The notes under the pieces: generated by a model
What the model was told of the DNA's origin: nothing
Seen by the model: the letters and a program-made list of their open reading frames with translations, nothing else
Databases searched by the model: none
DNA from: Malacoraja senta
Taxonomy: Eukaryota
Assembly: GCA_038087875.1 (NCBI GenBank)
Contig: CM075990.1
Location: forward strand, 16,184,001 to 16,248,000
Direction: 5' to 3'
DNA: 64,000 nucleotides
Translations under genes and position numbers: made by a program
In this document: positions 1 to 64,000 of the stretch, one piece after another
How positions within the stretch are numbered: the stretch's first letter is position 1
Layout: every line of letters begins with the position of its first letter

Positions 1-197
1 GCAGGTTCAATCCCGACCCTAGGTGCTACCGGTGTGGAGTTTTCACGTTCACATGAGGTCCAACCCCCCCCGTCCCGTGCCGTGCCGGCCGCTCCCCCGC
101 CAAGTAAATTCAATCGCTATTTTCAAATAAGCTGAGATAATAAGGGTTTGCCATCCCCCACCCCCGCATAATCTGGCCAAGTCGTTAGCCAATGTAC

Positions 198-306
198 CTA
201 ACTGAAGCTGAACTCCTTTCCCCAGTAGGATCTCTTTCAACCCTTGCCTTACACTCGGCAAGAGCTGGTCATCAGCCAGAGGAATCTTGGAATGAACCAA
301 GGTCAC
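198..306 (-). CDS. AIFM2: AIFM2/FSP1 copy A, coding exon 5 (gene continues off the left edge)
   Basis: 109 nt, cag|GTG...TTAG|gtaca; VTLVHSKIPLADDQLLPSVRQGLKEILLGKGVQLQL matches human [36 protein letters not shown]. Confidence 0.95.
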
Positions 307-536
307 CTGGAAATAAATTAAGAAGAAAAAAAAAAAGTTCTGGTTGTGAAAGAACAGAAAACACGAGAAGAATAGGAGCAGGAGCATGGTCTCACATGCC
401 TGTCCCACCTTTCAATATGATCATGGCTGGTCAAAGCTGGCCCCAACTCATCTTCTCCACCCGTTCCCCACAATTCCTCAATCCTTCAAAGATTGTATTT
501 GAACCTCTGACGTTGTGAGGCAGCTGCATTACCAGA

Positions 537-612
537 TGTGCCACTGCGTTGCCCATCTGTGCCACTGCGCTGCCCATCTGTGCCACTGTGCTGCCCATCT
601 GTGCCACTGCGC
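537..612. repeat. 21-bp minisatellite, about 3.5 copies
   Basis: TGTGCCACTGCGCTGCCCATC unit. Confidence 0.9.
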
Positions 613-1136
613 CCCTCCAGTCTTATGTTAACATTGACCACCATCTACTCTGAAGAAGGCTGCCAACCCAAAACTTCACCTATCCATGTTCTCCAGAGAT
701 GCTGCCTGACCCACTGAGTCACTCCAGCACTCTGTGTCCTTTTGGGTAAACAAGCATCTGCCGTTCCTCGTTTCTACATCTAAACCGTCGCCCACATCTC
801 TATTCCAGATTTCTCCCCCATAATACAATCTGTCTGAAGAGGAGTCCCAACAATGGGGACTGGACTTTGTGCCTTCCCTCACAGTGGGGACCATTGTGGG
901 GGGATGTTTTTATGTTAAATTCCTTTATAATGTTATGTTGTATTCTTATTAATGTGCTGCAATGGCAACTCGAATTTCACTACAACAATTGGTGTATGTG
1001 ACAATATATGAACCTTTGAACTGAAATATCACCCCATCTATGTTCTCCAGAGATGCTGCCAAACCCGCTGAGTTACTCCAGCACTATGTGTTTGTCCATT
1101 GTAAACACATATCTGCAGTTCCATGTGTCTACTCAC

Positions 1137-1229
1137 CTCTTTGGCAGGATAATCGGTTTTGACTTCTGCTGCCATTTCCACCCCCGCCGATCCACCTCCA
1201 ACCACAACGATTCTTGGAGCTGCCCGTAT
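1137..1229 (-). CDS. AIFM2: AIFM2/FSP1 copy A, coding exon 4 (second Rossmann GxGxxG, conserved Glu equivalent to E156)
   Basis: 93 nt, cag|ATA...GAG|gtgagt; [31 protein letters not shown]. Confidence 0.95.
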
Positions 1230-1810
1230 CTGCAGAGAGGAAGGATGGCGCAAAGCTGAAAAGAGCGCAGCGAAGATTTACGAGGATGTTGCCAGGACCC
1301 GAGGGCCTGAGCAACAGGGAAAAGTTAGGCAGTTTGGGACTTTATTCCTTGGAAGCCGAGGGGTGATGTTATAGAGATGTATAACATCATGAGAATAGAT
1401 GGGGTGAATGTAGGAGAATCAAAAACAAGAGGACATATGTTTTAATATAATTTATATACATTTCATATAAAGCTGAGGGGCAACTTTTTCATGCAGAGGA
1501 TGGTGGGTGTATGGAACGAGCTGCCAGAGGAGATAGTTAAAGCAGATACTATCACAGCATGTAAAAGGCATTTGGACAGGTACATGGATAACAAAGGTAC
1601 AGAGGGTATGGGCCAAACATGGGCAAATGAGACTAGCTCAGATGGGGCATCTTTGTCAGCATGGACAGGTTGGGCTGAAGGGCCCATGTTCTATGATACT
1701 ATAACATACACAAAGTTTCTTTAAAATATGTTACAGATTAGAGCAGCAAAATTAAAGGTAATGATTTTCACTTAAACAAATTCTCTTCCAAAACTGCCAT
1801 GTAGCATCAC

Positions 1811-1930
1811 CTTTTCTACGAGATCTTCGTACATCTGGATGGCATTCTCCATTGTGACTGGTTTACCAAATTTCCCAGGGAATGGGCCGGAGCTACCAGT
1901 TCCCAGGATGAGGTGTGAAAAATGTACGAC
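1811..1930 (-). CDS. AIFM2: AIFM2/FSP1 copy A, coding exon 3
   Basis: 120 nt, tag|GTC...AAG|gtgat; [40 protein letters not shown] (not in the ORF track, read manually). Confidence 0.95.
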
Positions 1931-2895
1931 CTACAATACAGGAGAGACAATTAGCCTCACGGCCTCCCACGTGGTTTCCATGCTGTATCTTTCAATCAAA
2001 AACACAACTCTTGCATTGCAGCAGTTTAAAAAAAAAAAATTCACATTAATTAGACACTGGTAATTCTTCTGTAATGCGAGAGTTGCGTTTTTGATCGAAA
2101 GATACAGCATGGAACCACTCCCTTCGGCCCATCGAGTCACACTGATCATCAATCCCCCATTCATAAATGTTCTATAAACACAAAATGCTGGAGTAACTCA
2201 GCAGGACAGGCAGCATCTCTGGATAGAAGGAATGGGTGACGTTTCGGGCCGAGACCCTTCTTCAGACTCAGGATGTCACCCATTCCTTCTATCCAGAGAT
2301 GCTGCCTGTTCCGCTGAGTTACTCCAGCATTTTGCGTCTATCTTTGGTGTAAAGACAGCAGCCGAGGTCAGGATAAATCCTGGGTTTCTGGCACTGTGAG
2401 GCAGCAGCTCTACCCGCTGCATCACTGTGCAACCTAAGGAATCACAAGTTATAGAAAATGTGTTTAAAAAAAACCCAAATGCATCAATAAGGAAAGGGGA
2501 TCCGAGTGTTTCAGATTCATAATAACAAAGTTAATTTTCCCCACAAGATTTTCAAAAATAAATGGTCTTTTCAGTGGCAATAAGTTTACTTTTCTTACTG
2601 CAACTAAATTTACTAAAGACCGTTTCATGGCCTCCAACGTTAAAGTAGCAGCTGTGTCTTTAAGAGACCATGGTGACTGATTACTGCGAGGGGGTCACAT
2701 GAAAACAAGTATTTGTTCCCTTATACTGTTTATATCCAAGACAGCTTTTTTTCTGTCTGTCGATTTCCAAAAAAACTTTTAAGTTATTATCAAATTCCCG
2801 ACCGAAATTGTGCTCTGCAAGGTAATGTTTCCTAATTGATCATTAACAAAACTATCTCAAATACATTTTACCCCAAATGAACTTAGCGCACCTAC

Positions 2896-3011
2896 CTCTC
2901 CACTCTCCAAAACGACTGCTTGTTCTTCCAACTCAATATCAATGACACGGCCTTGCTTGAAGTTCTCTCCAAATGTTTCTTTGAATGGAATGAATGTTTT
3001 CTTTGCAAATC
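2896..3011 (-). CDS. AIFM2: AIFM2/FSP1 copy A, coding exon 2
   Basis: 116 nt, cag|GA...GAG|gtagg; (G)[38 protein letters not shown]. Confidence 0.95.
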
Positions 3012-3593
3012 CTGACAAAAGTAAAAACGTAACTAAAGGGAATATTTTGAAAAAGTGGACGTTTTCACGTTTCCTATGTAGGGAACATTTGCAGCATATT
3101 ACATCTTGCAGGGTCATTCATGGATTAGTATGGTCACATGCACAGAGACACAATCAAGAACTTTGTTTAGTTGCAAAAGTACTTCGCTCAATGGACAGTA
3201 AATCGTTGCAATTTTCCACATCAGACTGCTCTGGGTGCTCCCTCTGTGGTTAAACTCACAGCTGTGTTCAAGAGTTTTTGAATAGTAACAGGATGAAGTG
3301 TCATGGAAAATGGTTTTATCTCTTATCTAATATTGCAAGCTGTCAATTCTGTTCGTCTGCCAAGGTGGAAGATTGATTAAACACAACGGGCGGCACGGTG
3401 ACACAGCGGTCGAGTTGCTGCCTCACAGCGCCAGAGAACTGTGTCCCAAGTTCGATCCTAACTACGGATGCTTGTCTGTACGGAGTTTGTAAGCTCTCCC
3501 TGTGATCTGCGTGGGGTTTCTCCGTGATCTTCGGTTTCCTCCCACACTCCAAAGATGTACAGGTGTGTAGGTTAATTGGCTTGGTATAAATGT

Positions 3594-3634
<41 letters not shown>

Positions 3635-3877
3635 CGTGGTAGAGTTCGTGGATATATCGTATGCTCGTTATGCCAGCTGTAGGTACTCGGGGCATCAGTT
3701 AAGTCGGGACGTCGGGCCTCCTATGGACTTGTTACAAACATTCTGCGAGTTTGAAAACTCGGGAGAATTCGTGAATAACTCAGGAGAATTCGTGAATAAC
3801 TCGGGAAAGTGGGACAGGCCCTTAAAGGGGAAAAGCCCGCAGAGATCAGGCATCAGACTATCTTGCCGTTAACACAC

Positions 3878-4052
3878 CACTTTCCACCGAGGCGCGGAGG
3901 GCTCCTGGATTGTGATGGAAGGCATCCTTCACATCAATCAACGTGAATGGAATCTTGTACGACTTCAGCTGGTTCCCTGCTGCAATCCCTCCAAATCCAC
4001 CACCGACCACCACAACATGGACCCCCTCGTCCACCGACACCGTGCCTCCCAT
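3878..4052 (-). CDS. AIFM2: AIFM2/FSP1 copy A, first coding exon
   Basis: ATG at 4052, acceptor 7 nt upstream (exon starts 4059), donor G|gtgtgt; MGGTVS (G2/S6 myristoylation motif), GGGFGG FAD motif, FHHN..ALRASVE. Confidence 0.95.
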
Positions 4053-5091
4053 GTCGTGTCTGGGGAAAAGAAAACATAGGGGAGGGGATGGGGGAGAAAG
4101 GATATTTTAACAAATGTGTTCAGAAGTAGCGATATTAGTTAGACAAACTGGGTCAGGCAGCATCAGGGGAGGGAATGGACAGGCAACGTTTCAGGTCAGC
4201 CATGATCACATTAAATGGCAGTGCTGGCTCGAAGGGCCGAATGGCCTACTCCTGCACCTATTGTCAGGACCCTTCTCCAGACCCGCTGAGTTCCTCTAGC
4301 ACTTTGTGCTTTACTCAAGATCCCACCATCTGCAGTTCTTTGTGTCTACATGGACTGGATTTTACAGCTTTGCATCAATAATAGAAAACAAATTCATATC
4401 AGAAGTGAGTAGGAAAGAACTGCAGATGCTGGTTTGAATCGAAGATAGACAAAAAATGCTGGAGCAACTCAGCGGGACAGGCAACATCTCTGGAGAGGAG
4501 GAATGGGTGAAGTTTCAGGGCGAGACCCTTCTTCAGACCCGAAACGTCACCCATTCCTCCTCTTCAGAGATGTTGCCTGTCCCGCTGAGTTACTCCAGCA
4601 TTTTGTGTCTACCTTCATATCAGAAGTAATAGGAGCAGAATTAGACCATTCGGCCCATCGCTTGGTTGTTAATTTCAAGCAACCAGCGAGAAAGTTAAAC
4701 TGTCTGGTAAGATTGAAAGATTGTCGAACTGAAAGGTGAACTCTGCTTCTCTCTGCGTGACCTGCTGAGTATTTCCACTGGGTTTGTCTTCTGTTTACAG
4801 CGTTGTGTTCTTCTGAATGTAGGCAGAACAGTAACCGCTAGGTGGGAGAAAGAAAACTCCGTTGACTGTCGCTGTTAGAAACAGTTCAACATACAAACCC
4901 GGTTAGCTGGAGCTGGAGCGGCGTTCTGTTGTTGCTGTTTTTAAACCAGCTGGTTAGTCCGGTTTGTAAACTGGTCCCAAACTCGCGTCCAAGTTCTTGT
5001 TGACTCGCGGAAGTAGACAAAATGTTGCTCTAATGTTAGTTTCACTTCAAACGTTACACTGGTGGAAATGTTCAAGTCAATAAAAGCTCAC

Positions 5092-5345
5092 CGTTAACTC
5101 ACAGAGAAGGGAAGGGAATCCTTCACAGAGATGTTCACCGGCCGCTTCAGGAAGGTCCCACCACGACAGCTATACAAAGCGCAGGGCCGGACCAGGAAAG
5201 CGGCTGCCTCTGTCTGCTACACTGGCCGTGGATAGACGCTGTGGTTATCCAGGCTTCAACCCGCCTCTTGTCCATTTCCGACACCGCCAAGGTCCAATTG
5301 CAAGCGGGCGCCGCGACCGCTCCCTTCCACGCCCGGTTGCATTTG
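5092..5345 (-). promoter_or_regulatory. Putative CpG-rich promoter and non-coding first exon of AIFM2 copy A
   Basis: Local GC/CpG-rich non-repeat segment about 1 kb upstream of the ATG exon; donor-like CG|GTGAG at 5092/5091; CCAAT at about 5294. Confidence 0.45.
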
Positions 5346-5520
5346 GAGAATCGAAGAATTGCAGATAAAACTCGCAAAAAGGCACAAAGTGCTGGAGTGA
5401 CTCAGCAGCTCGTCGCATCTCTGGAGAACATGGATAGGTCTGAAGAAGGATCTCGACCCGAAACGTCACCCATTCCTTCTCTGGAGATGCTGCCTGCCCC
5501 GCTGAGTTTCTGCAGCATTT

Positions 5521-5941
5521 AAGTTTATTGGCCAAGTATTCACATACAAGGAATTTGCCTTGGTGCTCCGCCCACAAGTAACAACATGACATACAGTGAC
5601 AGTTACGAATGACTCAGAAAACACTAAACATGAATAATAATAAAACATTAATGATAAAACACCATTGATCAAGCATGTGAACCAACAAAATACCAGATCA
5701 AAGGGAGGCTACAGATTTTTGGCTGTTGAGTAGAGCAACTACTCGTGGATAAAAACTGTTTTTATGTCTGGCTGTGGCAGCTTTGACAGTCCGGAGTCGC
5801 CTTCCAGAGGGAAGTGATTCAAAGAGTTTGTGGCCAGGGTGAGAGGGGTCAGAGATGATCTTGCCCGCTCGCTTCCTGGCCCTTGCAGTGTACAGTTCAT
5901 CAATGGAGGGAAGGTTGCAGCCAATAACCTTCTCTCCTTCT
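5521..5941 (-). mobile_element. 3' fragment of a Rex1-like LINE; nearly identical copy at 46823-47177
   Basis: IISDPSHPGHKLFESLPSGRRLR...KNSFYPRVVALLN; AATAAA plus (CTTA)n tail. Confidence 0.8.
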
Positions 5942-7603
5942 CTGCTGATCATTTTGTGCCTATCTTCGATTTAAATCAGCATCTGCAGTTCGTTCCTTCA
6001 TATGGATAGGCAACTTGTAGGGAAGAACTGCAGATGCTGGTTTAATTACACTGCAGATAGACACAAAGTGCTGGAGTGACTCAGCGGGAAAGGCAGCATC
6101 TCTGGAGAGAAGTAATGGGTGACATTTCCGGTCGGGACCTTTCATTGTATGTTGTTGTCTCTTCCGGGCGGAGCACCAAGGCAAATTCCTTGTATGTGAA
6201 TACTTGGCCAATAAACGTATTTATTAATTCATTCATCAGACACAAAGTGCTGGAGTGACTCAGCAGGTCAGGCAGCATCTCTGGAGAACATGGATAGGTG
6301 TTGTGTAGGAAGGAACTGCAGATGCCGGAAAACCGAAGATAGACAGAAAAAGCTGGAGCAGCATCTTTGCAGAAAAGGAGTAGGTGACGTTTCCGGTCGA
6401 GACCCTTCGAACTGAAAGTCAGGGGAGAGGAAACCGAGAGATATGAAAAGGTACATAGAACAAATTAATGAAAGATATGCAAAAAAAAACCTGATCAAAG
6501 CCAGCAAGATGATCAAGGAAAGGTAGAGCCCACAATGGTCCATGTCTGTTGTGGGCTGGGTGACAATGAGTTTATCCAAACTGAAACTCAGCAGACGACA
6601 ATGAAACTAGTACCACGACTAGGATGGGGGAGGGACTTTGGAGATAGCATAGAAGAGGGTTACCAAATTACTGCCTGTGTTAGAGGGTATTAGCCATAAA
6701 GATAGGTTGAACCAACTTGGATTGTTTGTCTAGAACATCAGAGTTTGAGGGAAGACCAGCTGGAAGCTTGTCGAGAGACATAAGTTGAATGGAGGCTTTT
6801 TCCCAGGGTAGGAATGTTAAAGACTAGAGGGTAAAGGTTTAAGGTGAGAGGGGGAAATTATAAGGCAGAATTGTGAAGCAAGTGGTGGGTGCCTGGAATG
6901 TGCTACCTGAGAAGGTGATAGAAACAGACACACCAGTAATATGTAATAGTAATTTAGACTTCTGCAAGGAATTATATCTCTCGCTTGTAAGTAGGCAGAC
7001 ATGTAGGAGTTTATTGCCCGGGCATGTTGGCACCTACTGTCAATGCCGTTGCCCGGCCCTGAGGTTGTAGATGGGGCTATGGATGAGGTGCAATTCCAGT
7101 GAGGACGCCCTTATTGAAGTACAGAGCCTTGCGGACGCATACACTTCCTTGGGGAGATGCAGGTGGAAAAATTACGCACGCGAGTGAACATGCTTTTTGA
7201 TTGGGAACCTTCTTGCCTTCACTGGAATTTTGTCCCATCCATAGCCCTATCTACAACGCCAGGAGTAGGCAAGGGGTTTATCGAGAGCAGATGCCGTCTG
7301 GCTGCATTCCCTCTCCAGAAAACCTATCAACCAGCTATCTCATTGATAAGTGAAAGGAGCAGAATTAGGCCATTCGGCCCATCAAGTCTACTCCGCCATT
7401 CAATCATGGCTGATCTATCTCTCCCTCCTAACCCCATTCTCCTGCCTTCTCCCCATAACCCCTGACACCCGTACTAATCAAGAATCTCATTTTAGCATTT
7501 CTCCATCCCTTTTTCCCCCCATCCAATTATGTAATTCCAAGTTTATCTTGCAAAGTCCAGCAGTGCCCAGATAAGGCCAGCAGTGCCCAGTTTTCCAATT
7601 CTC

Positions 7604-8036
7604 CGTGTGGAGCGGCTGGGCTTGTACACTCTGGAATTTAGAAGGGTGAGAGGGGATCTTATTGAAACATATAAGATTATTAAGGGTTTGGACACGCTAG
7701 AGGCAGGAAACATGTTCCCAATGTTGGGGGAGTCCAGAACCATGGGGCACAGTTTAAGAATAAGGAGTAAGCCATTTAGAACGGGGATGACGAAACATTT
7801 TTTCACACAGAGAGTGTGAGTCTGCGTAATTCTCTGCCTCAGAGGGCGGTGAAGGCAGGTTCTCTGGATACTTTCAAGAGAGAGTTAGATAGGGCTCTTA
7901 AAGATAGTGGAGTCAGGAGATATGGGGAGAAGGCAGGAACGGGGTACTGATTGTGGATGATCAGCCATGATCACATTGAATGTCGGTGCTGGCTCGAAGG
8001 GCTGAATGGCCTACTCCTGCACCTATTGTCTATTGT
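7604..8036 (+). mobile_element. Young CR1 subfamily 3' fragment with (CTATTGT)n tail; related copies at 19643-19897(+), 14670-14875(-), 28195-28470(-)
   Basis: ERLGLYTLEFRRVRGDLIETYKI...TMGHSLRI; copies are nearly identical. Confidence 0.85.
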
Positions 8037-8331
8037 CTGTGGACAGACTCTTGTGCCACAACCAACCCCACTCCGTCTCCCCAAATTGAATAACAATTAA
8101 GAATGCATAAAATCAAATAATCCGACAAGGTCAAATATTTTTAAATAAGCAGGGATTTATGTCTGCATGTTCTGGTCTGAGTATTCCTGACCTTTATGAA
8201 ACAACACACACTTTATACATAGAAATGAGCAAGATTCCTAAAAAAAGTTGTATAAACATTCGGCACTGGGTCATTGAATCAGACACTCCGGAAGGGGAGC
8301 ATATATTTATATCTGTAGGAATTAAATTTCA

Positions 8332-8486
8332 TCAGGACGGCATCTTCTGGCCCATTTTTTTCCAGCTCGTTTTAACCAGTAGGTCCTTGCTTTTGACGTA
8401 TGTCACGATTAATTTCCCAACGTTGCAGCCACACATCTGACCGACGCCGTCATTCCGACCCATTGTCACCATCATGTACGGAGCCC
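8332..8486 (-). CDS. AIFM2: AIFM2/FSP1 copy B, last coding exon (8)
   Basis: tag|GG; APYMMVTMGRNDGVGQMCGCNVGKLIVTYVKSKDLLVKTSWKKMGQKMPS then TGA TGA; matches human MGRNDGVGQ...KSRDLFVSTSWK. Confidence 0.95.
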
Positions 8487-10226
8487 CTAAGATGGGAGAA
8501 GTTCACAGCATCAGTCACCCGAGATCAGGACACCAATGACCGACATTACTCAGGGCTTTGGTGAACATACTATAGGCCCATAAAGACGCTGCCAAAAGCA
8601 AGGAAGGAAAAGAGATGAAATGTAAAGGAAGCAACCGGAGAAGCTGATTTACACTGAAGATAGACACAAAATCCTGGAGTAACTCAGCGGGACAGGCTGT
8701 ATCTCTGGAGGGAAGGAATGGGTGACGTTTCGGGTCGGGACAGAAGATGTGTCTCGACCCGAAACGTCATCCATTCCTTCTCTCCAGAGATGCCACCTGT
8801 CCCGTTAAGTTAATCCATCCAGCCTGTCCCGTTGAGACTCCAGATAGATAGTCTCTCCAGACTATCTATCTCCAACATAGATAGTCTTATCTAAGGAGAT
8901 GAAATGTAGTGTTTATGATGCCTGGAGCTTTAAATGGGATTTTTTGTGTTGCATGCCCTTACATTCTCTTTAAACTTTAGACTTTAGAGATACGGGCCCA
9001 ATTTCCTCTGTCAGTGCAAAGTTGCAATTTTTCACGAACCACTTTTGGCAAAACCACATATATTCTGACAGAAATCATATTTTTTAACGCGATTGAAATC
9101 TGAAGAAGGGTTTCGGCCCGAAACGTTGCCTATCTCCTTCGCTCCATAGATGCTGCTGCACCCGCTGAGTTTCTCCAGCATTTTTGTGTACCTCCTATCT
9201 CATTACATGACTTGCTGCTACAGTTCAGTCAGACAGCATACTGGATGGGCTGTGAGTTGCTCACAGGAGGTTGCACCACCTAGAGGTAAGATTCTGCTCC
9301 ATGCACTGAATGCAGAGACAAAGCTCAAGTACACTGAGGTGGGCACTTCGCAGCAAGAGAGTCAAGAATGTTTTGTTGTCATATGTCCCAGATAGAACAA
9401 TGACATTCTTACTTGCAGCAGCTTAACAGAATATGTAAAATTAGTACAGTGTAAACAATATTATAGAAAACAAAGTTCAGTGTGTGTAGATCTACACATA
9501 CCCACATATACATACAAACACACACAGATATATATATATATATATATAGAAATATATATATACATACAGTGTATATATACACACATGCACACATACATAC
9601 ACATAAAAAACAAACAATATTAGCGCAATAATAACAATAAAAGTCTATGTAGTTCAGAGCTTATTTGGAGTTTGTAGTGTTTAATAGCCTATTGACTGTA
9701 GGGAAGAAGCTGTTCCTGAACCTGGACGTTACAGATTTCAGGCTCCTGTACCTTCTTCCCGATGGCATGGGGTGAAATGAGTGAGTGGCCAGGGTGGTGT
9801 GGGTCTCTGACGATGCCCCTCAACCTTAGACCATTCATGAAGGGTTGCTTACCTTGCGAAAAAATGTTTTTTTCTTCTTCTTTATTTTACTTTATCTATG
9901 TTTAAGTTACATTTGGTTAAGGTATTTTAAATATTTTTTAAATAAACACTCCCCTCATCCTTTTACCACTCTTCCATTCTCTCTTTAACAAAACAACTAA
10001 ATTTGTGTGCAATTTTCCAAATGTTATCTAACCAAGGTTCTATATAGGGCTGAATGGCCTACTCCTGCACCTATTGTCTATTGTCTATTGTCTATGTAGG
10101 TTCCTAATACTTTTGAGTTCCCCCTAAATATTACCCTGAAATATCACAAACTATTTTACCATGTGAATTATGCTATTTAATTGACAACCATTTCAACCTT
10201 CTGGAGTGCGTTTCCAGCATATCTAC

Positions 10227-10427
10227 CTGGTTTGTACAGTTCCATGGGCTCATGTTTAATGTTATGGATGATATTTTTCACGCATGAGATGGCTTGGAAT
10301 TCAGCAGTATAAGCCGATTTATGTTCGTTCACATGTGCACAGTCGCCTATGGCAAAAACAATCCTCATTCCCTTCACGTTCAGATGTTCATCCACTAGTA
10401 TTGCATCGTGTTCAGTGAGGTTACCTT
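10227..10427 (-). CDS. AIFM2: AIFM2/FSP1 copy B, coding exon 7
   Basis: 201 nt, cag|AA...CCAG|gtag; GNLTEHDAILVDEHLNVKGMRIVFAIGDCAHVNEHKSAYTAEFQAISCVKNIIHNIKHEPMELYKP (GD motif). Confidence 0.95.
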
Positions 10428-10587
10428 CTGTTAAAGAGAAACAGTCACACAACTTACTCCACTTATACTCTCTCCTGTCCTATTGTAACTCTTAATGGTT
10501 ATTATACAGGGTTGGGGAGTGGAGAAATAACCCAGGTCAGGCACAAAACTGCCAATATGCAAAGAAAATCAGCCAGGTCCCCATACC

Positions 10588-10690
10588 AGTAAGCTCTAAC
10601 TGGCCTTGTATTGGGTCTTACCAATGTAAGCTCTAACTGGCTTTGTATGTGAGACTGGGTCTTACCAAAGTAAGATCGAACTGGTTTTGT
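10588..10690. repeat. Imperfect 33-40 bp tandem repeat, about 3 copies
   Basis: GTAAGCTCTAACTGGC...GGGTCTTACCA recurs. Confidence 0.75.
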
Positions 10691-10699
10691 ACAAGGGAG

Positions 10700-11938
10700 A
10701 TTGTGCTTCACAATCTGAGTATTTTTGAAGAATTTAAAAAAGGTTGATGAGCTCAAAGCAATAGACATTGTCTATACATACTTAAGCAAGGCATTTGATA
10801 GGGTTCTGCCTGGTAGGCTGCTCTGGAAGGTCAGATCGTATGGGATTCAGCGAGAGCTAGTTGACTGGATAGAGAATTGGTTCCATGGAAGGAAGCAGCG
10901 GGTGATGGTGGAAGGTTGTTTTTCAGACTGGAAGCCTATGACTAGTGGTGTGTCTCGGGGATTGGTGCTGGGCCCATTGTTGTTTGTGGTTTATGTTAAC
11001 AATTTGGTTGAGCATGTAGAAGACATGATTAGTAACTTTGGAGATGACATTAAAGTGGAAGGCATTGGAGGCAGCAAAAATGGTTATCAAAGACTACAAC
11101 ATGATCTTGATCAGTTGGGTAAATGGGCTGAGAAATGGCGAATGGAGTTTAATGTAGTTAAGTATGAGGTGTAGCATTTGGGGAATTCAAACCAGGACAG
11201 GACCTTCACAGTGAATGGTGGGACTCTGGAGAGTCTTGTAAATCAGAGGGGGTAGTAGTGCATGTACATAGTTCCTTGAAAGAGGTGTCATAGATCTATA
11301 GCATGGTCAAAAAGGCTTTTGGTGCATTGGCCTTCATCAGTCAGGGTATTGAGTATAGAAGGTGGAAGGTTATGTCACTGTTGTACTAAATATTGCTGAG
11401 GCCACATTTGGAGTATTGTGTTCAGTTTTGGTAACTCTGCTGTTGGAAGGATGGCTTTAAGCTTGAAAGAGTGCAGAGAAGAATTATGAGGATGCTATCA
11501 GGACTTGAGGGCCTGAGCTATTGGGAGCGGTTGGGCAGACTAGGACTTTATTTCTTGGAGTGCAGGAGGCTGAGGGGTATTAAGGCATATAAGATCATGA
11601 GTGGAATAGGTAGAGTGAACACACAGTGTATTTTACCCAGAGTGGGGGAAATCAAGAACCAGAGGTCATAGGTTTAACGTGAGAGGAGAAAGATTTAATA
11701 GGAACCTGAGGGACATTTTCACACAGAGGGTGGTGGGGATATGGAAAAAAATGCCAGAGGAGGTATTTGAGGTAGGTACTATAACAACATTTAAAACACT
11801 TTTGGACAGATACATGGATAGGAAAGGCTTGGATGGATATATGCCAAACGCAGGCAAATGGGACTAGAAAATATGGGACAAATTGGTTGCCATGGGTAGG
11901 TTGGGCTGAAGGACCTGTTTCTGTGCTGTATGACTATT
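10700..11938 (+). mobile_element. CR1/HER1-like LINE 3' fragment (degenerate RT)
   Basis: SKAFDRV, SGV..GLVLGPLLF, FGDDIK, W.MEFN; CR1 3' tail GGGCTGAAGGACCTGTTTCTGTGCTG. Confidence 0.9.
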
Positions 11939-14900
11939 GTCTAAAATGCAAATCCTTGAGTGAAATATATAACATTATGAGAGGCATTGATAGGGTGGAC
12001 AGTAGGAACCTTTATCTCTGGGTGAAAATCTCAAGGACTAGAGGACATAGATTTACGGTGAGAGGGGCAAAATTTGAATGAGGTGCAGAGCAATTTTTTC
12101 ACAGAGAGTGGTGAGTGCCTGAAACATGGTGCCGGAGTGGTGGTGGAAGCAGATGTAATTGTGGCATAGGTTTTATAAAGGCACATGGATATGCAGAGAA
12201 TGGAGGGATATGGATCACATGCTGGCAGATTAGTTTAAATTGTCATCATGTTCGGCAAAGATATTGTTGGCTGAAGGGCCCATCTTGTGGGCTGAAGGGC
12301 CTGTTCCTGTGCTGTACTGTTCTATGTTCATATAACAGCTATTTAGGTTTTTATAATTCAGACCTGACCCAGGCAAATCTCCTTTTGAAAGTTTAACAAC
12401 AAACCATTATTCTTCTGGCTTAAGATATTATTTAAGAGATAAAAGAAACACCAGTGTTAGATACATTCTTGTCCTCAGGACATTCAATTCACTTCACAAC
12501 CAGTAAAACACTATTGAAGAGTAGGAGTGGTCCGAGTACAGAGAGGCATATTGGTCGAATTCCCTGAAGTGGTGAGATTAGTCTCCAGTTATCGCTGTCC
12601 ATGGTGTATGTTGAGCGTTATGTTGGCCTGCACTCTGGGAGTACTTCCCTGCTCTTCAGGTAATTGGTGTCAGTCCGCAATGGATGGTCTTTGTGTCAAT
12701 TCCTCTGCCCAGCAATTCAAAAGTTGATTGATGGTTCAGGAAGGCTGTAGGTTAACAGACCAAGGAGTGGTCAAATTCAAATGACTCCAACAACTGCACC
12801 ATTAAAGAGAGACACTTGCAGGAAAAATTTGACCATCAACACATTTTCACTTTAGATTCAAGTTCCATTATGCCCAGAGGTTGTTTATGGTTAACATGGC
12901 ATAGTAGCACATAGAAAACAATGTCATGACTTTAGAGGGCCATGAGGATTGGGTAAACAGAGAGAGGAAGGGAGCAGGGGATGGGATCGAAGGCAACACT
13001 AGCAGCAGCTTTGGACGCTGGTCGATTGGAGAGAACTTGAAGTGGCCTGATCCAAATTGGACTAAAGGCGCAAGTTTCGAGAAAACATCAAAAAGTGATG
13101 GAGGAGTGAAAGAAGCTGGAGGAAAAATGCTCAAGAGTTGGAATTAGGGGCAGTGGTTTTCTTGACATTGAGATCTGCCCTTGGGTAAACAGGGTGTATT
13201 TCTGATGCCTGCAGGTAACATCACATTCAGATAAACAGTAAACTGTTGGAAGAAGGAGCAATAAACATCATAGGAAGACACAGGCTGCCTGGTGAATTAG
13301 ATGTGTGTATCGCAGAATATGTTTAATGCAGAGAAGTGTGAAGCAATGTATTTTGGAATGACATCTGTTTTTGGTATCATTTTAAAGGGTTTTGATGGAA
13401 TGCATTGGGTAGATAAGACAGCAAACAAGGGACATGAGTTTAAGGCAAAATAGCTGGAAATAAGGAATTTTCATTTAGCATGAAATGATTACGAGAAGAG
13501 GTAAATATTTGCTGTGGAGAAAAATGCAAGAAAATGTGGATAAAGCAGGAAACATGTTAATTGTCATTAGCTCTTTTAAGAACCAACATGGACCTAATGG
13601 GCCAAATGGCCTCCTACTATGATGCCTGATTGATCCCTAGAAGTATTATTGTGAGTATTTTATAAATACTTATTTACCTTTTGATGAAGTGAGGTCAGGG
13701 TGAATTTGGATGGAATTGTAAACTCTTTTTGATTTATTGGTTGGTTTTAACAAATAAATGGGATTAGCATCGTTGAACAATGGCTTCAGTAGTCAATAGT
13801 CATCATAGAGACATACAGCACAGAAAGAGGCCCTTTGGCCCAACTCGTTCATGTTGACCAAAGTACTCTACACTATTCCCACTTATTTCATCAATGAAGC
13901 CACAGCATGTGGAATTTTCCAAATTTGCACGTAATACCAAGTTTTGGAATAAATAGGATGATTACACAAAGGAGCTACAACATTTTTAAACCCAGGGTTG
14001 GAGGTGAGAGTGTGGCATCATGAAATATTACAGAGCAGAAACAAGGTCTTCATCCCATCAAGTATGTATTGGTTGCTTTATCCATGTAGACACCCATGTT
14101 CCCATCCCACTACTCTCATGCTCACGTCTCTTTCCAGTTTGCTTCAGACAATTAAAATGTATTATGCACCCTTCTTTGCCAAAATTCCACCTTCTAATCC
14201 TATGCAATGGGAAATACGTTTACTTTCTGGAACAGCCATGTCGAGTGGTGTTGAATTATGGATAATTGTGTGATAAGATTCATATTTGCAAGTAGTTCCC
14301 ACAACCTTCAGGAAAAAAGGTACTTATTCTGTAGGTAGCATGGCCCAGAACTCCAGTCTCAGGGGCTGAAGGTATATTCTAAGTCACTCCATTTTCCAAT
14401 TCCATGGTGTTGAAATTTAAGGATGCATATTGGATTAAATTCCTTGGGATGTCCGATCTAACAGACAGGACAATCATATGGCAAATGACGATCTTGTTAT
14501 TTCAGTTATCACTAAATATCCATTAAGCAACTTAAGTGCTTTATTTCTCACCAAAATCTACAAGATCTAATGTAGCTGGGGGCTAGGATACAATCTAACA
14601 ATGGTCAATGATGGTAGTGGCCTCAAGGATCACATATTCCGATGAGTTTGAGTTCCAATAAAAAGTGATCAATAGACAATAGACAATAGGTGCAGGAGTA
14701 GGCAATTTGGCCCTTCGAGCCAGCACCGCAATTCAATGTGATCATGGCTGATCATCCACAATCAGTACCCCGTTCCTGCCTTCTCGCCATATCCCCTGAC
14801 TCCGCTATCCTTAAGAGCTCTATCGAGCTCTCTCTTAAAAGCATCCAGAGAATTGGCCTCCACTGCCTTCTAAGGCAGGTTGAAACACTCCAGGATAACA

Positions 14901-15742
14901 ATTATATTGCATCTGTGGCAAAGCGCAAAGAAGTAGAGACAAGCCATCAGAAGCAATCTACAGCTTAATTCAGTACATGGAGAAGTATGAAGAGAAAAGT
15001 CACCAGCAGACTTAGGAACAGCTTCTTCCCCTCTGTTATGAGACTGAATGGCCCTCATAAGCTGGGATACTGCCCTTTTCACCTCCAGCCAATGGCAGAG
15101 ATTAGACATTGTCTACATTGCTGAGAAATATATTCTGCATTCTGTATCATCCCCATTGCTCTACCTATCGCACTTGAGTTGGACTTGATTGTATTTATGT
15201 ACAGTATTATCTGAACTGTTTGGAAAGCCTGCAAAACAAAGCTTTTCATTGAACGTGAAAATAATAACCCTAACTCTAAACCCAAGATTCTTTCTACATT
15301 ATGCAACGTGGTTACTCCTTAAGTCTAGGTGTTTTAAACCTTTAACTGTTTAAAACAAAAATGGAAGTTTAAGTCTCCAATATTTGCGCTGTATACATCC
15401 AACTCTGGGGGGGAAAAAACAAAGGCAACTTTAATGCATAAAAAATACACAGCTGAAATTGCACTGTTATTAAGTAAAGAAACCATGACAGAAGTTACCT
15501 TTTGTATTTCAGAGCTGCAGGGATTTTGATGGAGTAATTCCTCTCACGTGGTTATGGCATAAAGGCTTATGGCACATGGAGCTAAGATTCTTTATTTTAA
15601 CAGTTATAGTCAGCCAATGCTTTGCAAATGAAAGTGGAGTATGCATCACCATGAAACAAAGAACAGAGGTTCAGCACAAACTGTGCCACAGAGACAATAT
15701 AAGATCTTATACAAATGATAACAAATTGTGATTAGAACTTAC

Positions 15743-15895
15743 GGAAGGCGTTGACATATGCGGAAGAATTAATCTTTATTCCAGTACAACAGATAACCAT
15801 GTCTGCTATGATCTCGTGCCCCTTGTTTGTTAGCACTTTAATGTCTTTCAGGGCCTTATTCAGGTCTAGTTCTGACAGGTTATTGACTTTATGTC
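15743..15895 (-). CDS. AIFM2: AIFM2/FSP1 copy B, coding exon 6
   Basis: 153 nt, aag|GA...TTCC|gtaag; HKVNNLSELDLNKALKDIKVLTNKGHEIIADMVICCTGIKINSSAYVNAF. Confidence 0.95.
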
Positions 15896-16819
15896 CTTTT
15901 GGAAAGAACAAAATGCAAAATATAATGTGATTCAGATTGTCAGATAATCTTGCCCCTTTTTAGCTAATTGCCATTTTCTGGAACCAATAAAGATGAATGT
16001 TCTTGTGGGAATAGCAAGTGTCTCTGAGCCGTCGGTATAATTTTTATCTCAAATTGGAACACCGGTCGTAATAATGTTAGTGCGGGAACATAGAGTGTGA
16101 AACTGGAGAAGACAGACTAGCGAGAGAGGAGGCTCGAGAGACAGTACATGCTGGAATCTTGAGTAGAAAACAAAATGGTGGAAGAACTCAACAGGCCAGG
16201 CAGCATTTTAGAGGGGAAATGGACAGACATTTCAGGTCGAGACAGTTTGAAAAAGGGACCCATCCCAAAATCTTGCCTATCAATTTCCTTCCATGGGTGC
16301 TGCCTGACCTGCTGAGTTCCTCCTTACGTAGTTTCTTGCATTAGAGATAGATGCTGTATCTCTATTTTTTCCTTGGCTTGTTGTCAAATATCAAATATCA
16401 AATATAGTGGCCAGCTTTCGGAACAGGGCGCCATTTGGAGAGGCATGGAGATAGTCCAGTATTCTCACTTGGCTGAGCAAAGGCATGTGGTAGAGTCAAC
16501 CGCAGCATTAAAAAACTACAAAGTGCTGGAGTAACTCAGAGGGTCAGGCAGCCTCTCACGGTGACGTTACGGGTCAGGACCTTTCTTATCAAAATTATCT
16601 TTCAAAACTGCAGGATCAATTTCAAGGTGATCTTTCCATTGTGGGTGGAGTGGTATTTCACAATGGCTCTTTCAAAGGATCAGACACAAACATTGTTCAC
16701 AAAGAGAACATATCGTGAATTACAGGGCAACACGCAACAAGAAATATCTCTGCAAATCTTATTGTTACCGTCTTAACCAGAAATAAGTTAAGAGGGTAGC
16801 AAAATGTTTTGAAGCAATA

Positions 16820-17352
16820 CATTGTGTTACAGTTGTACAGTGAGGCCACATTTGAATGACTGTGTCCAGATTTGGACACCCTGATATAGGAAGGATGTAT
16901 TTAAGCTGGAAAGAGCAGAGCAGATTTATGAGGACGTTGCCAGGACTTGAAGGGCTGACTTATAAGAAGAGGCTGGGCAGATTAGGACTTTATTCCTTGG
17001 TGTGCAGGAGGCTCAGCGTGATCTTATAGAGGTGTATAAAATCATGAGGCCAATAGATAGGGTGAATGCACAGTCTTTTATCCCGGGTAGGGAAATCAAA
17101 ACCAATTTGGTTTAAGGTGAGAGGGGCAAGACTTAATAGAAACCTGAGGAGCAAATTCTTTACTCTTAGGGTGGTGGGTATATGGAATGAGCTGCCAGAG
17201 GAGGCAGGTACAATAACACCATTTAAAAAACATTTGGACAGGTACACGGATACCTTCGAGGATATGAGCCAAATGTGGGTAAATGGAACTAGCTTATATG
17301 AGGCATTGATGAGATGGGCCGAAGGGACTGTGTCCATGCTGTATGACTCTGT
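16820..17352 (+). mobile_element. CR1/HER1-like 3' fragment (others at about 1280-1700, 11960-12330, 19300-19640(-), 36120-36760, 48085-48420, 58270-58645, 63000-63345)
   Basis: FFTLRVVGIWNELPEE...FKKHLDRY C-terminus and conserved 3' tail. Confidence 0.8.
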
Positions 17353-17861
17353 GCCTCTAAGTTTTAAAGCTAAAGCATTCTTCTCTTTTCCAAATGTGTG
17401 TTAATTTATTATGTACACTACTTTCAGAATTACACGACCAAAATATTATGGTAGAAAGTATTTCTTAAGAGCACATAATCAATTATATTTCACTGCACAT
17501 TTCCTCTAAGTGAGTAATGTTTAACATGTCCCTATTTGTTATGAATTGGAAATATGGATCAACTTTATAAAAATATATTTAAAAAATAATAAATCTAACA
17601 TTGCTGCTCAAATATTTTCCATGGCTACAGAAGATCAACGTGTTACAGTTATATAAGACATTAGTGAGGCCACATTTGAATTACTGTGTTCACTTTTGGT
17701 CATCCTGATTTAGGAAGGATGTATTTAAACTACGCGGTGCCACATTTCCATTGAGACACTAGGTGTAAGTCTCATTAGGTTCATTACATTGACTAATTTA
17801 ATCATTCTTGAAAGTAGCAACTTTAACCCTACAATATATCGTTGATAGATATAACATTTAC

Positions 17862-17970
17862 CTAATAGAAGGTGGGCCCCTTTATTCACAAGAATATCTT
17901 TTACTCCTCGCCTAACACTGGGTAAAACCTCAGAGTCGCCCAGAACATAAGTGGAATGAATTAATGTTAC
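17862..17970 (-). CDS. AIFM2: AIFM2/FSP1 copy B, coding exon 5
   Basis: 109 nt, cag|GTA...TTAG|gtaaat; VTLIHSTYVLGDSEVLPSVRRGVKDILVNKGAHLLL. Confidence 0.95.
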
Positions 17971-18962
17971 CTGGAGAGAGAGAAAAAAAAGAAGAGATGG
18001 TTAAGTCTGTTACGCAAACATTCTCCAGTTTAATTTCCTGCGTGCCATGTTTTGAGTGAAGTGTTTGATGACTGTGCAATAAATTTCCACCACTTATCAA
18101 CAGAATCAAGGAGTAAGGCATTCGCCCCCCAAAAGCAGTAATCAGTGCACTAAGGTTAGCACATGAAAGGATTTAAATATTTCGCACTCAAATTAAAAAT
18201 GGTGAATTTATTTTGCAGCAGAATACTGTAGAGGCTGGAAATCTGAAATAAAGTGTTGGAAAGTCGCTTGGCCATCTCATGGGAACGATTGAAGGAAGAT
18301 AGACACAAAATGCTGGAGTAACTGAGCGGGACAGGCAGCATCTCTGGATAGAAGGAATGGGTGAGGTTTCGGGTCGAGACACTTCTTCTAACATTTTGAA
18401 GTTGTGAGAATGGGTGATTGATGGTTGACGTGGCCTCAGTGAGCCAAAGGGTCTGCTTCCACGTTTCATCTCCAAACTAACCAGAAACACGAACCATTCA
18501 ACGGGTTCTATGTGACCTGAGGATTATTTCCAGCATTTGCTGATTTTATTTCTTTTTTTTTCTGTCCTTTTGTGCATAAGGTATGAATGAAAATAATGTG
18601 TCTGTCTAACCAGCAGTCTGGAGGAAAATCAAGGTGTCTTGTATCTATTAATGTAACTGGCTTGGTATAACTATAAATTGTCCCTAGTGTGTGTAGGATG
18701 GTGTTAGTGTGGGGGGATCACTGGTCGGCACAGGCTTGGTTTCCGCTCTGTATCTCTAAACTAAACTAAAGTAGGTATCAATGTAAAACATATTTTACTC
18801 CCATTGCATGCTGATTCTCAACTCCCTCTCCTATCGGTCTGAACATCAGCAATTCCCTTCAGAGTGTCTGGCCACAGCCAGGAAGATTTATTCGGTGTTT
18901 ATCCCAGTGCTTGACATTCTCAGCAGACTAGATGGCATTGATGTGATGAGGCTGACAGTGAG

Positions 18963-19053
18963 GGTACACAAAAATGCTGGAGAAACTCAGCGGGTGCAGC
19001 AGCATCTATGGAGCGAAGGAAATAGGTAACGTTTCGGGTCGAAACCCTTCTTC
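18963..19053 (-). mobile_element. Penelope-like terminal-repeat insertion with hammerhead core (19028-19055)
   Basis: 14-bp TSD AGGCTGACAGTGAG at 18949 and 19054. Confidence 0.8.
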
Positions 19054-21792
19054 AGGCTGACAGTGAGAATGAGTTGGGCTCTGAGCCATCAGGAGACGTT
19101 AACATTGCACCTGAATCCCATGGCATCTTGTCCAGACTAATGATGCTGCAAGTGCTTACAGTGTTCGTTGGGTGGAAACTGTTGAGAGAGTGAGAGCGTT
19201 GGTATGGGAGAGGATGGATTAAAGCAAGAAACTTGAACGGAATTTAGCTTGTTGAAATTGTTTTGTTTGCTATATGTTATCTGTGAGTATTGTCAAAGAT
19301 TCATAGAGTCATGCGACACAGAAACAGGTGCTTTGGCCCAACTCGTCCATGCTGAACAATGAGCCCCATCTAAGCTGGTCCCATTTGTCTGCATTTGGTC
19401 CATGTCCTTCTAAACCTTTCCTATCCGTGTCCAAGTGTATTTATAGTACCTGACTCAACTACTTCCGCTGGCCGCTCGTTGCATATACTCTTCACCCTCT
19501 GTCCAATCACTCTATTTATTCTCTTCATGATCTCATACACCTCTATAATATCACCCTTCAGCTTCCTGCATTCCAAGGAATAAAGCCCTAGTCTGTCCAA
19601 TCTCTCCCTATAGCTCAGCCCCTCAAATCCTGGCAACATCTCGTGAATTTTCTCACAGAGAGTGGTGAGTCTGTGGAATTCTCTGCCTCAGAGGGCGGTG
19701 GAGGCAGGTTCTCTGGATGCTTTCAAGAGAGAGCTAGATAGGGGTCTTAAAAATAGCGGAGTCAGGGGATATGGGGAGAAGGCAGGAACGGGGTACTGAT
19801 TGAGGATGATCAACCATGATCACATTGAATGGCAGTACTGGCTCGAAGGGTCGAATGGCCTACTCCTGCACCTATTGTCTATTGTCTATTGTCTATTGAA
19901 TCCTCTCTACTATTGAATCCTTTCCATTTTAATGACATTGTGTTTACAAGCCTGTTATGCTGCTGCTGAATTTCAGTGTTCTGTTTTCGGTACATATGGC
20001 AATCAAACCTTCTTGAAAGCATGAATATCAATATGGCCACTGCATAAATGTTAGTCATTTGACTGTTTGCAACTGTTCTGATCGAGAAGCAGATTAGCAG
20101 ATGGAACAGGTGTCTGCTGAGAAAATGTAATTAGTTATATTTTCCAAACTAAAATCTGCGGAGCAGTTTCATAAAATTTATTCTGTTATCATCTATTAAA
20201 CTTACAACCAAAATGAACCAGATTTTCTTATCTGAAAATACCGCAATAATTCCACTTGCAAAACAAAATGTTGGTCACAATTTCCCTCAAAGCTGCAGGA
20301 ACTCCTATTTCTGGAGCAAATCCAGAAGACTTCAATAAAAAAAGTTATGGAAAGAATAGTTTCCTTGCAAATTGCCTTTTAAAAGTCTCTGAGCAATCAT
20401 TGTATTGTTGGCATGCTGTGGCGTAAATTAATTGAGGTCTTTAAAATAATGAAAGGTTTTGATAGAGTGGCTGCAGTGAATATGTTGGCATATTCAAAGC
20501 TAAAGTCCATGGATACAAGAGAGTTATCAAGAAATCGTGGAAGGATGTCAGAAGCAGAAATCAAACTGCAGGAGGAACTCAGCAGGTCAGGCAGCATCTA
20601 TGGAGGGAAATGGACAGACAACATTTTGTGCTGGGACCCTTCTTCAAACTTTTTGCTGAACACGTACAGTGCCAGAGACTTGAGTTCATTTCTGACCTCA
20701 AGTGTTGCCTGTGTGGAGTTTGCACCTTCTCCCTGGGACCAGTTTCATCCCACATCCCAAAGATGTACATGTTTGTAGGTTAATTGGCCACTAAGTTGCC
20801 ATGAGTGTATAGGAAGTGGATGGGAAAGTGGGAACTAGTGTGAATGGGTGATCAATGGTCAGCATGAACTTGATGGGCTGAAAGGCCTGTGCCCATGCTG
20901 TATCTTTCTGTCCAGGCTAATCTTTGATTAATACGCGTGTCTGAGGTTATGGGGAGAAGACAGGAGATTGGGTTTAGGAAGGAAATGGAGATTAGGCATC
21001 ATTAACTGGTGGAGTAGACTTGATGGGCCGAATGGCCTAATTCCACTCCTGCCACTTATGACCTTAAGCTCTTTCAATCATTTCAATTAATGTCACTTGT
21101 GCCTCTAGGATTTTCCAGAAGACTTATTTTGCCAAAATGCCAAATCGACATTTCTAGCACAGGAAAGATGAAGTCCGAAGCAGGGTCTCGACTCGAAACG
21201 TTGCCTATTCCTTCTCTCCATAGATGCTGCCTTACCCGCTAAGTTTCTCAAGCATTTTTGTCTACCTTCGATTTTTCCAGCATCTGCAGTTCTCTCTTAA
21301 GCAAATAAAAGTGAAGCGGAGGCTGGGCAAACAGTGAGGGAGGCGGGAACAGAGGGTTAGGCTGTTAGATTTAATTCAGGAAAGATAGGAGAAAGAGAGG
21401 AACAGGGGTAGTTGGAGTAGCACTCCATTTTATAAGTCATTGCCTGCAAGAGATTACTTGGAGAACCAGATGGAGACCAGAATTAGTCACCTAGAACAGC
21501 AGGCAGCCTCTCCAGAAATAGTGGCTAATCACACCACAGATTAAACCCCACTTATTGTGGCACAGATGGCCCAGTGAAGTCTGAGATCATTGTTGTTGAC
21601 TACATCTGCGCTGGAGTTGTAATGGCCAAAGATATTTTCATTTGGCAGCCTTGCAATTGATCAGTGCTGCAGTTGTCTACACCAGGCTTACTGGGTTGAT
21701 GGTCTAAGCTCAAGAAAACCCATTCATTGTGCCCTGGACTGGCTCCAGAACAAATGAACAGGAAAGTTTGAACTGAATGCTGTTGTAAATCT

Positions 21793-24700
21793 TAATTCAA
21801 TTCAATTCAATTCAAAGCACTTTATTCGTCCCCGAGGGGCAATTTAAGAGGGCGTATTACAGTAGCTTTTTTTTTTAAAAAGGGACACAATCAACAAACA
21901 TAAGCAGCACGCATACTGCACAATCAACCAACACACGCATTTCACAGACACACTGCACAATCACACAAGACACACAGCACATCAACATTCAACACATAGT
22001 AATAGTTTTTAAAGTGCTTCCTTAGTGCTTCAATTAAAAAGTGCATATAGAAGGTTATTTCATTTCATATGTTCATGAGTCAGTGATCAGCATTAAGAAG
22101 CTGGACAGCCCTGGGGTTTAAGGTTGCCTTCCTCCTCTGTGTCCGGCAACCCGGACAGCGAAGTCTGCGTCCTGAGGGGAGCCACTCAAACTCAGGAAAC
22201 AGGATGTGAGAGGGGTCCTGAAGAATCCTGCGTGTTAACTTTACAGACTGTTGGTCGCATAGGGCAGTGAGAGTTCGGACGGGCTGCTCAATGATTTTTG
22301 AGCAGACCTTGACCACATTCAACAGGCGGTTTCTGTTTTGCAGGGTGATGGAGTGGAACCAGCTAGTGAAAGAGAAAGTTATTACATTTTCAATGTATGC
22401 GTAGTAGAATGTGGTGAGAATGTCTTTGTTAATCCCAAATGACTTCAGCTTCCTGAGTAGGTACTGTCTCTGATGGCACTTTTTAAGGATTTCCTCTGTG
22501 TTAGAGGAAAACCTTAGCAGGTTGTCGAAGGCTGTTCCCAGGTTTTTGTATACCTCCACTATCTCCACTGGCTCCTGCTGGATGATAGTGGTGGCTGCCT
22601 CAGCCATCTGTCTCTGTTGGGGGGAAAAGGTCACAATCATGTCCTTGGTTTTGCTTATATGTAGCTCAAGACAAGACTTTTCACACCATACTATAAAGGC
22701 CTGCAGGGCTGAGCTGTGATGTTGTGTATGGCTGGGAAGCAGAGACAGGAGGACTGTGTCATCAGCAAATTTTACAAAGAGGCGGTTTGGCTGGGTGGAT
22801 CTGCAGTCATCAGTGTAGAGAATGAAGAGAAGTGGGGAGAGGACACAGCCGTGTGGAGAGCCAGTGAAAGTGAAGAGGGTGTCGGACAAGGTATGGTTCA
22901 CCAACACCCTCTGTGATCTGTTGGTGAGGAAGTCTATAATCCACAGAGTGAGTTGGTGGTTGAAGGTGGAAGCGGGTGATGAGCTTCTCAGCCAAAATAT
23001 GTGGCTGCATGGTGTTGAATGCTGATGAGAAGTCTGCAAACAGAAGTCTGGCTGTGGTCTTGGGGATTTCCAGATGCTTATGGATGGTGTTTAAGATGAA
23101 TATCTTTGCGCCATCGACACCCCTGCCAGCCTGGTAAGCAAACTGCAATGGATCCATCATCGAGCCAGTTGCCTTGGTGATGTGCTCCTTGATAATCCTC
23201 TCCATGGCCTTCATGACCAGGGAGGTGAGAGAACACCTTGGTGGTGCCCTTCTTTGGGATGGGAATCACTGTTGAGTTTTTCCACATCGCGGGGACTGTG
23301 CTGCTGGTCAAAGAGCCCTGGAACAGATGCTGGAACACACCTCCCAGCTGCTCAGCACGGTGCCATAGGGTCTGCCCACAGATGTTGTCTGGCCCTGGAG
23401 CTGTGTTCTTTTTAGTCCTTTTGAGGGCTCTCACCACCTCTGATGTGTTGATGTTGAGGCCGGAGTCATCAGGTCTGAGTGTAGAGACGATTGATTCTAG
23501 CTGGGTGCTGTTGTCCTTTTCAAATCTGGTATAGAAGGAGTTGAGACCATTCGGGAGTGAAGTGAAGCTGCTTCCTGCAGAATTCACTTTAGAGACAGAG
23601 TTCACTGCTGCCATGTTCTTGAGGCCCTGCCAAGCTGCACGGAGGTTCCCTTTTCCAAAGGTCTGCTCCACTTTGTTCTTGTATTTCAGCTTGGCAATTT
23701 TTATGGCCCGCTTGACCTCCCTGTTTACCTCCTTCTTCTCAGCTACAGAACCGGTAAAAAATGTTCTCTTTTTCTTATTCAATATGTTTTTTAGATCTTT
23801 AGTCACCCAGGGTTTATTGTTAGGGAAGGTACACAAAAATGCTGGAGAAACTCAGCGGGTGCAGCAGCATCTATGGAGCGAAGGAAATAGGTAACGTTTC
23901 GGGCCGAAACCCTTCTTCAGACTGATAGAGGAGGAGAACTTCTTCAAAGTAGGCATACCTTGACGAGATTTCGCAGTGGAGTAGACAAAGTGTTAAAGAA
24001 GGAACTGCAGATGCTGGAAAATCGAAGGTACACAAAAATGCTGGAGAAACTCAGCGGGTGCAGCAGCATCTATGGAGCGAAGGAAATAGGTAACGTTTCG
24101 GGCCGAAACCCTTCTTCAGACTGATAGAGGAGGTTGTTTATTGTTAGGGAAGATTGTGACCTTCTTGGAGGGGATAATATTGTCTACACAGAAAGTGATG
24201 TATGCTGAGACTGTATCCGCTTGCTCACTGGTGTTGGTGGAGGAGGATGTGAGGGTATTCCAGTCTGTGGTTTCAAAACACCCTTGAAGCCTGTCAAAAC
24301 TGTCCGGTGTCCACTGTTTGATGTCCTTTCTCTGTTCTCTTTACCACAGGTGTATAGGCAGGAGCGAGCAGTATGCTGCTGTGGTCAGCAGAGCCTAGGG
24401 GAGGGAGGGAGACGGCTCTGTAGGCGTCTGGGACTGACCCATAGCATTTGTCCAGTGTTTTCCCTAGACGGGTGGTGCAATTGACATACTGGTAGAATCC
24501 TTTAAGTGACTTGTCAATTGAACAGTGATTGAAGTCACCCATGATGAATTTGGGGGCGTCCGGAGATATCAGTTCGAGTCTGTCGAGCATATTTCTTATA
24601 TGTTCCGTAGCAGTGGATGCATTTGCTCTGGGGTGGATATAAACCAGAATAAAAAACAGTTGTAGGAATTCCCTGGGAAGGTAGAAGGGACGCAGGGAGG

Positions 24701-25605
24701 CAGCCAAGAGTTCAATGTCAGGGTTGCACAGTTCTTCTCTGACAACAACTGTTTTGCACCAGCGTGGATTGATGTAGAGGCAGACACCACCGCCATGGTG
24801 CTTGCCAGTCAGTTCAGTATCACGGTCTAACCTTACAGGAGACCCAAAGCCATCTATGTGCATGCTGTCACTGTTGTCACTCCCAGTCAGCCATGTTTCA
24901 GTGAAAGCAAGAATGGAAGCAGTCCGGTATTCGTACATGTGAAAAACGTTAGCTTGCAGTTCATAAGTCTTGTTACGCAATGAGCGCACATTAGCAAGGA
25001 TCACTGAGGGAAGTGCACGGTGCTTACTTTCTCCTCGCCTAAGTCTTGCTTTAATTCCACCCTTCTTCTTCCTCCCCCATCTCGTTACCTTCTTCCTATT
25101 GTTGTGCAGGGTGCCTGTCCGGTCGGTTGGGAGTTTACATTGTAGCTCCTCCGGCAACTTGTCTATGGCAGGGGCTTGGTGAGAGTGAAATTGCAGCTGA
25201 AGTAAAAAGTCACTGCAGTAAGTAATCCGTTGGTTGTCCGGAAGAGTATATCCATATGATGCAGTGGGCAGATAATCCAAGACGAACAGTAGAAGCATAA
25301 GAGTCCATAGTGTCCATGTGAAGTCCATACTTTGGAGCAGTGAATGCAAAAAGCTAGCTGGCTAATTAACGTTAGCTCGTTGGTCCGGTGTGTGTGTGAG
25401 GTAGTGGCAGTGTCCGCACAACCACACCACGAAAGTACTGAACTATACGGCAGCAGTTGACCGTCAATCGATACCCGATATACTTAAAACGAAACAAAAC
25501 ACTCTCACAAACTCACGTAACGTAACGTAACGAAAAGACAAACATTCAAAGCTACTCTCTGCACCGACAGGTCGACCGCCCGAGCAGTGACCCGGAACCG
25601 GAAGC
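21793..25605 (-). mobile_element. Near full-length Rex1/Babar-like non-LTR retrotransposon (APE plus RT), frameshifted and interrupted, in an AIFM2-B intron
   Basis: APE motifs NVRSL, FTETWL, GGGVC, GDFN, DH (24294-25349); RT motifs PGPD, QFAY, DFSSAFNT, GCVLSPLLF, KFADDT (22080-23836); AATAAA plus (TTGAA)n 3' tail. Confidence 0.9.
23829..24135 (-). mobile_element. Tandem (199-nt period) hammerhead-bearing Penelope-like repeat nested in the Rex1-like LINE
   Basis: Identical cores at 23893-23920 and 24092-24119; 17-bp TSD GTTTATTGTTAGGGAAG at 23812 and 24136. Confidence 0.8.
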
Positions 25606-26511
25606 CTGAGTTTAAATGATTTTAATAAAACATACCATAAGAAATAGGTAGAAACAGCCGAGAAGCTGAAAACTATCTTACCAAACTGAACAGGAAGCAA
25701 ATAAAGACAGATGTTGGCACAGGGAACTACAGATGTTGGAATCTTGCAGTTGTTGGAGTAACTCAGCAAGTCAGGCAGCACCTCTGGAGGACATGGATAG
25801 GTGATGCTTCGGGCCGGGACTCAGACCGAACAAGGGTTCTGATCCGAAACATCACCTATCCATGTCTTCCAGAGATGCTGCATGGTCTGCTGAATTAGTT
25901 TAGTTTAGTTAGATAGTTTACTCCCTCACTTTGTGTTATATGGAAGAAAAGAAATTGCTTACCTGAAACCTAGCTCTTGGGAGTAATGGTGAAAGTGTTT
26001 GTATTCTGCATAATTTCCTAAGGAAGTTTGGACGATTGTATATGTGTAGACTATCTCACAAGTTAGCCGAGTATTCAGAATGGGTTCAGATCCACAAAAC
26101 TCTAAATTGCAGATGCTGGTTTACAAAAAAGGGCACAAAGTGCTGGAGTACCACAGCGGGTGAGGCAGCATCTCTCTGGAGAACATGGATAGGCGATGTT
26201 TCGGGTTGGGACTATTTCATACAGAAATAAAGGTGGAAGCTTTCATCTCTGGGTCACCCATGGCAGATCTGCTGTTGGTGAAGCATGAATCAAGGGTTCC
26301 ATCTGTACGGCACCGAGGGCTGAGATAAATACAGAAAATGCTGGGAAAACCTGACAGACCGGGCTGCCTCTGTGGAGAACGGCGACCTTCCATTCAAACT
26401 CAATGGAAGCTTCACTTGGGGGTGCTTGGCTCCACACTAAAACTGGCGATGAAAACTAGAGGAATGAATGGACCTGAAATAACAACGTCACTGTGCTAAT
26501 GAAATGTTACA

Positions 26512-27252
26512 AGGGCCTGTCCCACTTTCATGAGTTATTCATGAATTCTCCCGAGTTTTCCCCTTGATTCAAACTCGCAGAATGTTCGTAACAAGTCCGT
26601 AGGAGGTCGTAGGAGTTCGTAGATATATCGTAGCGGCTCGTTATGCTAGCCGTAGGTACTCGTGGCATCAGGTAATGGGGATGTCCCACTGTACGAGGTA
26701 ATTCAAGAGCTCTCCCGAGTTTAAAAAAAAATCAAACTCGTGGAAGCACGTAGCATGTACGAGGCGGGTACGTCGGAGCTCAGGACGTCTCTTAGCGGCT
26801 CGTAACGCTAACGGCAGGTACTCGGGCAACGCGGTAAGCTCGGGAAGACTCGTGGAGATTTTTCAACATGTTTAAAAATGTCCACGAGAGCCCCGAGTAC
26901 CTACGAGCGGCTGTTACCGTAATTCTCCGAGTTCGAATCAGGGCAAACTCGGAAGAACTCTTGAATGAACTCGTACAGTGGGACAGGGCCATTAGTCGGG
27001 ATGTTTTTTCCAGCCCGATATAACATGTCCACGAGTAAAAAAATGGTCGGGATGAAAGAAATTGCAACTTTTTACTCGTAAGGAGGGCATCGACATAGTC
27101 GTGGGAATTCGTAGACATACTCGCAGGAGTTCGTGAACATAGTCATGGAAGGTCGTAGGAGTTTGTAGATTACCACAATCTTGATTTTTTTTTTTAGGTC
27201 CTTTAAACTCAGCAGAGGTTTTGAATTAAGTCGTGAAAGTGGGATAGGCCCT
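26512..27252. mobile_element. MITE of the same TIR family with a related MITE nested at about 26676-26991
   Basis: Outer AGGGCCTGTCCCACTTTCA...TGAAAGTGGGATAGGCCCT; inner TGTCCCACTGTACGAG...CTCGTACAGTGGGACA. Confidence 0.75.
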
Positions 27253-27509
27253 AAAGGAAGCCCTTCTAAGATAAGACATACAAATATGTCAGCCTTCATA
27301 CATGAGTGAGCATTCACAACTACTAGGTAGCAGGCGATTAATAAACCATAAGACCATAACACAGAGGAGCAGGCCCTTTGAGTCTACTCCACCATTTGAT
27401 AATGGCTGATCTATTTTTCCCTCTCAACCCCATTCTCCAGCCTTCTCCCCATAACCTTCGATGCCTAAACCAGAAGGCTCTGCTGAAACTGTACACAATG
27501 CCAGATTAC

Positions 27510-27602
27510 CTCTTTGTTGGGGTAGTCGGTTTTGATCTCTGCTGCCAACTCCACGCCAGCAAGCCCACCTCCAACCACAACAATGGTTTCAGCTTTCTGA
27601 AT
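27510..27602 (-). CDS. AIFM2: AIFM2/FSP1 copy B, coding exon 4
   Basis: 93 nt, tag|ATT...GAG|gtaat; [31 protein letters not shown]. Confidence 0.95.
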
Positions 27603-28727
27603 CTAGAGGGAACAAGGAAAAGAAAGCCTTGCTTTTATATGGCACCTGTCACATCTCAGTTGTCCCAAAGTGCTCTGTGGTCAAATAAGTGCAGAATCTA
27701 TCTTGATGAAAAAAATGCAAAAAATGCACATCGCCAATTCCCAGAAATATGAATGTGATAAAGGATACATCATAAAGAACAGCACCAATTTTCCTATTAA
27801 AAAAAAAAATTGCAACTGCTTAATTATCGCAACATAATAGATTTATCCGTGGACAATGTTTTAAAAAGAAAAGCTCCATCAAAACCTATGCTTTTGTGGA
27901 CAGTGAGGGTGTTTGTTAAAGTATGCAGTGGGATCTACGTCAGGTGGTGGTGGACAAAGATCTTATAGCAAGCTCGCTATAAGATCTTTGGTGGTGGAGC
28001 CAGATACAAATAGTGGCAATTAAAGAGGATTTTGGAATGACAAAGAGTATTGCTTTAAGGCCAGAGGCCGGGGGAAAGTTTAAAGATGTGTTGGACAAGT
28101 GATTTTACATAGACTGGTGCGTACCTGGAATGCGTTGCCAGGAGTGGTGGTGGAAGCAGTGGCATTTAAGAGACTTTTAGATAGGCACATGATCAGAGAA
28201 ACATAGAAAATAGGTGCAGGAGTAGGCCATTCGGCCCTTCGAACCAGCACCGCCATTCAATATGATCATGGCTGATCATCCAAAATCAATACCCTGTTCC
28301 GGCTCTTTCCCCATATCCCTTGATTCCCTTAGCCCTAAGAGCTAAATCTTACTCTCTCTTGAAAACATCCAGTGAATTGGCCTCCACTGCCTTTTGTGGC
28401 AGAGAATTAGACGGATTCACAACTCTCTGGGTGAAAAAGGTTTACCCCATCACAGTCCTAAATGGGCGACCCCTGGGAATAAAGGGATATGAATCAGATG
28501 CAGGCAGAAGAGATCAGTATAACGTGGCACCCTGTACTGTGTGGACATTGTGGGCTGAAGCGACTGTTCCTGTTCTAAATGTTCTAAAACTTGGCCATGT
28601 CAATTCCTTTTGACTTTAGCAAGATGGCAAGTATTTGACTCAAATGTAACCAAATTAATTCTGTCTAATTCTTAGAGATTCCAGCAATGAAAACAACCAA
28701 ATTGCATGAAAAAAGTTAATCGTTTTA

Positions 28728-28965
28728 AGGGCCTGTCCCACTTTCACGACCTAATTTGCGACCTCTGCCGAGTTTGCCCTTGACTCATACTCGCAGCATG
28801 GTCGTCATGAGGTCGTAGGAGGTCGTAGGTAGGTCGTAGCAGGCCGTGATGCTAGTCGTAGGTACTCGTGGCATCAAGTAGGTCGGGGCGTTTCTTCTAG
28901 CCTGATGAAAAATGTCCACGAGTAAAAAAGGTTGTGAATTAGGTCGTGAAAGTGGGACAGGCCCT
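28728..28965. mobile_element. PIF/Harbinger-type MITE
   Basis: TTA|AGGGCCTGTCCCACTTTCACGACCTAATT...AATTAGGTCGTGAAAGTGGGACAGGCCCT|TTA: 29-bp perfect TIR and 3-bp TTA duplication. Confidence 0.8.
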
Positions 28966-29769
28966 TTACTTTCAGGTTACCTCAAGCATAATGGGTACGT
29001 TCACACCCTAAGCCAGATGTCCATTGAAAGTTGCATCAGGCAGGCTTTTGGCATCAGTGACATCAATGATGTGGCCACCAAGCCCACCAATAATCAGACG
29101 AAAAAAGGTAGTCAACGTTGCAAATTGCCCCAGTTGCGTCCCAACGGAAGAACAATGATGTATTGGTAATAATAGAATGGATCTATCTATCCCACAGGAG
29201 ATTCAGTGGTTGGGAGTGCAGACAATGGAAACCTGGGCTGTATAACGTTTCTGTGGAATGGACAGTACTGATGAACCATACAGATATTTCCCATCCTCTC
29301 TCTCTTGTGGAGTGAAAGTAAAATAGCAATGATTATTTGATTGGTATGGGTGTCAGGGGTTATGGGGAGAAGGCAGGAGAATTGGGTTGAGAAGGAAGGG
29401 TAGATCAGCCATGATTGAATGGCAGAGTAGACTTAATGGGCCGAATGGCCTAATTCTGCTCCGAGAACACATGACGGTGAGAATAAAGTGTGTCAGCTAA
29501 ACTCGTAGGAAGAAACTGCAGATGCTGGTCTAAACCGAAGATAGACACAAAATGCCGGAGTAACTCAACGGGACAGGCAGCATCTCTGGAGAGAAGGAAT
29601 GGGTGACGTTTCGGGTCAAGACTGCTCTTCAGGATCTCGACCCGAAACGTCACCCATTCCTTCTCTCCAGAGATGCTGCCCTTCGTGCTGAGTTACTCCA
29701 GCATTTTGTGTCTATTATCAGATAAACAAACTCGTTGGTTTACTCAACCACAATCCACATTAACATTAC

Positions 29770-29889
29770 CTCCTGTACCAAATCTTCATACATCTGGATG
29801 GCAGTTTCTCTACTAATCGGTTCAATTAATTTCCCAGGGAATGGGCCTGTGCTTCCAGTTGCCAGAATAAGATGTGTATAATGTATGAC
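29770..29889 (-). CDS. AIFM2: AIFM2/FSP1 copy B, coding exon 3
   Basis: 120 nt, aag|GTC...GAG|gtaatg; [40 protein letters not shown]. Confidence 0.95.
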
Positions 29890-30009
29890 CTTCAAAAGAC
29901 AATAAAATTTGACAAGTTTATTGGGATTGAAATGTGTGATAATTAACTTAACATTCAAAGATATTTCTGACAAATTCCATTATTAAAAGATCTGAAGTAT
30001 TATTTTTAC

Positions 30010-30125
30010 CTCTCCATTCTCCATTATAACGTTCTGGCCGTCCAGATCAATATCACTGACTTTACCTTGTTTGAAGTTCTCTTTGAATGTCTGGTCATAT
30101 GATATGAATGTTTTCTTTGCAAACC
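30010..30125 (-). CDS. AIFM2: AIFM2/FSP1 copy B, coding exon 2
   Basis: 116 nt, tag|GG...GAG|gtaaa; [38 protein letters not shown]. Confidence 0.95.
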
Positions 30126-31033
30126 CTAAATAAAAATATGCACGACATAGGTGGTATGAAAGTGTTAAGAACATCATGAGATATAGGGAGGAAGATATAT
30201 CACCCATTGCAGTTGCCCCTTACAAAATACAATATATTGTCTCATACTAAAGCCGTTGAATGTAAAGGATAAGTAGTTGACCTTATATTTAAGACTTGAA
30301 TGTTTGGAGTTATTTGCTCTGGAGACTGTAACCTATAACCTATAACTGAACATTATTTTTGGATGCTACATGTAGTCATGATGCTTACAGCAAATACAAA
30401 AGCCCTTGGTGAGACCACACTTGGAGTACTGTACACAACTTTTCTCACCTTACCTGCAGAAAGATATACTTGCTGCAGCTGGAGTGCAGTGGATTTACAC
30501 AAGTGGTTCCATGGATGACAGGTGCATCATTTGAGGGGTTATTGAGTTGGTTGGGCCCCTATTCTGAAGAAGGTACCGACCAGAAACGTCACCTATCCAT
30601 GTCCTCCAGAGATTCTGCCTGACCCGTTGGGTTACTCCAGCACTTTGTGTTTTATTCAAGTTTCCAGTATCTGCAGTTCCTTGTGTTGCCCTCTTCCCTC
30701 GTTTTGTACAATATGAGGTGACCTCACTGAAACATTCTCTGGGGGGTCTGTGAGAGGAGAGTTGGAGTGGATGTCCCCTGGCTAAAGGGTCGAGAACTAG
30801 GAGTCACAGCCTCAAAATAAGAGAGTGAGGAACAATGTCTTCACCCAAAAGGTGATGAATGTTTGGAGTTATTTGCTCTGGAGACTGTGAGGGCTTAGTC
30901 AATGATTCCATTCAAGACTGAGATCAGGTTTTTGAACCTGGGACAGGGTGTGAAAATGGTGCCAAGGTAGAAGATCAGCCATGATCTTAATGAGAGGCAG
31001 AGCAGGCACAAGGAACCATATGAACTACTCCTG

Positions 31034-31772
31034 CACCTCCGCCCTGCACCTCGGCTTCGGTGGCGGCACAGCTCTGGAGCGCTGTCGCGGAGCGTAGCGG
31101 GCGATGTCTTGCCTGGATCGCCGCGCTGGATCGCCGCGCTGGAGCTCCGGTAAGCTGTGACCACCGAGGTCAACACCTCCGGGCTGCGGGACTGCGGAGA
31201 GGATCGGGCGGCGCCCACTTTAACATCGGGAGCCTTGGAGCTCCAAACCGGCGCGGCCTTGTCGGCTTCGGGAGCTGCGGCCTCCGGTGCGGAATGCGGC
31301 CGTTCCAGGTGGCCCAGCCACTAGAGGACTCTCCCGACGCCGGGGCAACATCACCCGGTGAGAACGGCCAGGAACATCGGGCCTCTGTAGAGGCAATAGC
31401 GGAGGCCTCAATAGGCCTGACTTTGGGTGAACTGGGGTTGGGGACTGGACATTGTGCCTTCCCCCACAGTGGAAACCATTGTGGGGGGATGATTTTTTGT
31501 ATGTTGTGTCTATGTTAGTCTGTGTCCAAGATGGCGGTCGGAGGGGAGAGTGGACGCTGGCGCGGTTTAGTTGCCGCTGCTCTCTCATCACATTGTGTTT
31601 CTGATTTTCTTTTTTGTGTCTTTGCATTGAATTCTGTCTTTCATTTGTGTAATTGTGATGTCTTTATAACTTATTTTATCCCGATTATTTGTTTCTTTGT
31701 TAACTCTGTAAGGTGTCCTTGAGACTTTGGTATAGGCGCCCACAAATAAAATGTATTATTATTATTATTATT
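31034..31772 (+). mobile_element. GC-rich non-autonomous retroelement with an L2-like 3' tail
   Basis: Ends TGTAAGGTGTCCTTGAG...AGGCGC...AATAAAATG(TAT)n; ACTCCTG flanks both ends. Confidence 0.55.
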
Positions 31773-33139
31773 ACTCCTGATTCTACTATGTTCTTCTGTC
31801 TCTGAGGAATTGTAAATGGAATGGATCATTATGTACAGGAAGGAACTGCAGGTGCTGGTTTACACCGAAGATAGACACAAAATGCTGGAGTAACTCAGCG
31901 GAACAGGCAGCATCTCTGGAGAGAAGGAAAGGGTGACGTTTTGGGTCGAGTCCCTCCTTCAGAGGGAGTTACCGAGATAAGGAAGTGTAAGTTAAATGAG
32001 ATGCAGATCAAGGAATATGTAGAAGAGACCATTGTTAGCAAGTCTTCAGTCAACTTCCTCATAGTTGCCCTCATCAACGAAGGAAGATCATTGTTGAAGT
32101 AGCTGAAGGAGATTCAAGAGACTGAGGAATTCCTGCAGCAATGTTCTTGGGCTAAGGTTGATGATTTTCACCATTCCAGGTCACACACAATGCTAACATG
32201 GGTATGGACTGCCATTCACTGTTGTTGGATCTGAATCCTGCAATTCACTGCTGAAAATTCAGTGGGAGGACCTCCCCCAGAAGGACTGCTGTGGTAGTGG
32301 TGAGATACCTTCTTGAAGGTAATTAAGGAAGGCTTAGAAATGGTGGTCTTGCTAGTGATGACCCAGACTCCAATACTGAGTAAATCATTCCCCAGATGTT
32401 GGTGAGGATGACTTTGCAAGATCACTTGGCCGAGAGTGACATTATCATGCTGGTACCCGGGTTGATGCTGAATGATTCATTAGTTTTATTCCTGATCTTT
32501 TCGGGGAGGCTGCCTCAATTCAACCAAGCGGCTTGTTGGGCCATTTCAGGAGGAGCACTTGAGAGGTCATTGTTGGTGGGCCTGGAGCCATACAGTAAGG
32601 ACTGTGGATTTCTTACCCTGCAGGACATGAATGAACCAGTTGTGCATTTACCACACTCCAGCAGTTTCATGCGGCTAGATATTTTTAAATTAACTCGACA
32701 TAGGAGTGGTGGGTGTATCGAACAGGCTGCCAGAGGAGGTAGTTGAGGCAGGGACTATCACAATGTTTAAGAAACAATTAACCAGGTACATGGATGGGAC
32801 AGGTTTAGAGGGATATGGACCACGCACAGGCAGGTGGGACTAGTGTCGCAGGGGCATGGAGGCCAGCATGGGCAAGTTGGGCCGAAGGGCCTGTTTTCAC
32901 ACTGTATGACTATAAATGAGATCGCAAATGATTTCAAAACCCCAAAGAATAAAAAGGAGATAGTTAACATTTTGAATTTTCTGTACTTTCTGCTGATGCA
33001 ACCTTAACCTGTTCACTGCCAAGATGTTTTTTCACGTGTATGCTGACCCGAGTATTCTCGGGGGTGGCACTGAACAGGTTAAACCACGTCAATGTAATCC
33101 ATGTATGTATTTCGGGGCCCTTATTTTCCTCCAGTTTAC

Positions 33140-33314
33140 CTTCCTGTACCGATGCTCTCAGTGCACCCATGTTGTGATGGAAGGCGTACTTTATGTCAAT
33201 GAGTGTGTATGGGATCCTGTAGTTTGACAATTGCTTTGCTGCTGCTATCCCTCCAAAGCCTCCGCCGACTATGACGACATGTTCATTTTTACCGACGGAC
33301 AATCTCCCTCCCAT
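33140..33314 (-). CDS. AIFM2: AIFM2/FSP1 copy B, first coding exon; the 8 exons sum to 1122 nt (373 aa plus stop) with no disruption
   Basis: ATG at 33314, acceptor with exon start at 33321, donor G|gtaaa; MGGRLS myristoylation motif, GGGFGG, FHHN..ALRASV. Confidence 0.95.
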
Positions 33315-34418
33315 TGCGTCTCTGTTCGAAGGAGAGAAAGTGGAAGAATCAAAATAGAATTCGAGGAACCTACATTTTGGTTCAGTTTAGTTTAGTTTGG
33401 AGATACACCTCAAAAACGGGCCCTTCGGCCCACCGATTCCGCACCAACCAGCGATCCCCGCACATTAACACTATCCTGCACACACTATCCTGACAATTTA
33501 CACATACACCAAGCCAATTAGCCTACAAACCTGTACGTCTTTAGAATGTGGGGGGGAAACCGAACATCTCGGAGAAAGCAGAGTTGCCTGATGGTACAGG
33601 CTCCGCAGGTAGAAGGTACAGGAGCCTGAAATCTGCAACATCCAGGTTCAGGAATAGCTGCTTCCCCACAGCCATCAGACTATTAAACACAACTTCAAAC
33701 AAACTCTGAACTATAACAGCCTATTGCACTTTATCTGTTTATTTATATGTGTATATATATATATATTCTATGGTATGGGGTCACACTGATCTGTTCTGTA
33801 TTTATGCCTACAATATTCTGTTGTGCTGCAGCAAGCAAGACTTTCACTGACCTATCTGGGACACATGACAATAAACTCACTTGACTTGACTTGACTTAAC
33901 ATTATAGGTCAACAATGCTTCATTAGCACTGGGATGAGACCATCCTTCATCACCCTTGGGGTGGTACGAAGCTATTTGAACTAAAGTTCACTATGAGGTT
34001 TCTTCCTTTAAGACTATTTTAAAAAACAATAGCAATAATGGCAGTAGGAAATAACGTTAAATAATATAACAGTTCAAAGTTCATAATATAAAAAGTTCAA
34101 AGATAAAGTCATTTTAAATCCTGCCTGGTTGCTCTGTTTTTTACCAAAGCATATTTTAGTTTATACCGAAGATAGACACAAAATGCTGGAGTAACTCAGT
34201 GGGTATTGCACTCTCTGGAAACAAGTAATAGATTATGTTTCGGGTCTCAAGAAGGGTTCTGACCCGAAACATCACTGATTCCTTTTCTCCAGAGATTCTG
34301 CCTGACGCACTGAGTTACTCCAGCATTTGGTGTCTATCTTTGGCATAGGGTATGCTTGCCTTCATCAGTCGGGACATTGAGTATAAACATTGAGACGTCT
34401 TGAAGTGTTGGTTGGCAT

Positions 34419-34618
34419 NNNNNNNNNNNNNNNNNNNNNNNNNNNNNNNNNNNNNNNNNNNNNNNNNNNNNNNNNNNNNNNNNNNNNNNNNNNNNNNNNN
34501 NNNNNNNNNNNNNNNNNNNNNNNNNNNNNNNNNNNNNNNNNNNNNNNNNNNNNNNNNNNNNNNNNNNNNNNNNNNNNNNNNNNNNNNNNNNNNNNNNNNN
34601 NNNNNNNNNNNNNNNNNN
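34419..34618. other. Assembly gap (200 N, probably a fixed-size placeholder)
   Basis: Run of N; the genes on both sides lack their 5' ends. Confidence 0.99.
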
Positions 34619-34706
34619 TTCACAATAGATGAGTAAATAACCAACCAAATAAGTGATGATGTAGAAGGAACTTGGTCATTCATTTTGATTTTGTTTATCT
34701 TCTTAG

Positions 34707-34774
34707 GCAAACGACCCCGACTCAGAAATGTGGGGAGAAGTCAAGTACTCTATACATGGAGCAGGAGCAGATCT
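34707..34774 (+). CDS. CDHR1: CDHR1 (photoreceptor cadherin) internal exon, about human exon 14
   Basis: 68 nt, tag|GCA...CT|gtaagt; ANDPDSEMWGEVKYSIHGAGADL (cadherin AxDxD motif). Confidence 0.92.
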
Positions 34775-36347
34775 GTAAGTAATATTATTCCTCAAAGTCG
34801 CTGTAGGATTAAATGGGGCAGTTCCCACGCCTGAAAATAAATCACACGGGACGAGACTCTGTTCGATTTCCAACGGTCAAGTTACATTGAGCATCAGAAT
34901 AGTTTTCCCAGTCATTTAACAGGCCAACACATTTATTGTGAGGACCATTTGCAGCGGATCTTTGTTCAGCTTGAAGCTACTCCATGTCTGTGGACACTCA
35001 GTGGGGTCTGAGTCATTTTGATTTGAGCCCGATTCTTCCCAGCTGTTATCAGGCAACTGAACCATCCTACCACAACCAGAGAGCAGTGCTGAACTACTGT
35101 CTACCTTATTGGTGACCCTCGGACTATCCTTGATCGGACTTTGCTGGCTTTACCTGGCACTAAACGTTATTCCCTTATCATGTATCTGTGCACTGCAACT
35201 GGCTGGATTGTAATCACGTATTGTCTTTCCGCTGACTGATTAGCACGCAACAAAAGCTTTTCACTGTACATCGGTACACGTGACAGTAAACTAAACTGAA
35301 CACTGGTATCATTGATTAAGCTGCAAAAATAACAGACAACATTGTTTGATCAATAGAGCAATAATGGCACTTTATAATACATCGATGTTGCTGTGATTTC
35401 AGAGTAATTTTGTAAAAATTGCGCTCTTTTATCCGTTTTTTAAAATAAATATTTGTTTTAAAATCAGTTTTGAACTGGATGCGTCTGTGCCTGTTGCATT
35501 AGCTCTCCACCTAGTGGGCACTCAGCTACACTGCATGGTTCCTTTAGCATCCCTGACAACGTCTGAAAATGATCAAGCATTAAACACGTTTAATTATTAA
35601 CCAGAACCAGAATAATAAAATTATTATAGCTATACAGGAAGATTAAATGCAATGCCACAGTACAATCAGTGTATTATTTGATTTGGAGAGGAACCAGCAG
35701 TAGATGGTTCTCCAACTCATCTGCTGGGACCTTATTGGTGGTAGGGATCATGGGTTTAGGAGATGCCATTGGAGTAACCCTGTAGCATACCTTGTAGACG
35801 ACAAGCTGTTCACCCGCTGTTGAAGGGCGGAGAGAATGAAGACACCAGCAACTACAGATGCCCAAATCTTGAGCAAAACACAAAGTGCCGGAGAAACTCA
35901 GCATGTCAGGCAGCATCTGTGGAGGGAATGGATAGGTGATGGATTGGGACCCATCTGAAGACTGGAAACATCACCTATCCATTTTCTCCCATAGATGCTG
36001 CCTAACCCACTGAAGAATGGTCTTGACCAGAAACGTCACCCAATCCTTCTCTCCAGAGATGCTGCCTGTCCTGCTGAGTTACTCCAGCTTTTTGTGTCTA
36101 TCTTCGGTTCCTCCAGCAATTGTGTGTAAGATCAAGCGGGGAATAGATAGGGTAAATGCACAGAGCCTTTTACCCAGAGTAGAAGAATCAAGAACCAGAG
36201 GATATAGTTTTAAGGTGAGAGGGGAAAGATTTAATAGGAGGCTAAAGGGGGAACATTTTCACACAAAGGGTGATGGGGATATGGAAGGGATGCCAGACGA
36301 GGTCATTGATATTATCACAACATTTAAAAAGATATTTGAACAAGTAC

Positions 36348-36628
36348 TGTAGCAAGTCCAAACTTTGTGATCAACCGGTTACTTTATTCGGTGAGATAAG
36401 TTTGACATACATGTGCGTTTGGGACTCTGTAACATATTGATTCATTGCTGCTGCTGCTGCTGAGCGAGGGTGTTGACTCGAGCTCAACTACCTGTTGACT
36501 GATGCTCTCAAGGTAAGATCCGCTGATATAGCAGGACACTCCCCTTAACCCATCACGTCACGTGACAGCCCTCGTAACCACTGACAAGGGTTCGACAGTA
36601 AGCGGTCTGACCATCAGGTGACGCCACA
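36348..36628 (-). mobile_element. Solo LTR (281 bp) nested in a CR1 fragment
   Basis: GTAC|TGT...ACA|GTAC with 4-bp TSD; removing it restores CR1 ...CAAGTACATGGATAG; minus-strand AATAAA at 36383-36388. Confidence 0.75.
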
Positions 36629-36820
36629 GTACATGGATAGGAAAGGATTAGAAGGATGAGGGCCAAATGCAGGCAGGTGGTACTAATGAAGATGAGGCAT
36701 CTTGGTCGGCAAGGGCAAGTGGACTGAAAGGCCTGTTTATGTGCTCTATGACTCCATGAAAGTTTATGTTTTAGAGGGAATGAATGATTAGCATTATTTT
36801 CTTGCATTCTTGCTTTACAG

Positions 36821-37049
36821 ATTTCTGATTCACCCAAGCACAGGAGTTATTTACACTCAGCCCTGGGCTGAGCTGGATGCTGAAGAACAGTCCAAGTACA
36901 ATTTTCACATCAAAGCAGATGATGTGGAAGGGAAACACAGCTTGGCCGAGGTCTTTGTAACAGTTCTCGATGTTAACGACCACTATCCAGAATTTATGGA
37001 GAACTTTTTGGACAAAGTTATGATTATCGGATCACCTGTAAAAGTTGAG
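36821..37049 (+). CDS. CDHR1: CDHR1 exon, about human exon 15
   Basis: 229 nt, cag|A...GAG|gtacg; [21 protein letters not shown]...[13 protein letters not shown]...PVKVE (LDAE and DxND motifs). Confidence 0.95.
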
Positions 37050-37146
37050 GTACGCAACCAGAGCAAAATAATGCGTTACATTTGTTTTGCCCGAGTATGC
37101 AAATGGATGCACAAGATCAGAATTTATAGAGCTTACAAACTATATA

Positions 37147-38758
37147 CAGTGGCTTGCAAAAGTTTTCATACCCCTTGAACTTTTCCACATTTTGTCACGT
37201 TACAACCACAAACGTAAATGTATTTTATTGGGATTTTATGTGATAGACCAACACAAAGTGGTGCATAATTGTGAAATGGAAGGAAAATGATACATGGTTT
37301 TCAAATTTTTTTACAAATAAAAAACTGAAAAGTGTGGCATGCAAAAGTATTCAGCCCCCCTGAGTCAATACTTTGTAGAACCACCTTTTTCTGCAATTAC
37401 AGCTGCAAGTCTTTTGGGGTATGTCTCTACCAGCTTTGCACATCTAGAGACTGAAATTTTTGCCCATTCTTTGCAAAATAGCTCAAGCTCAGTCAGATTG
37501 GATGGAGAGCGTCTGTGAACAGCAATTTTCAAGTCTTGCCAGAGATTCTCAATTGGATTTAGGTCTGGACTTTGACTGGGCCATTCTAACACATGAATAT
37601 GCTTTGATCTAAACCATTCCATTGTAGCTCTGGCTGTATGTTTAGGGTCGTTGTCCTGCTGGAAGGTGAACCTCCGCCCCAGTCTCAAGTCTTTTGCAGA
37701 CTCTAACATGTTTTCTTCCAAGATTGCCCTGTATTTGGCTCCATCCATCTTCCCATCAACTCTGACCAGCTTCCCTGTCCCTGCTGAAGAAAAGCATCCC
37801 CACAGCATGATGCTGCCACCACCATGTTTCACAGTGGGGATGGTGTGTTCAGGGTGATGTGCAGTGTTAGTTTTCCGCCACACATAGCGTTTTGCATTTA
37901 GGCCAAAAACTTCAATTTTGGTCTCATCTGACCAGAGCACCTTCCTCCACATGTTTGATGTGTCCCCCACATGGCTTGTGGCAAACTGCAAACGGGACTT
38001 CTTATGGCTTTTTTTCAACAATGGCTTTCTTCTTGCCACTCTTCCATAAAGGCACGATTTGTGGAGTGCACGACTAATAGTTGTCCTGTGGACAGATTCT
38101 CCCACCTGAGCTGTGGATCTCTGCAGCTCCTCCAGAGTTACCATGGGCCTCTTGGCTGCTTCTCTGATCAATGCTCTCCTTGCCCAGCCTGTCAGTTTAG
38201 GTGGACGGCCATGTCTTGGTAGGTTTGCAGTTGTGCCATACTCTTTCCATTTTCGGATGATGGATTGAACAGTGCTCCGTGAGATGTTCAAAGCTTGGGA
38301 TATTTTTTTATAACCTAACCCTGCTTTAAACCTCCACAACTTTATCCCTGACCTGTCTGGTGTGTTCCTTGGGCTTCATGATGCTGTTTGTTCACTAATG
38401 TTCTCTAACAAACCTCTGAGGCCTTCACAGAACAGTTGTATTTATACTGAGATTAGATTACACACAAGTGGACTCTATTTACTAATTAGGTGACTTCTGA
38501 AGGCAATTGGTTGCACTGGATTTTATTTAGCGGTATCAGAGTAAAGGGGGCTGAATACTTTTGCACGCCACACTTTTCAGTTTTTTATTTGTAAAAAAAT
38601 TTGAAAACCATGTATCATTTTCCTTCCACTTCACAATTATGCGCCACTTTGTGTTGGTCTAGCACATAAAATCCCAATAAAATACATTTACGTTTGTGGT
38701 TGTAATGTGACAAAATATGGAAAAGTTCAAGGGGTATGAATACTTTTGCAAGCCACTG
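37147..38758 (-). mobile_element. Full-length Tc1 (DD34E) DNA transposon, 1612 bp, IR/DR type
   Basis: TA|CAGTGGCTTGCAAAAG...CTTTTGCAAGCCACTG|TA; about 213-bp TIRs with inner and outer direct repeats; TA target duplication. Confidence 0.97.
37365..38379 (-). pseudogene. Tc1 transposase with one frameshift near codon 17
   Basis: ATG at 38379 gives MKPKEHTRQVRDKVVE, then shifts into the 37365..38339 ORF; GRPPK, WSDETK, QQDNDPKH, SPDLNPIE with 34 residues between D and E. Confidence 0.92.
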
Positions 38759-40443
38759 TATGTCTTGTAATAATATGAAGGGTCACAGAGCAGAGGACTT
38801 TGGATTTGAATCATTAGGCAGAGCTTTAACAGATTGAGGAAATACATTGCTACTGATTTATTATTGTCACGTGCATGAGATACAGTGAAAAAACAATGCT
38901 ATCCAGTGAAATTATACTGTACATGAGTAAAATCAAACTGTACACGTCCAACAGATAGTACAAAGAGAAAAAAATACCAGAGTGCAGAATATAGTGTGAC
39001 ATTGTTATAGCATTTTAATTACAGGGAAAGTGCATATTAAAAAAGTACAAGGGCGCTATTAGATAGGTTGGGAGATCAGGATTCCCCCTTGTTTATAGAG
39101 GACCATTCAGCATCCTGATAACAGCAGGTAAGAAGCTGTTCCTGAATCTGGTGGTATGTGCTTTCAAACTTTTGTATAGACTGATCGACGGGAGAGGAGA
39201 GACGAGGGAATGACTGGGCTGTAAATGGTCCTTGAATGGAATGGAATACGTTATTGTCACATGTGACAAGGCACAGTGAAATTCTGTGCTTGCATATCCA
39301 AGGTATACAAACAGCTGCCACATAAAGGGCACTGACAACGTTACTAAGTACCCCCGCCGGATCCTCCTTTGTTCTCCCCCCACCCCTCCCCTCACCTCCC
39401 CCCCCCACTTGTGGTGGCCCCCCCACACCGAGTCCTCCATTGTTCTTCCCCTCCCCCCTTCACAACGGTTCCACCGCGCCCTCATCAACCGCCGCGCCGC
39501 GGGTCGACCGGAATGGAGGTTGGTACTGGGCTTCCTCATCCATGCCCCAGTATCGGGTACCATTGCCACAAATCTGGTGGCATCGTGTGTTTGTTGTTTC
39601 ACTGAGGATGGGGCATCAGCAAGTACCTCTCCGATTAAGGCATTACTGTTAATGATATCTGTTACCAGATGTTAACAGAACCAGCGACTAGAATTTGGGG
39701 ATCAACTTTTATTACAGAAACTGGGGACTTCTAATCCAATTAATGAAAAAAATCTTGATTAAGTAATATACAAGATTGTGACTGAATTAGATAGGGTGGA
39801 CTGGGTGAAACTGTTCTCTTTAATGGGTAGGTTTAAAACCTGATGGATCACAGCAATACCCATGAAAACAGACCCTCTGGCCCATTGAGCCCTTGACATC
39901 AAACACCCATTTACACTAATTCCTCACTAATCACATTTTCTCATCACATTCCCATCGACTGCTCCCAAATTCTACCACTCGGATATAAAATGGAGGTAAC
40001 CTACAACGGATAATTAACCAAACAACTACAGGTCTTTGGTATGTGAAAGGAAACCAAAATGGTCACACAAAAACATGCTGATTATGCTGCCAAATTTCTC
40101 ACGTTGCCCAGCACATCTCCTTTAAACTTTGCCCCTCTCACCTTAAAGCCATGCCTCCAGTGTTTGTCATTTGCACCTGGGAAAAAGGTTTAGACTGTCT
40201 ACCTCATCTACTCCCCCTGATTTTTTGGCCCCTCCATTAAGGAAAGTAAGTATTTCCTAATTACTCCCTTGAGGTCCCTTATGCCCCAATTAAATACCCG
40301 GTCAGCCCTCTCAGTCCTAGCCCACCCAAACATTTCTCATTGCTACCCGTTTCCCATTTCTGCTGGATCCCTCTATTCCCTGCTCCATGTGAGAGTGTTG
40401 GAGAGAAGTAATTGAGTCACCTGAGCCAAACTTTTAAACGCAG

Positions 40444-40698
40444 GCCAAAGACGAGGATGCCGAGGAACCGAATAACATTGTGGACTACTCGATAATGCAA
40501 GGAGACCCAGCCAATGTCTTTGACATCGACCAAGCCACGGGGGAGATCATGTTGAAGTCCTACATCAGGTCCCTGGAGGTCATTCACAACATCACCAAGA
40601 CCAGGGGCGGCCACTGGTCACTAGTGGTGCAAGCTAAAGACCGAGGCTCGCCTTCCTTCAGCACCACAGCGGTCGTGAGAATCGACATCACGGAGGAG
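40444..40698 (+). CDS. CDHR1: CDHR1 exon, about human exon 16 (last cadherin repeat)
   Basis: 255 nt, cag|GCC...GAG|gtaggt; [17 protein letters not shown]...[23 protein letters not shown]. Confidence 0.95.
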
Positions 40699-41824
40699 GT
40701 AGGTGTGCATTCCTGATGTTGTACATATGATCCATGCAAGAATTCATTGTCACAGAAGGCCGTAGAGGCCAAGTCAATGGCTATTCTTAGGGCAGAGATG
40801 GATAGGTTCTTGATTAGTTGTGGTGTCGGGTTATGGGGAGAAGGCAGGAGAATGGGGTTGATAGATCAGCCATGATTATCATTATATGCATCAATATTCA
40901 GAAGATTCAGAAGATTGAATGGTGGCGTAGACTTAATGGGCCAAATGGCCTAATTCTGCTCCTATCACTTATGAACATGAATAAAATGCTGCAACCTAGC
41001 AGGACTAGAGACGCTGGCGCTGTAAGGCAACAACTCTACCGCTGCATCACCGTGCCTCCCGTGGTGTCGATGACAAGATCTTCTTTATTGGCAGCAGGTC
41101 CACGTGCTGGGTCTCCACACCCACACATTTGACATCTTTAAAAAGTGAAGTGGAAAAGTGAGGCAAAGATCGAGGTAGTTCTATTCTCCCAAACGAACAT
41201 ACAGAGCTTCGAACTGGAAAATTCAGCTCCTTGCGGCTTCACGCAAGCTAGGAGTGTAAATATGTAAAATTCTACCTGGATGTCCTTGAGTTAATCTCCT
41301 CTCCTCTCCCCATCCCAGCCACATGTCGACCCTCCAAACCTACCCACAACTGGCACTACCCTCTAATAGAAATGACCTTCACACTTGGAATTCTCTTACT
41401 TATTGCATTAGCCAAAGTTGCTTTAATGCATATAATGATATTCATTTAGAAAGATATTTTGTCCCCAGCGTAGTTCTTTGTCAATATGAGATGGAAGCTC
41501 TCCTTGAGGATTATTATGTTCTTTCACTTCTCTACCAAACAGTGAAGGGTTTAGGGATCTGCACCGCAGAGTGGTTTGGTGGTACAAGGTATGGTGTGGG
41601 GAAGGGTAATGCTGAGCTAACATGCAGAGAGGATGAGAGCCACAATCTCAGGCTCAATGAGATAAAAAGTCAAATTACCCAAACATTAAAATTGTGAGTG
41701 CATGTATTATATTGTGCCTTTAACTTTAAGCAAGTGTTGCTCAAATGGAGGAATAAATGTACTTATCCAACTGTCGATTGCTAACTGTTTACAAAATGTA
41801 GTTTATGGTTCTATGGTTAATCAA

Positions 41825-41826
<2 letters not shown>

Positions 41827-41878
<52 letters not shown>
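41827..41878. repeat. (TTGA)n microsatellite
   Basis: Direct reading. Confidence 0.95.
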
Positions 41879-41879
<1 letters not shown>

Positions 41880-42058
41880 AGCTGCAGCAGGGAAACCGAT
41901 TGCCTTAAAGAAGAAGGGTCTCGACCCAAAACGTCACCCATTCCTTCTCTCTAGAGATGTTGCCTGGCCGGCTGAGTTACTTCAGCATTTTGTGCCTACC
42001 TTGCCTTAAAGCATAGATCGGTGAAGGATTATTACCATCATAAAACTGATCTCAGAGT

Positions 42059-42370
42059 GGCCACGGTGGCGCAGCGGTAGAGTTGCTGCCTTACAGCGCT
42101 TGCAGCACCGGAGACCCGGGTTCGATCCCGACTAAGGGAGTTTGTACGTTCTCCCTGTGACCGCATGTGTTTTCTCCGACATCTTCGTTTTCCTCCCACC
42201 CTCCAAATAAGTACAGGTTTGTAGGTTAATTGGCTTGGTGTACAGTATGTGTAAATTGTCCCTTGTGTGTGTGTGTAGGATTGTGTTAATGTGCAGGGAT
42301 CGCTGGTCGGTGCGGACTCGGTGGGCCGAAGGGCCTGTTTCCGCGCTGTACCTCTAACCTAAACTAAAAT
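42059..42370 (+). mobile_element. HE1-like tRNA-derived SINE (copies at about 3389-3600, 49440-49722, 56790-57092, 59600-59905(-), 33385-33580(-), 60375-60585)
   Basis: A box TGGCGCAGCGG, B box GGTTCGATCC, V-SINE-like core, CR1-derived tail ending (CTAAA)n. Confidence 0.85.
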
Positions 42371-42384
42371 TTAGGTTAGAAGTA

Positions 42385-43690
42385 CATTACATTACAACCG
42401 ATTACATTAGTACTCGTCACGTATATCTTATTACAATTAATGTACTCCGTCATTTTTTACACTAATAAAGGGAAAGGATAAGATTGAGAGAAAGGAGAAA
42501 GTGAAGGAAAAAAGTGAAAGTGTAAAAAACATGACAACAAAAAAGAACAAAGACCCTATAAGAAAGATTTTTTTTTTTTAAATAATTAAGAAATAGACCC
42601 TAAAAAAGAAGAAAAAAGAGAAAGAGGGAAAAGAGTTGTAAGCATCACGCAAATGGGATATACCAACTCTCCAGCTTTCATCCCCCCTTACCTGACCTCA
42701 GTTTTTTTTTAAGTACTTTTGCACCCTATACTTGTAATAATTCTATAAATGCAGACCACGTCAGGTGGAAGTGATCTGGTTTACCTGCCAGGAGGAGTCT
42801 TATCTCTTCTAGGTGTAATGTTTCGAACATATTTGAAATCCACATGTTTATAGTTGGTATTGGAGCATTTTTCCAGAATTTTAGGATTAACTTTTTTCCA
42901 GTTATTAACCCATAGTCTATTAATTTCTTTTGGAACACATTTAGTTCTGGACTATCTTCCGTTGTTCCGAAGATCATCCATTCTGCTTTGGGTATCAGTT
43001 TTATTTTAAATAATTTTGTAAAGATTTCAAAAATTTCAATCCAAAATTTTCTGAATTTTTGTACAGAAAACAAATGAGTGCGCTATAGTAGCTTCTTGAG
43101 ACTGACATTTATCACAAATGGATGATACATTTGGGAACATTTTATTAATTTTAGTTTTGGAATAATATAATCTATGTAAAATTTTAAATTGTATTAAAGT
43201 GTGTCTTACATTAATCGAACATTTATGCACGTTTAATAAATGTTCATTCCACCTTTCCTTTGAGATTTTAATAGCTAATTCTTGTTCCCAGTCTCTTCTA
43301 ATACCTTCCGTAGATGGTATTTCTACATTTAAGATAATATTATACAAATATGATATTAAGTTTGCTGATTCAGCTTTTATCTGCATTGGTTCATCCAATA
43401 CATCTGTTGGGCTATTATAATGATCTTTTGTATATTTTTTCAAATAGTCACATATTTGAAAATATTTAAAATATTGATTATTTCCCAGTTTATATTTTAT
43501 TTGTAATTGTTGGAATGATAGTAATTTTCCAGTTTCATACAAGTCACCGAACGTTTTAATTCCTAGTCTATCCCATTGTATAAAAGATTTGTCTGTAATA
43601 GAGGGATTAAACGAAGGGTTATTAACTATTGGAGATAAAAGCGATAGATTTCTTAATTTTAAATTTTGTTTTATTTGTTTAAAATAAAAT
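42385..43690 (-). mobile_element. 5'-truncated L1-clade LINE (ORF2 C-terminus)
   Basis: ORFs 43036-43707 and 42726-43073 with QFKILHRLYY and the zinc knuckle CDKC...HSFVFC; one frameshift. Confidence 0.85.
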
Positions 43691-43763
43691 AAAATAAAAG
43701 AGCACAAGTTTGCTCAAGCATTCTGATGAGCGTCACTGAACTCTGATGTTTTAACATTTCCAG

Positions 43764-43961
43764 ATTAAATCAAGGTTAAACTCATATATTTTGGGTCTAA
43801 GGAACCAGCCGTGGAGAATATTTAGGATTTGTGTGAGCACAATCATTCTCATCGTTTCTGTAACAGTGATTATTTCTGCCCTGATGTTCTGGAAAACTGC
43901 GAAAATGTCCCGTGTACACCCAAGCAGCAAGATCCGAAAAATTGTCAAAGGACCAGCATGA
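43764..43961 (+). CDS. CDHR1: CDHR1 candidate alternative transmembrane/short-tail exon (paralogue of the terminal exon)
   Basis: tttccag| acceptor, phase 0 matching the preceding exon, 65 open codons: IKSRLNSYILGLRNQPWRIFRICVSTIILIVSVTVIISALMFWKTAKMSRVHPSSKIRKIVKGPA*; aligns with the start of the terminal exon. Confidence 0.75.
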   Translation: MKSRLNSYILGLRNQPWRIFRICVSTIILIVSVTVIISALMFWKTAKMSRVHPSSKIRKIVKGPA

Positions 43962-44256
43962 AAGGATGTGGCTGATTAGTGACAGAGCTGGGCTCTACTT
44001 CCACTCAAACTCCATCCAATGGACCGGGTGCAGAAAATAGACCCAGTGGGGCATTGTGATGATCTAGGTACTCTACACTGGGTCTATGCCAGTGGAACAG
44101 CAGAAATCCAGTGTCACGTAGCTGAGTAAGTCGCAGTTTTCTGTGTCTCATAGAGTTATGGAGCCACAGAGTCAGAGTCACACAGCACAGAAACCCAACT
44201 CCAATCCAACGTGTCCTTTGGACTAAATCTCTTGTGTTTTTTGTACTCTTTTACAG

Positions 44257-44820
44257 ACTTCTGGCAAAGGGCATTTGGCAGACTTTTTGTTGCAATCTAA
44301 AGATAACCCCATGCAAGTCGTAGGAGTGGTAGCTGGAATCATTGGCTTTTTTGTGGTTCTGACTGTCATGATTTCATCGGTCATGTTCTGGCGGAACAAG
44401 AAGTCCAATAGAATTGGTCCGGTGAGACGAATCATAAAGCGACGGTCCGGCTGGAAGCTGCAAGCACGACGATCGAAGTGGTTCCACAGCAAGAAGTCGA
44501 CCCAAACGCGAGGCAGCTTCATGACTTCAACGGGAGACCAGCACCTGCCGACTGTTAGCAGCCTCAACAGCCGCCCAGCACTTCAACTGGCTTTGCCAAG
44601 AGCACCCATGCTTCCTCCCCCCATATCTACGCACCCAACCAGACTCCATAAGCCCAAACGAGACATCCCATCCGTGTCAGGGACCATCAGTCCCAAAAGA
44701 AGCTGCGTCCCCCAGCAATCAAAGGGCAAGGCATCGAACATCAACAGCGCTCTGGTGTCAGAACTCAAAATGCGTCTGGAGAGAAAAATGAATGAAGATG
44801 CTTCCAGGTTGTACTTGTAG
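44257..44820 (+). CDS. CDHR1: CDHR1 terminal exon (transmembrane plus long cytoplasmic tail)
   Basis: ttttacag|ACT; TSGKGHLADFLLQSKDNPMQVVGVVAG...MFWRNKKSN...SGTISP...ALVSELKMRLE...LYL*; AATAAA at 44944 and 45003. Confidence 0.95.
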   Translation, partial: TSGKGHLADFLLQSKDNPMQVVGVVAGIIGFFVVLTVMISSVMFWRNKKSNRIGPVRRIIKRRSGWKLQARRSKWFHSKKSTQTRGSFMTSTGDQHLPTVSSLNSRPALQLALPRAPMLPPPISTHPTRLHKPKRDIPSVSGTISPKRSCVPQQSKGKASNINSALVSELKMRLERKMNEDASRLYL

Positions 44821-44822
44821 GA

Positions 44823-44917
44823 GGTACACAAAAATGCTGGAGAAACTCAGCGGGTGCAGCAGCATCTATGGAGCGAAGGAAATAGGTAACGTTTCGGGCC
44901 GAAACCCTTCTTCAGAC
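44823..44917 (-). mobile_element. Penelope-like terminal-repeat insertion with hammerhead core (44888-44915) at the CDHR1 stop codon
   Basis: 13-bp TSD TGTACTTGTAGGA at 44810 and 44918. Confidence 0.8.
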
Positions 44918-45354
44918 TGTACTTGTAGGAAGTTTGAATGCACAATAAATTTGAGTATTGATATGATTGAAATGTTTTATTGATGCTTTCTATTTGTGTT
45001 AAAATAAATCATGCTTAACAGGTCACAGGATTCAAAGGCACTGCATCAATCTCAATACATGCATAAAGTACATGATTTTCACTTGAAAATCGCCCATAAT
45101 TGCAGGGCCTTGGAGACCAGAACATACAACATGTGTAGATTCTAGATGAAATAGATATAGTGATGAGCGTCAGAGATGGAGAGGGAAGAGGGCCAGGGAG
45201 TCCAGAGTGATCGGAGAACACAATAGTTTCAGAAGTGGATAGATGTTACTCCAAGCACAACATGGCCACAATGACGTGTATAAAACTTCTCTCAGCTCCC
45301 AAAACATTGATGCTTATTTCCAGTCTTCCTCGTGATTGCAGGCAATAATGTCAA

Positions 45355-45540
45355 CGCTCAGCGGGTGCAGCAGCATCTATGGAGCGAAGGAGATAGGCAA
45401 CGTTTTGGGCCGAATCCAAGGGTTTCGGTCCGAAACGTTGCCTATCTCCTTCGCTCCATAGATGCTGCTGCACCCGCTGAGTTTCTCCAGCATTTTTGTG
45501 TACCTTTGATTTTCCAGCATCTGCAGTTCCATCTCTAACA
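45355..45540. mobile_element. Fold-back copy of the hammerhead-bearing repeat
   Basis: Inverted arms meeting at stem II; 11-bp TSD AATAATGTCAA at 45344 and 45541. Confidence 0.75.
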
Positions 45541-48527
45541 AATAATGTCAAAGCTTATGTGTGACATAACACAATCAAAGGCAAGAAGCCATTTTAGCAA
45601 ACAAAGCCACAAAGTGCTGGAGTAACTCAGCGGGTCAGGTGGCATCTGTGGAGAAAAAGAATAGATCATGTTTTGGGTCGGGACCCGTCTTCAAACTGAT
45701 TTGAGCAACTTATGTTTATATTTGTGATTGCTGACTCTAGGATTTTGTTGGTTTTTATTTTGAACTTCAATTTGGAAATAATACACAATTGGGTTTCAAA
45801 ATTTTTAAAAACGGGATTACCTTTTCCCATCAATTTCGGGATGTGTCAATGTGAACAATTTTGTTGTCATTTTTGCCACATTGGAAACTATGGTGACATA
45901 TCAGATTAGCAAGATTAATTAGCAAGACATTGCATTAAAAAAAAATATGTACATTGTGCAAAAAAATAAGCACATTTGTTACGATTTGCAATTTGAGCAA
46001 ATGGAATATTGATTAGATCATGTTTTGTTATAATATGTTACTTGTGAGACTTGAACCTCCACAAGGTCCTTTTGTGTTATTTTGTTCGAAATGATTAAAG
46101 CTCTTGCCAATAGGACATTGATCACATATTTTGTGTTATGACATGTTGGCAGAGAAGTGTTTTGTGTGCTTATATGAAATTACTTCTGTTTTATAGCAGC
46201 ATTTTAAAGGATTAATGTGATTATTAAAATAGCGAAGGAAGACTTTTGTATAAACTTATTAGATTCTCCCTAAGTTACTGTGGAAAAATCTCACTGCCAT
46301 GTAGATAAATGAGGATGGTCTTCCCAATGAAACATTCAATTGAATCTGCTTGCTATAGGTTGAATGTGTAGGAAACAACTGCAGATGTTGGTTTACAGTA
46401 AAGATACACACAAAATGCTGGAGTAACTCAGCAAGTCATGCAGCATCTCTGGGGAAAAGTAATAGGTGACGTTTTGGAAGTGTCCTGACCCAAAACGTCA
46501 CCTACGTTTTGGGTCAGGACACTTCCAAAACGTCACCTATTACTTTTCCCCAGAGATGCTGCATGACCTGCTGAGTTAGTCCAGCATTTTGTGTTCATCT
46601 CTGTGAAAGGTTGAATATATTTAAGGGTTTCCCCTGGCTTAACTAAAACACTGTCCAAATGAAGGTTGGTGGAAGGATACAGCAAATTATCTTTGATCCT
46701 TTATCCTGGGGACAGTGTGAGGGGGATGAAAGAGGAAAGGAGAGGAGGGAATGTCTGAAGAGTTGGCATGTGGTCTTTCATCAGCATCTAGCATTGTAGG
46801 CAGGTGGCGAAAAAACAGAAAGTAAGTAAGTAAGTAAGTAAGTTTATTGGCCAAGTATTCACATACAAGGAATTTGCCTTGGTGCTCCGCCCACAAGTAA
46901 CAATATGACATACAGTAACAGTTACGAATGACTCAGAAAACACTAAACATTAATAATAATAAAACATTAATGATAAAACACCATTGATCAAGCATGTGAA
47001 CCAACAAAATACCAGATCAAAGGGAGGCTACAGATTTTTGGCTGTTGAGTAGAGCAACTACTCGTGGATAAAAACTGTTTTTATGTCTGGCTGTGGCAGC
47101 TTTAACAGTCCGGAGTCGCCTTCCAGAGGGAAGTGATTCAAAGAGTTTGTGGCCAGGGTGAGAGGGGTCAGAGATGACCCAATAAAAGCGAGCCATGCTG
47201 AAAGAATTAATGTCTTTCACATCTTTTGATGGTGGATTTGCACTTCATCTGTTTTCAATGCACCTCAGGAATACTTCATGGGAATATGTAGAACTCATTA
47301 TACCTCCATCTTCTCTCCAGCCCCAGAAAGCTAAAACAAATTCAGTTTAGTGAATAGCCCTGGTTTATCCAGTTATTAGTATAGATCTTCTAAAAGTACA
47401 ATTTACAATATTTTCTTAGCGTTCAAATATATATTGATTTGTATTTTATATTGCTTTGATAAATAAAAGTTGATGATTCTGATTCAGTACAACTACTGTT
47501 TGTGTTTCATACAGAACTATGTTTATTTCAGCTAAACATTAATTTCATCCGAAAGTGACAAGTGATCATCGAACTTTCACTACTATCTGCTCTCTATAAA
47601 ACTATATGGATTACCTACATACTTGCAAGAAAATGTATCATGTATTCTATTGGTTTGGTTTATTGGTACATTATTATTTTTACGTGTACCGAGATATAGA
47701 GGAAGAACCTTGCCCTGCCTGCTATCCAAGCCAATCATCCCATATATGATTACATCAGGTTACGCAAACAGAGTGCAGAAGTTACAACTATTGGGCTGCA
47801 GCTAGAAATAAGTTATAAATTAAAAAGTGCAAGGGCTGCAAAAAGGTAGATTGGAAGATCAAGAATTCATGCCTTGCATATGAGAGTTCAAGAGTCTGAT
47901 AACAGCAGGAAATAAGTTCTTGAATCTGATGTTGCATGCTTTAATACCCATTTAGATGAACATCCAGCTATACATTTTACATTCTGAATCAGATTTATAC
48001 TTGGTATAAAACTATGATCATTGGGTGCCTATGTTCGTGCTTCTCTGTCCCTTGTGGGGAGGGGGGGAGGGGGGGAGGGGGGGAGGGTGATCTGATACAG
48101 GTGTATAAAATCATGAGGACAAAAGATAGAGTGAAGACACCAGGTCTTTTTCCCACGGTAGCACAATCAAGAACTAGGGGGCATAGGTTAAGGTGAGAGG
48201 TGGAAAGATTTAATAGGAACCTTTTCACACAGAGGGCAGATGTTGTGCGGAAAGAGCTACCAAATGAAGTTAAAGATATTTGGACAGATACATGGATAGA
48301 AAAGGTTAAAAGGGATATAGGCCAAGTGCAGGCAAATGGGATTTCTTTGGATGGGCCATCTTGGTCGGCATGGACGAGATGGACTGAAGGGTCTGTTTCC
48401 ATGTCGTGTTCCATTCTATGGCTCTCTAACATCAGTATTCTTCTGACAAGGGCCATTTTATATCAGGATAGCGGAAAGGTTATGCCATTGTTTCATATTA
48501 ATAAGAACCAGGATGAGACTACTGTAG

Positions 48528-48621
48528 TCTGAAGAAGGGTTTCGGCCCGAAACGTCACCTATTTCCTTCGCTCCATAGATGCTGCGGCACCCGCTGAGTT
48601 TCTCCAGCATTTTTGTGTACC
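48528..48621 (+). mobile_element. Penelope-like terminal-repeat insertion with a minimal hammerhead core (48529-48556)
   Basis: CTGAAGA-A-GGGT TTCG GCCC-GAAAC-GTC; 14-bp TSD TGAGACTACTGTAG at 48514 and 48622. Confidence 0.8.
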
Positions 48622-51600
48622 TGAGACTACTGTAGAATGTTCAGTTCAGACCATTGCAGCAAGCCAGAAAAAGAGGCTTTTGTTCCATTAAGCTGGACTC
48701 ATTTTACAAGAAAGACAAGAGCAGATTAACTCCTGTTTAAAATCCTGAAGATTAAACTCCATCTATTTCAACAGCAGGTAACCCACTTTTAAAATCTATT
48801 TCTAAATGCAATTTGCTGTACGTATGCTAATTTATGTCAAGGTTTGGCTAATAATTGCAAATTAAATGAAGTCATTGGAAAGAATATCTACAAGATATTT
48901 GAATAGAATTACATTATTGTATGTAGTTCAAAAGGAGGCCGTTCACAAACAGGCCATTTGATGCAATTAGCCCATGTCTGTGTTAATGCTTTATTGTACC
49001 CCTCATCTATGTGTAGGAAAGAACTGCAGTTGCTGGTTTAAATCGAAAATAGACACAAAATGCTGGAATAACTCAGCGGGACAGGCAGCATCTCTGGAGA
49101 GAAGGAATGGGTGACGCTTCGGTCTGAAGAAGGGTTTCGACCCGAAACGTAGCCCTCATCTAAAAATATATTCTCTTCTCCTTCACATTCTTGACCAGCC
49201 TCCTCTTAAATGCATCTATACTACTCACATCAGTCGTTTTCTGCTTTAATCAGTTTGATTTTAATTTTATGGTTAATCGGGTAATTTTTATTCAATTAAT
49301 ATTAGTTTCTAATACTTTTTAAGGTAGCAATAAAATATCATTGAGCGGCTACTTTTCTGTGGTCTCTTGGGCAGCTTGGATGAATCTTGGTCTGCATGGA
49401 TAATTTCGGCCAAAGAGCCTGTTTCCATGCTGTATTAGAGTCGCTTGCCTCTACAGCACTGGAGGCCCGGGTTCAATCCTGACCACGGGTGCTGCTGTAT
49501 GAACTTTGTACGTTCTCCCTGTGGCCACGTGGGGTTTTTCTGGGTGGTCAGGTTTCTTACCACATTCCAAAGATGTAAAGGTGTATAGGTTAATTGGCTT
49601 TGGTAAAGATTGTCAATTGTCCCTTGTGTGTAGGATGGTGCAAGTGTACAGGGATCGCTGGTTGGCGCAGACTCGGTGGATCAAAGGGCCTGTTTCTGCA
49701 CTGTATCTAAACTAAACTAAGTTAAACACGATGACTATGAAGTGGGAGTGCTTGGTATCATGTATAAGAAGTATAACTATATTTCGGAGGCAGAAAAGTG
49801 AGAACGTGGTAAAGATAGGTCATCTGTAAGTAGAAATTTTGCATTACAAAAGGAAAGGGAGAAAAGGAAGTGACCAGAAAATATTGTTACATAAATAGTA
49901 AAGCAGAATTCCATGAAGATCTGCTTCCAGGGTGTTAACGCAAGATGATACAAAGGGATTTTGTAACATGTTTCCTTTGCTTCACAGTAGAACCCTGCAG
50001 TGAATTATACTGCTTCATTCAAACATTGTCACACAAGATGCAACGCATTTTTTGTCTCCCTACAACACACCTGCAATTAGTATAAGAACAGACCAAACTA
50101 ACTAAACATTGCAGCTAACCTACCAATAAGATGGCTCACGTTATATTAAGCACCTTCAGCCACTGTATCCAAGGACTGAAACCTAGAACAAATGCCAGAG
50201 GCACAGTGCATGGAATTTTAATCCGGATATAGCCTAGATTTTAGCTGGATCAATTAGATGACCCTGTGTAAGCAGCTTTCCTCTCCTTTCCTCTCAATAT
50301 GCTCCTCTCATTTAAAATTATCATCTTCCATTTGATGGAAATTGATTTTAGCTAGACTATACTTGTTTTATTCATTATTTTTTTGAGATGTGGACATTGC
50401 TGCCGTTTAATATCCTTGATGAGACACGGCCATTTTAAGGAATAATTCCAGTCCTTCAGGTGAAGTCAGCTCCACAATACTGTTAGGTATTCCACTGAGG
50501 CTGCCAGGATTTATTTCCAGTGATAAAGAAAGAACGACAAGATATTTCCAAATCAGTACGGTGCAGAAGTGGGAGAAACTACAATGTTCTAAAACTGTTG
50601 GTTCTGGGGACTGACAAATTCTGTTGCATTTCCAATGATCTTAAAAGAAACGGCTGGTAAGATAGTTGATGGATTGATTTTAGTTTGCCAAGATTCCTGA
50701 GATTAAGATGTCTGAAGAAAGGTCCTGACCTATAGTATCACCTACATTGTTCTCCAGAGATGCTGCCTGACCTGTTGAGTCACTCCAGCACTTTGTATCT
50801 TTTGTTTCTAACAAACATTCTTGTAGCTATTGTCCTTACTGAGGTGAGATAGATACGTCAGAGTTGCCCAGGGGAGTGACTACAGTGTTTCCTACGAGTG
50901 GCATACACAGCAACCAATCAATAACGGTGATGGAAAACATGAATATCTAGGGTGCCAATTAACTTGGCTGTTTGTCTTGGATGCTGTTGAGTTTTTCTTC
51001 ATCTCGAGAATTTGGGAAAACCAAAATCAATGCGTCAACTATCTTACCAGCCATTTTTAACACCCTTGGCAGTACATCAGAGTTTGTCAGCCGCCAGCTC
51101 CAACCATTTGTTGTGTACTACTTCGCCTAAGATTGCAATATTCTCCACTTCCTGCCTCCCTTCCAACTCATGATTGGTGACTATGAGATACTCTATGACT
51201 TGTAATCCACATAGTGAAGCCCATTGTAAAATATCTGTCTAATTCATCTGCCATCTCTTTATTTTCCATGATCAATTCCCCACACTAACTTTCCAAAGGA
51301 CTAAGGCCACGTTTATGTTTTTGATCATCTGTAGAAACTTACCGTCTGGTTTTAAATTTATGACTAACTTAATCTCATACTGTCATTCTTTGCTTGTTAA
51401 ACTTTTGATCATTTTTGCTGTTTTTGTATTATTATGATTACCAGAATTAGATCTAATTCAGATTAGATTGAGATCTAACTATTCCTTTGGTTTCTGTTTC
51501 ATTCACAAGAAGAAGACCTGAATTACTATGTCCACACTTAACTTGAAACTACCCAAGTATGTCTATCACAGCATATAACAGCATCTTCCCACTATCAAGT

Positions 51601-52590
51601 ACATTGGGGCCTGTCAGTTCTGGGACTAATATCACATTTGAAAGCATTGTGTAGGAAGGAACTGCAGAAGTTAGTTTACACTGAAGATAGACACAAAATG
51701 CTGGAGTAACTCAGCGGGACAGGCAGCATCCCTGGAGAGAAGGAATGGGTGATGTTTCAGGTCGAGACCCTTCTTCAGACAGAGCTGAATAGAAATACAA
51801 TAGAAAGCATTGTTGAGAAACTCAGCCATTAACACTGCTTCACAATTTATTGCAAAGGTTTTTATTTCTATATATAATATGTAACATCACATCAAAATAC
51901 ATATAAGATCTTAAGGTGCAGATTGAATTCTACCCTTGTTATAATTCCCTCTATGTGAGATACAGGATATCAACAGGAATTTAATTTTAATTTCCCACCT
52001 GTATGCCCATCATTGGACATGGCATAAACCCACTAACTGTACAATACAATACAATACAATACAATACAATAATACTTTATTAGCCAAGTGTGTTTTGCAA
52101 CATACGAGCAATTTCATTTGCCAAGTCAGTCATACAAATAAAAAGCAACGGAACACATTTTAACATAAACATCCACCACAGTGACTCCTCCACATTCCTC
52201 ACTGCGATGGAAGGCAAAAATAAAAGTTCAAATCTCTTCCATATTGTGAACAGTAGTGGAATATATACTAGGCTTTTAGTGCTAAACATGAAATATCCAC
52301 GAATCATTAAGTCAGAAGATGGACACAAAAAGCTGGAATAACTCAGCGGGACAGGCAACATCTCTGGAGAGAAGGAATGGGTGACGTTTCGGGTCGAGAC
52401 CCTTCTTCAGACTTCATTAAGCCAGTGTTGTTTAGCAATCACAAGAAGACACAAAGTGCACCTCTGGAGAATATGGACAGGTGACGTTTTGGGTCTGAGT
52501 TGAGTTACTCCAGCACTTTGTGTTTTTTTCTTTAAACCAGCGTCTGCGGTTCCTTGTGCCTACATTATCTATATTAATAATCAGTTGGTC

Positions 52591-53399
52591 CTAATACAAT
52601 TCATCGCTGGTTTTGAGTTCAGCTTTGGCCTTGTGGGTTTTATCATCTGACTTTTTGCGCCTCCTCTTGTCTTCTTTGGAGGCTCTGTTGCAGAGTTCCG
52701 CATCGCTCCCCATCTGCAGGCTGTCGAAGGTGACGTTCTGAGCCGCCTTCCTCAGCGCCTTGTCACCTCGCCTCGGTCGCCGACAGGCCTTGGCACATTT
52801 GTCAAAGCAGCAGCTGAAGCGGGTGTCAGTGGTGCAGGCGTACATGCCAGCGGGTACCGCCAACACCATGGCGCAAGCAATGACGATGATGTGGATCAGC
52901 TTCTCCCTCTGCTCCATTTCACTGACATCGGTGCCTGTCACAAATACAATGCACTGCCCTCTCGAGGGAGATTGGTTCCTCAGTGCCACACACACTTTGT
53001 ACTTTGTTGCTGGGTACAGCTCATTAATGGAGTAAGTATTCACCCCCGGTGCTATGTAAATCTTTTCCGTGCTGGGATCATCGAACTTGCCAAAGTGCAG
53101 CGTGTACCAGGTCTCAGATGGGTTCAGCGTTACTGCATGCCACTTCAATACTATCCCGTACACCATCTGCTTTGCAATGCTGACATCTATATAAACATTC
53201 TCCTCCCCGGGTGATGATGGGGGCAGATACGAGGGCATGGGTAAAGTTACTGAAGTCAAGGTTTTCACCAGGATCTGTACAGACGAGTTTCCCAGATAGT
53301 TGGCAGCACAGCAAATATAAACTCCTCCATCAGTCCCCTGTGCTGAAGGAACGACCAGCTCCGAATTCACAGTTTCTTCATCAACACTTGTGTGTTTCA
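52591..53399 (-). CDS. LRIT2: LRIT2 exon 3 (Ig C-terminal half, FN3, TM, tail)
   Basis: acag|TG; DGGVYICCAANYLG, FN3 (PATKYKVCV), REKLIHIIVIACAMVLAVPAGMY transmembrane segment; stop at 52591. Confidence 0.93.
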
Positions 53400-53461
53400 C
53401 TGTAATTAATGGAAAGAATTGGTTAAGTAATGGAATGATTAAGGGGGAAAAAAATCGCATC

Positions 53462-53767
53462 TGAATCGAGGACCACAGGACATAGGTTCAAGGTGAAGGG
53501 GAAAAGATTTAATAGGAATCTGAGGGGTAACTTTTTCACACAAAAGGTGGTGGGTGTCTGGAACAAGCTGCCAGAGGAGGTAGTTGAGGCTGGGATTATC
53601 CTAACGTTTAAGAAACAGTTAGACAGGTACATGGATAGGACACGTTTGGAGGGATATGGACCAAGCGCAGGCAGGTGGGACTAGTGTAGCTGGGACATGT
53701 TGGCCGGTGTGGGCAAGTTGGGGGCAAAGGGCCTGTTTCTATACTCTATCACTCTATCACTCTATGA
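53462..53767 (+). mobile_element. CR1 3' fragment filling most of LRIT2 intron 2
   Basis: FFTQKVVGVWNKLPEEVVEAG...FKKQLDRYMD plus tail (CTCTAT)n. Confidence 0.85.
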
Positions 53768-53772
53768 CATAC

Positions 53773-54554
53773 CGTTAATTTTCCGAATGATCTTCACACC
53801 ACTTGTCCACCACACTGTGGGAGTAGGATTCCCTTTAGCTGTACAGGATAAATGTACTTTCTGTCCAAACGGAGCACTAACGTTCATGTTTTCAGATGTG
53901 ACTGATGGTTTGAAGCAACTCTTCAGTTCCACTTTGTAGAAAAAGACGCCTGCCCTGGAATCTGGTCCTGAACAGGTTAGGTAAGAGTTCATCAGAATAA
54001 TAGGGGGGCTGATGGATTTGAGGAAGTGTACAAAACCTTTAAGGCGACAGTCACAGAACCAGGGGTTGTCGTGGAGAGCCAGGAGAGCATTGGCGATACC
54101 ATCCCGTGGACCATCATTCTGTTGTGTTCTCTGATAGACCGTCCAATTTAAGAACACGTTTCCAGAAACCACAGTAAGCCTGTTGAACGATAAGTCCAGA
54201 TAGGTCAAGTTGGTCAGATACCTCAGTGCGCTCTCTGGAAGGGCATCCAATCGATTACGTTTTAAATCCAATATTTTCAAAGCTGGGCAGTCCTGGAAAG
54301 TTGTCCATGGGATTGAACGCAGTTTGTTTCCTTGTAGACGTAGCTCTGATAATTTGCCGAGCCCTTGCATGCATCTTGTATGCATGACTGTAATGTTATT
54401 AAAGTTCAGCCACAGGTATTCCAAGGTAGGGTTTGAAGAAAATGCACCTTGGGGCAATTCCGCCAGGTGTGAATTTTCTATCCTGATTTTTTTAACATCG
54501 GATGGGATGTTCCCTGGTATTCTTCGTAGAGCTGAGTTCATGCAAATCAAACTC
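53773..54554 (-). CDS. LRIT2: LRIT2 exon 2 (LRRs, LRRCT, Ig start)
   Basis: 782 nt, cag|G...AACG|gtatg; LxxLxLxxN repeats, LHDNPWFCDCRL, LSCTAKGNPTPTVWW. Confidence 0.93.
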
Positions 54555-54627
54555 CTGAGAAATAAAATGTATGCCTGTGATTTAATATACATATAAATAA
54601 ACACTGCTTTGCAAACATCAGTATTGT

Positions 54628-54633
<6 letters not shown>

Positions 54634-54660
<27 letters not shown>

Positions 54661-54699
54661 GCAATATTGATATCTACATTGTATATATGTATATATATG

Positions 54700-54796
<97 letters not shown>
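54634..54796. repeat. (TA)n/(TG)n microsatellite in LRIT2 intron 1
   Basis: Direct reading. Confidence 0.95.
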
Positions 54797-54798
<2 letters not shown>

Positions 54799-55175
54799 TT
54801 ATACATTAAGCTGGATCATACACTATGCATACATCAATATTGCAATTGAATAAATATAGCAATTTAAATAGGTTATATGTTAATCTAGTTTAGACTGCAT
54901 ATATATTAATATTGTATTTGGATATATAATACATTAATAAGCTAATGCACTGAATCTGGTTCTTAATTGTGTAGACAATAATATTGTATTAGAATCTATA
55001 GTACTTTGAATGTTTAATCGAGTTTCTAGACTGTGTATATGCCAATATTGCATTTGAATCTATATTATACCTTGTTTATTCATTAATGTAGGTCATGGAT
55101 TGCATATATATGTATTTGGCAATGTTCGACATGTATCAGAAGTACTTCATACAATTGAATAAATCCCACTCTCAC

Positions 55176-55282
55176 CTTCCAAAGCTGTCATTTCTGCAGG
55201 AACATTCTGTCACGCAGGATGCCATCGTTTCTCCAGCACAGCAGATAAGGAGAAGACAGAAAACATTCCACATCACGTCCAT
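55176..55282 (-). CDS. LRIT2: LRIT2 exon 1 (signal peptide, LRRNT); full CDS 1698 nt = 565 aa
   Basis: MDVMWNVFCLLLICCAGETMASCVTECSCRNDSFG-AG|gtgag; phase fits exon 2; lies between CDHR1 and LRIT1 as in human. Confidence 0.9.
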
Positions 55283-55344
55283 ATTGACTTCTCTGCAGGC
55301 GAGGCATTAGTCACCACCGCGACTGAACATGTGTGGGTCCAGAA

Positions 55345-55455
55345 TTTGCGATTATCTTTAATCACATTAACAGTAATCTTATCTGATGCAGTCTTAGAAT
55401 CAACAGAAGGTAAGGTTGGTCAGAGTAGACGTTGAATTAGACCCTAATCTTCATT
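55345..55455 (-). promoter_or_regulatory. LRIT2 proximal promoter with clustered CRX/OTX-type TAATC sites
   Basis: GATTA 55350, TAATCA 55359, TAATCT 55374 and TAATCT 55445, all within 170 bp of the ATG. Confidence 0.5.
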
Positions 55456-56789
55456 CCAGTGAGAAAATAGCCCAAACTTGAATTCACTCTGAGTTTGTGC
55501 CATATATCAGTATATGGCGAATCTCTGAATTTGAAACAAAGTAATTTTAAAACAAAATTCAACATGATATATGATTTTAACAAGCCGCCTGACGCCAGAC
55601 AGTCTAAATACACATATCGTTTGTGGTCTGGTATGCAAATGGTTCTGCTAATATCAGATACATATCCTGCCTCAGATACAACATTGCCGTTAGTAAACAT
55701 CTACATGTGATATAAAAATGAATACAAAATTAGTGTTAATCAATGCATGAATCAGGTTCATAGACTGCATGCACACACATGTTGTATTCAACTTTAGATC
55801 ACAGGCAGATGTGACAAAGTTGCACCGAATTTGGATCTGAGTTTGAGTTTAGTTTATCGTTACATGTACCAAGGTACAATGAAAAGCTTTGGTTGTGTGC
55901 TAGCCAGTCAGCGGCAAGACAAGATTAGCAGAACTATTTTAATTTCATGCAATATAAGAAATGTGTGTTTAGACTATGTCTGATAACAGGCTGCCCTTAA
56001 ACTGCATGTTGGGGAAAATCTGGGCCATTGAAATGTTTATTTCGTCTGTGTTATAATCTAAACAGGAACTAAACAGGAGACAATTGTTCTGAGGTCTGAC
56101 TTGAATGGGCATGGCCAGGACAGGGTCCATGGGACTGCAGTTGATATGAAAAGGTCAAAGTGACTCTGAACTCTGTTCCAGTCGGGGAGATGGTTCAACA
56201 ATTTCCAGTCAAGTTTATCCAGGTTGCCTCATGGATGAAAATCACATAGCTTGAATATTAGATCCTCATCTGGATTCATACATCACAATTCTCAACTCGC
56301 TGTAGAATACATACAACATAGATACCAACACTGTGATCTGAAATACATTGTCATCCCTGCCCTTGTTTCTGGTAACGTTATTCTTGCTGCAATGCTGTTT
56401 CGACATTTACAGGTAGCATACTTGCATGAAATCACCTTTTATTCTTTCAGGTCGGAACAGGCATTTTGAGTTCCTTGCAACATAATGCAACTGGTATATC
56501 CCAACTCTTGACCTGAGGATCAGTAACGAAGAGGTTGCGCTGAGGAGACAGGGAGTCATATCAAGCAATAATTGTGTGAAAGGAAGTCCATGAGTGGGGT
56601 CCAAGAGTCTATGGAAAATGGTCATAACCGTAAAATGATGGTATCTTGGTACAGATAATGGTGGTGAAGTCAGCTTACTAATACTCAAAATCCACGGGCT
56701 AAAGGTTCAGTGTCATGTGTTCATATCACATGATTGCTGGGGATTTAAAGTTAAATAAACGTTTTGGAAAAGAAGGTAGTGACCATCAG

Positions 56790-57092
56790 CGGCCAGGTGG
56801 CGCAGCGGGAGAGTTGCTGCCTTACAGCGCTAGAGACCCGGGTTCGATCCTTCCTACGGGTGCTGTCTGTACGGAGTTTGTTCGTTCTGCGTGACCTGCG
56901 TGGGTTTTCTCCGGGATCTCCGGTTTCCTCCCACACTCCGGTTTGCAGGCCAATTGGCTTGGTATTAATGCAAATTGTCCCTGGTGTGTGTGGGGTAGTG
57001 TTAGTATGTGGGGATTGCTTGGTCGGTGCGGACTCGGTGGACCGAAGGGCCTGTTTCCGGCTGTATCTCTAAATTAAACTCAACTAAACTAA
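56790..57092 (+). mobile_element. HE1-like tRNA-derived SINE
   Basis: Same A box, B box and tail as the 42059 copy. Confidence 0.85.
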
Positions 57093-57360
57093 ATGATGGT
57101 ATGGTGGTAAAACCTCACTCTGGCTCTTTAGACAAGAAATGTAACTTCCCCACCCCCCAATTGGGCTGAATATGAGTCCAGAGCTCCATCTTGTGTCAAG
57201 CTTGTGTCCTAAAGGCCAAAGAAGCAACCCAGTTCAGGAGCAATTGGTGACAGACAATAAAAGTTGCTCTTTAACAATGATGTCCACATCCTGTGGATGA
57301 ATTCATCACAAAGCCTGAGCTAGTTGTTTTGAAGAGAAGCCCTGTTCTATTCTTTCTCCA

Positions 57361-57840
57361 AGGTAGACAAAAGTGCTGGAGAAACTCAGCGGGTGCGGCA
57401 GCATCTATGGAGCGAAGGAAATAGGCAACGTTTCGGGTCGAAACCCGTCTTCAGACTGATGCGGGGTGGGGGGGGGGGGCGGGAAGAAGAAAGGAAGAGG
57501 AGGAGCCAGAGGGCTGAGGGAGAGCTGGGAAGGGGTGGAGACAACAAGGGCTACCGGAAATTGGAGAAGTCAATGTTCAAGCCGCTGGGATGCCCTTGCT
57601 GTCTCCTCCCCTTCCCAGCTCTTCATCAGCCCTCTGGCTCCTCCTCTTCCTTTCTTCTTCCCATCCCCCCCCCCCCCCCCCCCGCCCCCCTCCCACCCTG
57701 CATCAGTCTGAAGAAGGGTTTCGGCCCGATATGTTGCCTATTTCCTTCGCTCCATAGATGCTGCCTCACCCGCTGAGTTTCTCCAGCACTTTTGTCTACC
57801 TTCGACTTTCCAGCATCTGCAGTTCCTTCTTGAACAAACA
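57361..57840. mobile_element. Inverted (fold-back) Penelope-like insertion retaining the endonuclease C-terminus
   Basis: About 190-bp inverted arms; spacer reads HPSGLNIDFSNFR* on the minus strand; 12-bp TSD ATTCTTTCTCCA at 57349 and 57841. Confidence 0.8.
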
Positions 57841-59434
57841 ATTCTTTCTCCATATCCCTATAATGTTTTTTTTCTCCTCCGTTTTTCTCAATTCCCCTTT
57901 GGAGGCTCTTGTTGACTCTGTGTCCAGCCTGTAGATGAAAAACATTGACCCACTGGTTCCACAATGCGGGTTTTCCTCAATTCTTTAATGTCTCTCCTTG
58001 TAATAATATACCTTTATATGCTGATCTTTGCCATTTCAAGAAATTTAGGGGAGAGAAGAAAGTGACAGTGATAAATGTTTAAAATGGTGCTTCAAACCAT
58101 TATAATTGTTTGGTTTAATATTCAAAGTTTGACCCTATGAAAACACTAATAAGCCATTCAATTACCTCAGACAAACACTCCTGACTTGTGAACGAACCAT
58201 ATCAGCTTTAAAACTCTCACTAAAGTTTCACATAAAACACTGACATACAGCAAAGGAGGTTGAACAGTGACATTACTGAGGTATATAAAATAATGAGAGG
58301 CAAGGACAGGGTACTGTGGACAGCCAGAGTCTGCTCCCCATAGCAGAGGTGTCTCAAATTAAAGGCCAGATGTTTAAAGTGAGAGGGACAAGGTTTAGTG
58401 GACCTGAGGGGGAAATTTTTCACACACAGAGTGATTGGTATCTAGGATACGCAGCTAGAAGAGGTGGGAGAGGAAAGAACAGTAGCAACATTTGAGAGAC
58501 ATCAAGACACGTACCTGAATGAGAAAGGCATTGAGGGATATGAAATTGATGCTGGCAAGTGGCATTAGTAGAGACAGGTGTGATGGTCAGCCTAGCTGTG
58601 GTAGGCCGAAGGGCCTGCTTCTGTATTGTGCAACTCCGGGACTCCAGGTTTAGAGCAATGTGTGATGTAGATCAGATATGCAGGTGGACAAAGCATAAAA
58701 AAGGAGCACTCATTGCATAAGATAAATGTTATTGGGCTGGGATGAGCATTTTGCAGAGTAAAGTTATGATTTCTTAATAACTGCAGCGAGTTTTCCTAAA
58801 TTTAGTCGTCAGCTTCCAGAGAATTAGATATAGCAGCCTGAATATTTCATCTTACATAAAAGTTCCCTTCATAAAACAAAACAAAATCACTGCTGTTAAG
58901 TTGAAAATAATCTCCCTGGTGTTTGAAAATTTATAACTGTCAATATTTATTGAGGAGCTTTGAGACAGGAACAAAGAAGTACTTTGAAACCTGTCATCTT
59001 TGGCTTTGGTAATACATTAAAATATATGAAGTAAAAGCTAGGAATGTTTACAGATAATGGATGTTAATGTTATACAAGGTCTACTTGCAAAGTACCAAAA
59101 AAAAAAACTGCTGGAAGAACTCAGCAAACCAGGCAGTATCTGTGGAGGGAAATAGATAGTCGACATTTTGGGTTGGAGCAGAATAGCACCTGGAGATAAG
59201 AAATTACCATTTTCTTCGGCAGTGATTGTCCGTGTCTCTTTGTGAGAAGCACCGATTGCCCTCCAAGATTTCCACAAAAGATAATAGCCCTGTCCCACGG
59301 TGCGAGTTCATTACAAGAGCTCTCCTGGGTTTAAAAAAAATCAAACTCGTGGTAAGCACGGAGAATGAACGGCTTTAAGGTCCCATGTAAAGGGATAGCC
59401 ATTAGTAGTGATATGGAAACTTGAATTTCACACA

Positions 59435-59550
59435 AAGTGCTGCGTAATATGCTGGTTGGCATCTGATGAAAGTCAGTACATGCCTCTCACCCAAGTGCTG
59501 CGTAATATGCTGGTTGGCATCTGATGAAAGTCAGTACATGCCTCTCACCC
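59435..59550. repeat. Perfect 58-bp tandem duplication
   Basis: AAGTGCTGCGTAATATGCTGGTTGGCATCTGATGAAAGTCAGTACATGCCTCTCACCC twice. Confidence 0.95.
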
Positions 59551-61783
59551 AGTTTATCCAAACGTCTTGTAATTTCTGATGTTCTTCTACTCTCTTACTA
59601 GTTTAGTTTAGGGATACAGCATGGAACAGGCCTTTCGGCCCACTGAGTTCGTGCTGACCAGCGATCCCCGCACATTAATGCTATACTATACACACGAGGG
59701 ACAATTTATAATGTTACCAAGCCATTTAACCTACAAACCTGTACGTCTTTGGAGTATGGGAGGATACCGGAGCACACAGAGAAAACCTACGCAGGTCACG
59801 GGGAGAACATACCAACACCGTACAGGCAAGCACCCGTAGACTGAATCGAACCCTGATCTCTGGCGCTGTAAGGCAGCAACTCTACCGCTGAGCCACCGTG
59901 CCACCCTACTCTCTTAATCATAAGAAAGACGTGAGATGTTTCCGTTTCACGTTGTATTGATGTTTAATGTATATGCATTATCTGAATCAATTTGTCATAC
60001 ATTGGTAAAAACACTTCAATTACATTGATGTGAGTGAGCTGGAAAACTTCTAAACCCCAGTTGAATGATCATTCAAGCCAAACACCTCCCCACTAATTGA
60101 GCCAATATATAATATCATTTTCAGTTGAAAATGCAGCAATTAATAGTTTATCCAAATGGATACTAGTTCTGTCCAAAGTGTCTTAAGATCTAGGACGCAA
60201 CTACTTGCAAGGCAATTAACAAAAAAGATCAGCCTGAAGAAGGGTCTCGACCCGAAACGCCACCCATACCTTCTCTCCAGAGATGCTGCCTGTCCCGCTG
60301 AGTTACTCCAGCATTTTGTGTCTATCTTCAGTTTTAACAAAAATGAAGCACAATGTTGAAGTTGATTAGAAGGAGCATGGGTTTCCTCTGGATGTATCGG
60401 TTTCCTCCCACATCCCCAAGACGTGCGGGATTGTGGGTTAATTGGACTCTGTAAATTGTCCCTTGTGTGTAGGCAGTGGATGCAAAGGTGGGATAGCATA
60501 GAACTAGTTAGAACGGCTGTTTGTTGATCGGTGTGGACTCGATAGGCTGAAGGATCTGTTTCCAAGCTGTATCTATAAACTAAACTTAATTAAGTGCCCA
60601 AAGCATCAACAGAATTATTTTAACAAGATTTGGAAAAATAAAGAAAAATGGTCCAATATGAGATTTGCCATTATACAGGAAATCTACCACTGTCTACTCT
60701 CTCTCTTCTGTTGAATACTCTTCCACTTTAAACCATTTGAAAGAAGCACTGGGAGTGGGATCACATAAGAATGTAAATAGAGTCCTGGTCTAATCTCCCA
60801 TCTGATGCAAGGCTCATCAAACACTGCAACACCACAATGATACTGCACTCGAATATTGTCTTCAAATCTCTGAAGCTGGACTTGCATATGTATCTGAGAA
60901 AGCCACCAATATCAAAGAGATTGAACTCCCCTCGATGGTCAATGGCATTAACATCACCAAACCTCCGATCTTCAACAATGCACAAGCCAGCAGTTTAGAG
61001 TCATACAGCACGGAAACAGGCCCTTCGATCCAACTTGCCCATGCCGACCGAGATTCCCCACCTATCGTAGTCCCACTTACCCACGGTTTGTCCCATATCC
61101 GTCTAAACCTTTCCTATCCATGTACTTGTCAGGTTGCGAGCAACACCACATCATTCAAGACGGTTGATGACATCCAGTAGAAGATGGTAGTAAAACTTCA
61201 TCCCCGCCACTTTAAGCACTCATTCACAACCTGTACATTGCGGATGTAGTGTGCACTAACTATAAGGAGTTCTACTCACCAAAGCTTCTTATACCCTTGG
61301 CCTCATCACCTAAAAGAACAAGAGTGGCCAGGGAATTGAAACAGCAATGTCTGCATGTTCCCCTCCAAGTCATACACAACCTTGACTCGGAAATATGTTG
61401 CCCTCGTTCCTTATAACTGGGATCAACATTCTGGAATTCCTTACCCTACAACACGTTAATGCATGGAACACCATGATCCAAGACCACCATCTTCATAAGA
61501 TGCAATTTGTAGTTGGTAATGAGCAATAAATATTGCTCTGCCATCAACTTTTGCAACCTCTGAAAGAATAACTGGTGACTTTTGCCGAAATAAATCCCAA
61601 CAATAGATTTATAGTATGACTATAAAAATATTTGGATTTTTGGTTGATCTATTGATGTGTTGGGAAATTATGACCGGCTTGCATCACATTATCCTGTGGC
61701 CAAGCTCAAATGGGGAGATCCTCATCTTTAAAAATGTATTTCTCTTCCATAATGTTCTCATCCTCCACGTGAATATGACTCAA

Positions 61784-62880
61784 TCAACAGAAATATTCAT
61801 TTTGTTGGGCTTCATTAATTGTCGCTTCTTCGGAATCGAAACTGGTCCTTGGTGACAGTAGCCTGTTGGCCTCATCCTTATTGTGATTCGTGAGATAATC
61901 CTCCTCAGTGGTGTCCGGCCTGGGCCCCATTGCCACGCTTTCGAAGGTGGCAAAGGAGTCGTTTTGGTAATCGTCTTCGGGCGGTTTGATCAGAAACTTC
62001 CTACAGCGTCTCTTCAAGGCGCCGCAGCAGACGATGAGGGTGAGGGGGATGACAATCACACATGCCACAGTAATCACCACGCCGTTGATCAGCTTCTGGG
62101 TCCCACTCGCGTGAGCCACCTCGTCAGTGGAGAAGATCACGCATTGCTCTTTCCTGGGGATGATCCCTTTCACACAGACACACACAATGTACTTGTTCTG
62201 CGGCATCAAACCATCAATGGTGATCTTGGTCTTCCCGGGACCCACGTTTATCCTCTTCATGTCCCTTTCACCAAAGGTTGTGTACAAAATGCTAAAAAGT
62301 GTGACGTTTGTTGCCTTGGGTGACCGCCAAGCCAATGATACACTGTGATAGGTGCCCCCTATCACTCTGACTGTTCTCACTAAGCAGTCTGCTTCAGGTG
62401 TGGTCAATGAAGGTCTCAACGTTACATTGCTGGAATCATCGACACTTCTGCGATTTTCCAACAAGCTGGTAATTTTGGAAGGATTCATCTTCAGGGAAAT
62501 AAACTCCGGGGCATTTGTTTCTGGATCCAACTGATCTTGGTGCAGGGTGAAGTAATCCGTCCCACCACTGGAATAGGAGCTCCTAGGCGTCTCTCTGGGT
62601 GAAACCGTGTTGGTCAGCATGCTCACGTACTGGGCCATCAGTTTCCTATTGCGTTGGGCAGCTTTCTGATTTCCCCGTTTTCTGGGACATCTCCATCCTG
62701 GCGTGCTTTTGATCGGTACCTTTGCCTTGGCAGAGTCAACCACAAGCAGGGACATCATAGCCCCAGATGTTCCTATCAGATTACTGGCTCGACACAAATA
62801 TTCACCAGAGTCTTGGTAGGATATATCAGCTAGCCTGAGAGTAGACCCCTTCTGGGTCCTGTTGGTGTAATCCAGTATCA
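61784..62880 (-). CDS. LRIT1: LRIT1 last exon (Ig end, FN3, TM, tail); upstream exons lie beyond the window
   Basis: ttgcag|TG; DSGEYLCRASNLIG, KEQCVIFSTDEV, QKLINGVVITVACVIVIPLTLIVCCGALKRRC, C-terminal NEYFC as in LRIT1. Confidence 0.93.
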
Positions 62881-64000
62881 CTGCAAGACACAATGAATGA
62901 ACCATATGCTGTTAAATTCATGGTACAAGGGTCAAGCATTATCTTTTTACTTCAAAGTTGAAATACATCCTTTGTCCTTTCTCATTTGTTTTGCTTTTAG
63001 GAGACCTGATAGAAGTTGATATAAAATTGTGGGAGGCATAGATAGGGTAGACAGTCAGAGTCTTTTTCCCGGCATAGAAATGTCAAATGCAAGAGGGAAT
63101 AGGTTTAACGTGAGAGGAGGAAAGTTTAAAGGGAGGAATGGGGCACTTGTTTTCTGACACAGAGTGTGGTGGGTGCCTGGCAGGAGATTTCAAGGTTGCA
63201 GAAGCTTTTAAGTGGCTTTTAGACAGGCATGTTAGCATGCGCGGTATGGATATGGACCATGTTTAGGCAGATGGGGGATAGCTTAATTTAGCATGGTTGA
63301 TAAAGATACGTGGGTCTGCTCCTGTATTTTACTGTTCCATGTTCAATATTTTGTTTGCATTAATTGTTAAATAAACTTTATAACCCATACTTACAGATGT
63401 GAGCCAATTCTTAAGTTCACAAGCTCATAATCTTAGGAGCAGAATTAGGCCATTCAGCCCATCAAGTCTACTCCATCATTCAATCATGGCTGATCTCTCT
63501 CTCCCTAACCCCATTCTCCTGCCTTCTCCCCATAAACCCTGAAACCCATACTAATCAAGAATCTGTCTATCTCTGCCTTAAAAATACCCATTGACTTGGC
63601 CTCCACAGCCTTCTGTGGCATTCAATAAATAGGATAGGTTCTTCCTTGTTAAAGCCTGAAACTTATTATGTCAAAATACTGTAGATACTACTGTACTATA
63701 ACAACAATTGGTTATTGATCAGTTGAGAACAATTTCCTGCAAGAAATTCTGAACAATGCTCCTTATGGGATAGGTCAAACAGGTGGATAAAACTAGCAAA
63801 TAGTTGTGATTTGTATTTTGTGTGTTCTGCGCAATTGTGTTCAAAGGGGTCATCCCCTAGAACAAATGTCAAGATTTTAAACATTCACCATATTTCATAG
63901 GATACTGCATGTAAATTTAACCTGTATCAGTACTGTGTGAATCAATGATTCTAACTCTGATTTACTGAGAAAGAATGCAAGTTTCAACAGACCCTCAATC

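What the first reader, a model, noticed from the sequence alone, without database searches (positions are those of the whole stretch)
198..33314. Old, intact tandem duplication of the ferroptosis suppressor AIFM2/FSP1
Seen: two head-to-tail genes with identical exon sizes (175/116/120/93/109) but unrelated introns and diverged proteins (40/58 identical in the first coding exon, 20/36 in the fifth), so this is not a haplotype or assembly duplicate. Both keep the G2/S6 myristoylation motif, GGGFGG and the GVE Glu; copy B is a complete 373-aa ORF. Established: FSP1 is a myristoylated NAD(P)H:CoQ/vitamin K reductase and single-copy in mammals. Inference: a retained paralogue could reflect sub- or neofunctionalised lipid-peroxidation defence, plausibly relevant to oil-rich chondrichthyan livers.
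Basis: partly seen in the sequence, partly recalled or inferred. Interest (0 to 1): 0.72.

Follow-up and report, generated by a model that had tools for sequence, protein, structure and literature searches.

The report
Second FSP1 gene of cartilaginous fishes
This skate carries two neighbouring copies of the anti-ferroptosis enzyme gene FSP1, a pair shared with sharks, rays and a chimaera, and the second copy keeps the catalytic core but has a fixed, reshaped substrate-side pocket, so it may handle different quinones or cofactors.

Summary
There are two head-to-tail AIFM2/FSP1 genes on the minus strand with the stated exon sizes and identities. Copy B is a complete 373-codon gene; copy A leaves the window after coding exon 5.

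The window looks like a rajid skate, and the pair is not local. B-type proteins occur in 23 chondrichthyan species including Callorhinchus, and A-type proteins in 22 of those 23. No B type appeared among the bony-vertebrate proteins seen.

The tree joins A and B (98/94), which suggests a duplication on the chondrichthyan stem. An older duplication with loss in bony vertebrates was not rejected (AU p=0.098).

A is the conservative copy. B keeps the residues shown to be essential in human FSP1, but differs at 18 of 182 otherwise conserved sites (A: 1 of 163). Eleven of the 18 lie in residues 292-331, beside the flavin and quinone (permutation p=0.0002).

Best reading: B is an active reductase with altered cofactor or acceptor use. 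Expression in this species and the liver-oil idea are untested. Databases list both genes as 'FSP1-like'; ten paper searches found no description of the pair.

The parts
33140..33314 (-). Copy B coding exon 1 (175 nt; start codon at 33314; a splice-acceptor-like site 7 nt upstream, as in copy A)
   Evidence: sequence
30010..30125 (-). Copy B coding exon 2 (116 nt)
29770..29889 (-). Copy B coding exon 3 (120 nt)
27510..27602 (-). Copy B coding exon 4 (93 nt; NAD(P)H motif with S152L, keeps E156 and E160)
17862..17970 (-). Copy B coding exon 5 (109 nt; keeps H174, S175, D181; changed at 176, 177, 180)
15743..15895 (-). Copy B coding exon 6 (153 nt; keeps G244, N248)
10227..10427 (-). Copy B coding exon 7 (201 nt; keeps D285, C286, K293, Y296; holds most B-specific changes, 292-319)
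8332..8486 (-). Copy B coding exon 8 with stop codon (C-terminal domain; keeps K355; L326P, T327Y, Cys at 342 and 344)
4800..5600 (-). CpG-rich stretch between the genes: probable promoter and non-coding first exon of copy A, with a donor-like site at about 5091 (inferred)
   Evidence: CpG observed/expected 0.79-0.88 in 400-base windows starting 4801-5201; sequence; not tested by reads
3878..4052 (-). Copy A coding exon 1 (175 nt)
2896..3011 (-). Copy A coding exon 2 (116 nt)
1811..1930 (-). Copy A coding exon 3 (120 nt)
1137..1229 (-). Copy A coding exon 4 (93 nt; canonical S152, E156)
198..306 (-). Copy A coding exon 5 (109 nt); exons 6-8 lie beyond the window
22080..25361 (-). Broken LINE (endonuclease and reverse transcriptase pieces in several frames) inside copy B intron 4; accounts for part of that intron's length
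   Evidence: PF03372, PF00078
34419..34618 (.). 200-N assembly gap upstream of copy B; B's promoter and non-coding first exon are probably in or beyond it (inferred)

Best explanation
A tandem duplication of the whole AIFM2/FSP1 gene happened before chimaeras and elasmobranchs split, most likely on the chondrichthyan stem.

Copy A stayed the canonical myristoylated NAD(P)H:quinone reductase. Copy B changed fast early (stem branch 0.24 vs 0.064) and has since been conserved slightly more than A.

Shown by sequence: B keeps the fold and the FAD-binding, NAD(P)H-binding and proton-relay residues. It has remodelled the helix and strands beside the flavin ring and quinone site.

Inferred: B still passes a hydride from NAD(P)H to FAD and then to a lipid-soluble quinone at a membrane, but with different preferences. 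It probably uses plain FAD rather than 6-hydroxy-FAD (S152L). It may weigh NADPH against NADH differently (K/Q176T). It probably ranks acceptors such as CoQ, vitamin K and other quinones differently (M294S, H297T, G299E, L300F, H301Q, L326P, T327Y).
For: Distribution: B in 23 chondrichthyan species, A in 22 of them.

Tree: A 99/96, B 100/100, A+B 98/94, each clade with Callorhinchus; A+B at 95 in a second taxon set.

Conserved core: G2, F21, D41, H48, N49, R54, K118, A153, E156, E160, H174, S175, D181, G244, N248, D285, C286, K293, A295, Y296, K355 and S364 are present in 24 of 24 B sequences. PMC10643123 (parts 1-3 of 9) reports D41, E156, E160, G244, D285, C286 and K355 as needed for activity or rescue. 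An AlphaFold model of the Amblyraja B protein (366/373 identical to the window's B; pLDDT 91.4) matches FSP1 crystal structures at TM 0.95-0.96.

Asymmetry: 18 of 182 sites conserved in A plus bony vertebrates differ in all 24 B sequences, against 1 of 163 for the reverse. Eleven of the 18 fall in residues 292-331 (p=0.0002; also 0.010 and 0.019 for 10- and 20-residue scans). That span overlaps the ubiquinone pocket given for chicken FSP1 (293-298 and 327-331, PMC10516921 passages).

Specific residues: M294 is Met in 101 of 101 A and bony sequences and Ser in 24 of 24 B; human M294A halves vitamin-K-dependent carboxylation (PMC9929328 passage). Human S152A largely abolishes 6-hydroxy-FAD binding (PMC11333494). 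S175, Q176 and R208 bind the NADPH 2'-phosphate (PMC10896247, citing another study).

Constraint and expression in relatives: mean within-clade identity is 85.6% for B and 82.9% for A. Near-full-length ORFs of both types sit on unnamed 1.3-1.6 kb Logan contigs; contigs that short imply spliced mRNA in close relatives.
Against: There are no enzyme or cell data; every functional step is inferred.

B-specific sites were not enriched in my list of literature-named pocket residues (3/30 vs 15/152, Fisher p=1.0; with ranges 5/41 vs 13/141, p=0.56). The clustering test was chosen after seeing the list.

Position 152 is Ala in 25 of 79 bony-vertebrate sequences, and chicken FSP1 (Ala at this position) could still make 6-hydroxy-FAD in vitro (PMC10516921 passage). 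Human M294I/V and T327K/R variants stay functional (PMC10643123), so the pocket tolerates change.

On timing, the AU test did not reject A plus bony vertebrates as a clade (p=0.098). Site patterns favoured that grouping 5 to 3 (2 for the third grouping). Bony vertebrates came out paraphyletic in both trees, so the root is unreliable, and no cyclostome sequence was found.
Confidence: 0.55

Rival explanations
1. Both copies are biochemically ordinary FSP1 enzymes, kept because they divided tissues or stages. B's changes are compensated or neutral ones fixed early.
For: The essential residues are kept in 24 of 24 B sequences. There is no enrichment in named pocket residues. Logan-derived ORFs are far commoner for skate A (cluster of 52 members; 40 read, 3 named; the 12 unnamed ones listed are all Logan) than for B (cluster of 8, 2 Logan), which fits broad A and restricted B expression. 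A has a CpG-rich upstream region.
Against: The changes are one-sided (18 vs 1) and clustered in one 40-residue span. Several hit sites invariant in all 101 other jawed-vertebrate sequences (P292, M294, H301, M157). Cluster sizes depend on clustering and sampling and are not expression levels.
Confidence: 0.3
2. B is the survivor of an older duplication on the jawed-vertebrate stem and was lost in bony vertebrates. This concerns timing and is compatible with either functional reading.
For: AU p=0.098. At 5 sites B shares the invertebrate state against A plus bony vertebrates, against 3 sites uniting A and B. Gene conversion between tandem copies could pull A and B together (inference).
Against: The free trees give A+B at 98/94 and 95. 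It requires an extra loss. No B type was seen among the bony-vertebrate proteins listed, though only 120 of 434 hits were listed and ray-finned fishes were thinly sampled.
Confidence: 0.22
3. B is no longer mainly a quinone reductase. It works as an NAD(P)H oxidase, reduces a non-quinone acceptor, or uses its fixed cysteines (305, 342, 344) for thiol chemistry.
For: Cys at 305, 342 and 344 is present in 24 of 24 B sequences; 305 and 342 are never Cys in A or the 79 bony sequences. Two stingray B proteins have Pro at position 3 and fail a recalled myristoylation pattern. FSP1 can act as an NAD(P)H oxidase (PMC13041786 section 9; PMC10516921 passages).
Against: The quinone-clamp Y296, K355 and the proton-relay glutamates are kept, and L360 is as in copy A and mouse. 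I could not measure cysteine distances because no coordinates are returned.
Confidence: 0.1
4. One reading: the extra copy was kept to protect the oil-rich chondrichthyan liver from lipid peroxidation.
For: B is restricted to cartilaginous fishes in the searches run. Oil-rich livers are a general trait of the group (recalled, no call).
Against: The B-type ORF is rare among Logan-derived sequences compared with A, which does not suggest a dominant transcript, although tissues are unknown. A shared taxonomic range is not a link.
Confidence: 0.15

Closest known systems
Vertebrate FSP1/AIFM2 (human, chicken, reconstructed tetrapod ancestor; PDB 8WIK, 8JSC, 8YO8, 7XPI, 9IFT)
   Same: Same length, same fold (TM 0.95-0.96 to the human and ancestral structures, 0.88 to chicken), same N-terminal Gly/Ser pattern and catalytic residues. 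Window B matches human at 215 of 372 residues.
   Different: There are two tandem genes. B differs at 18 otherwise conserved sites and has a more basic C-terminal segment (net +5.0 vs +2.1 in A and +3.3 in bony vertebrates).
Chondrichthyan 'ferroptosis suppressor protein 1-like' database models (e.g. XP_032868437 and XP_032868496 Amblyraja; XP_055517643 and XP_055517645 Leucoraja; XP_007896592 and NP_001279705 Callorhinchus)
   Same: Direct orthologues of B and A.
   Different: They are automatic annotations that do not tell the two types apart; no paper describing them was found.
Type II NADH:quinone oxidoreductases (NDH-2, Ndi1), SQR and AIFM1
   Same: Pyr_redox_2 domain; TM 0.64-0.78.
   Different: Only 15-22% identity. 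B nests inside the jawed-vertebrate FSP1 clade (100/100).
Multiple FSP1-like genes in amphioxus, tunicates, hemichordates and echinoderms
   Same: FSP1 duplication is common in invertebrate deuterostomes (one search lists several per species).
   Different: They all fall outside the jawed-vertebrate clade, so they are independent duplications.

Membership tests
FSP1/AIFM2 | Falls within the vertebrate FSP1 clade | tested here: met
   Both copies lie inside the 100/100 jawed-vertebrate clade
FSP1/AIFM2 | Two Rossmann domains plus the FSP1 C-terminal domain | tested here: met
   Pfam PF07992 in skate A and B orthologues; model of the Amblyraja B orthologue at TM 0.95-0.96. A was not modelled.
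FSP1/AIFM2 | N-terminal myristoylation motif (M-G-x-x-x-S) | tested here: met
   Present in both window copies. A stricter recalled pattern is met by 22 of 24 B and 22 of 22 A. The modification itself is untested.
FSP1/AIFM2 | Essential residues D41, E156, E160, G244, D285, C286, K355 (PMC10643123) | tested here: met
   24 of 24 B and 22 of 22 A; in window A only D41, E156 and E160 fall inside the window
FSP1/AIFM2 | Canonical flavin-pocket lining V50, A153, M294, F360 and the S152-D181 pair (PMC11333494) | tested here: not met
   B has M50, L152, S294 and L360 in 24 of 24; A has P50 and L or M at 360 but keeps M294. L360 is also the mouse state (PMC10643123), and the lining already varies inside the family, so this marks a variant and does not exclude membership.
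FSP1/AIFM2 | NAD(P)H-dependent reduction of CoQ or vitamin K | not testable with these tools
   Needs enzyme assays
FSP1/AIFM2 | Suppresses ferroptosis in GPX4-deficient cells | not testable with these tools
   Needs a rescue assay
Functional (non-pseudogene) duplicate | Open reading frame, canonical splice sites, constraint | tested here: met
   B is complete; dN/dS about 0.21 between copies; B is conserved across 23 species. For A only 204 of 373 codons could be checked.
Functional (non-pseudogene) duplicate | Both copies transcribed in this species | tested here: inconclusive
   No reads could be laid. Indirect only: spliced-length ORFs of both types on unnamed Logan contigs of close relatives.

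The most novel reading that the evidence does not exclude
Copy B is a second jawed-vertebrate FSP1, older than the shark/bony-fish split and lost in bony vertebrates, and it has a distinct chemistry: a different lipid-soluble acceptor, or thiol-assisted catalysis through its fixed cysteines. It would be a redox-defence enzyme that mammals lack.
Probability: 0.1. Interest if true: 0.72.

Novelty: new variant of a known kind. Interest (0 to 1): 0.42.

Why it matters
FSP1 is a drug target whose cofactor (FAD or 6-hydroxy-FAD), NADH/NADPH use and quinone selectivity are still debated. A natural paralogue that has held one alternative pocket fixed from chimaera to skate (over 400 million years, date recalled) gives a ready-made set of compatible substitutions for testing what those residues do. 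It could also reveal a second function of the fold. For shark biology it supplies a concrete candidate gene for lipid-peroxidation defence. Against this, a lineage-specific tandem duplicate is an ordinary kind of event, both genes already sit in public annotations, and no functional difference is shown.

Tried and rejected
Haplotype or assembly duplicate: rejected (dS about 1.16, no collinear intron similarity, orthologues of both in many species).

Skate-specific duplication: rejected (both clades contain sharks and Callorhinchus).

B as a decaying pseudogene: rejected (complete ORF, slightly more conserved than A).

Enrichment of B changes in a literature pocket list: tested, not found.

Genome search for A's exons 6-8: no genome is held.

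Expression: no RNA holder listed, and no reads were laid, so expression is open.

Tissue data from papers: the catshark atlas supplement could not be read (PMC11979771; I saw only its search listing). In the whale shark paper's supplements, 12 of 24 files were searched with 0 hits (PMC8455134). The FSP1 phylogeny in the supplement of PMC13041786 could not be read and may already show both shark copies.

Cyclostome outgroup: sought through and not found; the candidate P0209 was closest to tunicate proteins.

Earlier scan findings: none by words or by sequence.

Paper searches:
- Searches returned 0 papers.
- Searches (11 listed; 4; 15; 3; 8) listed none whose title or abstract opening concerns this pair.
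- Searches (25 of 2,486 listed; 15 of 540 listed) showed no occurrence of the gene term in the listed papers.
- Most subscription journals are outside the library.

No complex prediction was run, since no binding is claimed.
Full report
OBSERVATION. Both genes lie on the minus strand, B upstream of A, with about 4.3 kb from B's stop (8332) to A's start (4052). One search gives B as eight coding exons (175/116/120/93/109/153/201/155 nt), 373 codons, all introns GT-AG. It gives A as five exons of identical size, open for 204 codons before the window ends. The stated identities (40/58, 20/36) are exact; overall identity is 134/204, with dS about 1.16 and dN about 0.25. tblastn with full-length skate and human proteins found only these exons, so there is no third copy in the window. 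In blastn of the two gene regions the collinear hits are exons.

WHAT ORGANISM AND HOW WIDESPREAD. B matches Amblyraja at 366/373 and Leucoraja at 365/373; A matches them at 197/204 and 200/204. The window is therefore from a rajid-like skate. A search with B's exon 7 passed 13 of 14 candidates, all chondrichthyan, including Callorhinchus. A search with the Callorhinchus B protein (434 hits, best 120 listed) ranked full-length B types at 71-74%, chondrichthyan A types at 60-66% and bony vertebrates at 53-62%. Cluster look-ups gave B in 23 named species and A in 22 of them. Narcine A was not seen, which is not evidence of loss, given the listing limit.

Tandem arrangement elsewhere is indirect. 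A Scyliorhinus torazame gene model joins B-type exons 5-7 to an A-type protein in the same order as here (P0004). The two types have consecutive accessions in Pristis, Leucoraja, S. torazame and Chiloscyllium plagiosum, and consecutive EukProt numbers in Callorhinchus.

WHEN. The tree of 55 proteins (IQ-TREE, LG+C20, invertebrate deuterostome outgroups) gives A 99/96, B 100/100 and A+B 98/94, each clade starting with Callorhinchus. The B stem is 0.24 against 0.064 for A. A second set with more fish fragments again gave A+B (95). Results against this date: the AU test did not reject A plus bony vertebrates as a clade (p=0.098); informative site patterns were 5 for that grouping, 3 for A+B and 2 for the third; bony vertebrates were paraphyletic in both trees; and no cyclostome sequence was found. 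I put a chondrichthyan-stem origin at about 0.75-0.8.

WHAT CHANGED. I aligned 24 B sequences (23 species plus the window), 22 A sequences and 79 bony-vertebrate proteins. The bony set came, keeping proteins of 365-380 residues, dropping P0087 and adding five. It is mostly tetrapods, with one teleost, two chondrosteans and one coelacanth, and includes three unnamed Logan rows taken as tetrapod by their sequence. Of 182 sites conserved in A and bony vertebrates, 18 differ in every B; the reverse count for A is 1 of 163. In human numbering the 18 are 37, 44, 157, 180, 190, 197, 261, 292, 294, 297, 300, 301, 316, 318, 319, 326, 330 and 331. Eleven fall in 292-331, against 41 of 182 conserved sites at or beyond 292; the permutation p is 0.0002 for a 40-residue scan (chosen after seeing the list). 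Further B-wide states are M50, L152, T176, Y177, E299, C305, C342 and C344 (24 of 24) and Y327 (23 of 24). They were not enriched in my pre-listed pocket residues (p=1.0 and 0.56), partly because that list contains the catalytic residues B keeps. After the early change B was conserved (mean identity 85.6% vs 82.9% for A).

HOW IT MOST LIKELY WORKS. Established from the papers read: FSP1 binds FAD through D41 and D285 and NAD(P)H through the E156 motif and G244, and relays protons through E156, E160 and K355 (PMC10643123, parts 1-3 of 9 and passages). The flavin ring sits on V50, A153, M294 and F360, and S152-D181 favours 6-hydroxy-FAD (PMC11333494, parts 1-2 of 3). Y296 and F360 clamp the quinone, and S175, Q176 and R208 contact the NADPH phosphate (PMC10896247, parts 1-2 of 5; PMC13041786, passages and section 9). 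The chicken quinone pocket includes residues 293-298 and 327-331 (PMC10516921, passages). M294A halves vitamin-K-dependent carboxylation (PMC9929328, passages).

Shown here: B keeps all the essential residues and, judged from its Amblyraja orthologue, the fold (pLDDT 91.4, TM 0.95-0.96). It has replaced several second-shell residues and has a more basic C-terminal segment.

Inferred: B is an active membrane-associated NAD(P)H:quinone reductase with a different flavin state and acceptor preference (0.55). The main rival, ordinary enzymes split by expression, gets 0.3. Human variants at 294 and 327 remain functional, and chicken FSP1 with Ala at 152 still hydroxylates FAD in vitro. A non-quinone role gets 0.1.

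EXPRESSION. This was not tested in this species. Indirectly, unnamed Logan contigs of 1.3-1.6 kb encode near-full-length A-type and B-type proteins close to the window's copies (192-199 of about 200 and 360 of 369 identical). B's coding exons span 25 kb here, so such contigs must come from spliced mRNA (inference). A-type sequences are far more numerous (cluster of 52 vs 8), hinting at broad A and narrower or lower B expression; tissues are unknown. Nothing obtained bears on liver.

SURROUNDINGS. A 200-N gap at 34419-34618 follows B's 5' end. Right after it are late exons of a cadherin gene on the plus strand, then two LRR-Ig-FN3 genes. The names CDHR1-like and LRIT2/LRIT1-like are from recall. 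The cadherin's earlier exons are absent from the window, so the gap hides much sequence or is a scaffold join, and B's promoter and its adjacency to that gene are unverified.

NOVELTY AND VERDICT. Both genes are already in public annotations as undifferentiated 'FSP1-like' models. Ten paper searches found no description of the pair. The library lacks most subscription papers, and two unreadable supplements could show it. The scan's earlier findings held nothing. This is a real, clade-wide, ancient paralogue with a fixed divergent pocket: a new variant of a known enzyme, testable with standard assays, but with no functional difference shown.

Noticed in passing
window 37144-38760: Tc1/mariner element in a cadherin-gene intron with an uninterrupted 336-codon transposase frame (37365-38375, minus strand; PF01498, PF13358, PF25787) and 216-bp terminal inverted repeats 96.8% identical; looks young.
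   Followed up: partly
window 34419-34618 and 34690-44820: 200-N gap followed directly by late exons of a cadherin gene (CDHR1-like, name recalled); its 5' exons are missing from the window, so the gap is much larger than 200 bases or is a join.
   Followed up: partly
window 43764-43961 and 44258-44820: Two separate stretches on the plus strand near the cadherin gene's end each look like a transmembrane-plus-tail exon, possibly alternative last exons; read by eye.
   Followed up: no
window 52591-54673 and 61784-62911: Two LRR-Ig-FN3 genes on the minus strand (LRIT2-like and LRIT1-like, names recalled) with long open exons; of possible interest because some skates have rod-only retinas (listing).
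   Followed up: no
P0006, P0131 (Hypanus and Hemitrygon B proteins): Pro at position 3, which a recalled myristoylation pattern disallows; B may have lost its lipid anchor in these stingrays.
   Followed up: no
window copy A exon 1, and all 22 A orthologues: A has Pro at human position 50, a flavin-stacking Val in 78 of 79 bony-vertebrate sequences, while B has Met; so the 'canonical' copy also has one fixed pocket change.
   Followed up: partly
window 22080-25361: Broken LINE in copy B intron 4, with short-repeat insertions splitting its frames.
   Followed up: no
P0007 / Narcine bancroftii: Only B-type proteins were seen for this electric ray; an A copy may lie below the listing cut-off or may be lost.
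   Followed up: no

Follow-up and report, generated by a model that had tools for sequence, protein, structure and literature searches.

Minimal hammerhead ribozymes in the pseudo-LTRs (pLTRs) of metazoan Penelope-like elements (PLEs) were described by Cervera and De la Pena in 2014 (PMC4209133). EN+ PLEs of the Neptune/Nematis type were described by Craig et al. in 2021 (PMC8557442), and PAc (Poseidon from Anolis carolinensis) by Frangieh et al. in 2024 (PMC11167929). Animal non-LTR retrozymes, according to a preprint (bioRxiv 10.64898/2026.07.22.740005), are non-coding PLE-derived units with type I hammerheads, and they are reported from one chondrichthyan. The role of PLE hammerheads is unsettled in the field (PMC8557442, PMC11167929).

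The repeat studied here was found in the window, that is, the whole stretch of 64,000 nt of Malacoraja senta DNA that was analysed. It is the pLTR of an autonomous EN+ PLE and not an orphan SINE. With the elements of 2014 it shares CUGANGA, one extra base, a helix II closed by G-C, GAAA, a loopless palindromic helix III and NUH, as well as a motif in both pLTRs and mostly scattered single motifs from truncated copies (PMC4209133). The element class has been known since that publication, and what is unusual in M. senta is the abundance and the copies that begin at the front edge of the motif. The genome holds 59,004 intact cores; the published figures for Xenopus and coelacanth are about 9,000 and 4,000, respectively, and were obtained by different search methods (PMC4209133). 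Both helix II, with 4 bp, and helix I, with 2 bp, are among the shorter ones for this class. The published alignment that was examined includes no cartilaginous fish. The novelty considered in the sequence-only reading is therefore confined to the family, since the kind of element had been described. No paper retrieved in the literature search describes the family or its 5' pile-up; Lunse et al. 2017 (dimer cleavage) may list cartilaginous fish.

Neptune/Nematis-type PLEs have the same single ORF with RT followed by a C-terminal GIY-YIG, a CX2-5CxxC linker, CCHH and DKG, and likewise partial tandems, inverted 5'-truncated copies and a tail of 30-40 bp (PMC8557442); the likeness is one of motifs and layout. 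The M. senta ORF is longer (about 1,210 amino acids with a long Pro/Thr-rich insert, compared with about 900 in the relatives), and a microsatellite target bias as in those PLEs is not evident in the flanks examined. In PAc the ribozyme is also found at the pLTR-ORF junction, copies span the ribozyme site, and two internal RT start sites bound the tail, matching the two classes of 3' ends in M. senta (about +93 and +121-132 from the core). The PAc ORF starts inside the ribozyme, whereas the M. senta ATG is 163 nt downstream with both start sites in the 5' UTR. The available part of the PAc report makes no mention of a 5' pile-up at the core edge (PMC11167929). Retrozymes repeat one fixed unit in tandem (bioRxiv 10.64898/2026.07.22.740005), whereas the M. 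senta copies are dispersed 5'-truncated ends.

The repeat and its hammerhead core in the window

The strict core pattern CTGANGA-N10-25-GAAACGTH occurs 14 times in the window (mean 0.02 and maximum 1 in 100 shuffles), and all nine cores cited by the sequence-only reading were located. A profile built from seven window copies detects 59 segments constituting 5,183 bases or 8.1% of the window, with none in five shuffles, and these merge into 37 loci, close to the approximately 35 counted earlier by eye. The repeat is a terminal piece of roughly 100 bases. Its earlier classification as a minimal type I hammerhead agrees with the parts found: the core, the extra base, the G10.1-C11.1 closing pair and a palindromic loopless helix III, ACGU in intact cores and likewise in most distant relatives, are present as that type requires. 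Of the 14 strict cores, 11 have all four stem II pairs; in most of the 59 segments the core is broken or missing. Loop II does vary, mainly between two common letters at each of two positions and by CpG decay, and the copy with the ACCG loop (30564) has a shifted and shortened stem. The caveat of a helix I of about 2 bp was justified, with at least two helix I pairs plus a full stem II in 8 of the 14 cores. A hammerhead model search, suggested earlier as a check, was negative for the Rfam models in the window at E up to 1. Rfam miRNA matches in the window were rejected as long inverted pairs with scores under their cut-offs.

Short copies are 95-135 nt. A typical one (48528..48621, plus strand) extends from 1 nt upstream of the core to +93 and has a 14-bp target duplication. 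On the minus strand, the copy at 44823..44917 starts 2 nt before the core with a 13-bp target duplication, and that at 18963..19055 starts at the core, which is overlapped by 2 nt of a 14-bp target duplication. Further short copies are found at 9097..9195 (plus strand, intact core 9100-9127), 52307..52413 (minus strand, older GUC-site subfamily, intact core 52383-52410) and 60231..60342 (plus strand, one change at the cleavage triplet). A head-to-head arrangement is seen in 14 of the 37 loci. Such pairs include 2172..2356 with an intact core (2238-2265, minus strand), 49038..49155 where the plus-strand partner breaks off directly behind its core (49124-49151), 4434..4626 with mutated cores and 29531..29726 with a broken stem II (core 29605-29632, minus strand). 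The longer copy at 57361..57591 (minus strand), which carries a pyrimidine-rich 3' UTR and the last GIY-YIG ORF codons, was the starting point for reaching the parent element; its inverted partner in a head-to-head pair, 57592..57836 (plus strand), has the 3' UTR, a mutated core and a 35-nt tail.

A 1.5-turn insertion of a permuted 199-nt unit (23828..24133, minus strand) lies inside a LINE recognised by its domains and carries two perfect cores in tandem, upstream at 24092..24119 and downstream at 23893..23920, both on the minus strand with a GUU site. The order of the unit is core, downstream stem, tail, 5' UTR and the first 10 ORF codons, which rejoin 6-8 nt before the core (the ORF start was identified from L104, see below). 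The target duplication is 17 bp (24136-24152 and 23812-23828). The unit junction occurs at only 2 places in the whole assembly, one being this window, and neither a 199-nt mini-element family nor a non-LTR retrozyme, that is, a family of tandem arrays with a fixed ribozyme unit, was accepted on that ground.

The parent element and conservation of the motif

Intact ORFs of 1,188-1,264 amino acids with RT and GIY-YIG sit between two repeat copies, confirming the proposed link to Penelope. In 20 loci chosen for long frames, 20 ORFs above 1,150 amino acids begin at the same ATG, among 21 starts. Most of them have a core 163-164 nt upstream of the ATG and another 118-119 nt downstream of the stop codon. 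Locus L104 shows the full order pLTR-ORF-pLTR with one RT and GIY-YIG ORF in a unit of 3,891 nt (about 3.9 kb). The pLTRs arise by partial tandem arrangement: at 21 of 23 ORF starts, for example in L104 and L097, the upstream sequence contains a core together with the 3' UTR of the unit before it. The tail of 35 nt at the 3' end is optional. Pfam gives GIY-YIG at E 2.9e-6 (L050, over the cut-off) and RVT_1 at E 2.6e-6 (L028, under the cut-off), and both domains are also found in relatives, with which the DKG, YIDD, C-x4-C-x2-C and CCHH motifs of the ORF align. The C-x4-C-x2-C linker and C-x2-C...H...H are features of the Neptune/Nematis clades. The initial genome search with Pfam GIY-YIG mostly found another, telomere-associated PLE.

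High copy number and recent mobility, as claimed earlier, are reflected in the number of intact cores and in a 365-amino acid RT/EN piece, for which all 112 scored genome matches are 97-100% identical. The idea of a SINE without Pol III boxes is mistaken or at least unproven: the repeat forms the ends of an autonomous element, intact copies of which are present in this genome, and roughly one in four of the sampled young copies continues into the PLE 3' UTR and ORF (20 of 74 reach beyond -13, a copy at -13 uncounted).

Eight of 23 eligible distant loci carry the motif no more than 500 nt downstream of the ORF, compared with 0-1 matches in each shuffled set. Helix I was not demanded by the scan; its position 1 is paired in all 17 motifs by four pair types, and position 3 in all 15 distant motifs but A-C in the M. 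senta family, where helix I is only 2 bp. Because distant relatives keep the core in the same place with covarying helices, the motif can be identified with the minimal PLE hammerhead of 2014. A second common letter is found in 0 of 10 core columns and in 20 of 66 downstream columns (p = 0.037). The downstream blocks +42-56 and +61-80 match the core in conservation. Common changes keep pairing in stem II and in helix I (A/G opposite U in both), and the cleavage-site base stays C or U, with GUU in the young subfamily and GUC in the older one. A GUU site is weaker than GUC. In predicted folds the hammerhead has a probability near zero in all five copies and is not the lowest-energy structure; in the young subfamily a rival predicted hairpin burying GAAAC has a probability of about 0.94. 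The reading that we consider highly probable as a whole is that the repeat is the pLTR of a young autonomous PLE with a known minimal hammerhead motif, the cleavage of which likely needs a second copy or the protein of the element.

Copy ends and the pile-up at the core edge

Of 105 host-flanked copies, 32 have a target duplication, which measures 9-17 bp and usually 13-14 bp. The 5' ends were studied in an anchor sample of 78 copies, 74 after four duplicates were dropped. In the repeat where reverse transcription starts, 27 of 49 copies end within -6..+4 of the core (28 if L123, a longer copy of another subfamily, is included), whereas none of 20 full-length copies ends there in the upstream repeat (p = 4e-6; 0 of 21 before removal of the duplicate L277/L278, with the tandem neighbours in L270 and L275 counted separately). 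Per base, 6.6% of copies end at -6..+4 compared with 0.46% and 0.11% further upstream, and genome matches to the core edge fall from 16,371 with 2 upstream bases to 9,376 with 6. Apparent 5' ends may be displaced a few bases by microhomology. Of the 78 anchor copies, 5 end at the cleavage site (+29/+30), but these were discounted because 211 bystander copies show no 5'-end peak there (one at +28). In the bystander sample two reference copies that begin without upstream sequence inflate the -3 and -1 bins, and the pile-up rests on the other samples. The 0 of 21 also rules out a full-length RNA starting at TCAGT and an intrinsic RT stall at the core-edge sequence. As full-length copies never end at TCAGT, short RNAs need a separate source. 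Two causes are suggested by the pile-up, namely short template RNAs whose 5' end coincides with the ribozyme edge, and a roadblock formed by protein. We consider the former more probable, and copies starting at the motif edge were likely copied from such RNAs.

A roadblock would mean that the ribozyme of the initiating repeat is occupied by the protein of the element, or by a second RNA paired with it, and that the cDNA is released or cut just beyond; further repeats along that RNA would be free and passed without hindrance. This is possible and rather unlikely. It would suit a stop confined to the initiating repeat and identical for both start sites, the lack of excess cap-type G at the junctions of host-flanked copies, and the anole hammerhead, which cleaves only with protein present (PMC11167929). 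However, the stop comes after the whole motif has been passed and not at its entrance, and the 199-nt insertion repeats the jump from -6/-8 to +193, in this one case easier from a short or circular RNA. Four copies with the first 8-12 nt of the core repeated just upstream fit either reading alike. In the earlier SINE-like reading, transcription of the short copies themselves would begin at the ribozyme edge and the transcripts would be copied again in trans, giving a self-propagating non-autonomous family; this is a possible route, but we regard it as unlikely. Short copies do far exceed long ones (host DNA is directly upstream in 105 of 155, long copies being undercounted because identical long flanks were collapsed), no full-length copy ends at the core edge, and internal priming requires only the RNA of the repeat itself (PMC11167929). 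On the other hand, both +28 variants occur in short and long copies, so no short-only lineage is seen (one site in a small sample), the 105 copies have no upstream flank in common, the whole repeat is the pLTR of a coding element, and a copy that stops at +93 could not serve as template for the +128 class, although about a third of short copies (10 of 28) have the tail.

It is also doubtful, though conceivable, that the motif is a decayed relic that no longer cleaves and is kept only within protein-binding or promoter sequence. The 2-bp helix I, the GUU site, the dominant rival predicted folds and the fact that every copy reaching the cleavage site spans it agree with a relic, as do ribozyme mutants without effect on insertion in vitro (PMC11167929). 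A relic is harder to reconcile with core columns free of lineage-level change, with the preserved pairing and cleavage-site base, and with published PLE motifs having a 2-bp helix I (supplement of PMC4209133). A 3' splice site is very improbable. Long copies have a long pyrimidine tract and CAG upstream of the core, from which spliced RNAs might explain the boundary, and the Drosophila Penelope intron ends at helix I (PMC4209133, PMC2377424); but short copies share no upstream exon sequence, many have a target duplication within 0-4 nt of the core, and no GT-AG joint ending at CAG was among the joints listed from contigs of four runs (three presumed RNA from other organisms, one of unstated kind).

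With short template RNAs as the preferred reading, a cycle can be proposed around the anatomy, parent ORF, copy ends, target duplications and conservation, all observed directly. The protein of the element would bind the stem just downstream of the motif and nick host DNA. Reverse transcription would begin at an internal position of the RNA, either +93 or about +128, two priming sites that by analogy probably act as in the anole enzyme. Synthesis would pass through the uncleaved motif, which would explain why the cleavage site is contained in the genomic copies. A large share of the cDNAs would end 2-5 nt before the core, most likely from a pool of short RNAs that begins there at an initiator-like word (TCAGT) and gives the 95-135-nt copies, while long read-through or circular RNAs would give longer and full-length copies. 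Cleavage by the hammerhead likely depends on assistance from another copy or from the protein of the element. The motif would decay neutrally after insertion, so most genomic copies are likely inactive.

Meaning for Penelope-like elements

The repeat profile covers 4.0% of 200 kb of sampled genome blocks, and the copies should therefore be annotated as PLE ends and not as SINE or unknown repeat. The M. senta genome is valuable as a test system: no fewer than 20 intact ORFs are nearly identical, the ends of tens of thousands of young insertions can be mapped, and the 199-nt tandem pair occurs naturally. The stop at the ribozyme edge in the initiating repeat only is a measurable footprint of the mechanism. 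A more specific proposal, tentative and in our estimate unlikely, is that the Penelope enzyme copies in trans a dedicated short RNA, or a small circle, whose 5' end is marked by the ribozyme front edge. If true, the 1.5-turn insertion would be a fossil of such a circle, and the family would be the largest vertebrate hammerhead set found reported in the literature. In that case a PLE would generate SINE-like progeny of its own, using a ribozyme-headed RNA of 100-200 nt without a Pol III promoter, and such RNA would have seeded several hundred thousand copies, about 4% of the sampled DNA.

Abundance of the repeat and its parent element

A profile search gives 59 repeat segments in 37 loci and 8.1% of the window bases, which agrees with the roughly 35 loci counted by eye in the sequence-only reading, and the individual motifs listed in that reading are all present in the window. 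The strict hammerhead core pattern occurs 14 times compared with 0.02 expected by chance, and all four stem II pairs are kept in 11 of the 14 cores. In the 1.94-Gb assembly a 28-nt pattern is matched exactly 41,995 times and a looser pattern of the intact core 59,004 times, while the reversed controls give no match; the true numbers are somewhat lower because some contigs are duplicated. Twenty 10-kb blocks sampled from ten large contigs contain 92 repeat segments (4.0% of bases), thus the window has about twice the average density.

A longer copy at window 57361-57591 leads to loci in which the motif follows, on the same strand, about 120 nt after the end of an RT/GIY-YIG frame. A 365-aa piece of this protein was found with 97-100% identity at all 112 scored places, and ORFs of more than 1,150 aa follow 20 of 21 ATG starts in 20 loci that were chosen for long frames. 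The order in locus L104 is repeat, ORF, repeat in a unit of 3,891 nt. The protein has DKG, YIDD, C-x4-C-x2-C and CCHH motifs, which PMC8557442 assigns to Neptune and Nematis elements, and its closest named proteins are from shark and ray (65-73% identity), which points to an elasmobranch host. The linked ORF, the repeat-ORF-repeat order and the protein motifs therefore identify the repeat as a pseudo-LTR (pLTR) composed of the end of the 3' UTR, the ribozyme motif and the start of the 5' UTR.

In its working and by every testable feature the element is an EN+ Penelope-like element (PLE) with a minimal hammerhead. The earlier recognition of its kind was right, and this is a member of an already known class; the SINE-like interpretation fails as regards origin, since the repeat is the pLTR of an RT/GIY-YIG-coding element. 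Nor does the repeat form a retrozyme array of the kind described in bioRxiv 10.64898/2026.07.22.740005. PMC3846280 mentions solo pLTRs and also Inr-like words within these repeats, and PMC2377424 the promoter and intron of Penelope. Searches of the literature gave no description of this family and no paper on the pile-up of 5' ends discussed below.

The hammerhead motif and the structure of the copies

The motif agrees with the minimal-hammerhead consensus of PMC4209133, and no Rfam hammerhead model matched in the window. Among relatives from 80 metagenome loci (30-63% identity), the motif lies within 500 nt after the ORF in 8 of the 23 with room there, and others have it before the ORF; shuffled sets gave 0-1 matches. 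Helix I position 1 is paired in 17 of 17 motifs, with four pair types, in a scan that did not require this pairing. In this genome a second common letter occurs in none of the core columns but in 20 of 66 downstream (p = 0.037), but other downstream blocks are equally constant.

Several features speak against an RNA that is active by itself: helix I stops after 2 bp, a GUU site is present in the young subfamily, rival folds dominate the predicted structures, and CpG decay affects G12 in about 27% of unselected copies. The earlier caveat of about 2 bp in helix I holds, with 0-3 bp among the 14 window cores. The predicted cleavage would likely need a partner or the protein of the element, and most genomic copies of the motif are likely dead.

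A 34-nt anchor that follows the motif, with 29,965 occurrences in the genome, was used to sample 78 copies; their 3' ends lie at about +93 or at +121-132 from the first core base. These two classes mark the optional tail, which PMC11167929 attributes to internal priming of uncleaved RNA at two sites. Of four folded copies that carry the tail, three give a stem between +48-55 and the tail with a predicted probability of about 0.9, and the fourth is altered in the motif on which the folding script was keyed. The letters of the stem are nearly invariant, so it is without covariation support. Target duplications of 9-17 bp flank 32 of 105 copies in host DNA. Head-to-head pairs make up 14 of the 37 window loci, and many of their junctions are at +10 within the palindrome of the motif, which suggests fold-back priming. 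In two loci (L154 and L158, G000:C1:3.87-4.03 Mb) a single short copy has been multiplied as part of a tandem repeat (about 2-2.5 kb) of the host.

The 5' ends at the core edge

After removal of duplicates, 28 of 74 copies have their 5' end at -6 to +4, one of which was mis-called, leaving 27. Per base this is 6.6% compared with 0.46% at -40 to -7 and 0.11% further upstream. Genome matches agree, with 16,371 including two upstream bases and 9,376 including six, and in 105 host-flanked copies the share of element letters, 84% at -1, has dropped to the background level by -7.

None of 21 full-length copies ends at the core edge of its upstream repeat. Edge stops in 27 of 49 copies differ from this (p = 4e-6), as do 6 of 17 in the matched variant alone (p = 0.005). 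Since full-length copies pass the upstream repeat, the stop is linked both to the sequence at the core edge and to the repeat in which synthesis begins. The same read-through excludes a fixed stall at the core edge, and the absence of full-length copies ending there excludes a full-length RNA that starts at this point. The reading we prefer, and to which we give about an even chance, is that the pile-up comes from short RNAs beginning at the core edge; a protein roadblock remains as a rival cause.

In four loci (L084, L128, L151 and L159) a duplicate of the initial 8-12 core nucleotides directly precedes the core, which would fit re-priming by the cDNA end at this point. The insertion at window 23828-24133, a single case, repeats a jump from -6/-8 to +193, as would be expected from a linear or circular template of 199 nt. 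This 199-nt tandem PLE insertion splits a LINE with AP-endonuclease and RT frames at window 22080-25361 (minus strand).

Other features and a second PLE family

The window also contains a Tc1-like DNA transposon (37144-38761), whose transposase frame of 336 aa is open and whose inverted ends of 223 nt match at 96%, and a 300-nt direct repeat (5520-5819 and 46839-47138) with copies 99% identical. Exons of two LRR-Ig-FN3 genes, which we take to be LRIT1 and LRIT2, are found on the minus strand (52591-54673 and 61784-62911), and those of a cadherin-like gene, presumably CDHR1, on the opposite strand (36792-37178 and 44227-44820). Antisense inside the latter, a minus-strand frame with a GGGFGG dinucleotide-binding motif (32964-33386) is apparently one exon of an oxidoreductase that we assume to be AIFM2-like.

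Another intact PLE family, which has 32% identity to the first, forms head-to-tail arrays at loci L046-L048, L051 and L052 (G000:C14:18.24-18.41 Mb, C17:1-11 kb, C5550 and C1804). The arrays are often split by telomeric repeats, with CCCTAA on the sense strand of the element, near contig ends. ORF1 (597 aa) has a weak GDSL-esterase match under the cut-off (E 0.004), and ORF2 is a 759-aa RT-GIY-YIG. About 180 nt before ORF1 there is a full-size type I hammerhead with helices of about 8 bp (I), 4 bp (II) and 5 bp (III), which is the predicted lowest-energy fold. A telomere-associated PLE that retains its endonuclease may be more novel than the main repeat; literature searches yielded only sturgeon PLEs that adjoin telomere-like repeats (PMC12031113).

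What the first reader, a model, noticed from the sequence alone, without database searches (positions are those of the whole stretch)
23812..24152. Retrozyme-like 199-nt tandem with two identical hammerhead cores nested in a LINE ORF
Seen: two identical cores exactly 199 nt apart, flanked by a perfect 17-bp TSD that duplicates the LINE codons FPNNK. Established: non-LTR retrozymes and satellite-type hammerhead repeats are 150-400 nt tandem units processed to monomers or circles, and tandem minimal hammerheads can fold as a double hammerhead. Inference: a minus-strand transcript (the AIFM2-B and LINE sense strand) could release a 199-nt unit RNA. The spacer contains ATGCCTACTTTGAAGAAGTTC, possibly the parent ORF start joined to its 3' repeat, which would make this an internally deleted non-autonomous derivative.
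Basis: partly seen in the sequence, partly recalled or inferred. Interest (0 to 1): 0.7.

Follow-up and report, generated by a model that had tools for sequence, protein, structure and literature searches.

The report
Penelope-derived hammerhead tandem in skate intron
A short, recently inserted piece of a very common Penelope-type jumping gene was copied about one and a half times in a row; it looks like the known "retrozyme" elements of animals, but nothing yet shows that it cuts itself or forms an RNA circle.

Summary
In detail: two identical 110-nt cores 199 nt apart and a 17-bp target duplication, inside a frameshifted LINE in an intron of an AIFM2-like gene. The core is the pseudo-LTR of a Penelope-like element (PLE) with a minimal hammerhead motif. 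It occurs at 34 loci in this window, and its 3' ends cluster at two sites about 35 nt apart, the PLE "tail" signature. The spacer is ordinary family sequence (tail, leader, probable ORF start) joined to the usual 5' edge of the repeat. One new point: the insert's 5' end repeats 8 nt of that joint, so the joint was copied twice and the template was circular or multimeric in effect. Whether the ribozyme acted is open. Helix I has 2 bp, the active folds cost 19-33 kcal/mol over the minimum, the monomer circle is not self-paired beyond shuffles, and one polyA RNA run shows no pile-up of ends. Recurrence of the joint at other loci could not be settled. Verdict: a new member of a known kind (PLE-derived non-LTR retrozyme-like dimer); modest interest.

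The parts
24136..24152 (-). Target-site duplication, upstream copy (LINE codons FPNNK plus one base on each side)
23812..23828 (-). Target-site duplication, downstream copy; 23825-23828 is a 4-nt microhomology shared with the element's 3' end
24134..24135 (-). Two extra A at the 5' junction, origin unknown (untemplated or slipped from the target)
24126..24133 (-). 8-nt 5' extension CCTCCTCT, identical to the 8 nt before the internal joint: a second copy of the joint
   Evidence: unlike the parent 3'UTR seen
24024..24133 (-). Core 1: PLE pseudo-LTR body of the young subfamily
24090..24121 (-). Minimal type I hammerhead motif 1 (CUGAAGA, extra A, 4-bp helix II, GAAA, palindromic ACGU, 2-bp helix I); predicted cut after 24092
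   Evidence: criteria from PMC4209133
23991..24023 (-). PLE 'tail' between the two preferred 3' ends of the family
   Evidence: loose ends at 23825-23828 and at 23991
23927..23990 (-). Family leader and probable first 10 codons of the parent ORF (ATG at 23956, MPTLKKFSSS)
   Evidence: present in all 4 runs at about 1-4% of core depth; start-codon role inferred
23927..23928 (-). Joint between the leader/ORF-start side and the 5' edge of the pseudo-LTR, within a 2-nt CT overlap
   Evidence: tables 7 and 8
23825..23934 (-). Core 2: identical pseudo-LTR body, ending at the family's first preferred 3' end
23891..23922 (-). Minimal hammerhead motif 2; predicted cut after 23893
23893..24091 (-). Hypothetical 199-nt monomer if both motifs cut; not observed
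   Evidence: prediction only
22080..25361 (-). Host LINE coding region (endonuclease PF03372, RT PF00078, PF09004), broken by several frameshifts; the clade name Rex1/Babar is recalled, not from a call
57357..57836 (.). Separate inverted insertion of the same family that shows the parent's anatomy: ORF end (PSGLNIDFSNFR-stop), C/T-rich 3'UTR, then ATCAGT and the hammerhead

Best explanation
One young retrotransposition event of a Penelope-like element (PLE) family that is very abundant in skates. (1) Inferred from anatomy: the PLE endonuclease nicked an A/T-rich site in a LINE copy. The target end paired with 4 nt of the RNA at the family's usual first RT start site and primed reverse transcription, which left a 13-17-bp duplication. 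(2) Shown by sequence: the cDNA runs back through the pseudo-LTR to the family's usual 5' edge, continues into leader/ORF-start sequence at codon 10, runs through tail and pseudo-LTR again, crosses the same joint a second time and stops 8 nt later (307 nt, 1.54 units). (3) Inferred, the uncertain step: the RT wrapped round a single 199-nt PLE RNA piece, jumping from its 5' end to its 3' end twice, with no need for ribozyme cleavage. The product has the form of a retrozyme dimer and is probably an inert intronic passenger. That the insert is a PLE-derived TPRT product I put at about 0.93; the confidence given below is for the whole account, including the wrap-round step.
For: PLE anatomy: a minimal hammerhead motif. 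3' ends fall at two sites about 35 nt apart, in the window (23 of 50 pieces at q100-114, 17 of 50 at q130-149) and among the top loose ends in all 4 runs, matching the two RT start sites of PMC11167929. 11 of 34 loci are inverted composites. ORF end and 3'UTR are seen at 57357-57836. Three other young solo copies carry 13-14-bp TSDs with microhomology. The joint lies at q9-11, on the edge where copies usually stop (26 of 50 pieces start at q10-19; loose ends at 23926 in 4 of 4 runs). The 5' extension matches the internal joint at 8 of 8 nt, against 5 of 8 for the closest parent 3'UTR consensus (run X8); a little-skate predicted protein of the same subfamily reads PPP, not SSS, before ISLKK. 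In vitro, hammerhead mutants do not impair PLE cDNA insertion (PMC11167929).
Against: Sequence alone cannot tell wrap-round jumping from a covalent circle or from a linear multimer. Only 6 nt beyond the shared CT carry the 'joint copied twice' argument (chance 2e-4 on four letters, 0.016 if only C and T are allowed; simple arithmetic). The RT would have to displace its own cDNA, which is not shown for PLE RTs in the papers read. No second copy of the joint was seen or excluded. The parent ORF was not retrieved.
Confidence: 0.42

Rival explanations
1. True retrozyme cycle. An internally deleted master copy is transcribed, both minimal hammerheads cut as a protein-assisted dimer, the 199-nt monomer is ligated, and PLE RT starting at its usual site rolls 1.54 times round the circle. 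This also predicts the joint copied twice.
For: Joint present twice. Both motifs are intact and identical, and the palindromic ACGU allows a dimer helix III. Unit size and 46% GC fit PMC7229834. A more-than-unit copy from a circle is the model proposed in PMC4209133. Chondrichthyan retrozymes are reported in 10.64898/2026.07.22.740005. One older composite in the window restarts at the predicted cut site (6309 to 6286).
Against: Helix I has 2 bp before two mismatches, and helix II probability is at most 0.002. Constrained hammerhead folds lie 19-33 kcal/mol above the minimum, the dimer fold 26-33; no active control ribozyme was folded for comparison. The monomer circle folds no better than shuffles (42 of 100 as good). 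No pile-up of RNA ends appears in one fragmented polyA run. Only 1 of 9 vertebrate dimers cleaved in vitro in 10.64898/2026.07.22.740005.
Confidence: 0.25
2. Dispersal from a genomic tandem array. An array of 199-nt units exists elsewhere; a linear read-through transcript was copied from an internal RT start site and 5'-truncated after 1.54 units.
For: Explains the repeated joint and the identical cores directly. Spacer sequence is abundant in all three DNA-type runs (about 1-4% of summed core depth). Arrays and dispersed dimers coexist in other vertebrates (10.64898/2026.07.22.740005).
Against: No listed contig piece crosses the joint (24 pieces listed, 164,385 not shown), and the one that reaches it from the spacer side departs at 23927. 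The spacer is unique in the window. Spacer depth is equally explained by parent 5' ends.
Confidence: 0.23
3. A simple internally deleted PLE (one joint only) or a single template switch; the 8-nt 5' extension is a variant of the C/T-rich 3'UTR that matches by chance.
For: Both sequences are pyrimidine-rich. Internal microhomology-mediated deletions of PLEs are described (PMC3846280). The runs laid may be other species than the window's.
Against: None of the 3'UTR versions seen (2 window copies, loose-end consensuses in 4 runs, P0003) reads CCTCCTCT.
Confidence: 0.1

Closest known systems
Non-LTR retrozymes of animals (PMC7229834; 10.64898/2026.07.22.740005)
   Same: Non-coding tandem unit of 170-400 nt, type I hammerhead motif in each unit, GC below 50%, TSD longer than 4 bp, derived from a PLE pseudo-LTR; already reported in one chondrichthyan genome.
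   Different: Only 1.54 units. The motif is minimal, with a 2-bp helix I, not canonical. The monomer is not highly self-paired. No circular RNA, cleavage or family of copies is shown.
Penelope-like elements and their pseudo-LTR fragments (PMC4209133, PMC11167929, PMC8557442, PMC3846280)
   Same: Minimal hammerhead with an extra base between positions 9 and 10.1 and a palindromic helix III; partial tandems and inverted composites; a 30-40-nt tail between two RT start sites; many solo motifs.
   Different: The usual partial tandem holds a whole ORF between the repeats; here only about 10 probable codons remain and the joint is repeated. The clade was not determined by a call (the ORF end recalls Neptune, from memory).
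Drosophila virilis Penelope hammerhead variant (PMC4209133)
   Same: 2-bp helix I. There an intron ends at the 5' side of helix I; here a pyrimidine tract plus CAG lies at the same place.
   Different: Helix II is 4 bp here, 6 bp there; no splicing was shown here.
Newt and axolotl satellite hammerhead repeats (PMC7229834)
   Same: Weak helix III that needs a dimer fold.
   Different: Those have canonical helices I and II with loop contacts, about 330-350-nt units and demonstrated circles.

Membership tests
Penelope-like element derivative | Minimal type I hammerhead motif in the terminal repeat | tested here: met
   Motif read by hand in both cores. Helix II plus 2-bp helix I paired in 99 of 108 cells (91.7%) over 18 copies, but with no two-sided covariation and no excess over shuffles. 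No Rfam hit.
Penelope-like element derivative | 30-40-nt optional tail (two 3' end points) | tested here: met
   3' ends at about q110 and q145 in the window and in 4 of 4 runs.
Penelope-like element derivative | Tandem and inverted composite insertions | tested here: met
   11 inverted and 1 tandem among 34 loci.
Penelope-like element derivative | Parent with RT and GIY-YIG ORF | tested here: inconclusive
   Only a 13-codon ORF end is seen at 57577. No parent protein was retrieved, and no genome is held.
Non-LTR retrozyme | At least two hammerhead motifs in tandem, unit 170-400 nt, GC below 50%, non-coding | tested here: met
   Two motifs, 199 nt, 46% GC. The unit is only 1.54 copies, so the stricter 'two full units' reading is not met.
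Non-LTR retrozyme | Canonical type I hammerhead (about 6-bp helix I, loop contacts) | tested here: not met
   Helix I has 2 bp and then two mismatches; a distal 5-bp helix is possible across a 16-nt loop.
Non-LTR retrozyme | Highly self-paired monomer circle | tested here: not met
   Circle MFE -33.7 against shuffle mean -32.9, sd 3.6; 42 of 100 shuffles as good.
Non-LTR retrozyme | Same unit at several loci (a family) | tested here: inconclusive
   Unique in the window. The run data show the spacer but not whether the joint recurs. Collection scans found nothing, not even the core.
Non-LTR retrozyme | Self-cleavage and circular RNA in vivo | not testable with these tools
   One fragmented polyA run shows no pile-up of ends, and 0 of 76 spacer reads carry this locus's base at 23964; such a library would miss circles.

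The most novel reading that the evidence does not exclude
The insert records the birth of a retrozyme. A PLE reverse transcriptase went more than once round a 199-nt unit made of the pseudo-LTR, tail and ORF start, either by wrap-round jumping or on a ribozyme-made circle, and the unit now spreads as its own skate family. The TSD-bounded, joint-twice structure would then be direct genomic evidence for more-than-unit copying by a PLE RT and a ready substrate to test it.
Probability: 0.3. Interest if true: 0.55.

Novelty: new member of a known kind. Interest (0 to 1): 0.3.

Why it matters
The class is known: animal non-LTR retrozymes are already described as PLE pseudo-LTR derivatives, also in a chondrichthyan. 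What this copy adds is a clean, young example with a TSD, in which the RT start site, the joint and the stop point can all be read. The joint is copied twice, as predicted by the circle model for PLE tandems that PMC4209133 offers as tentative. If the joint recurs or a circle is found, it links PLE reverse transcription to retrozyme origin in one element. If not, it is one of very many PLE copying accidents, with no evident effect on the host gene.

Tried and rejected
Whole-genome search: no genome is held. Exact-pattern scans of metagenome contigs (spacer; core) and viral contigs (core) gave 0 matches each; these collections lack the host, so the blanks say nothing. Rfam gave no hammerhead or other relevant family. 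Protein searches with the unit's reading frame gave one real hit, P0003, among 2 candidates, none at near length and no exact record. Of 6 hits, five (P0004-P0008) are unrelated repetitive translations scored on many weak stretches and were dropped. The 672 RNA reads with a 'goes back 199' joint are not evidence of a circle: the stretch laid held one permuted unit, so any ordinary core-plus-tail copy gives this joint. The 'skips 64-76' joints in contigs (sides 18-29 nt, letters between not known) were set aside as probable unique contigs bounded by two repeats. The strand bias of spacer reads (about 28 against 61) was not interpreted. Covariation on 18 window copies was uninformative. An assembly artefact was rejected because of the exact TSD, the restored LINE frame and the unique spacer. 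A DNA-level tandem duplication after insertion was rejected because the spacer has no second copy. Earlier scan notes: none found.

Full report
Numbering. q positions count along the minus strand of the insert from 24135 (q1); core 2 repeats q3-q112.

Observation. The insert spans 23829-24135 (307 nt) between two copies of a perfect 17-bp repeat (23812-23828, 24136-24152). It holds two identical 110-nt cores with a period of 199 nt. The chance of such a 17-nt match at a fixed place is about 8e-11. Taking out the insert and one repeat restores the LINE frame through FPNNK. LINE contigs of runs X1 and X3 match 23640-23828 and then go on without the insert; the listed X8 contig ends at 23798. The LINE carries endonuclease, RT and PF09004 domains and is broken by other frameshifts on both sides. 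It lies on the minus strand between two exons (27581 and 17970) of an AIFM2-like gene, which I identified from short motif matches in exon order, not from a database hit. The host is a skate or close relative: the only real protein hit to the unit's reading frame is a Leucoraja erinacea predicted protein, 23 of 24 residues identical.

What the core is. It is a very common dispersed repeat: 50 BLAST pieces at 34 loci, 4,522 bases of the window, of which 22 loci are single, 11 inverted composites and 1 (this one) tandem. Of the 50 pieces, 26 start at q10-19; 23 end at q100-114 and 17 at q130-149 (the ends of old copies are approximate, and the two pieces of this insert are included). The same edges are among the top loose ends in all four runs laid: 23825-23828 (q109-112), 23991 (q145) and 23926 (q11). 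Two 3' ends about 35 nt apart are the PLE tail, which PMC11167929 (main text read, parts 1-2 of 4) traces to two internal RT start sites. Three other young solo copies carry 13-14-bp TSDs with a few bases of microhomology at the joins. An inverted insertion at 57357-57836 shows the parent's end: a 13-codon ORF end, a C/T-rich 3'UTR, then ATCAGT and the hammerhead. Partial tandems, inverted copies and the tail are the described marks of PLE insertions (PMC8557442 and PMC3846280, passages). I therefore read the core as a PLE pseudo-LTR. The full parent ORF was not retrieved.

The spacer and the joint. The spacer is q113-145 (tail) plus q146-209, which is unique in the window but common in the runs: about 1-4% of summed core depth in contigs, and 77-119 reads against up to about 4,900 in the RNA run (contig depth is not a copy number). 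So it is ordinary family sequence. It holds the first ATG after the tail, read MPTLKKFSSS; that this is the parent's start is inference. One X1 contig follows the spacer to 23927 and then departs, while 3'UTR-bearing copies join at 23926-23928, so the joint lies in a 2-nt CT overlap at the family's usual 5' edge. The insert's own 5' end is AA plus CCTCCTCT before ATCAGT: 8 of 8 identical to the internal joint, 5 of 8 to the closest 3'UTR consensus (X8), and unlike the two window parents and P0003, which reads PPP before ISLKK. The joint was therefore most likely copied twice. Only 6 nt beyond the shared CT carry this argument (chance 2e-4, or 0.016 on a C/T alphabet).

The ribozyme. Each core has CUGAAGA, an extra A, a 4-bp helix II, GAAA, a palindromic ACGU and U17, which fits the minimal PLE hammerhead of PMC4209133 (results and discussion read). 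Cuts would fall after 24092 and 23893 and release 199 nt. Against activity: helix I has 2 bp and then two mismatches; helix II probability is 0.0002 or less in the whole insert and 0.002 locally; constrained monomer and dimer folds lie 19-33 kcal/mol above the minimum; the circular monomer folds no better than shuffles (42 of 100 as good); 18 aligned copies show no two-sided covariation; Rfam finds nothing. These tests are weak. No active ribozyme was folded as a control, a 2-bp helix I is known in Drosophila virilis Penelope (PMC4209133), and the anole PLE ribozyme cuts only with its protein present (PMC11167929). In the one RNA run (polyA, about 6 in 100 of it read, 6,919 reads laid) no place shows a pile-up of ends, the LINE flank has no depth from 23640 to 23807, and 0 of 76 reads at 23964 carry this locus's base. 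That run may be of another species and would miss circles. The 672 reads with a 'goes back 199' joint are ordinary core-plus-tail copies, not circles.

Mechanism. Shown: TSD, 3' end at the family's first preferred site with 4-nt microhomology, 1.54 units, repeated joint. Inferred: target-primed reverse transcription by a PLE protein in trans on a template that was circular or multimeric in effect. Three routes give this sequence. I favour the RT wrapping twice from the 5' end to the 3' end of one 199-nt RNA piece (0.42), because the joint sits where copies normally stop, composites are frequent here, the hammerhead looks weak, and hammerhead mutants do not impair PLE insertion in vitro. A ribozyme-cut, ligated circle (0.25) and read-through of a genomic array (0.23) remain open; a single deletion with a chance 5' match is less likely (0.10). 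Recurrence of the joint would separate them and could not be settled: no genome is held, collection scans were empty even for the core, and only 24 contig pieces were listed (164,385 not shown), none crossing the joint.

Comparison with what is known. Non-LTR retrozymes are 170-400-nt tandem units with type I hammerheads, expressed as circles (PMC7229834, parts 1-3 of 6 read). A 2026 preprint (10.64898/2026.07.22.740005, parts 1-3 of 5 read; supplements not seen) derives them from PLE pseudo-LTRs, finds them in its one chondrichthyan genome (mean consensus 363 bp), and saw cleavage in 1 of 9 dimers tested. PMC4209133 already proposes more-than-unit copying of circles as the source of PLE tandems. 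PMC2377424 and PMC6765202 were seen as passages only; the Lünse et al. dimer paper only as a reference entry. The insert looks like a retrozyme dimer and belongs to the PLE-derived class, but it fails two retrozyme features tested (canonical helix I, self-paired monomer), so I do not file it as an active retrozyme. Seven literature searches listed no description of this skate family; the preprint's supplementary tables may hold it.

Verdict. A real, young, PLE-derived 1.5-unit tandem; a new member of a known kind; interest 0.3. The repeated joint is the one feature worth following, and a single genome-wide search would decide most of it.

Noticed in passing
window 33275-8463 and 4013-306, minus strand: Two AIFM2-like genes in tandem, seen as exons with matching short motifs (33275, 29871, 27581, 17970, 10356, 8463; a second copy from 4013).
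   Followed up: partly
window 6309-6240, minus strand: An older pseudo-LTR tail end is joined through two A to a copy that begins at q44/45, the predicted hammerhead cut site; the inversion at 5438 also starts at q45. A possible trace of cleavage in the older subfamily.
   Followed up: no
window 23958-23922, minus strand: A donor-like AAG|GTATGC over the ATG and an acceptor-like pyrimidine tract plus CAG just before the hammerhead bound 37 nt of the unit; in D. virilis Penelope an intron ends at the same place in helix I (PMC4209133). No spliced joint was among the 15 joints listed.
   Followed up: no
5' edge of solo copies, q11-16: The edge where most solo copies begin, ATCAGT, resembles an initiator motif (recalled), so solos may be full copies from the RT start site to the RNA's 5' end.
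   Followed up: no
window 57357-57836: Inverted PLE insertion with a long near-perfect hairpin; it gives spurious plant miRNA scores in Rfam, below the gathering thresholds.
   Followed up: partly
window 37365-38375, minus strand: Open 336-aa frame of a Tc1/mariner-type transposase with HTH and DDE domains.
   Followed up: no
window 52591-54673 and 61784-62911, minus strand: Two LRR/Ig/fibronectin-III coding pieces, LRFN-like (name recalled), possibly tandem paralogues.
   Followed up: no
P0003: A little-skate predicted protein ends in a read-through of this PLE's 3'UTR and pseudo-LTR after a LINE RT, probably a gene-model artefact.
   Followed up: partly
window 26512-27252: An element with terminal inverted repeats and internal repeated blocks, MITE-like.
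   Followed up: no

Follow-up and report, generated by a model that had tools for sequence, protein, structure and literature searches.

The window, by which we mean the whole 64-kb stretch of Malacoraja senta DNA analyzed here, contains the end of a gene that, judged from its sequence matches, is CDHR1 (photoreceptor cadherin), and this gene carries both of the terminal exons discussed below. Tblastn with the Leucoraja erinacea X1 isoform recovered four forward-strand exons in order, at 34689-34784, 36822-37061, 40441-40698 and 44254-44817, and the Narcine short isoform X4 matched the same first three followed by 43761-43976. The first of these (34689..34784) is a partial match to an upstream cadherin-repeat exon, corresponding to residues 481-510 of Leucoraja X1 and 495-524 of Narcine X4, and the second (36822..37061, approximate limits) is a further cadherin-repeat exon with 92.5% identity to residues 508-587 of Leucoraja X1. 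The exon at 40441..40698 is the last one common to both isoforms and encodes the end of cadherin repeat 6 (...VVRIDITEE); it is 98.8% identical to Leucoraja X1 and matches the Pfam family Cadherin (PF00028, E 1.9e-11). It ends ...ACGGAGGAG, its last codons being ATC ACG GAG GAG (ITEE), and is followed by the donor GAG^gtaggt at 40698/40699 (here and below, ^ marks a splice boundary). An assembly gap, a run of 200 N at 34419-34618, immediately precedes the first CDHR1 exon recovered, and the earlier CDHR1 exons are absent from the 64-kb window.

The canonical terminal coding exon occupies 44257..44820 on the same strand, with 187 codons and a TAG stop at 44818-44820 behind the acceptor ttttacag^ACT at 44257. 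Its product comprises a juxtamembrane part, a transmembrane helix and about 141 residues of cytoplasmic tail; identity reaches 93% with Leucoraja erinacea CDHR1 X1 and 85% with Rhinoraja. A search with this exon returned 147 proteins at E ≤ 0.001, and in the best 120 of these 147 the named ones are nearly all CDHR1. No Pfam family matches either terminal exon, alternative or canonical.

Several other features share the window with CDHR1. Beyond the assembly gap, reverse-strand oxidoreductase exons at 3861-4106, 10180-10479, 15732-15959, 29740-30219 and 32967-33386 look like two tandem pyridine-nucleotide-disulphide oxidoreductase genes with GGGFGG N-termini; three of these stretches gave weak Pfam Pyr_redox_2 matches (E 9e-6 to 1e-4), and we take the tandem genes upstream of the gap to resemble AIFM2/FSP1. 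The CDHR1 intron between 37061 and 40441 holds, at 37368-38375 on the reverse strand, an uninterrupted 336-aa open reading frame (ORF) for a transposase of the Tc1/Sleeping-Beauty type (Pfam HTH_Tnp_Tc3_2, E 6e-24; DDE_3, E 4e-14; HTH_SB, E 1e-13), which may be a young copy. Retrotransposon fragments matching Pfam RVT_1, Exo_endo_phos and zf-RVT lie on the reverse strand at 22083-23090, 24297-25361 and 43039-43713, the last of which ends 50 bases upstream of the acceptor of the alternative exon. Between 40702 and 43721 the repeats are covered to very high depth by sequencing contigs. The exon region also occurs a second time, in opposite orientation on the separate contig C6017 (14259-17453), with 99.56% identity along 3195 bases; this copy is most probably an allelic scaffold left unmerged, and we dismissed a paralogous second genomic copy.

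The earlier note on this DNA had described a phase-0 frame of 65 codons with a good acceptor about 500 bp upstream of the canonical exon, and that frame is present: its acceptor lies at 43764, 493 bases ahead of 44257. A 68-aa stop-to-stop frame spans 43755..43961 on the forward strand, with an AG acceptor, ttccag^ATT, at 43764. Behind this acceptor the candidate alternative last coding exon (43764..43961) comprises 65 codons, IKSRLNSYILGLRNQPWRIFRICVSTIILIVSVTVIISALMFWKTAKMSRVHPSSKIRKIVKGPA, and a TGA at 43959-43961. The region just upstream of it (43744..43763) reads ctgatgttttaacatttccag and is pyrimidine-rich, and no change is listed at 43715-43763, which takes in this acceptor region, in the DNA of a related skate. 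Both acceptors, 43764 and 44257, keep the frame in phase 0 from the donor at 40698. The predicted peptide divides into an extracellular juxtamembrane part (residues 1-17, 43764-43814), a hydrophobic helix (residues 18-43, 43815-43892) and a basic tail (residues 44-65, 43893-43958). Its Kyte-Doolittle maximum over 19 residues is 2.73, at residues 22-40, which bears out the hydrophobic core described in the earlier note. The tail after W43 has 22 residues, with seven K/R and no D/E, so that the expected pairing of a basic tail of about 22 aa with one of about 145 aa holds, the canonical tail being about 141 residues. One helix, a short basic tail and then a stop is the layout of a short isoform.

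The end of this exon differs between skates and other elasmobranchs. Directly behind the TGA, at 43962..43979, stand the codons AAG GAT GTG GCT GAT TAG (KDVAD and stop), which match the ...KVAD-stop ending of shark and ray proteins and appear to be the former coding end. Both Malacoraja senta and the related skate have their TGA six codons ahead of the TAG that sharks and Narcine use, and the old codons are still intact behind the TGA of Malacoraja senta; the tblastn match of Narcine bancroftii X4 passes straight through that TGA to 43976. The early TGA in both skates indicates that the extreme end of the short tail is not strictly conserved.

Frame length says little about whether the exon is real. 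Within 43400-45200 there are 31 overlapping open frames of at least 40 aa, so the length of the ORF at 43764 is by itself unremarkable, and this abundance is what would favor a chance open frame, or a disused and decaying remnant of an ancient exon duplication. The case that the frame is not there by chance is carried instead by homology and conservation. When the 65-residue peptide was searched against longer proteins, three NCBI isoforms, each of 753 aa, proved to have the alternative exon as their C-terminus: Narcine bancroftii X4 (XP_069741542.1, 83% identity over the exon), Cetorhinus maximus X2 (XP_078386963.1, 80%) and Stegostoma tigrinum X2 (XP_048419205.2, 78%), with E values of 1e-23 to 3e-25 in a database of 5.8 billion proteins. 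All three models carry the junction RIDITEE^IKSRL, and across the short models generally the junction reads ...ITE(E/A)^(I/V)K(S/G)R; in the orthologous gene models, then, the same ectodomain is spliced to this exon, as the earlier note had proposed for the skate. Over 62 residues the skate exon is 61% identical to gar and 53% to bird. Identities of this order, with the E values above, leave next to no room for a chance frame or a dead relic, and the pattern of divergence described below leaves less.

The exon is widespread among vertebrates. A HMMER pass over 1.84 billion representatives returned nine short ORFs with 32-55% identity to the alternative exon, most of which read through a "...FQ^IK(S/G)R" acceptor as the frame in the window does; such read-through marks them as the alternative exon in other genomes. 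A profile of 10 exon peptides run against longer proteins gave 78 matches at E ≤ 0.01 among 8000 scored candidates, and these are CDHR1 isoforms of about 707-796 aa with a best E of 1e-31 in bony vertebrates. They come from many teleosts, Amia ocellicauda, Lepisosteus oculatus, Zonotrichia albicollis and the snake Liasis olivaceus, and no mammal or amphibian is among the profile matches listed. Teleosts have the exon in both paralogues, cdhr1a and cdhr1-like, which agrees with the mention, in the earlier note, of similar segments in teleost CDHR1 models. The 90%-identity cluster around the Zonotrichia match has 44 members, and the 15 that are listed comprise 13 birds, Pelodiscus sinensis and a lizard; most of the listed members are about 750 aa (Pelodiscus X2, 752 aa; Dromaius X4, 748 aa), and the cluster also contains other CDHR1 isoforms. 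A search of the protein atlas gave no usable match for the alternative exon.

Among 221 collected proteins, 65 are at least 600 aa long and end 50-85 residues after an [IL]D[IL]TE[AE] motif. All 65 of these short models, of about 750 aa, terminate at the alternative exon's own stop, and at the protein level this in-frame stop of the upstream exon would enforce one anchor per protein. Most of the supporting short CDHR1 proteins are automatic gene models. For three proteins, of 742, 707 and 747 aa, the full short coding sequence lies on contigs of 2816, 2958 and 2693 bases, which have no room for introns and are therefore most likely assembled spliced mRNAs of the short form. In two Narcine bancroftii CDHR1a models at NCBI, X1 and X2, the CDHR1 ectodomain is fused at ...ITEE with the greater part of the retinal G-protein-coupled receptor RGR, which is how a 90%-identity cluster comes to mix CDHR1 and RGR proteins; these fusions reflect either read-through transcription or a model artefact. 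RGR as a downstream neighbor, which the fusion models suggested, was not retained, as tblastn at E ≤ 1e-3 did not find it in the window.

Selection on the exon was assessed with one DNA contig of a related skate, which spans 43715-44815 with 67 differences and 6 gaps. The alternative exon (198 bases) has three listed changes, L5 TTA>CTA, I19 ATA>ATC and V61 GTC>GTT, all of them synonymous; the count is at least three, because there are 26 entries beyond those listed, of which, as we reckon from the totals per run and from a second run with the same listed changes, nearly all lie past 44549 and up to about 5 could lie earlier. The fast-evolving spacer at 43962-44256 (295 bases), of which 43980..44256 leads up to the canonical acceptor, has 24 listed substitutions and all 5 listed indels, and the canonical exon at 44257-44549 has 12 listed changes, 5 of them non-synonymous. 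Listed changes in the exon and the spacer differ by Fisher test at p = 0.001. At the spacer rate, 12.2 replacements would be expected over the 150 non-synonymous sites of the exon and none is found among the changes listed (Poisson P = 5e-6), and the synonymous rate of the exon, 0.067, is near the spacer's 0.081, again on listed changes. Over 62 residues the alternative exon also shows marginally higher conservation than the beginning of the canonical one, with identities to the skate of 84 versus 79% in Narcine, 82 versus 77% in Cetorhinus and 79 versus 76% in Stegostoma. These comparisons support purifying selection on the alternative exon in the form of a protein-level constraint, and they agree with the earlier proposal that the intact frame is under selection. 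An unused relic would hardly show only synonymous listed changes beside a spacer with 8% divergence and every listed indel.

The alternative exon had been taken for a duplicate of the canonical transmembrane exon, and this reading stood up well. BLASTP of the two exon peptides of the window gave 19 of 61 identical residues with one 3-residue gap (E 2e-10), and the ungapped register gave 17 of 56. When profiles built from 60 distinct alternative tails and 78 distinct canonical exon starts were aligned with hhalign, the match extended over 56 ungapped columns with a probability of 97.1%, an E value of 6.1e-11 and a score of 54.4. Controls scored far lower, at 15.5 for the reversed canonical alignment and at most 21.7 for 30 column shuffles, which argues that the similarity is not just one of hydrophobic composition. 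The consensus residues common to both exon families are P16, G21, T34, I37, S38, T39, K47, R50 and P53. With the two exons 493 bases apart, in the same phase and homologous, the arrangement is that of a tandem duplicate. The DNA of the two exon regions shows no alignment outside the coding part, and a recent segmental duplication was ruled out by this lack of DNA similarity in the flanks.

A maximum-likelihood tree was computed from 30 segments, 15 of each exon type, picked from 138 to span taxa with the others left out; it separates the two types with support of 100/100. Elasmobranchs and bony vertebrates occur within each exon-type clade, so the duplication would be older than their split, which took place more than about 450 million years ago. 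The simplest reading of these sequences is one tandem exon duplication before cartilaginous and bony vertebrates diverged. Ab initio models that chain the alternative ahead of the canonical exon in Lonchura (933 aa), Atractosteus (903 aa) and Gymnothorax (864 aa) indicate that the exon order is the same in bird, gar and eel. The occurrence of the exon in elasmobranchs, holosteans, teleosts and sauropsids, together with the split in the tree, upholds the suggestion that it is an ancestral feature of jawed vertebrates.

How the two exons would be used in the mRNA can be approached through the signals around them. Between the alternative stop and the canonical acceptor (43962-44256) there is no AATAAA, ATTAAA, AGTAAA or TATAAA, and AATAAA first occurs past the canonical stop, at 44944 and 45003. 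This lends no support to an independent terminal exon, and of the earlier term "duplicated terminal exon" the duplication stands and the separate terminal exon is not shown. Position 43764 may instead serve as the more upstream of two alternative acceptors for a single long last exon. By the sequence and by the orthologous models, the donor at 40698 can be joined to the acceptor at 43764 (proximal) or to that at 44257 (distal). Splicing to the proximal site would end the reading frame after 65 codons, leaving the canonical exon untranslated in the short mRNA. Given that no poly(A) signal separates the exons, this mRNA most likely continues through the canonical exon, which would then form its 3' UTR; the alternative would be a self-contained terminal exon. 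We infer splicing of 40698^43764 in Malacoraja senta from the orthologues and from the selection on the exon. No run on record as RNA contains the 43764..43961 stretch. One dataset presumed to be RNA, which is a guess, has two contigs on the canonical exon at 44347-44808 and nothing elsewhere in CDHR1, and the sequencing contigs examined have no joint touching 40698, 43764 or 44257, which is uninformative either way.

The same layout, in which no poly(A) signal follows the exon and the canonical exon becomes a long 3' UTR, is one known from unproductive splicing, and it is what would speak for a "poison" acceptor: the proximal site would then serve only to lower the amount of full-length CDHR1, and the short protein would have no role. 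Against this, the constraint acts on the amino acids: the listed changes in the related skate are 0 non-synonymous against 3 synonymous, 60 distinct sequences ranging from sharks to birds retain the motif skeleton, and the stop falls at nearly the same place in all lineages. We consider a poison acceptor highly improbable.

A different use of the exon would be as an internal cassette spliced into the canonical exon, which would give a protein with two membrane helices. The deposited Lonchura, Atractosteus and Gymnothorax models do join both exons in frame, but they are genome-project models under protein accessions or locus tags rather than NCBI XP isoforms, and each has a different join point inside or behind the alternative exon, whereas the 65 models of about 750 aa all stop at that exon's own stop. 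The donor-like sites in the window (44068 and 44126, in the spacer) come only after the stop, and in the related skate they are struck by substitutions or insertions and thus not conserved; with two helices, moreover, the long tail would presumably end up on the wrong membrane side. We regard the cassette, which would need a donor ahead of that stop, as extremely improbable, and rejected it along with the chance ORF and the dead relic.

On this evidence, we put at roughly 90% the probability that 43764..43961 is the skate orthologue of a deeply conserved CDHR1 alternative last coding exon, which would replace both the membrane anchor and the tail. The exon is already known in the sense that public gene models from sharks to birds include it, which makes it an ordinary discovery. 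The description of it as "hidden" has to be withdrawn, since the short isoform is in dozens of NCBI models and a human isoform 2 is recorded in passages of PMC6201214. According to these passages, human CDHR1 isoform 1 has 859 aa and isoform 2 (NP_001165442.1) has 745 aa, and the two are identical over the first 680 aa, which include all six cadherin repeats. Subtracting the 680 common residues from 745 leaves a 65-residue alternative end at the same junction, and, from the lengths alone, the end of human isoform 2 (NP_001165442.1, NM_001171971) is most likely the alternative exon.

The full-text literature outside subscription journals yielded no study of the short CDHR1 isoform. Mentions of the human short form in the available text were confined to PMC6201214 and to a table in PMC9368980, in which NM_001171971 serves as a variant reference transcript. 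A zebrafish study (PMC13090022) describes CDHR1 as a protein with a single transmembrane and a single cytoplasmic domain, and its text uses neither "isoform" nor "splice"; its discussion asks whether ectodomain cleavage is rod-specific or differs between rods and cones. Extracts of PMC3688712 report CDHR1 expression in human skin and keratinocytes, and in those extracts no isoform detail is given.

The sole open interest, in our view, is the function of the short form, which is unstudied despite its long conservation. Loss of CDHR1 causes cone-rod dystrophy, and what the protein does at the molecular level at the outer-segment base is still under debate. The short form would keep the six-cadherin ectodomain, swap the membrane-proximal stretch and drop whatever the long tail binds. 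The membrane-proximal stretch is also where, we take it, the known shedding of the CDHR1 ectodomain takes place. The short form would be expected to remain adhesion-competent and, with its juxtamembrane stretch, helix and tail all replaced, to differ in turnover, shedding, sorting or partners. It could, for example, resist shedding or sort differently, to cones and calyceal-process contacts as against rod disc rims, or serve in skin. The polar helix face T-x2-I-S-T, kept in both exons, points to a possible common partner inside the membrane. That both anchor exons have been kept because they give two functionally different cadherins from one ectodomain is a tentative idea that we think possible and would not yet favor.

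A second anchor exon retained since before the split of cartilaginous and bony vertebrates would mean two CDHR1 proteins, one of which functional work has ignored. If the two anchors do differ functionally, all knock-out and tail-directed antibody studies would have missed it. Antibodies raised against the long tail would miss the short CDHR1 form, and variants in the alternative exon would score as intronic on the main transcript.

The closest relatives of the skate exon are the terminal exons of Narcine X4, Cetorhinus X2 and Stegostoma X2, which share its junction (ITEE^IKSRL), helix and basic tail and differ in running six codons further, to ...KVAD and stop. Human CDHR1 isoform 2, in what PMC6201214 makes available and compared by lengths alone, resembles the skate form in its 65-residue alternative end at the same junction. 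The bony-vertebrate short isoforms, such as Lepisosteus oculatus X3, Amia ocellicauda X2, Zonotrichia albicollis X2, Pelodiscus sinensis X2 and Liasis olivaceus 2-T2, also have the same junction; they are 31-61% identical to the skate exon and have the common consensus K-R--SY-LGL---P--VFGI...T--IST......VKKSR--P...K--RR. The canonical CDHR1 exon is in the same phase and has the skeleton P....G............T..IST.......K..R..P in common with the alternative exon, and the two differ in tail length, about 141 residues in the canonical against 22 in the alternative. Outside CDHR1, PCDH15 is a cadherin-superfamily gene whose splice forms CD1 to CD3 differ in the cytoplasmic domain. The long and short forms of Pcdh10, as presented in part of PMC9040349, are likewise alternative intracellular ends on one ectodomain, as in CDHR1. 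Unlike in Pcdh10 and PCDH15, the duplicated exon of CDHR1 also swaps the membrane helix and the extracellular juxtamembrane stretch.
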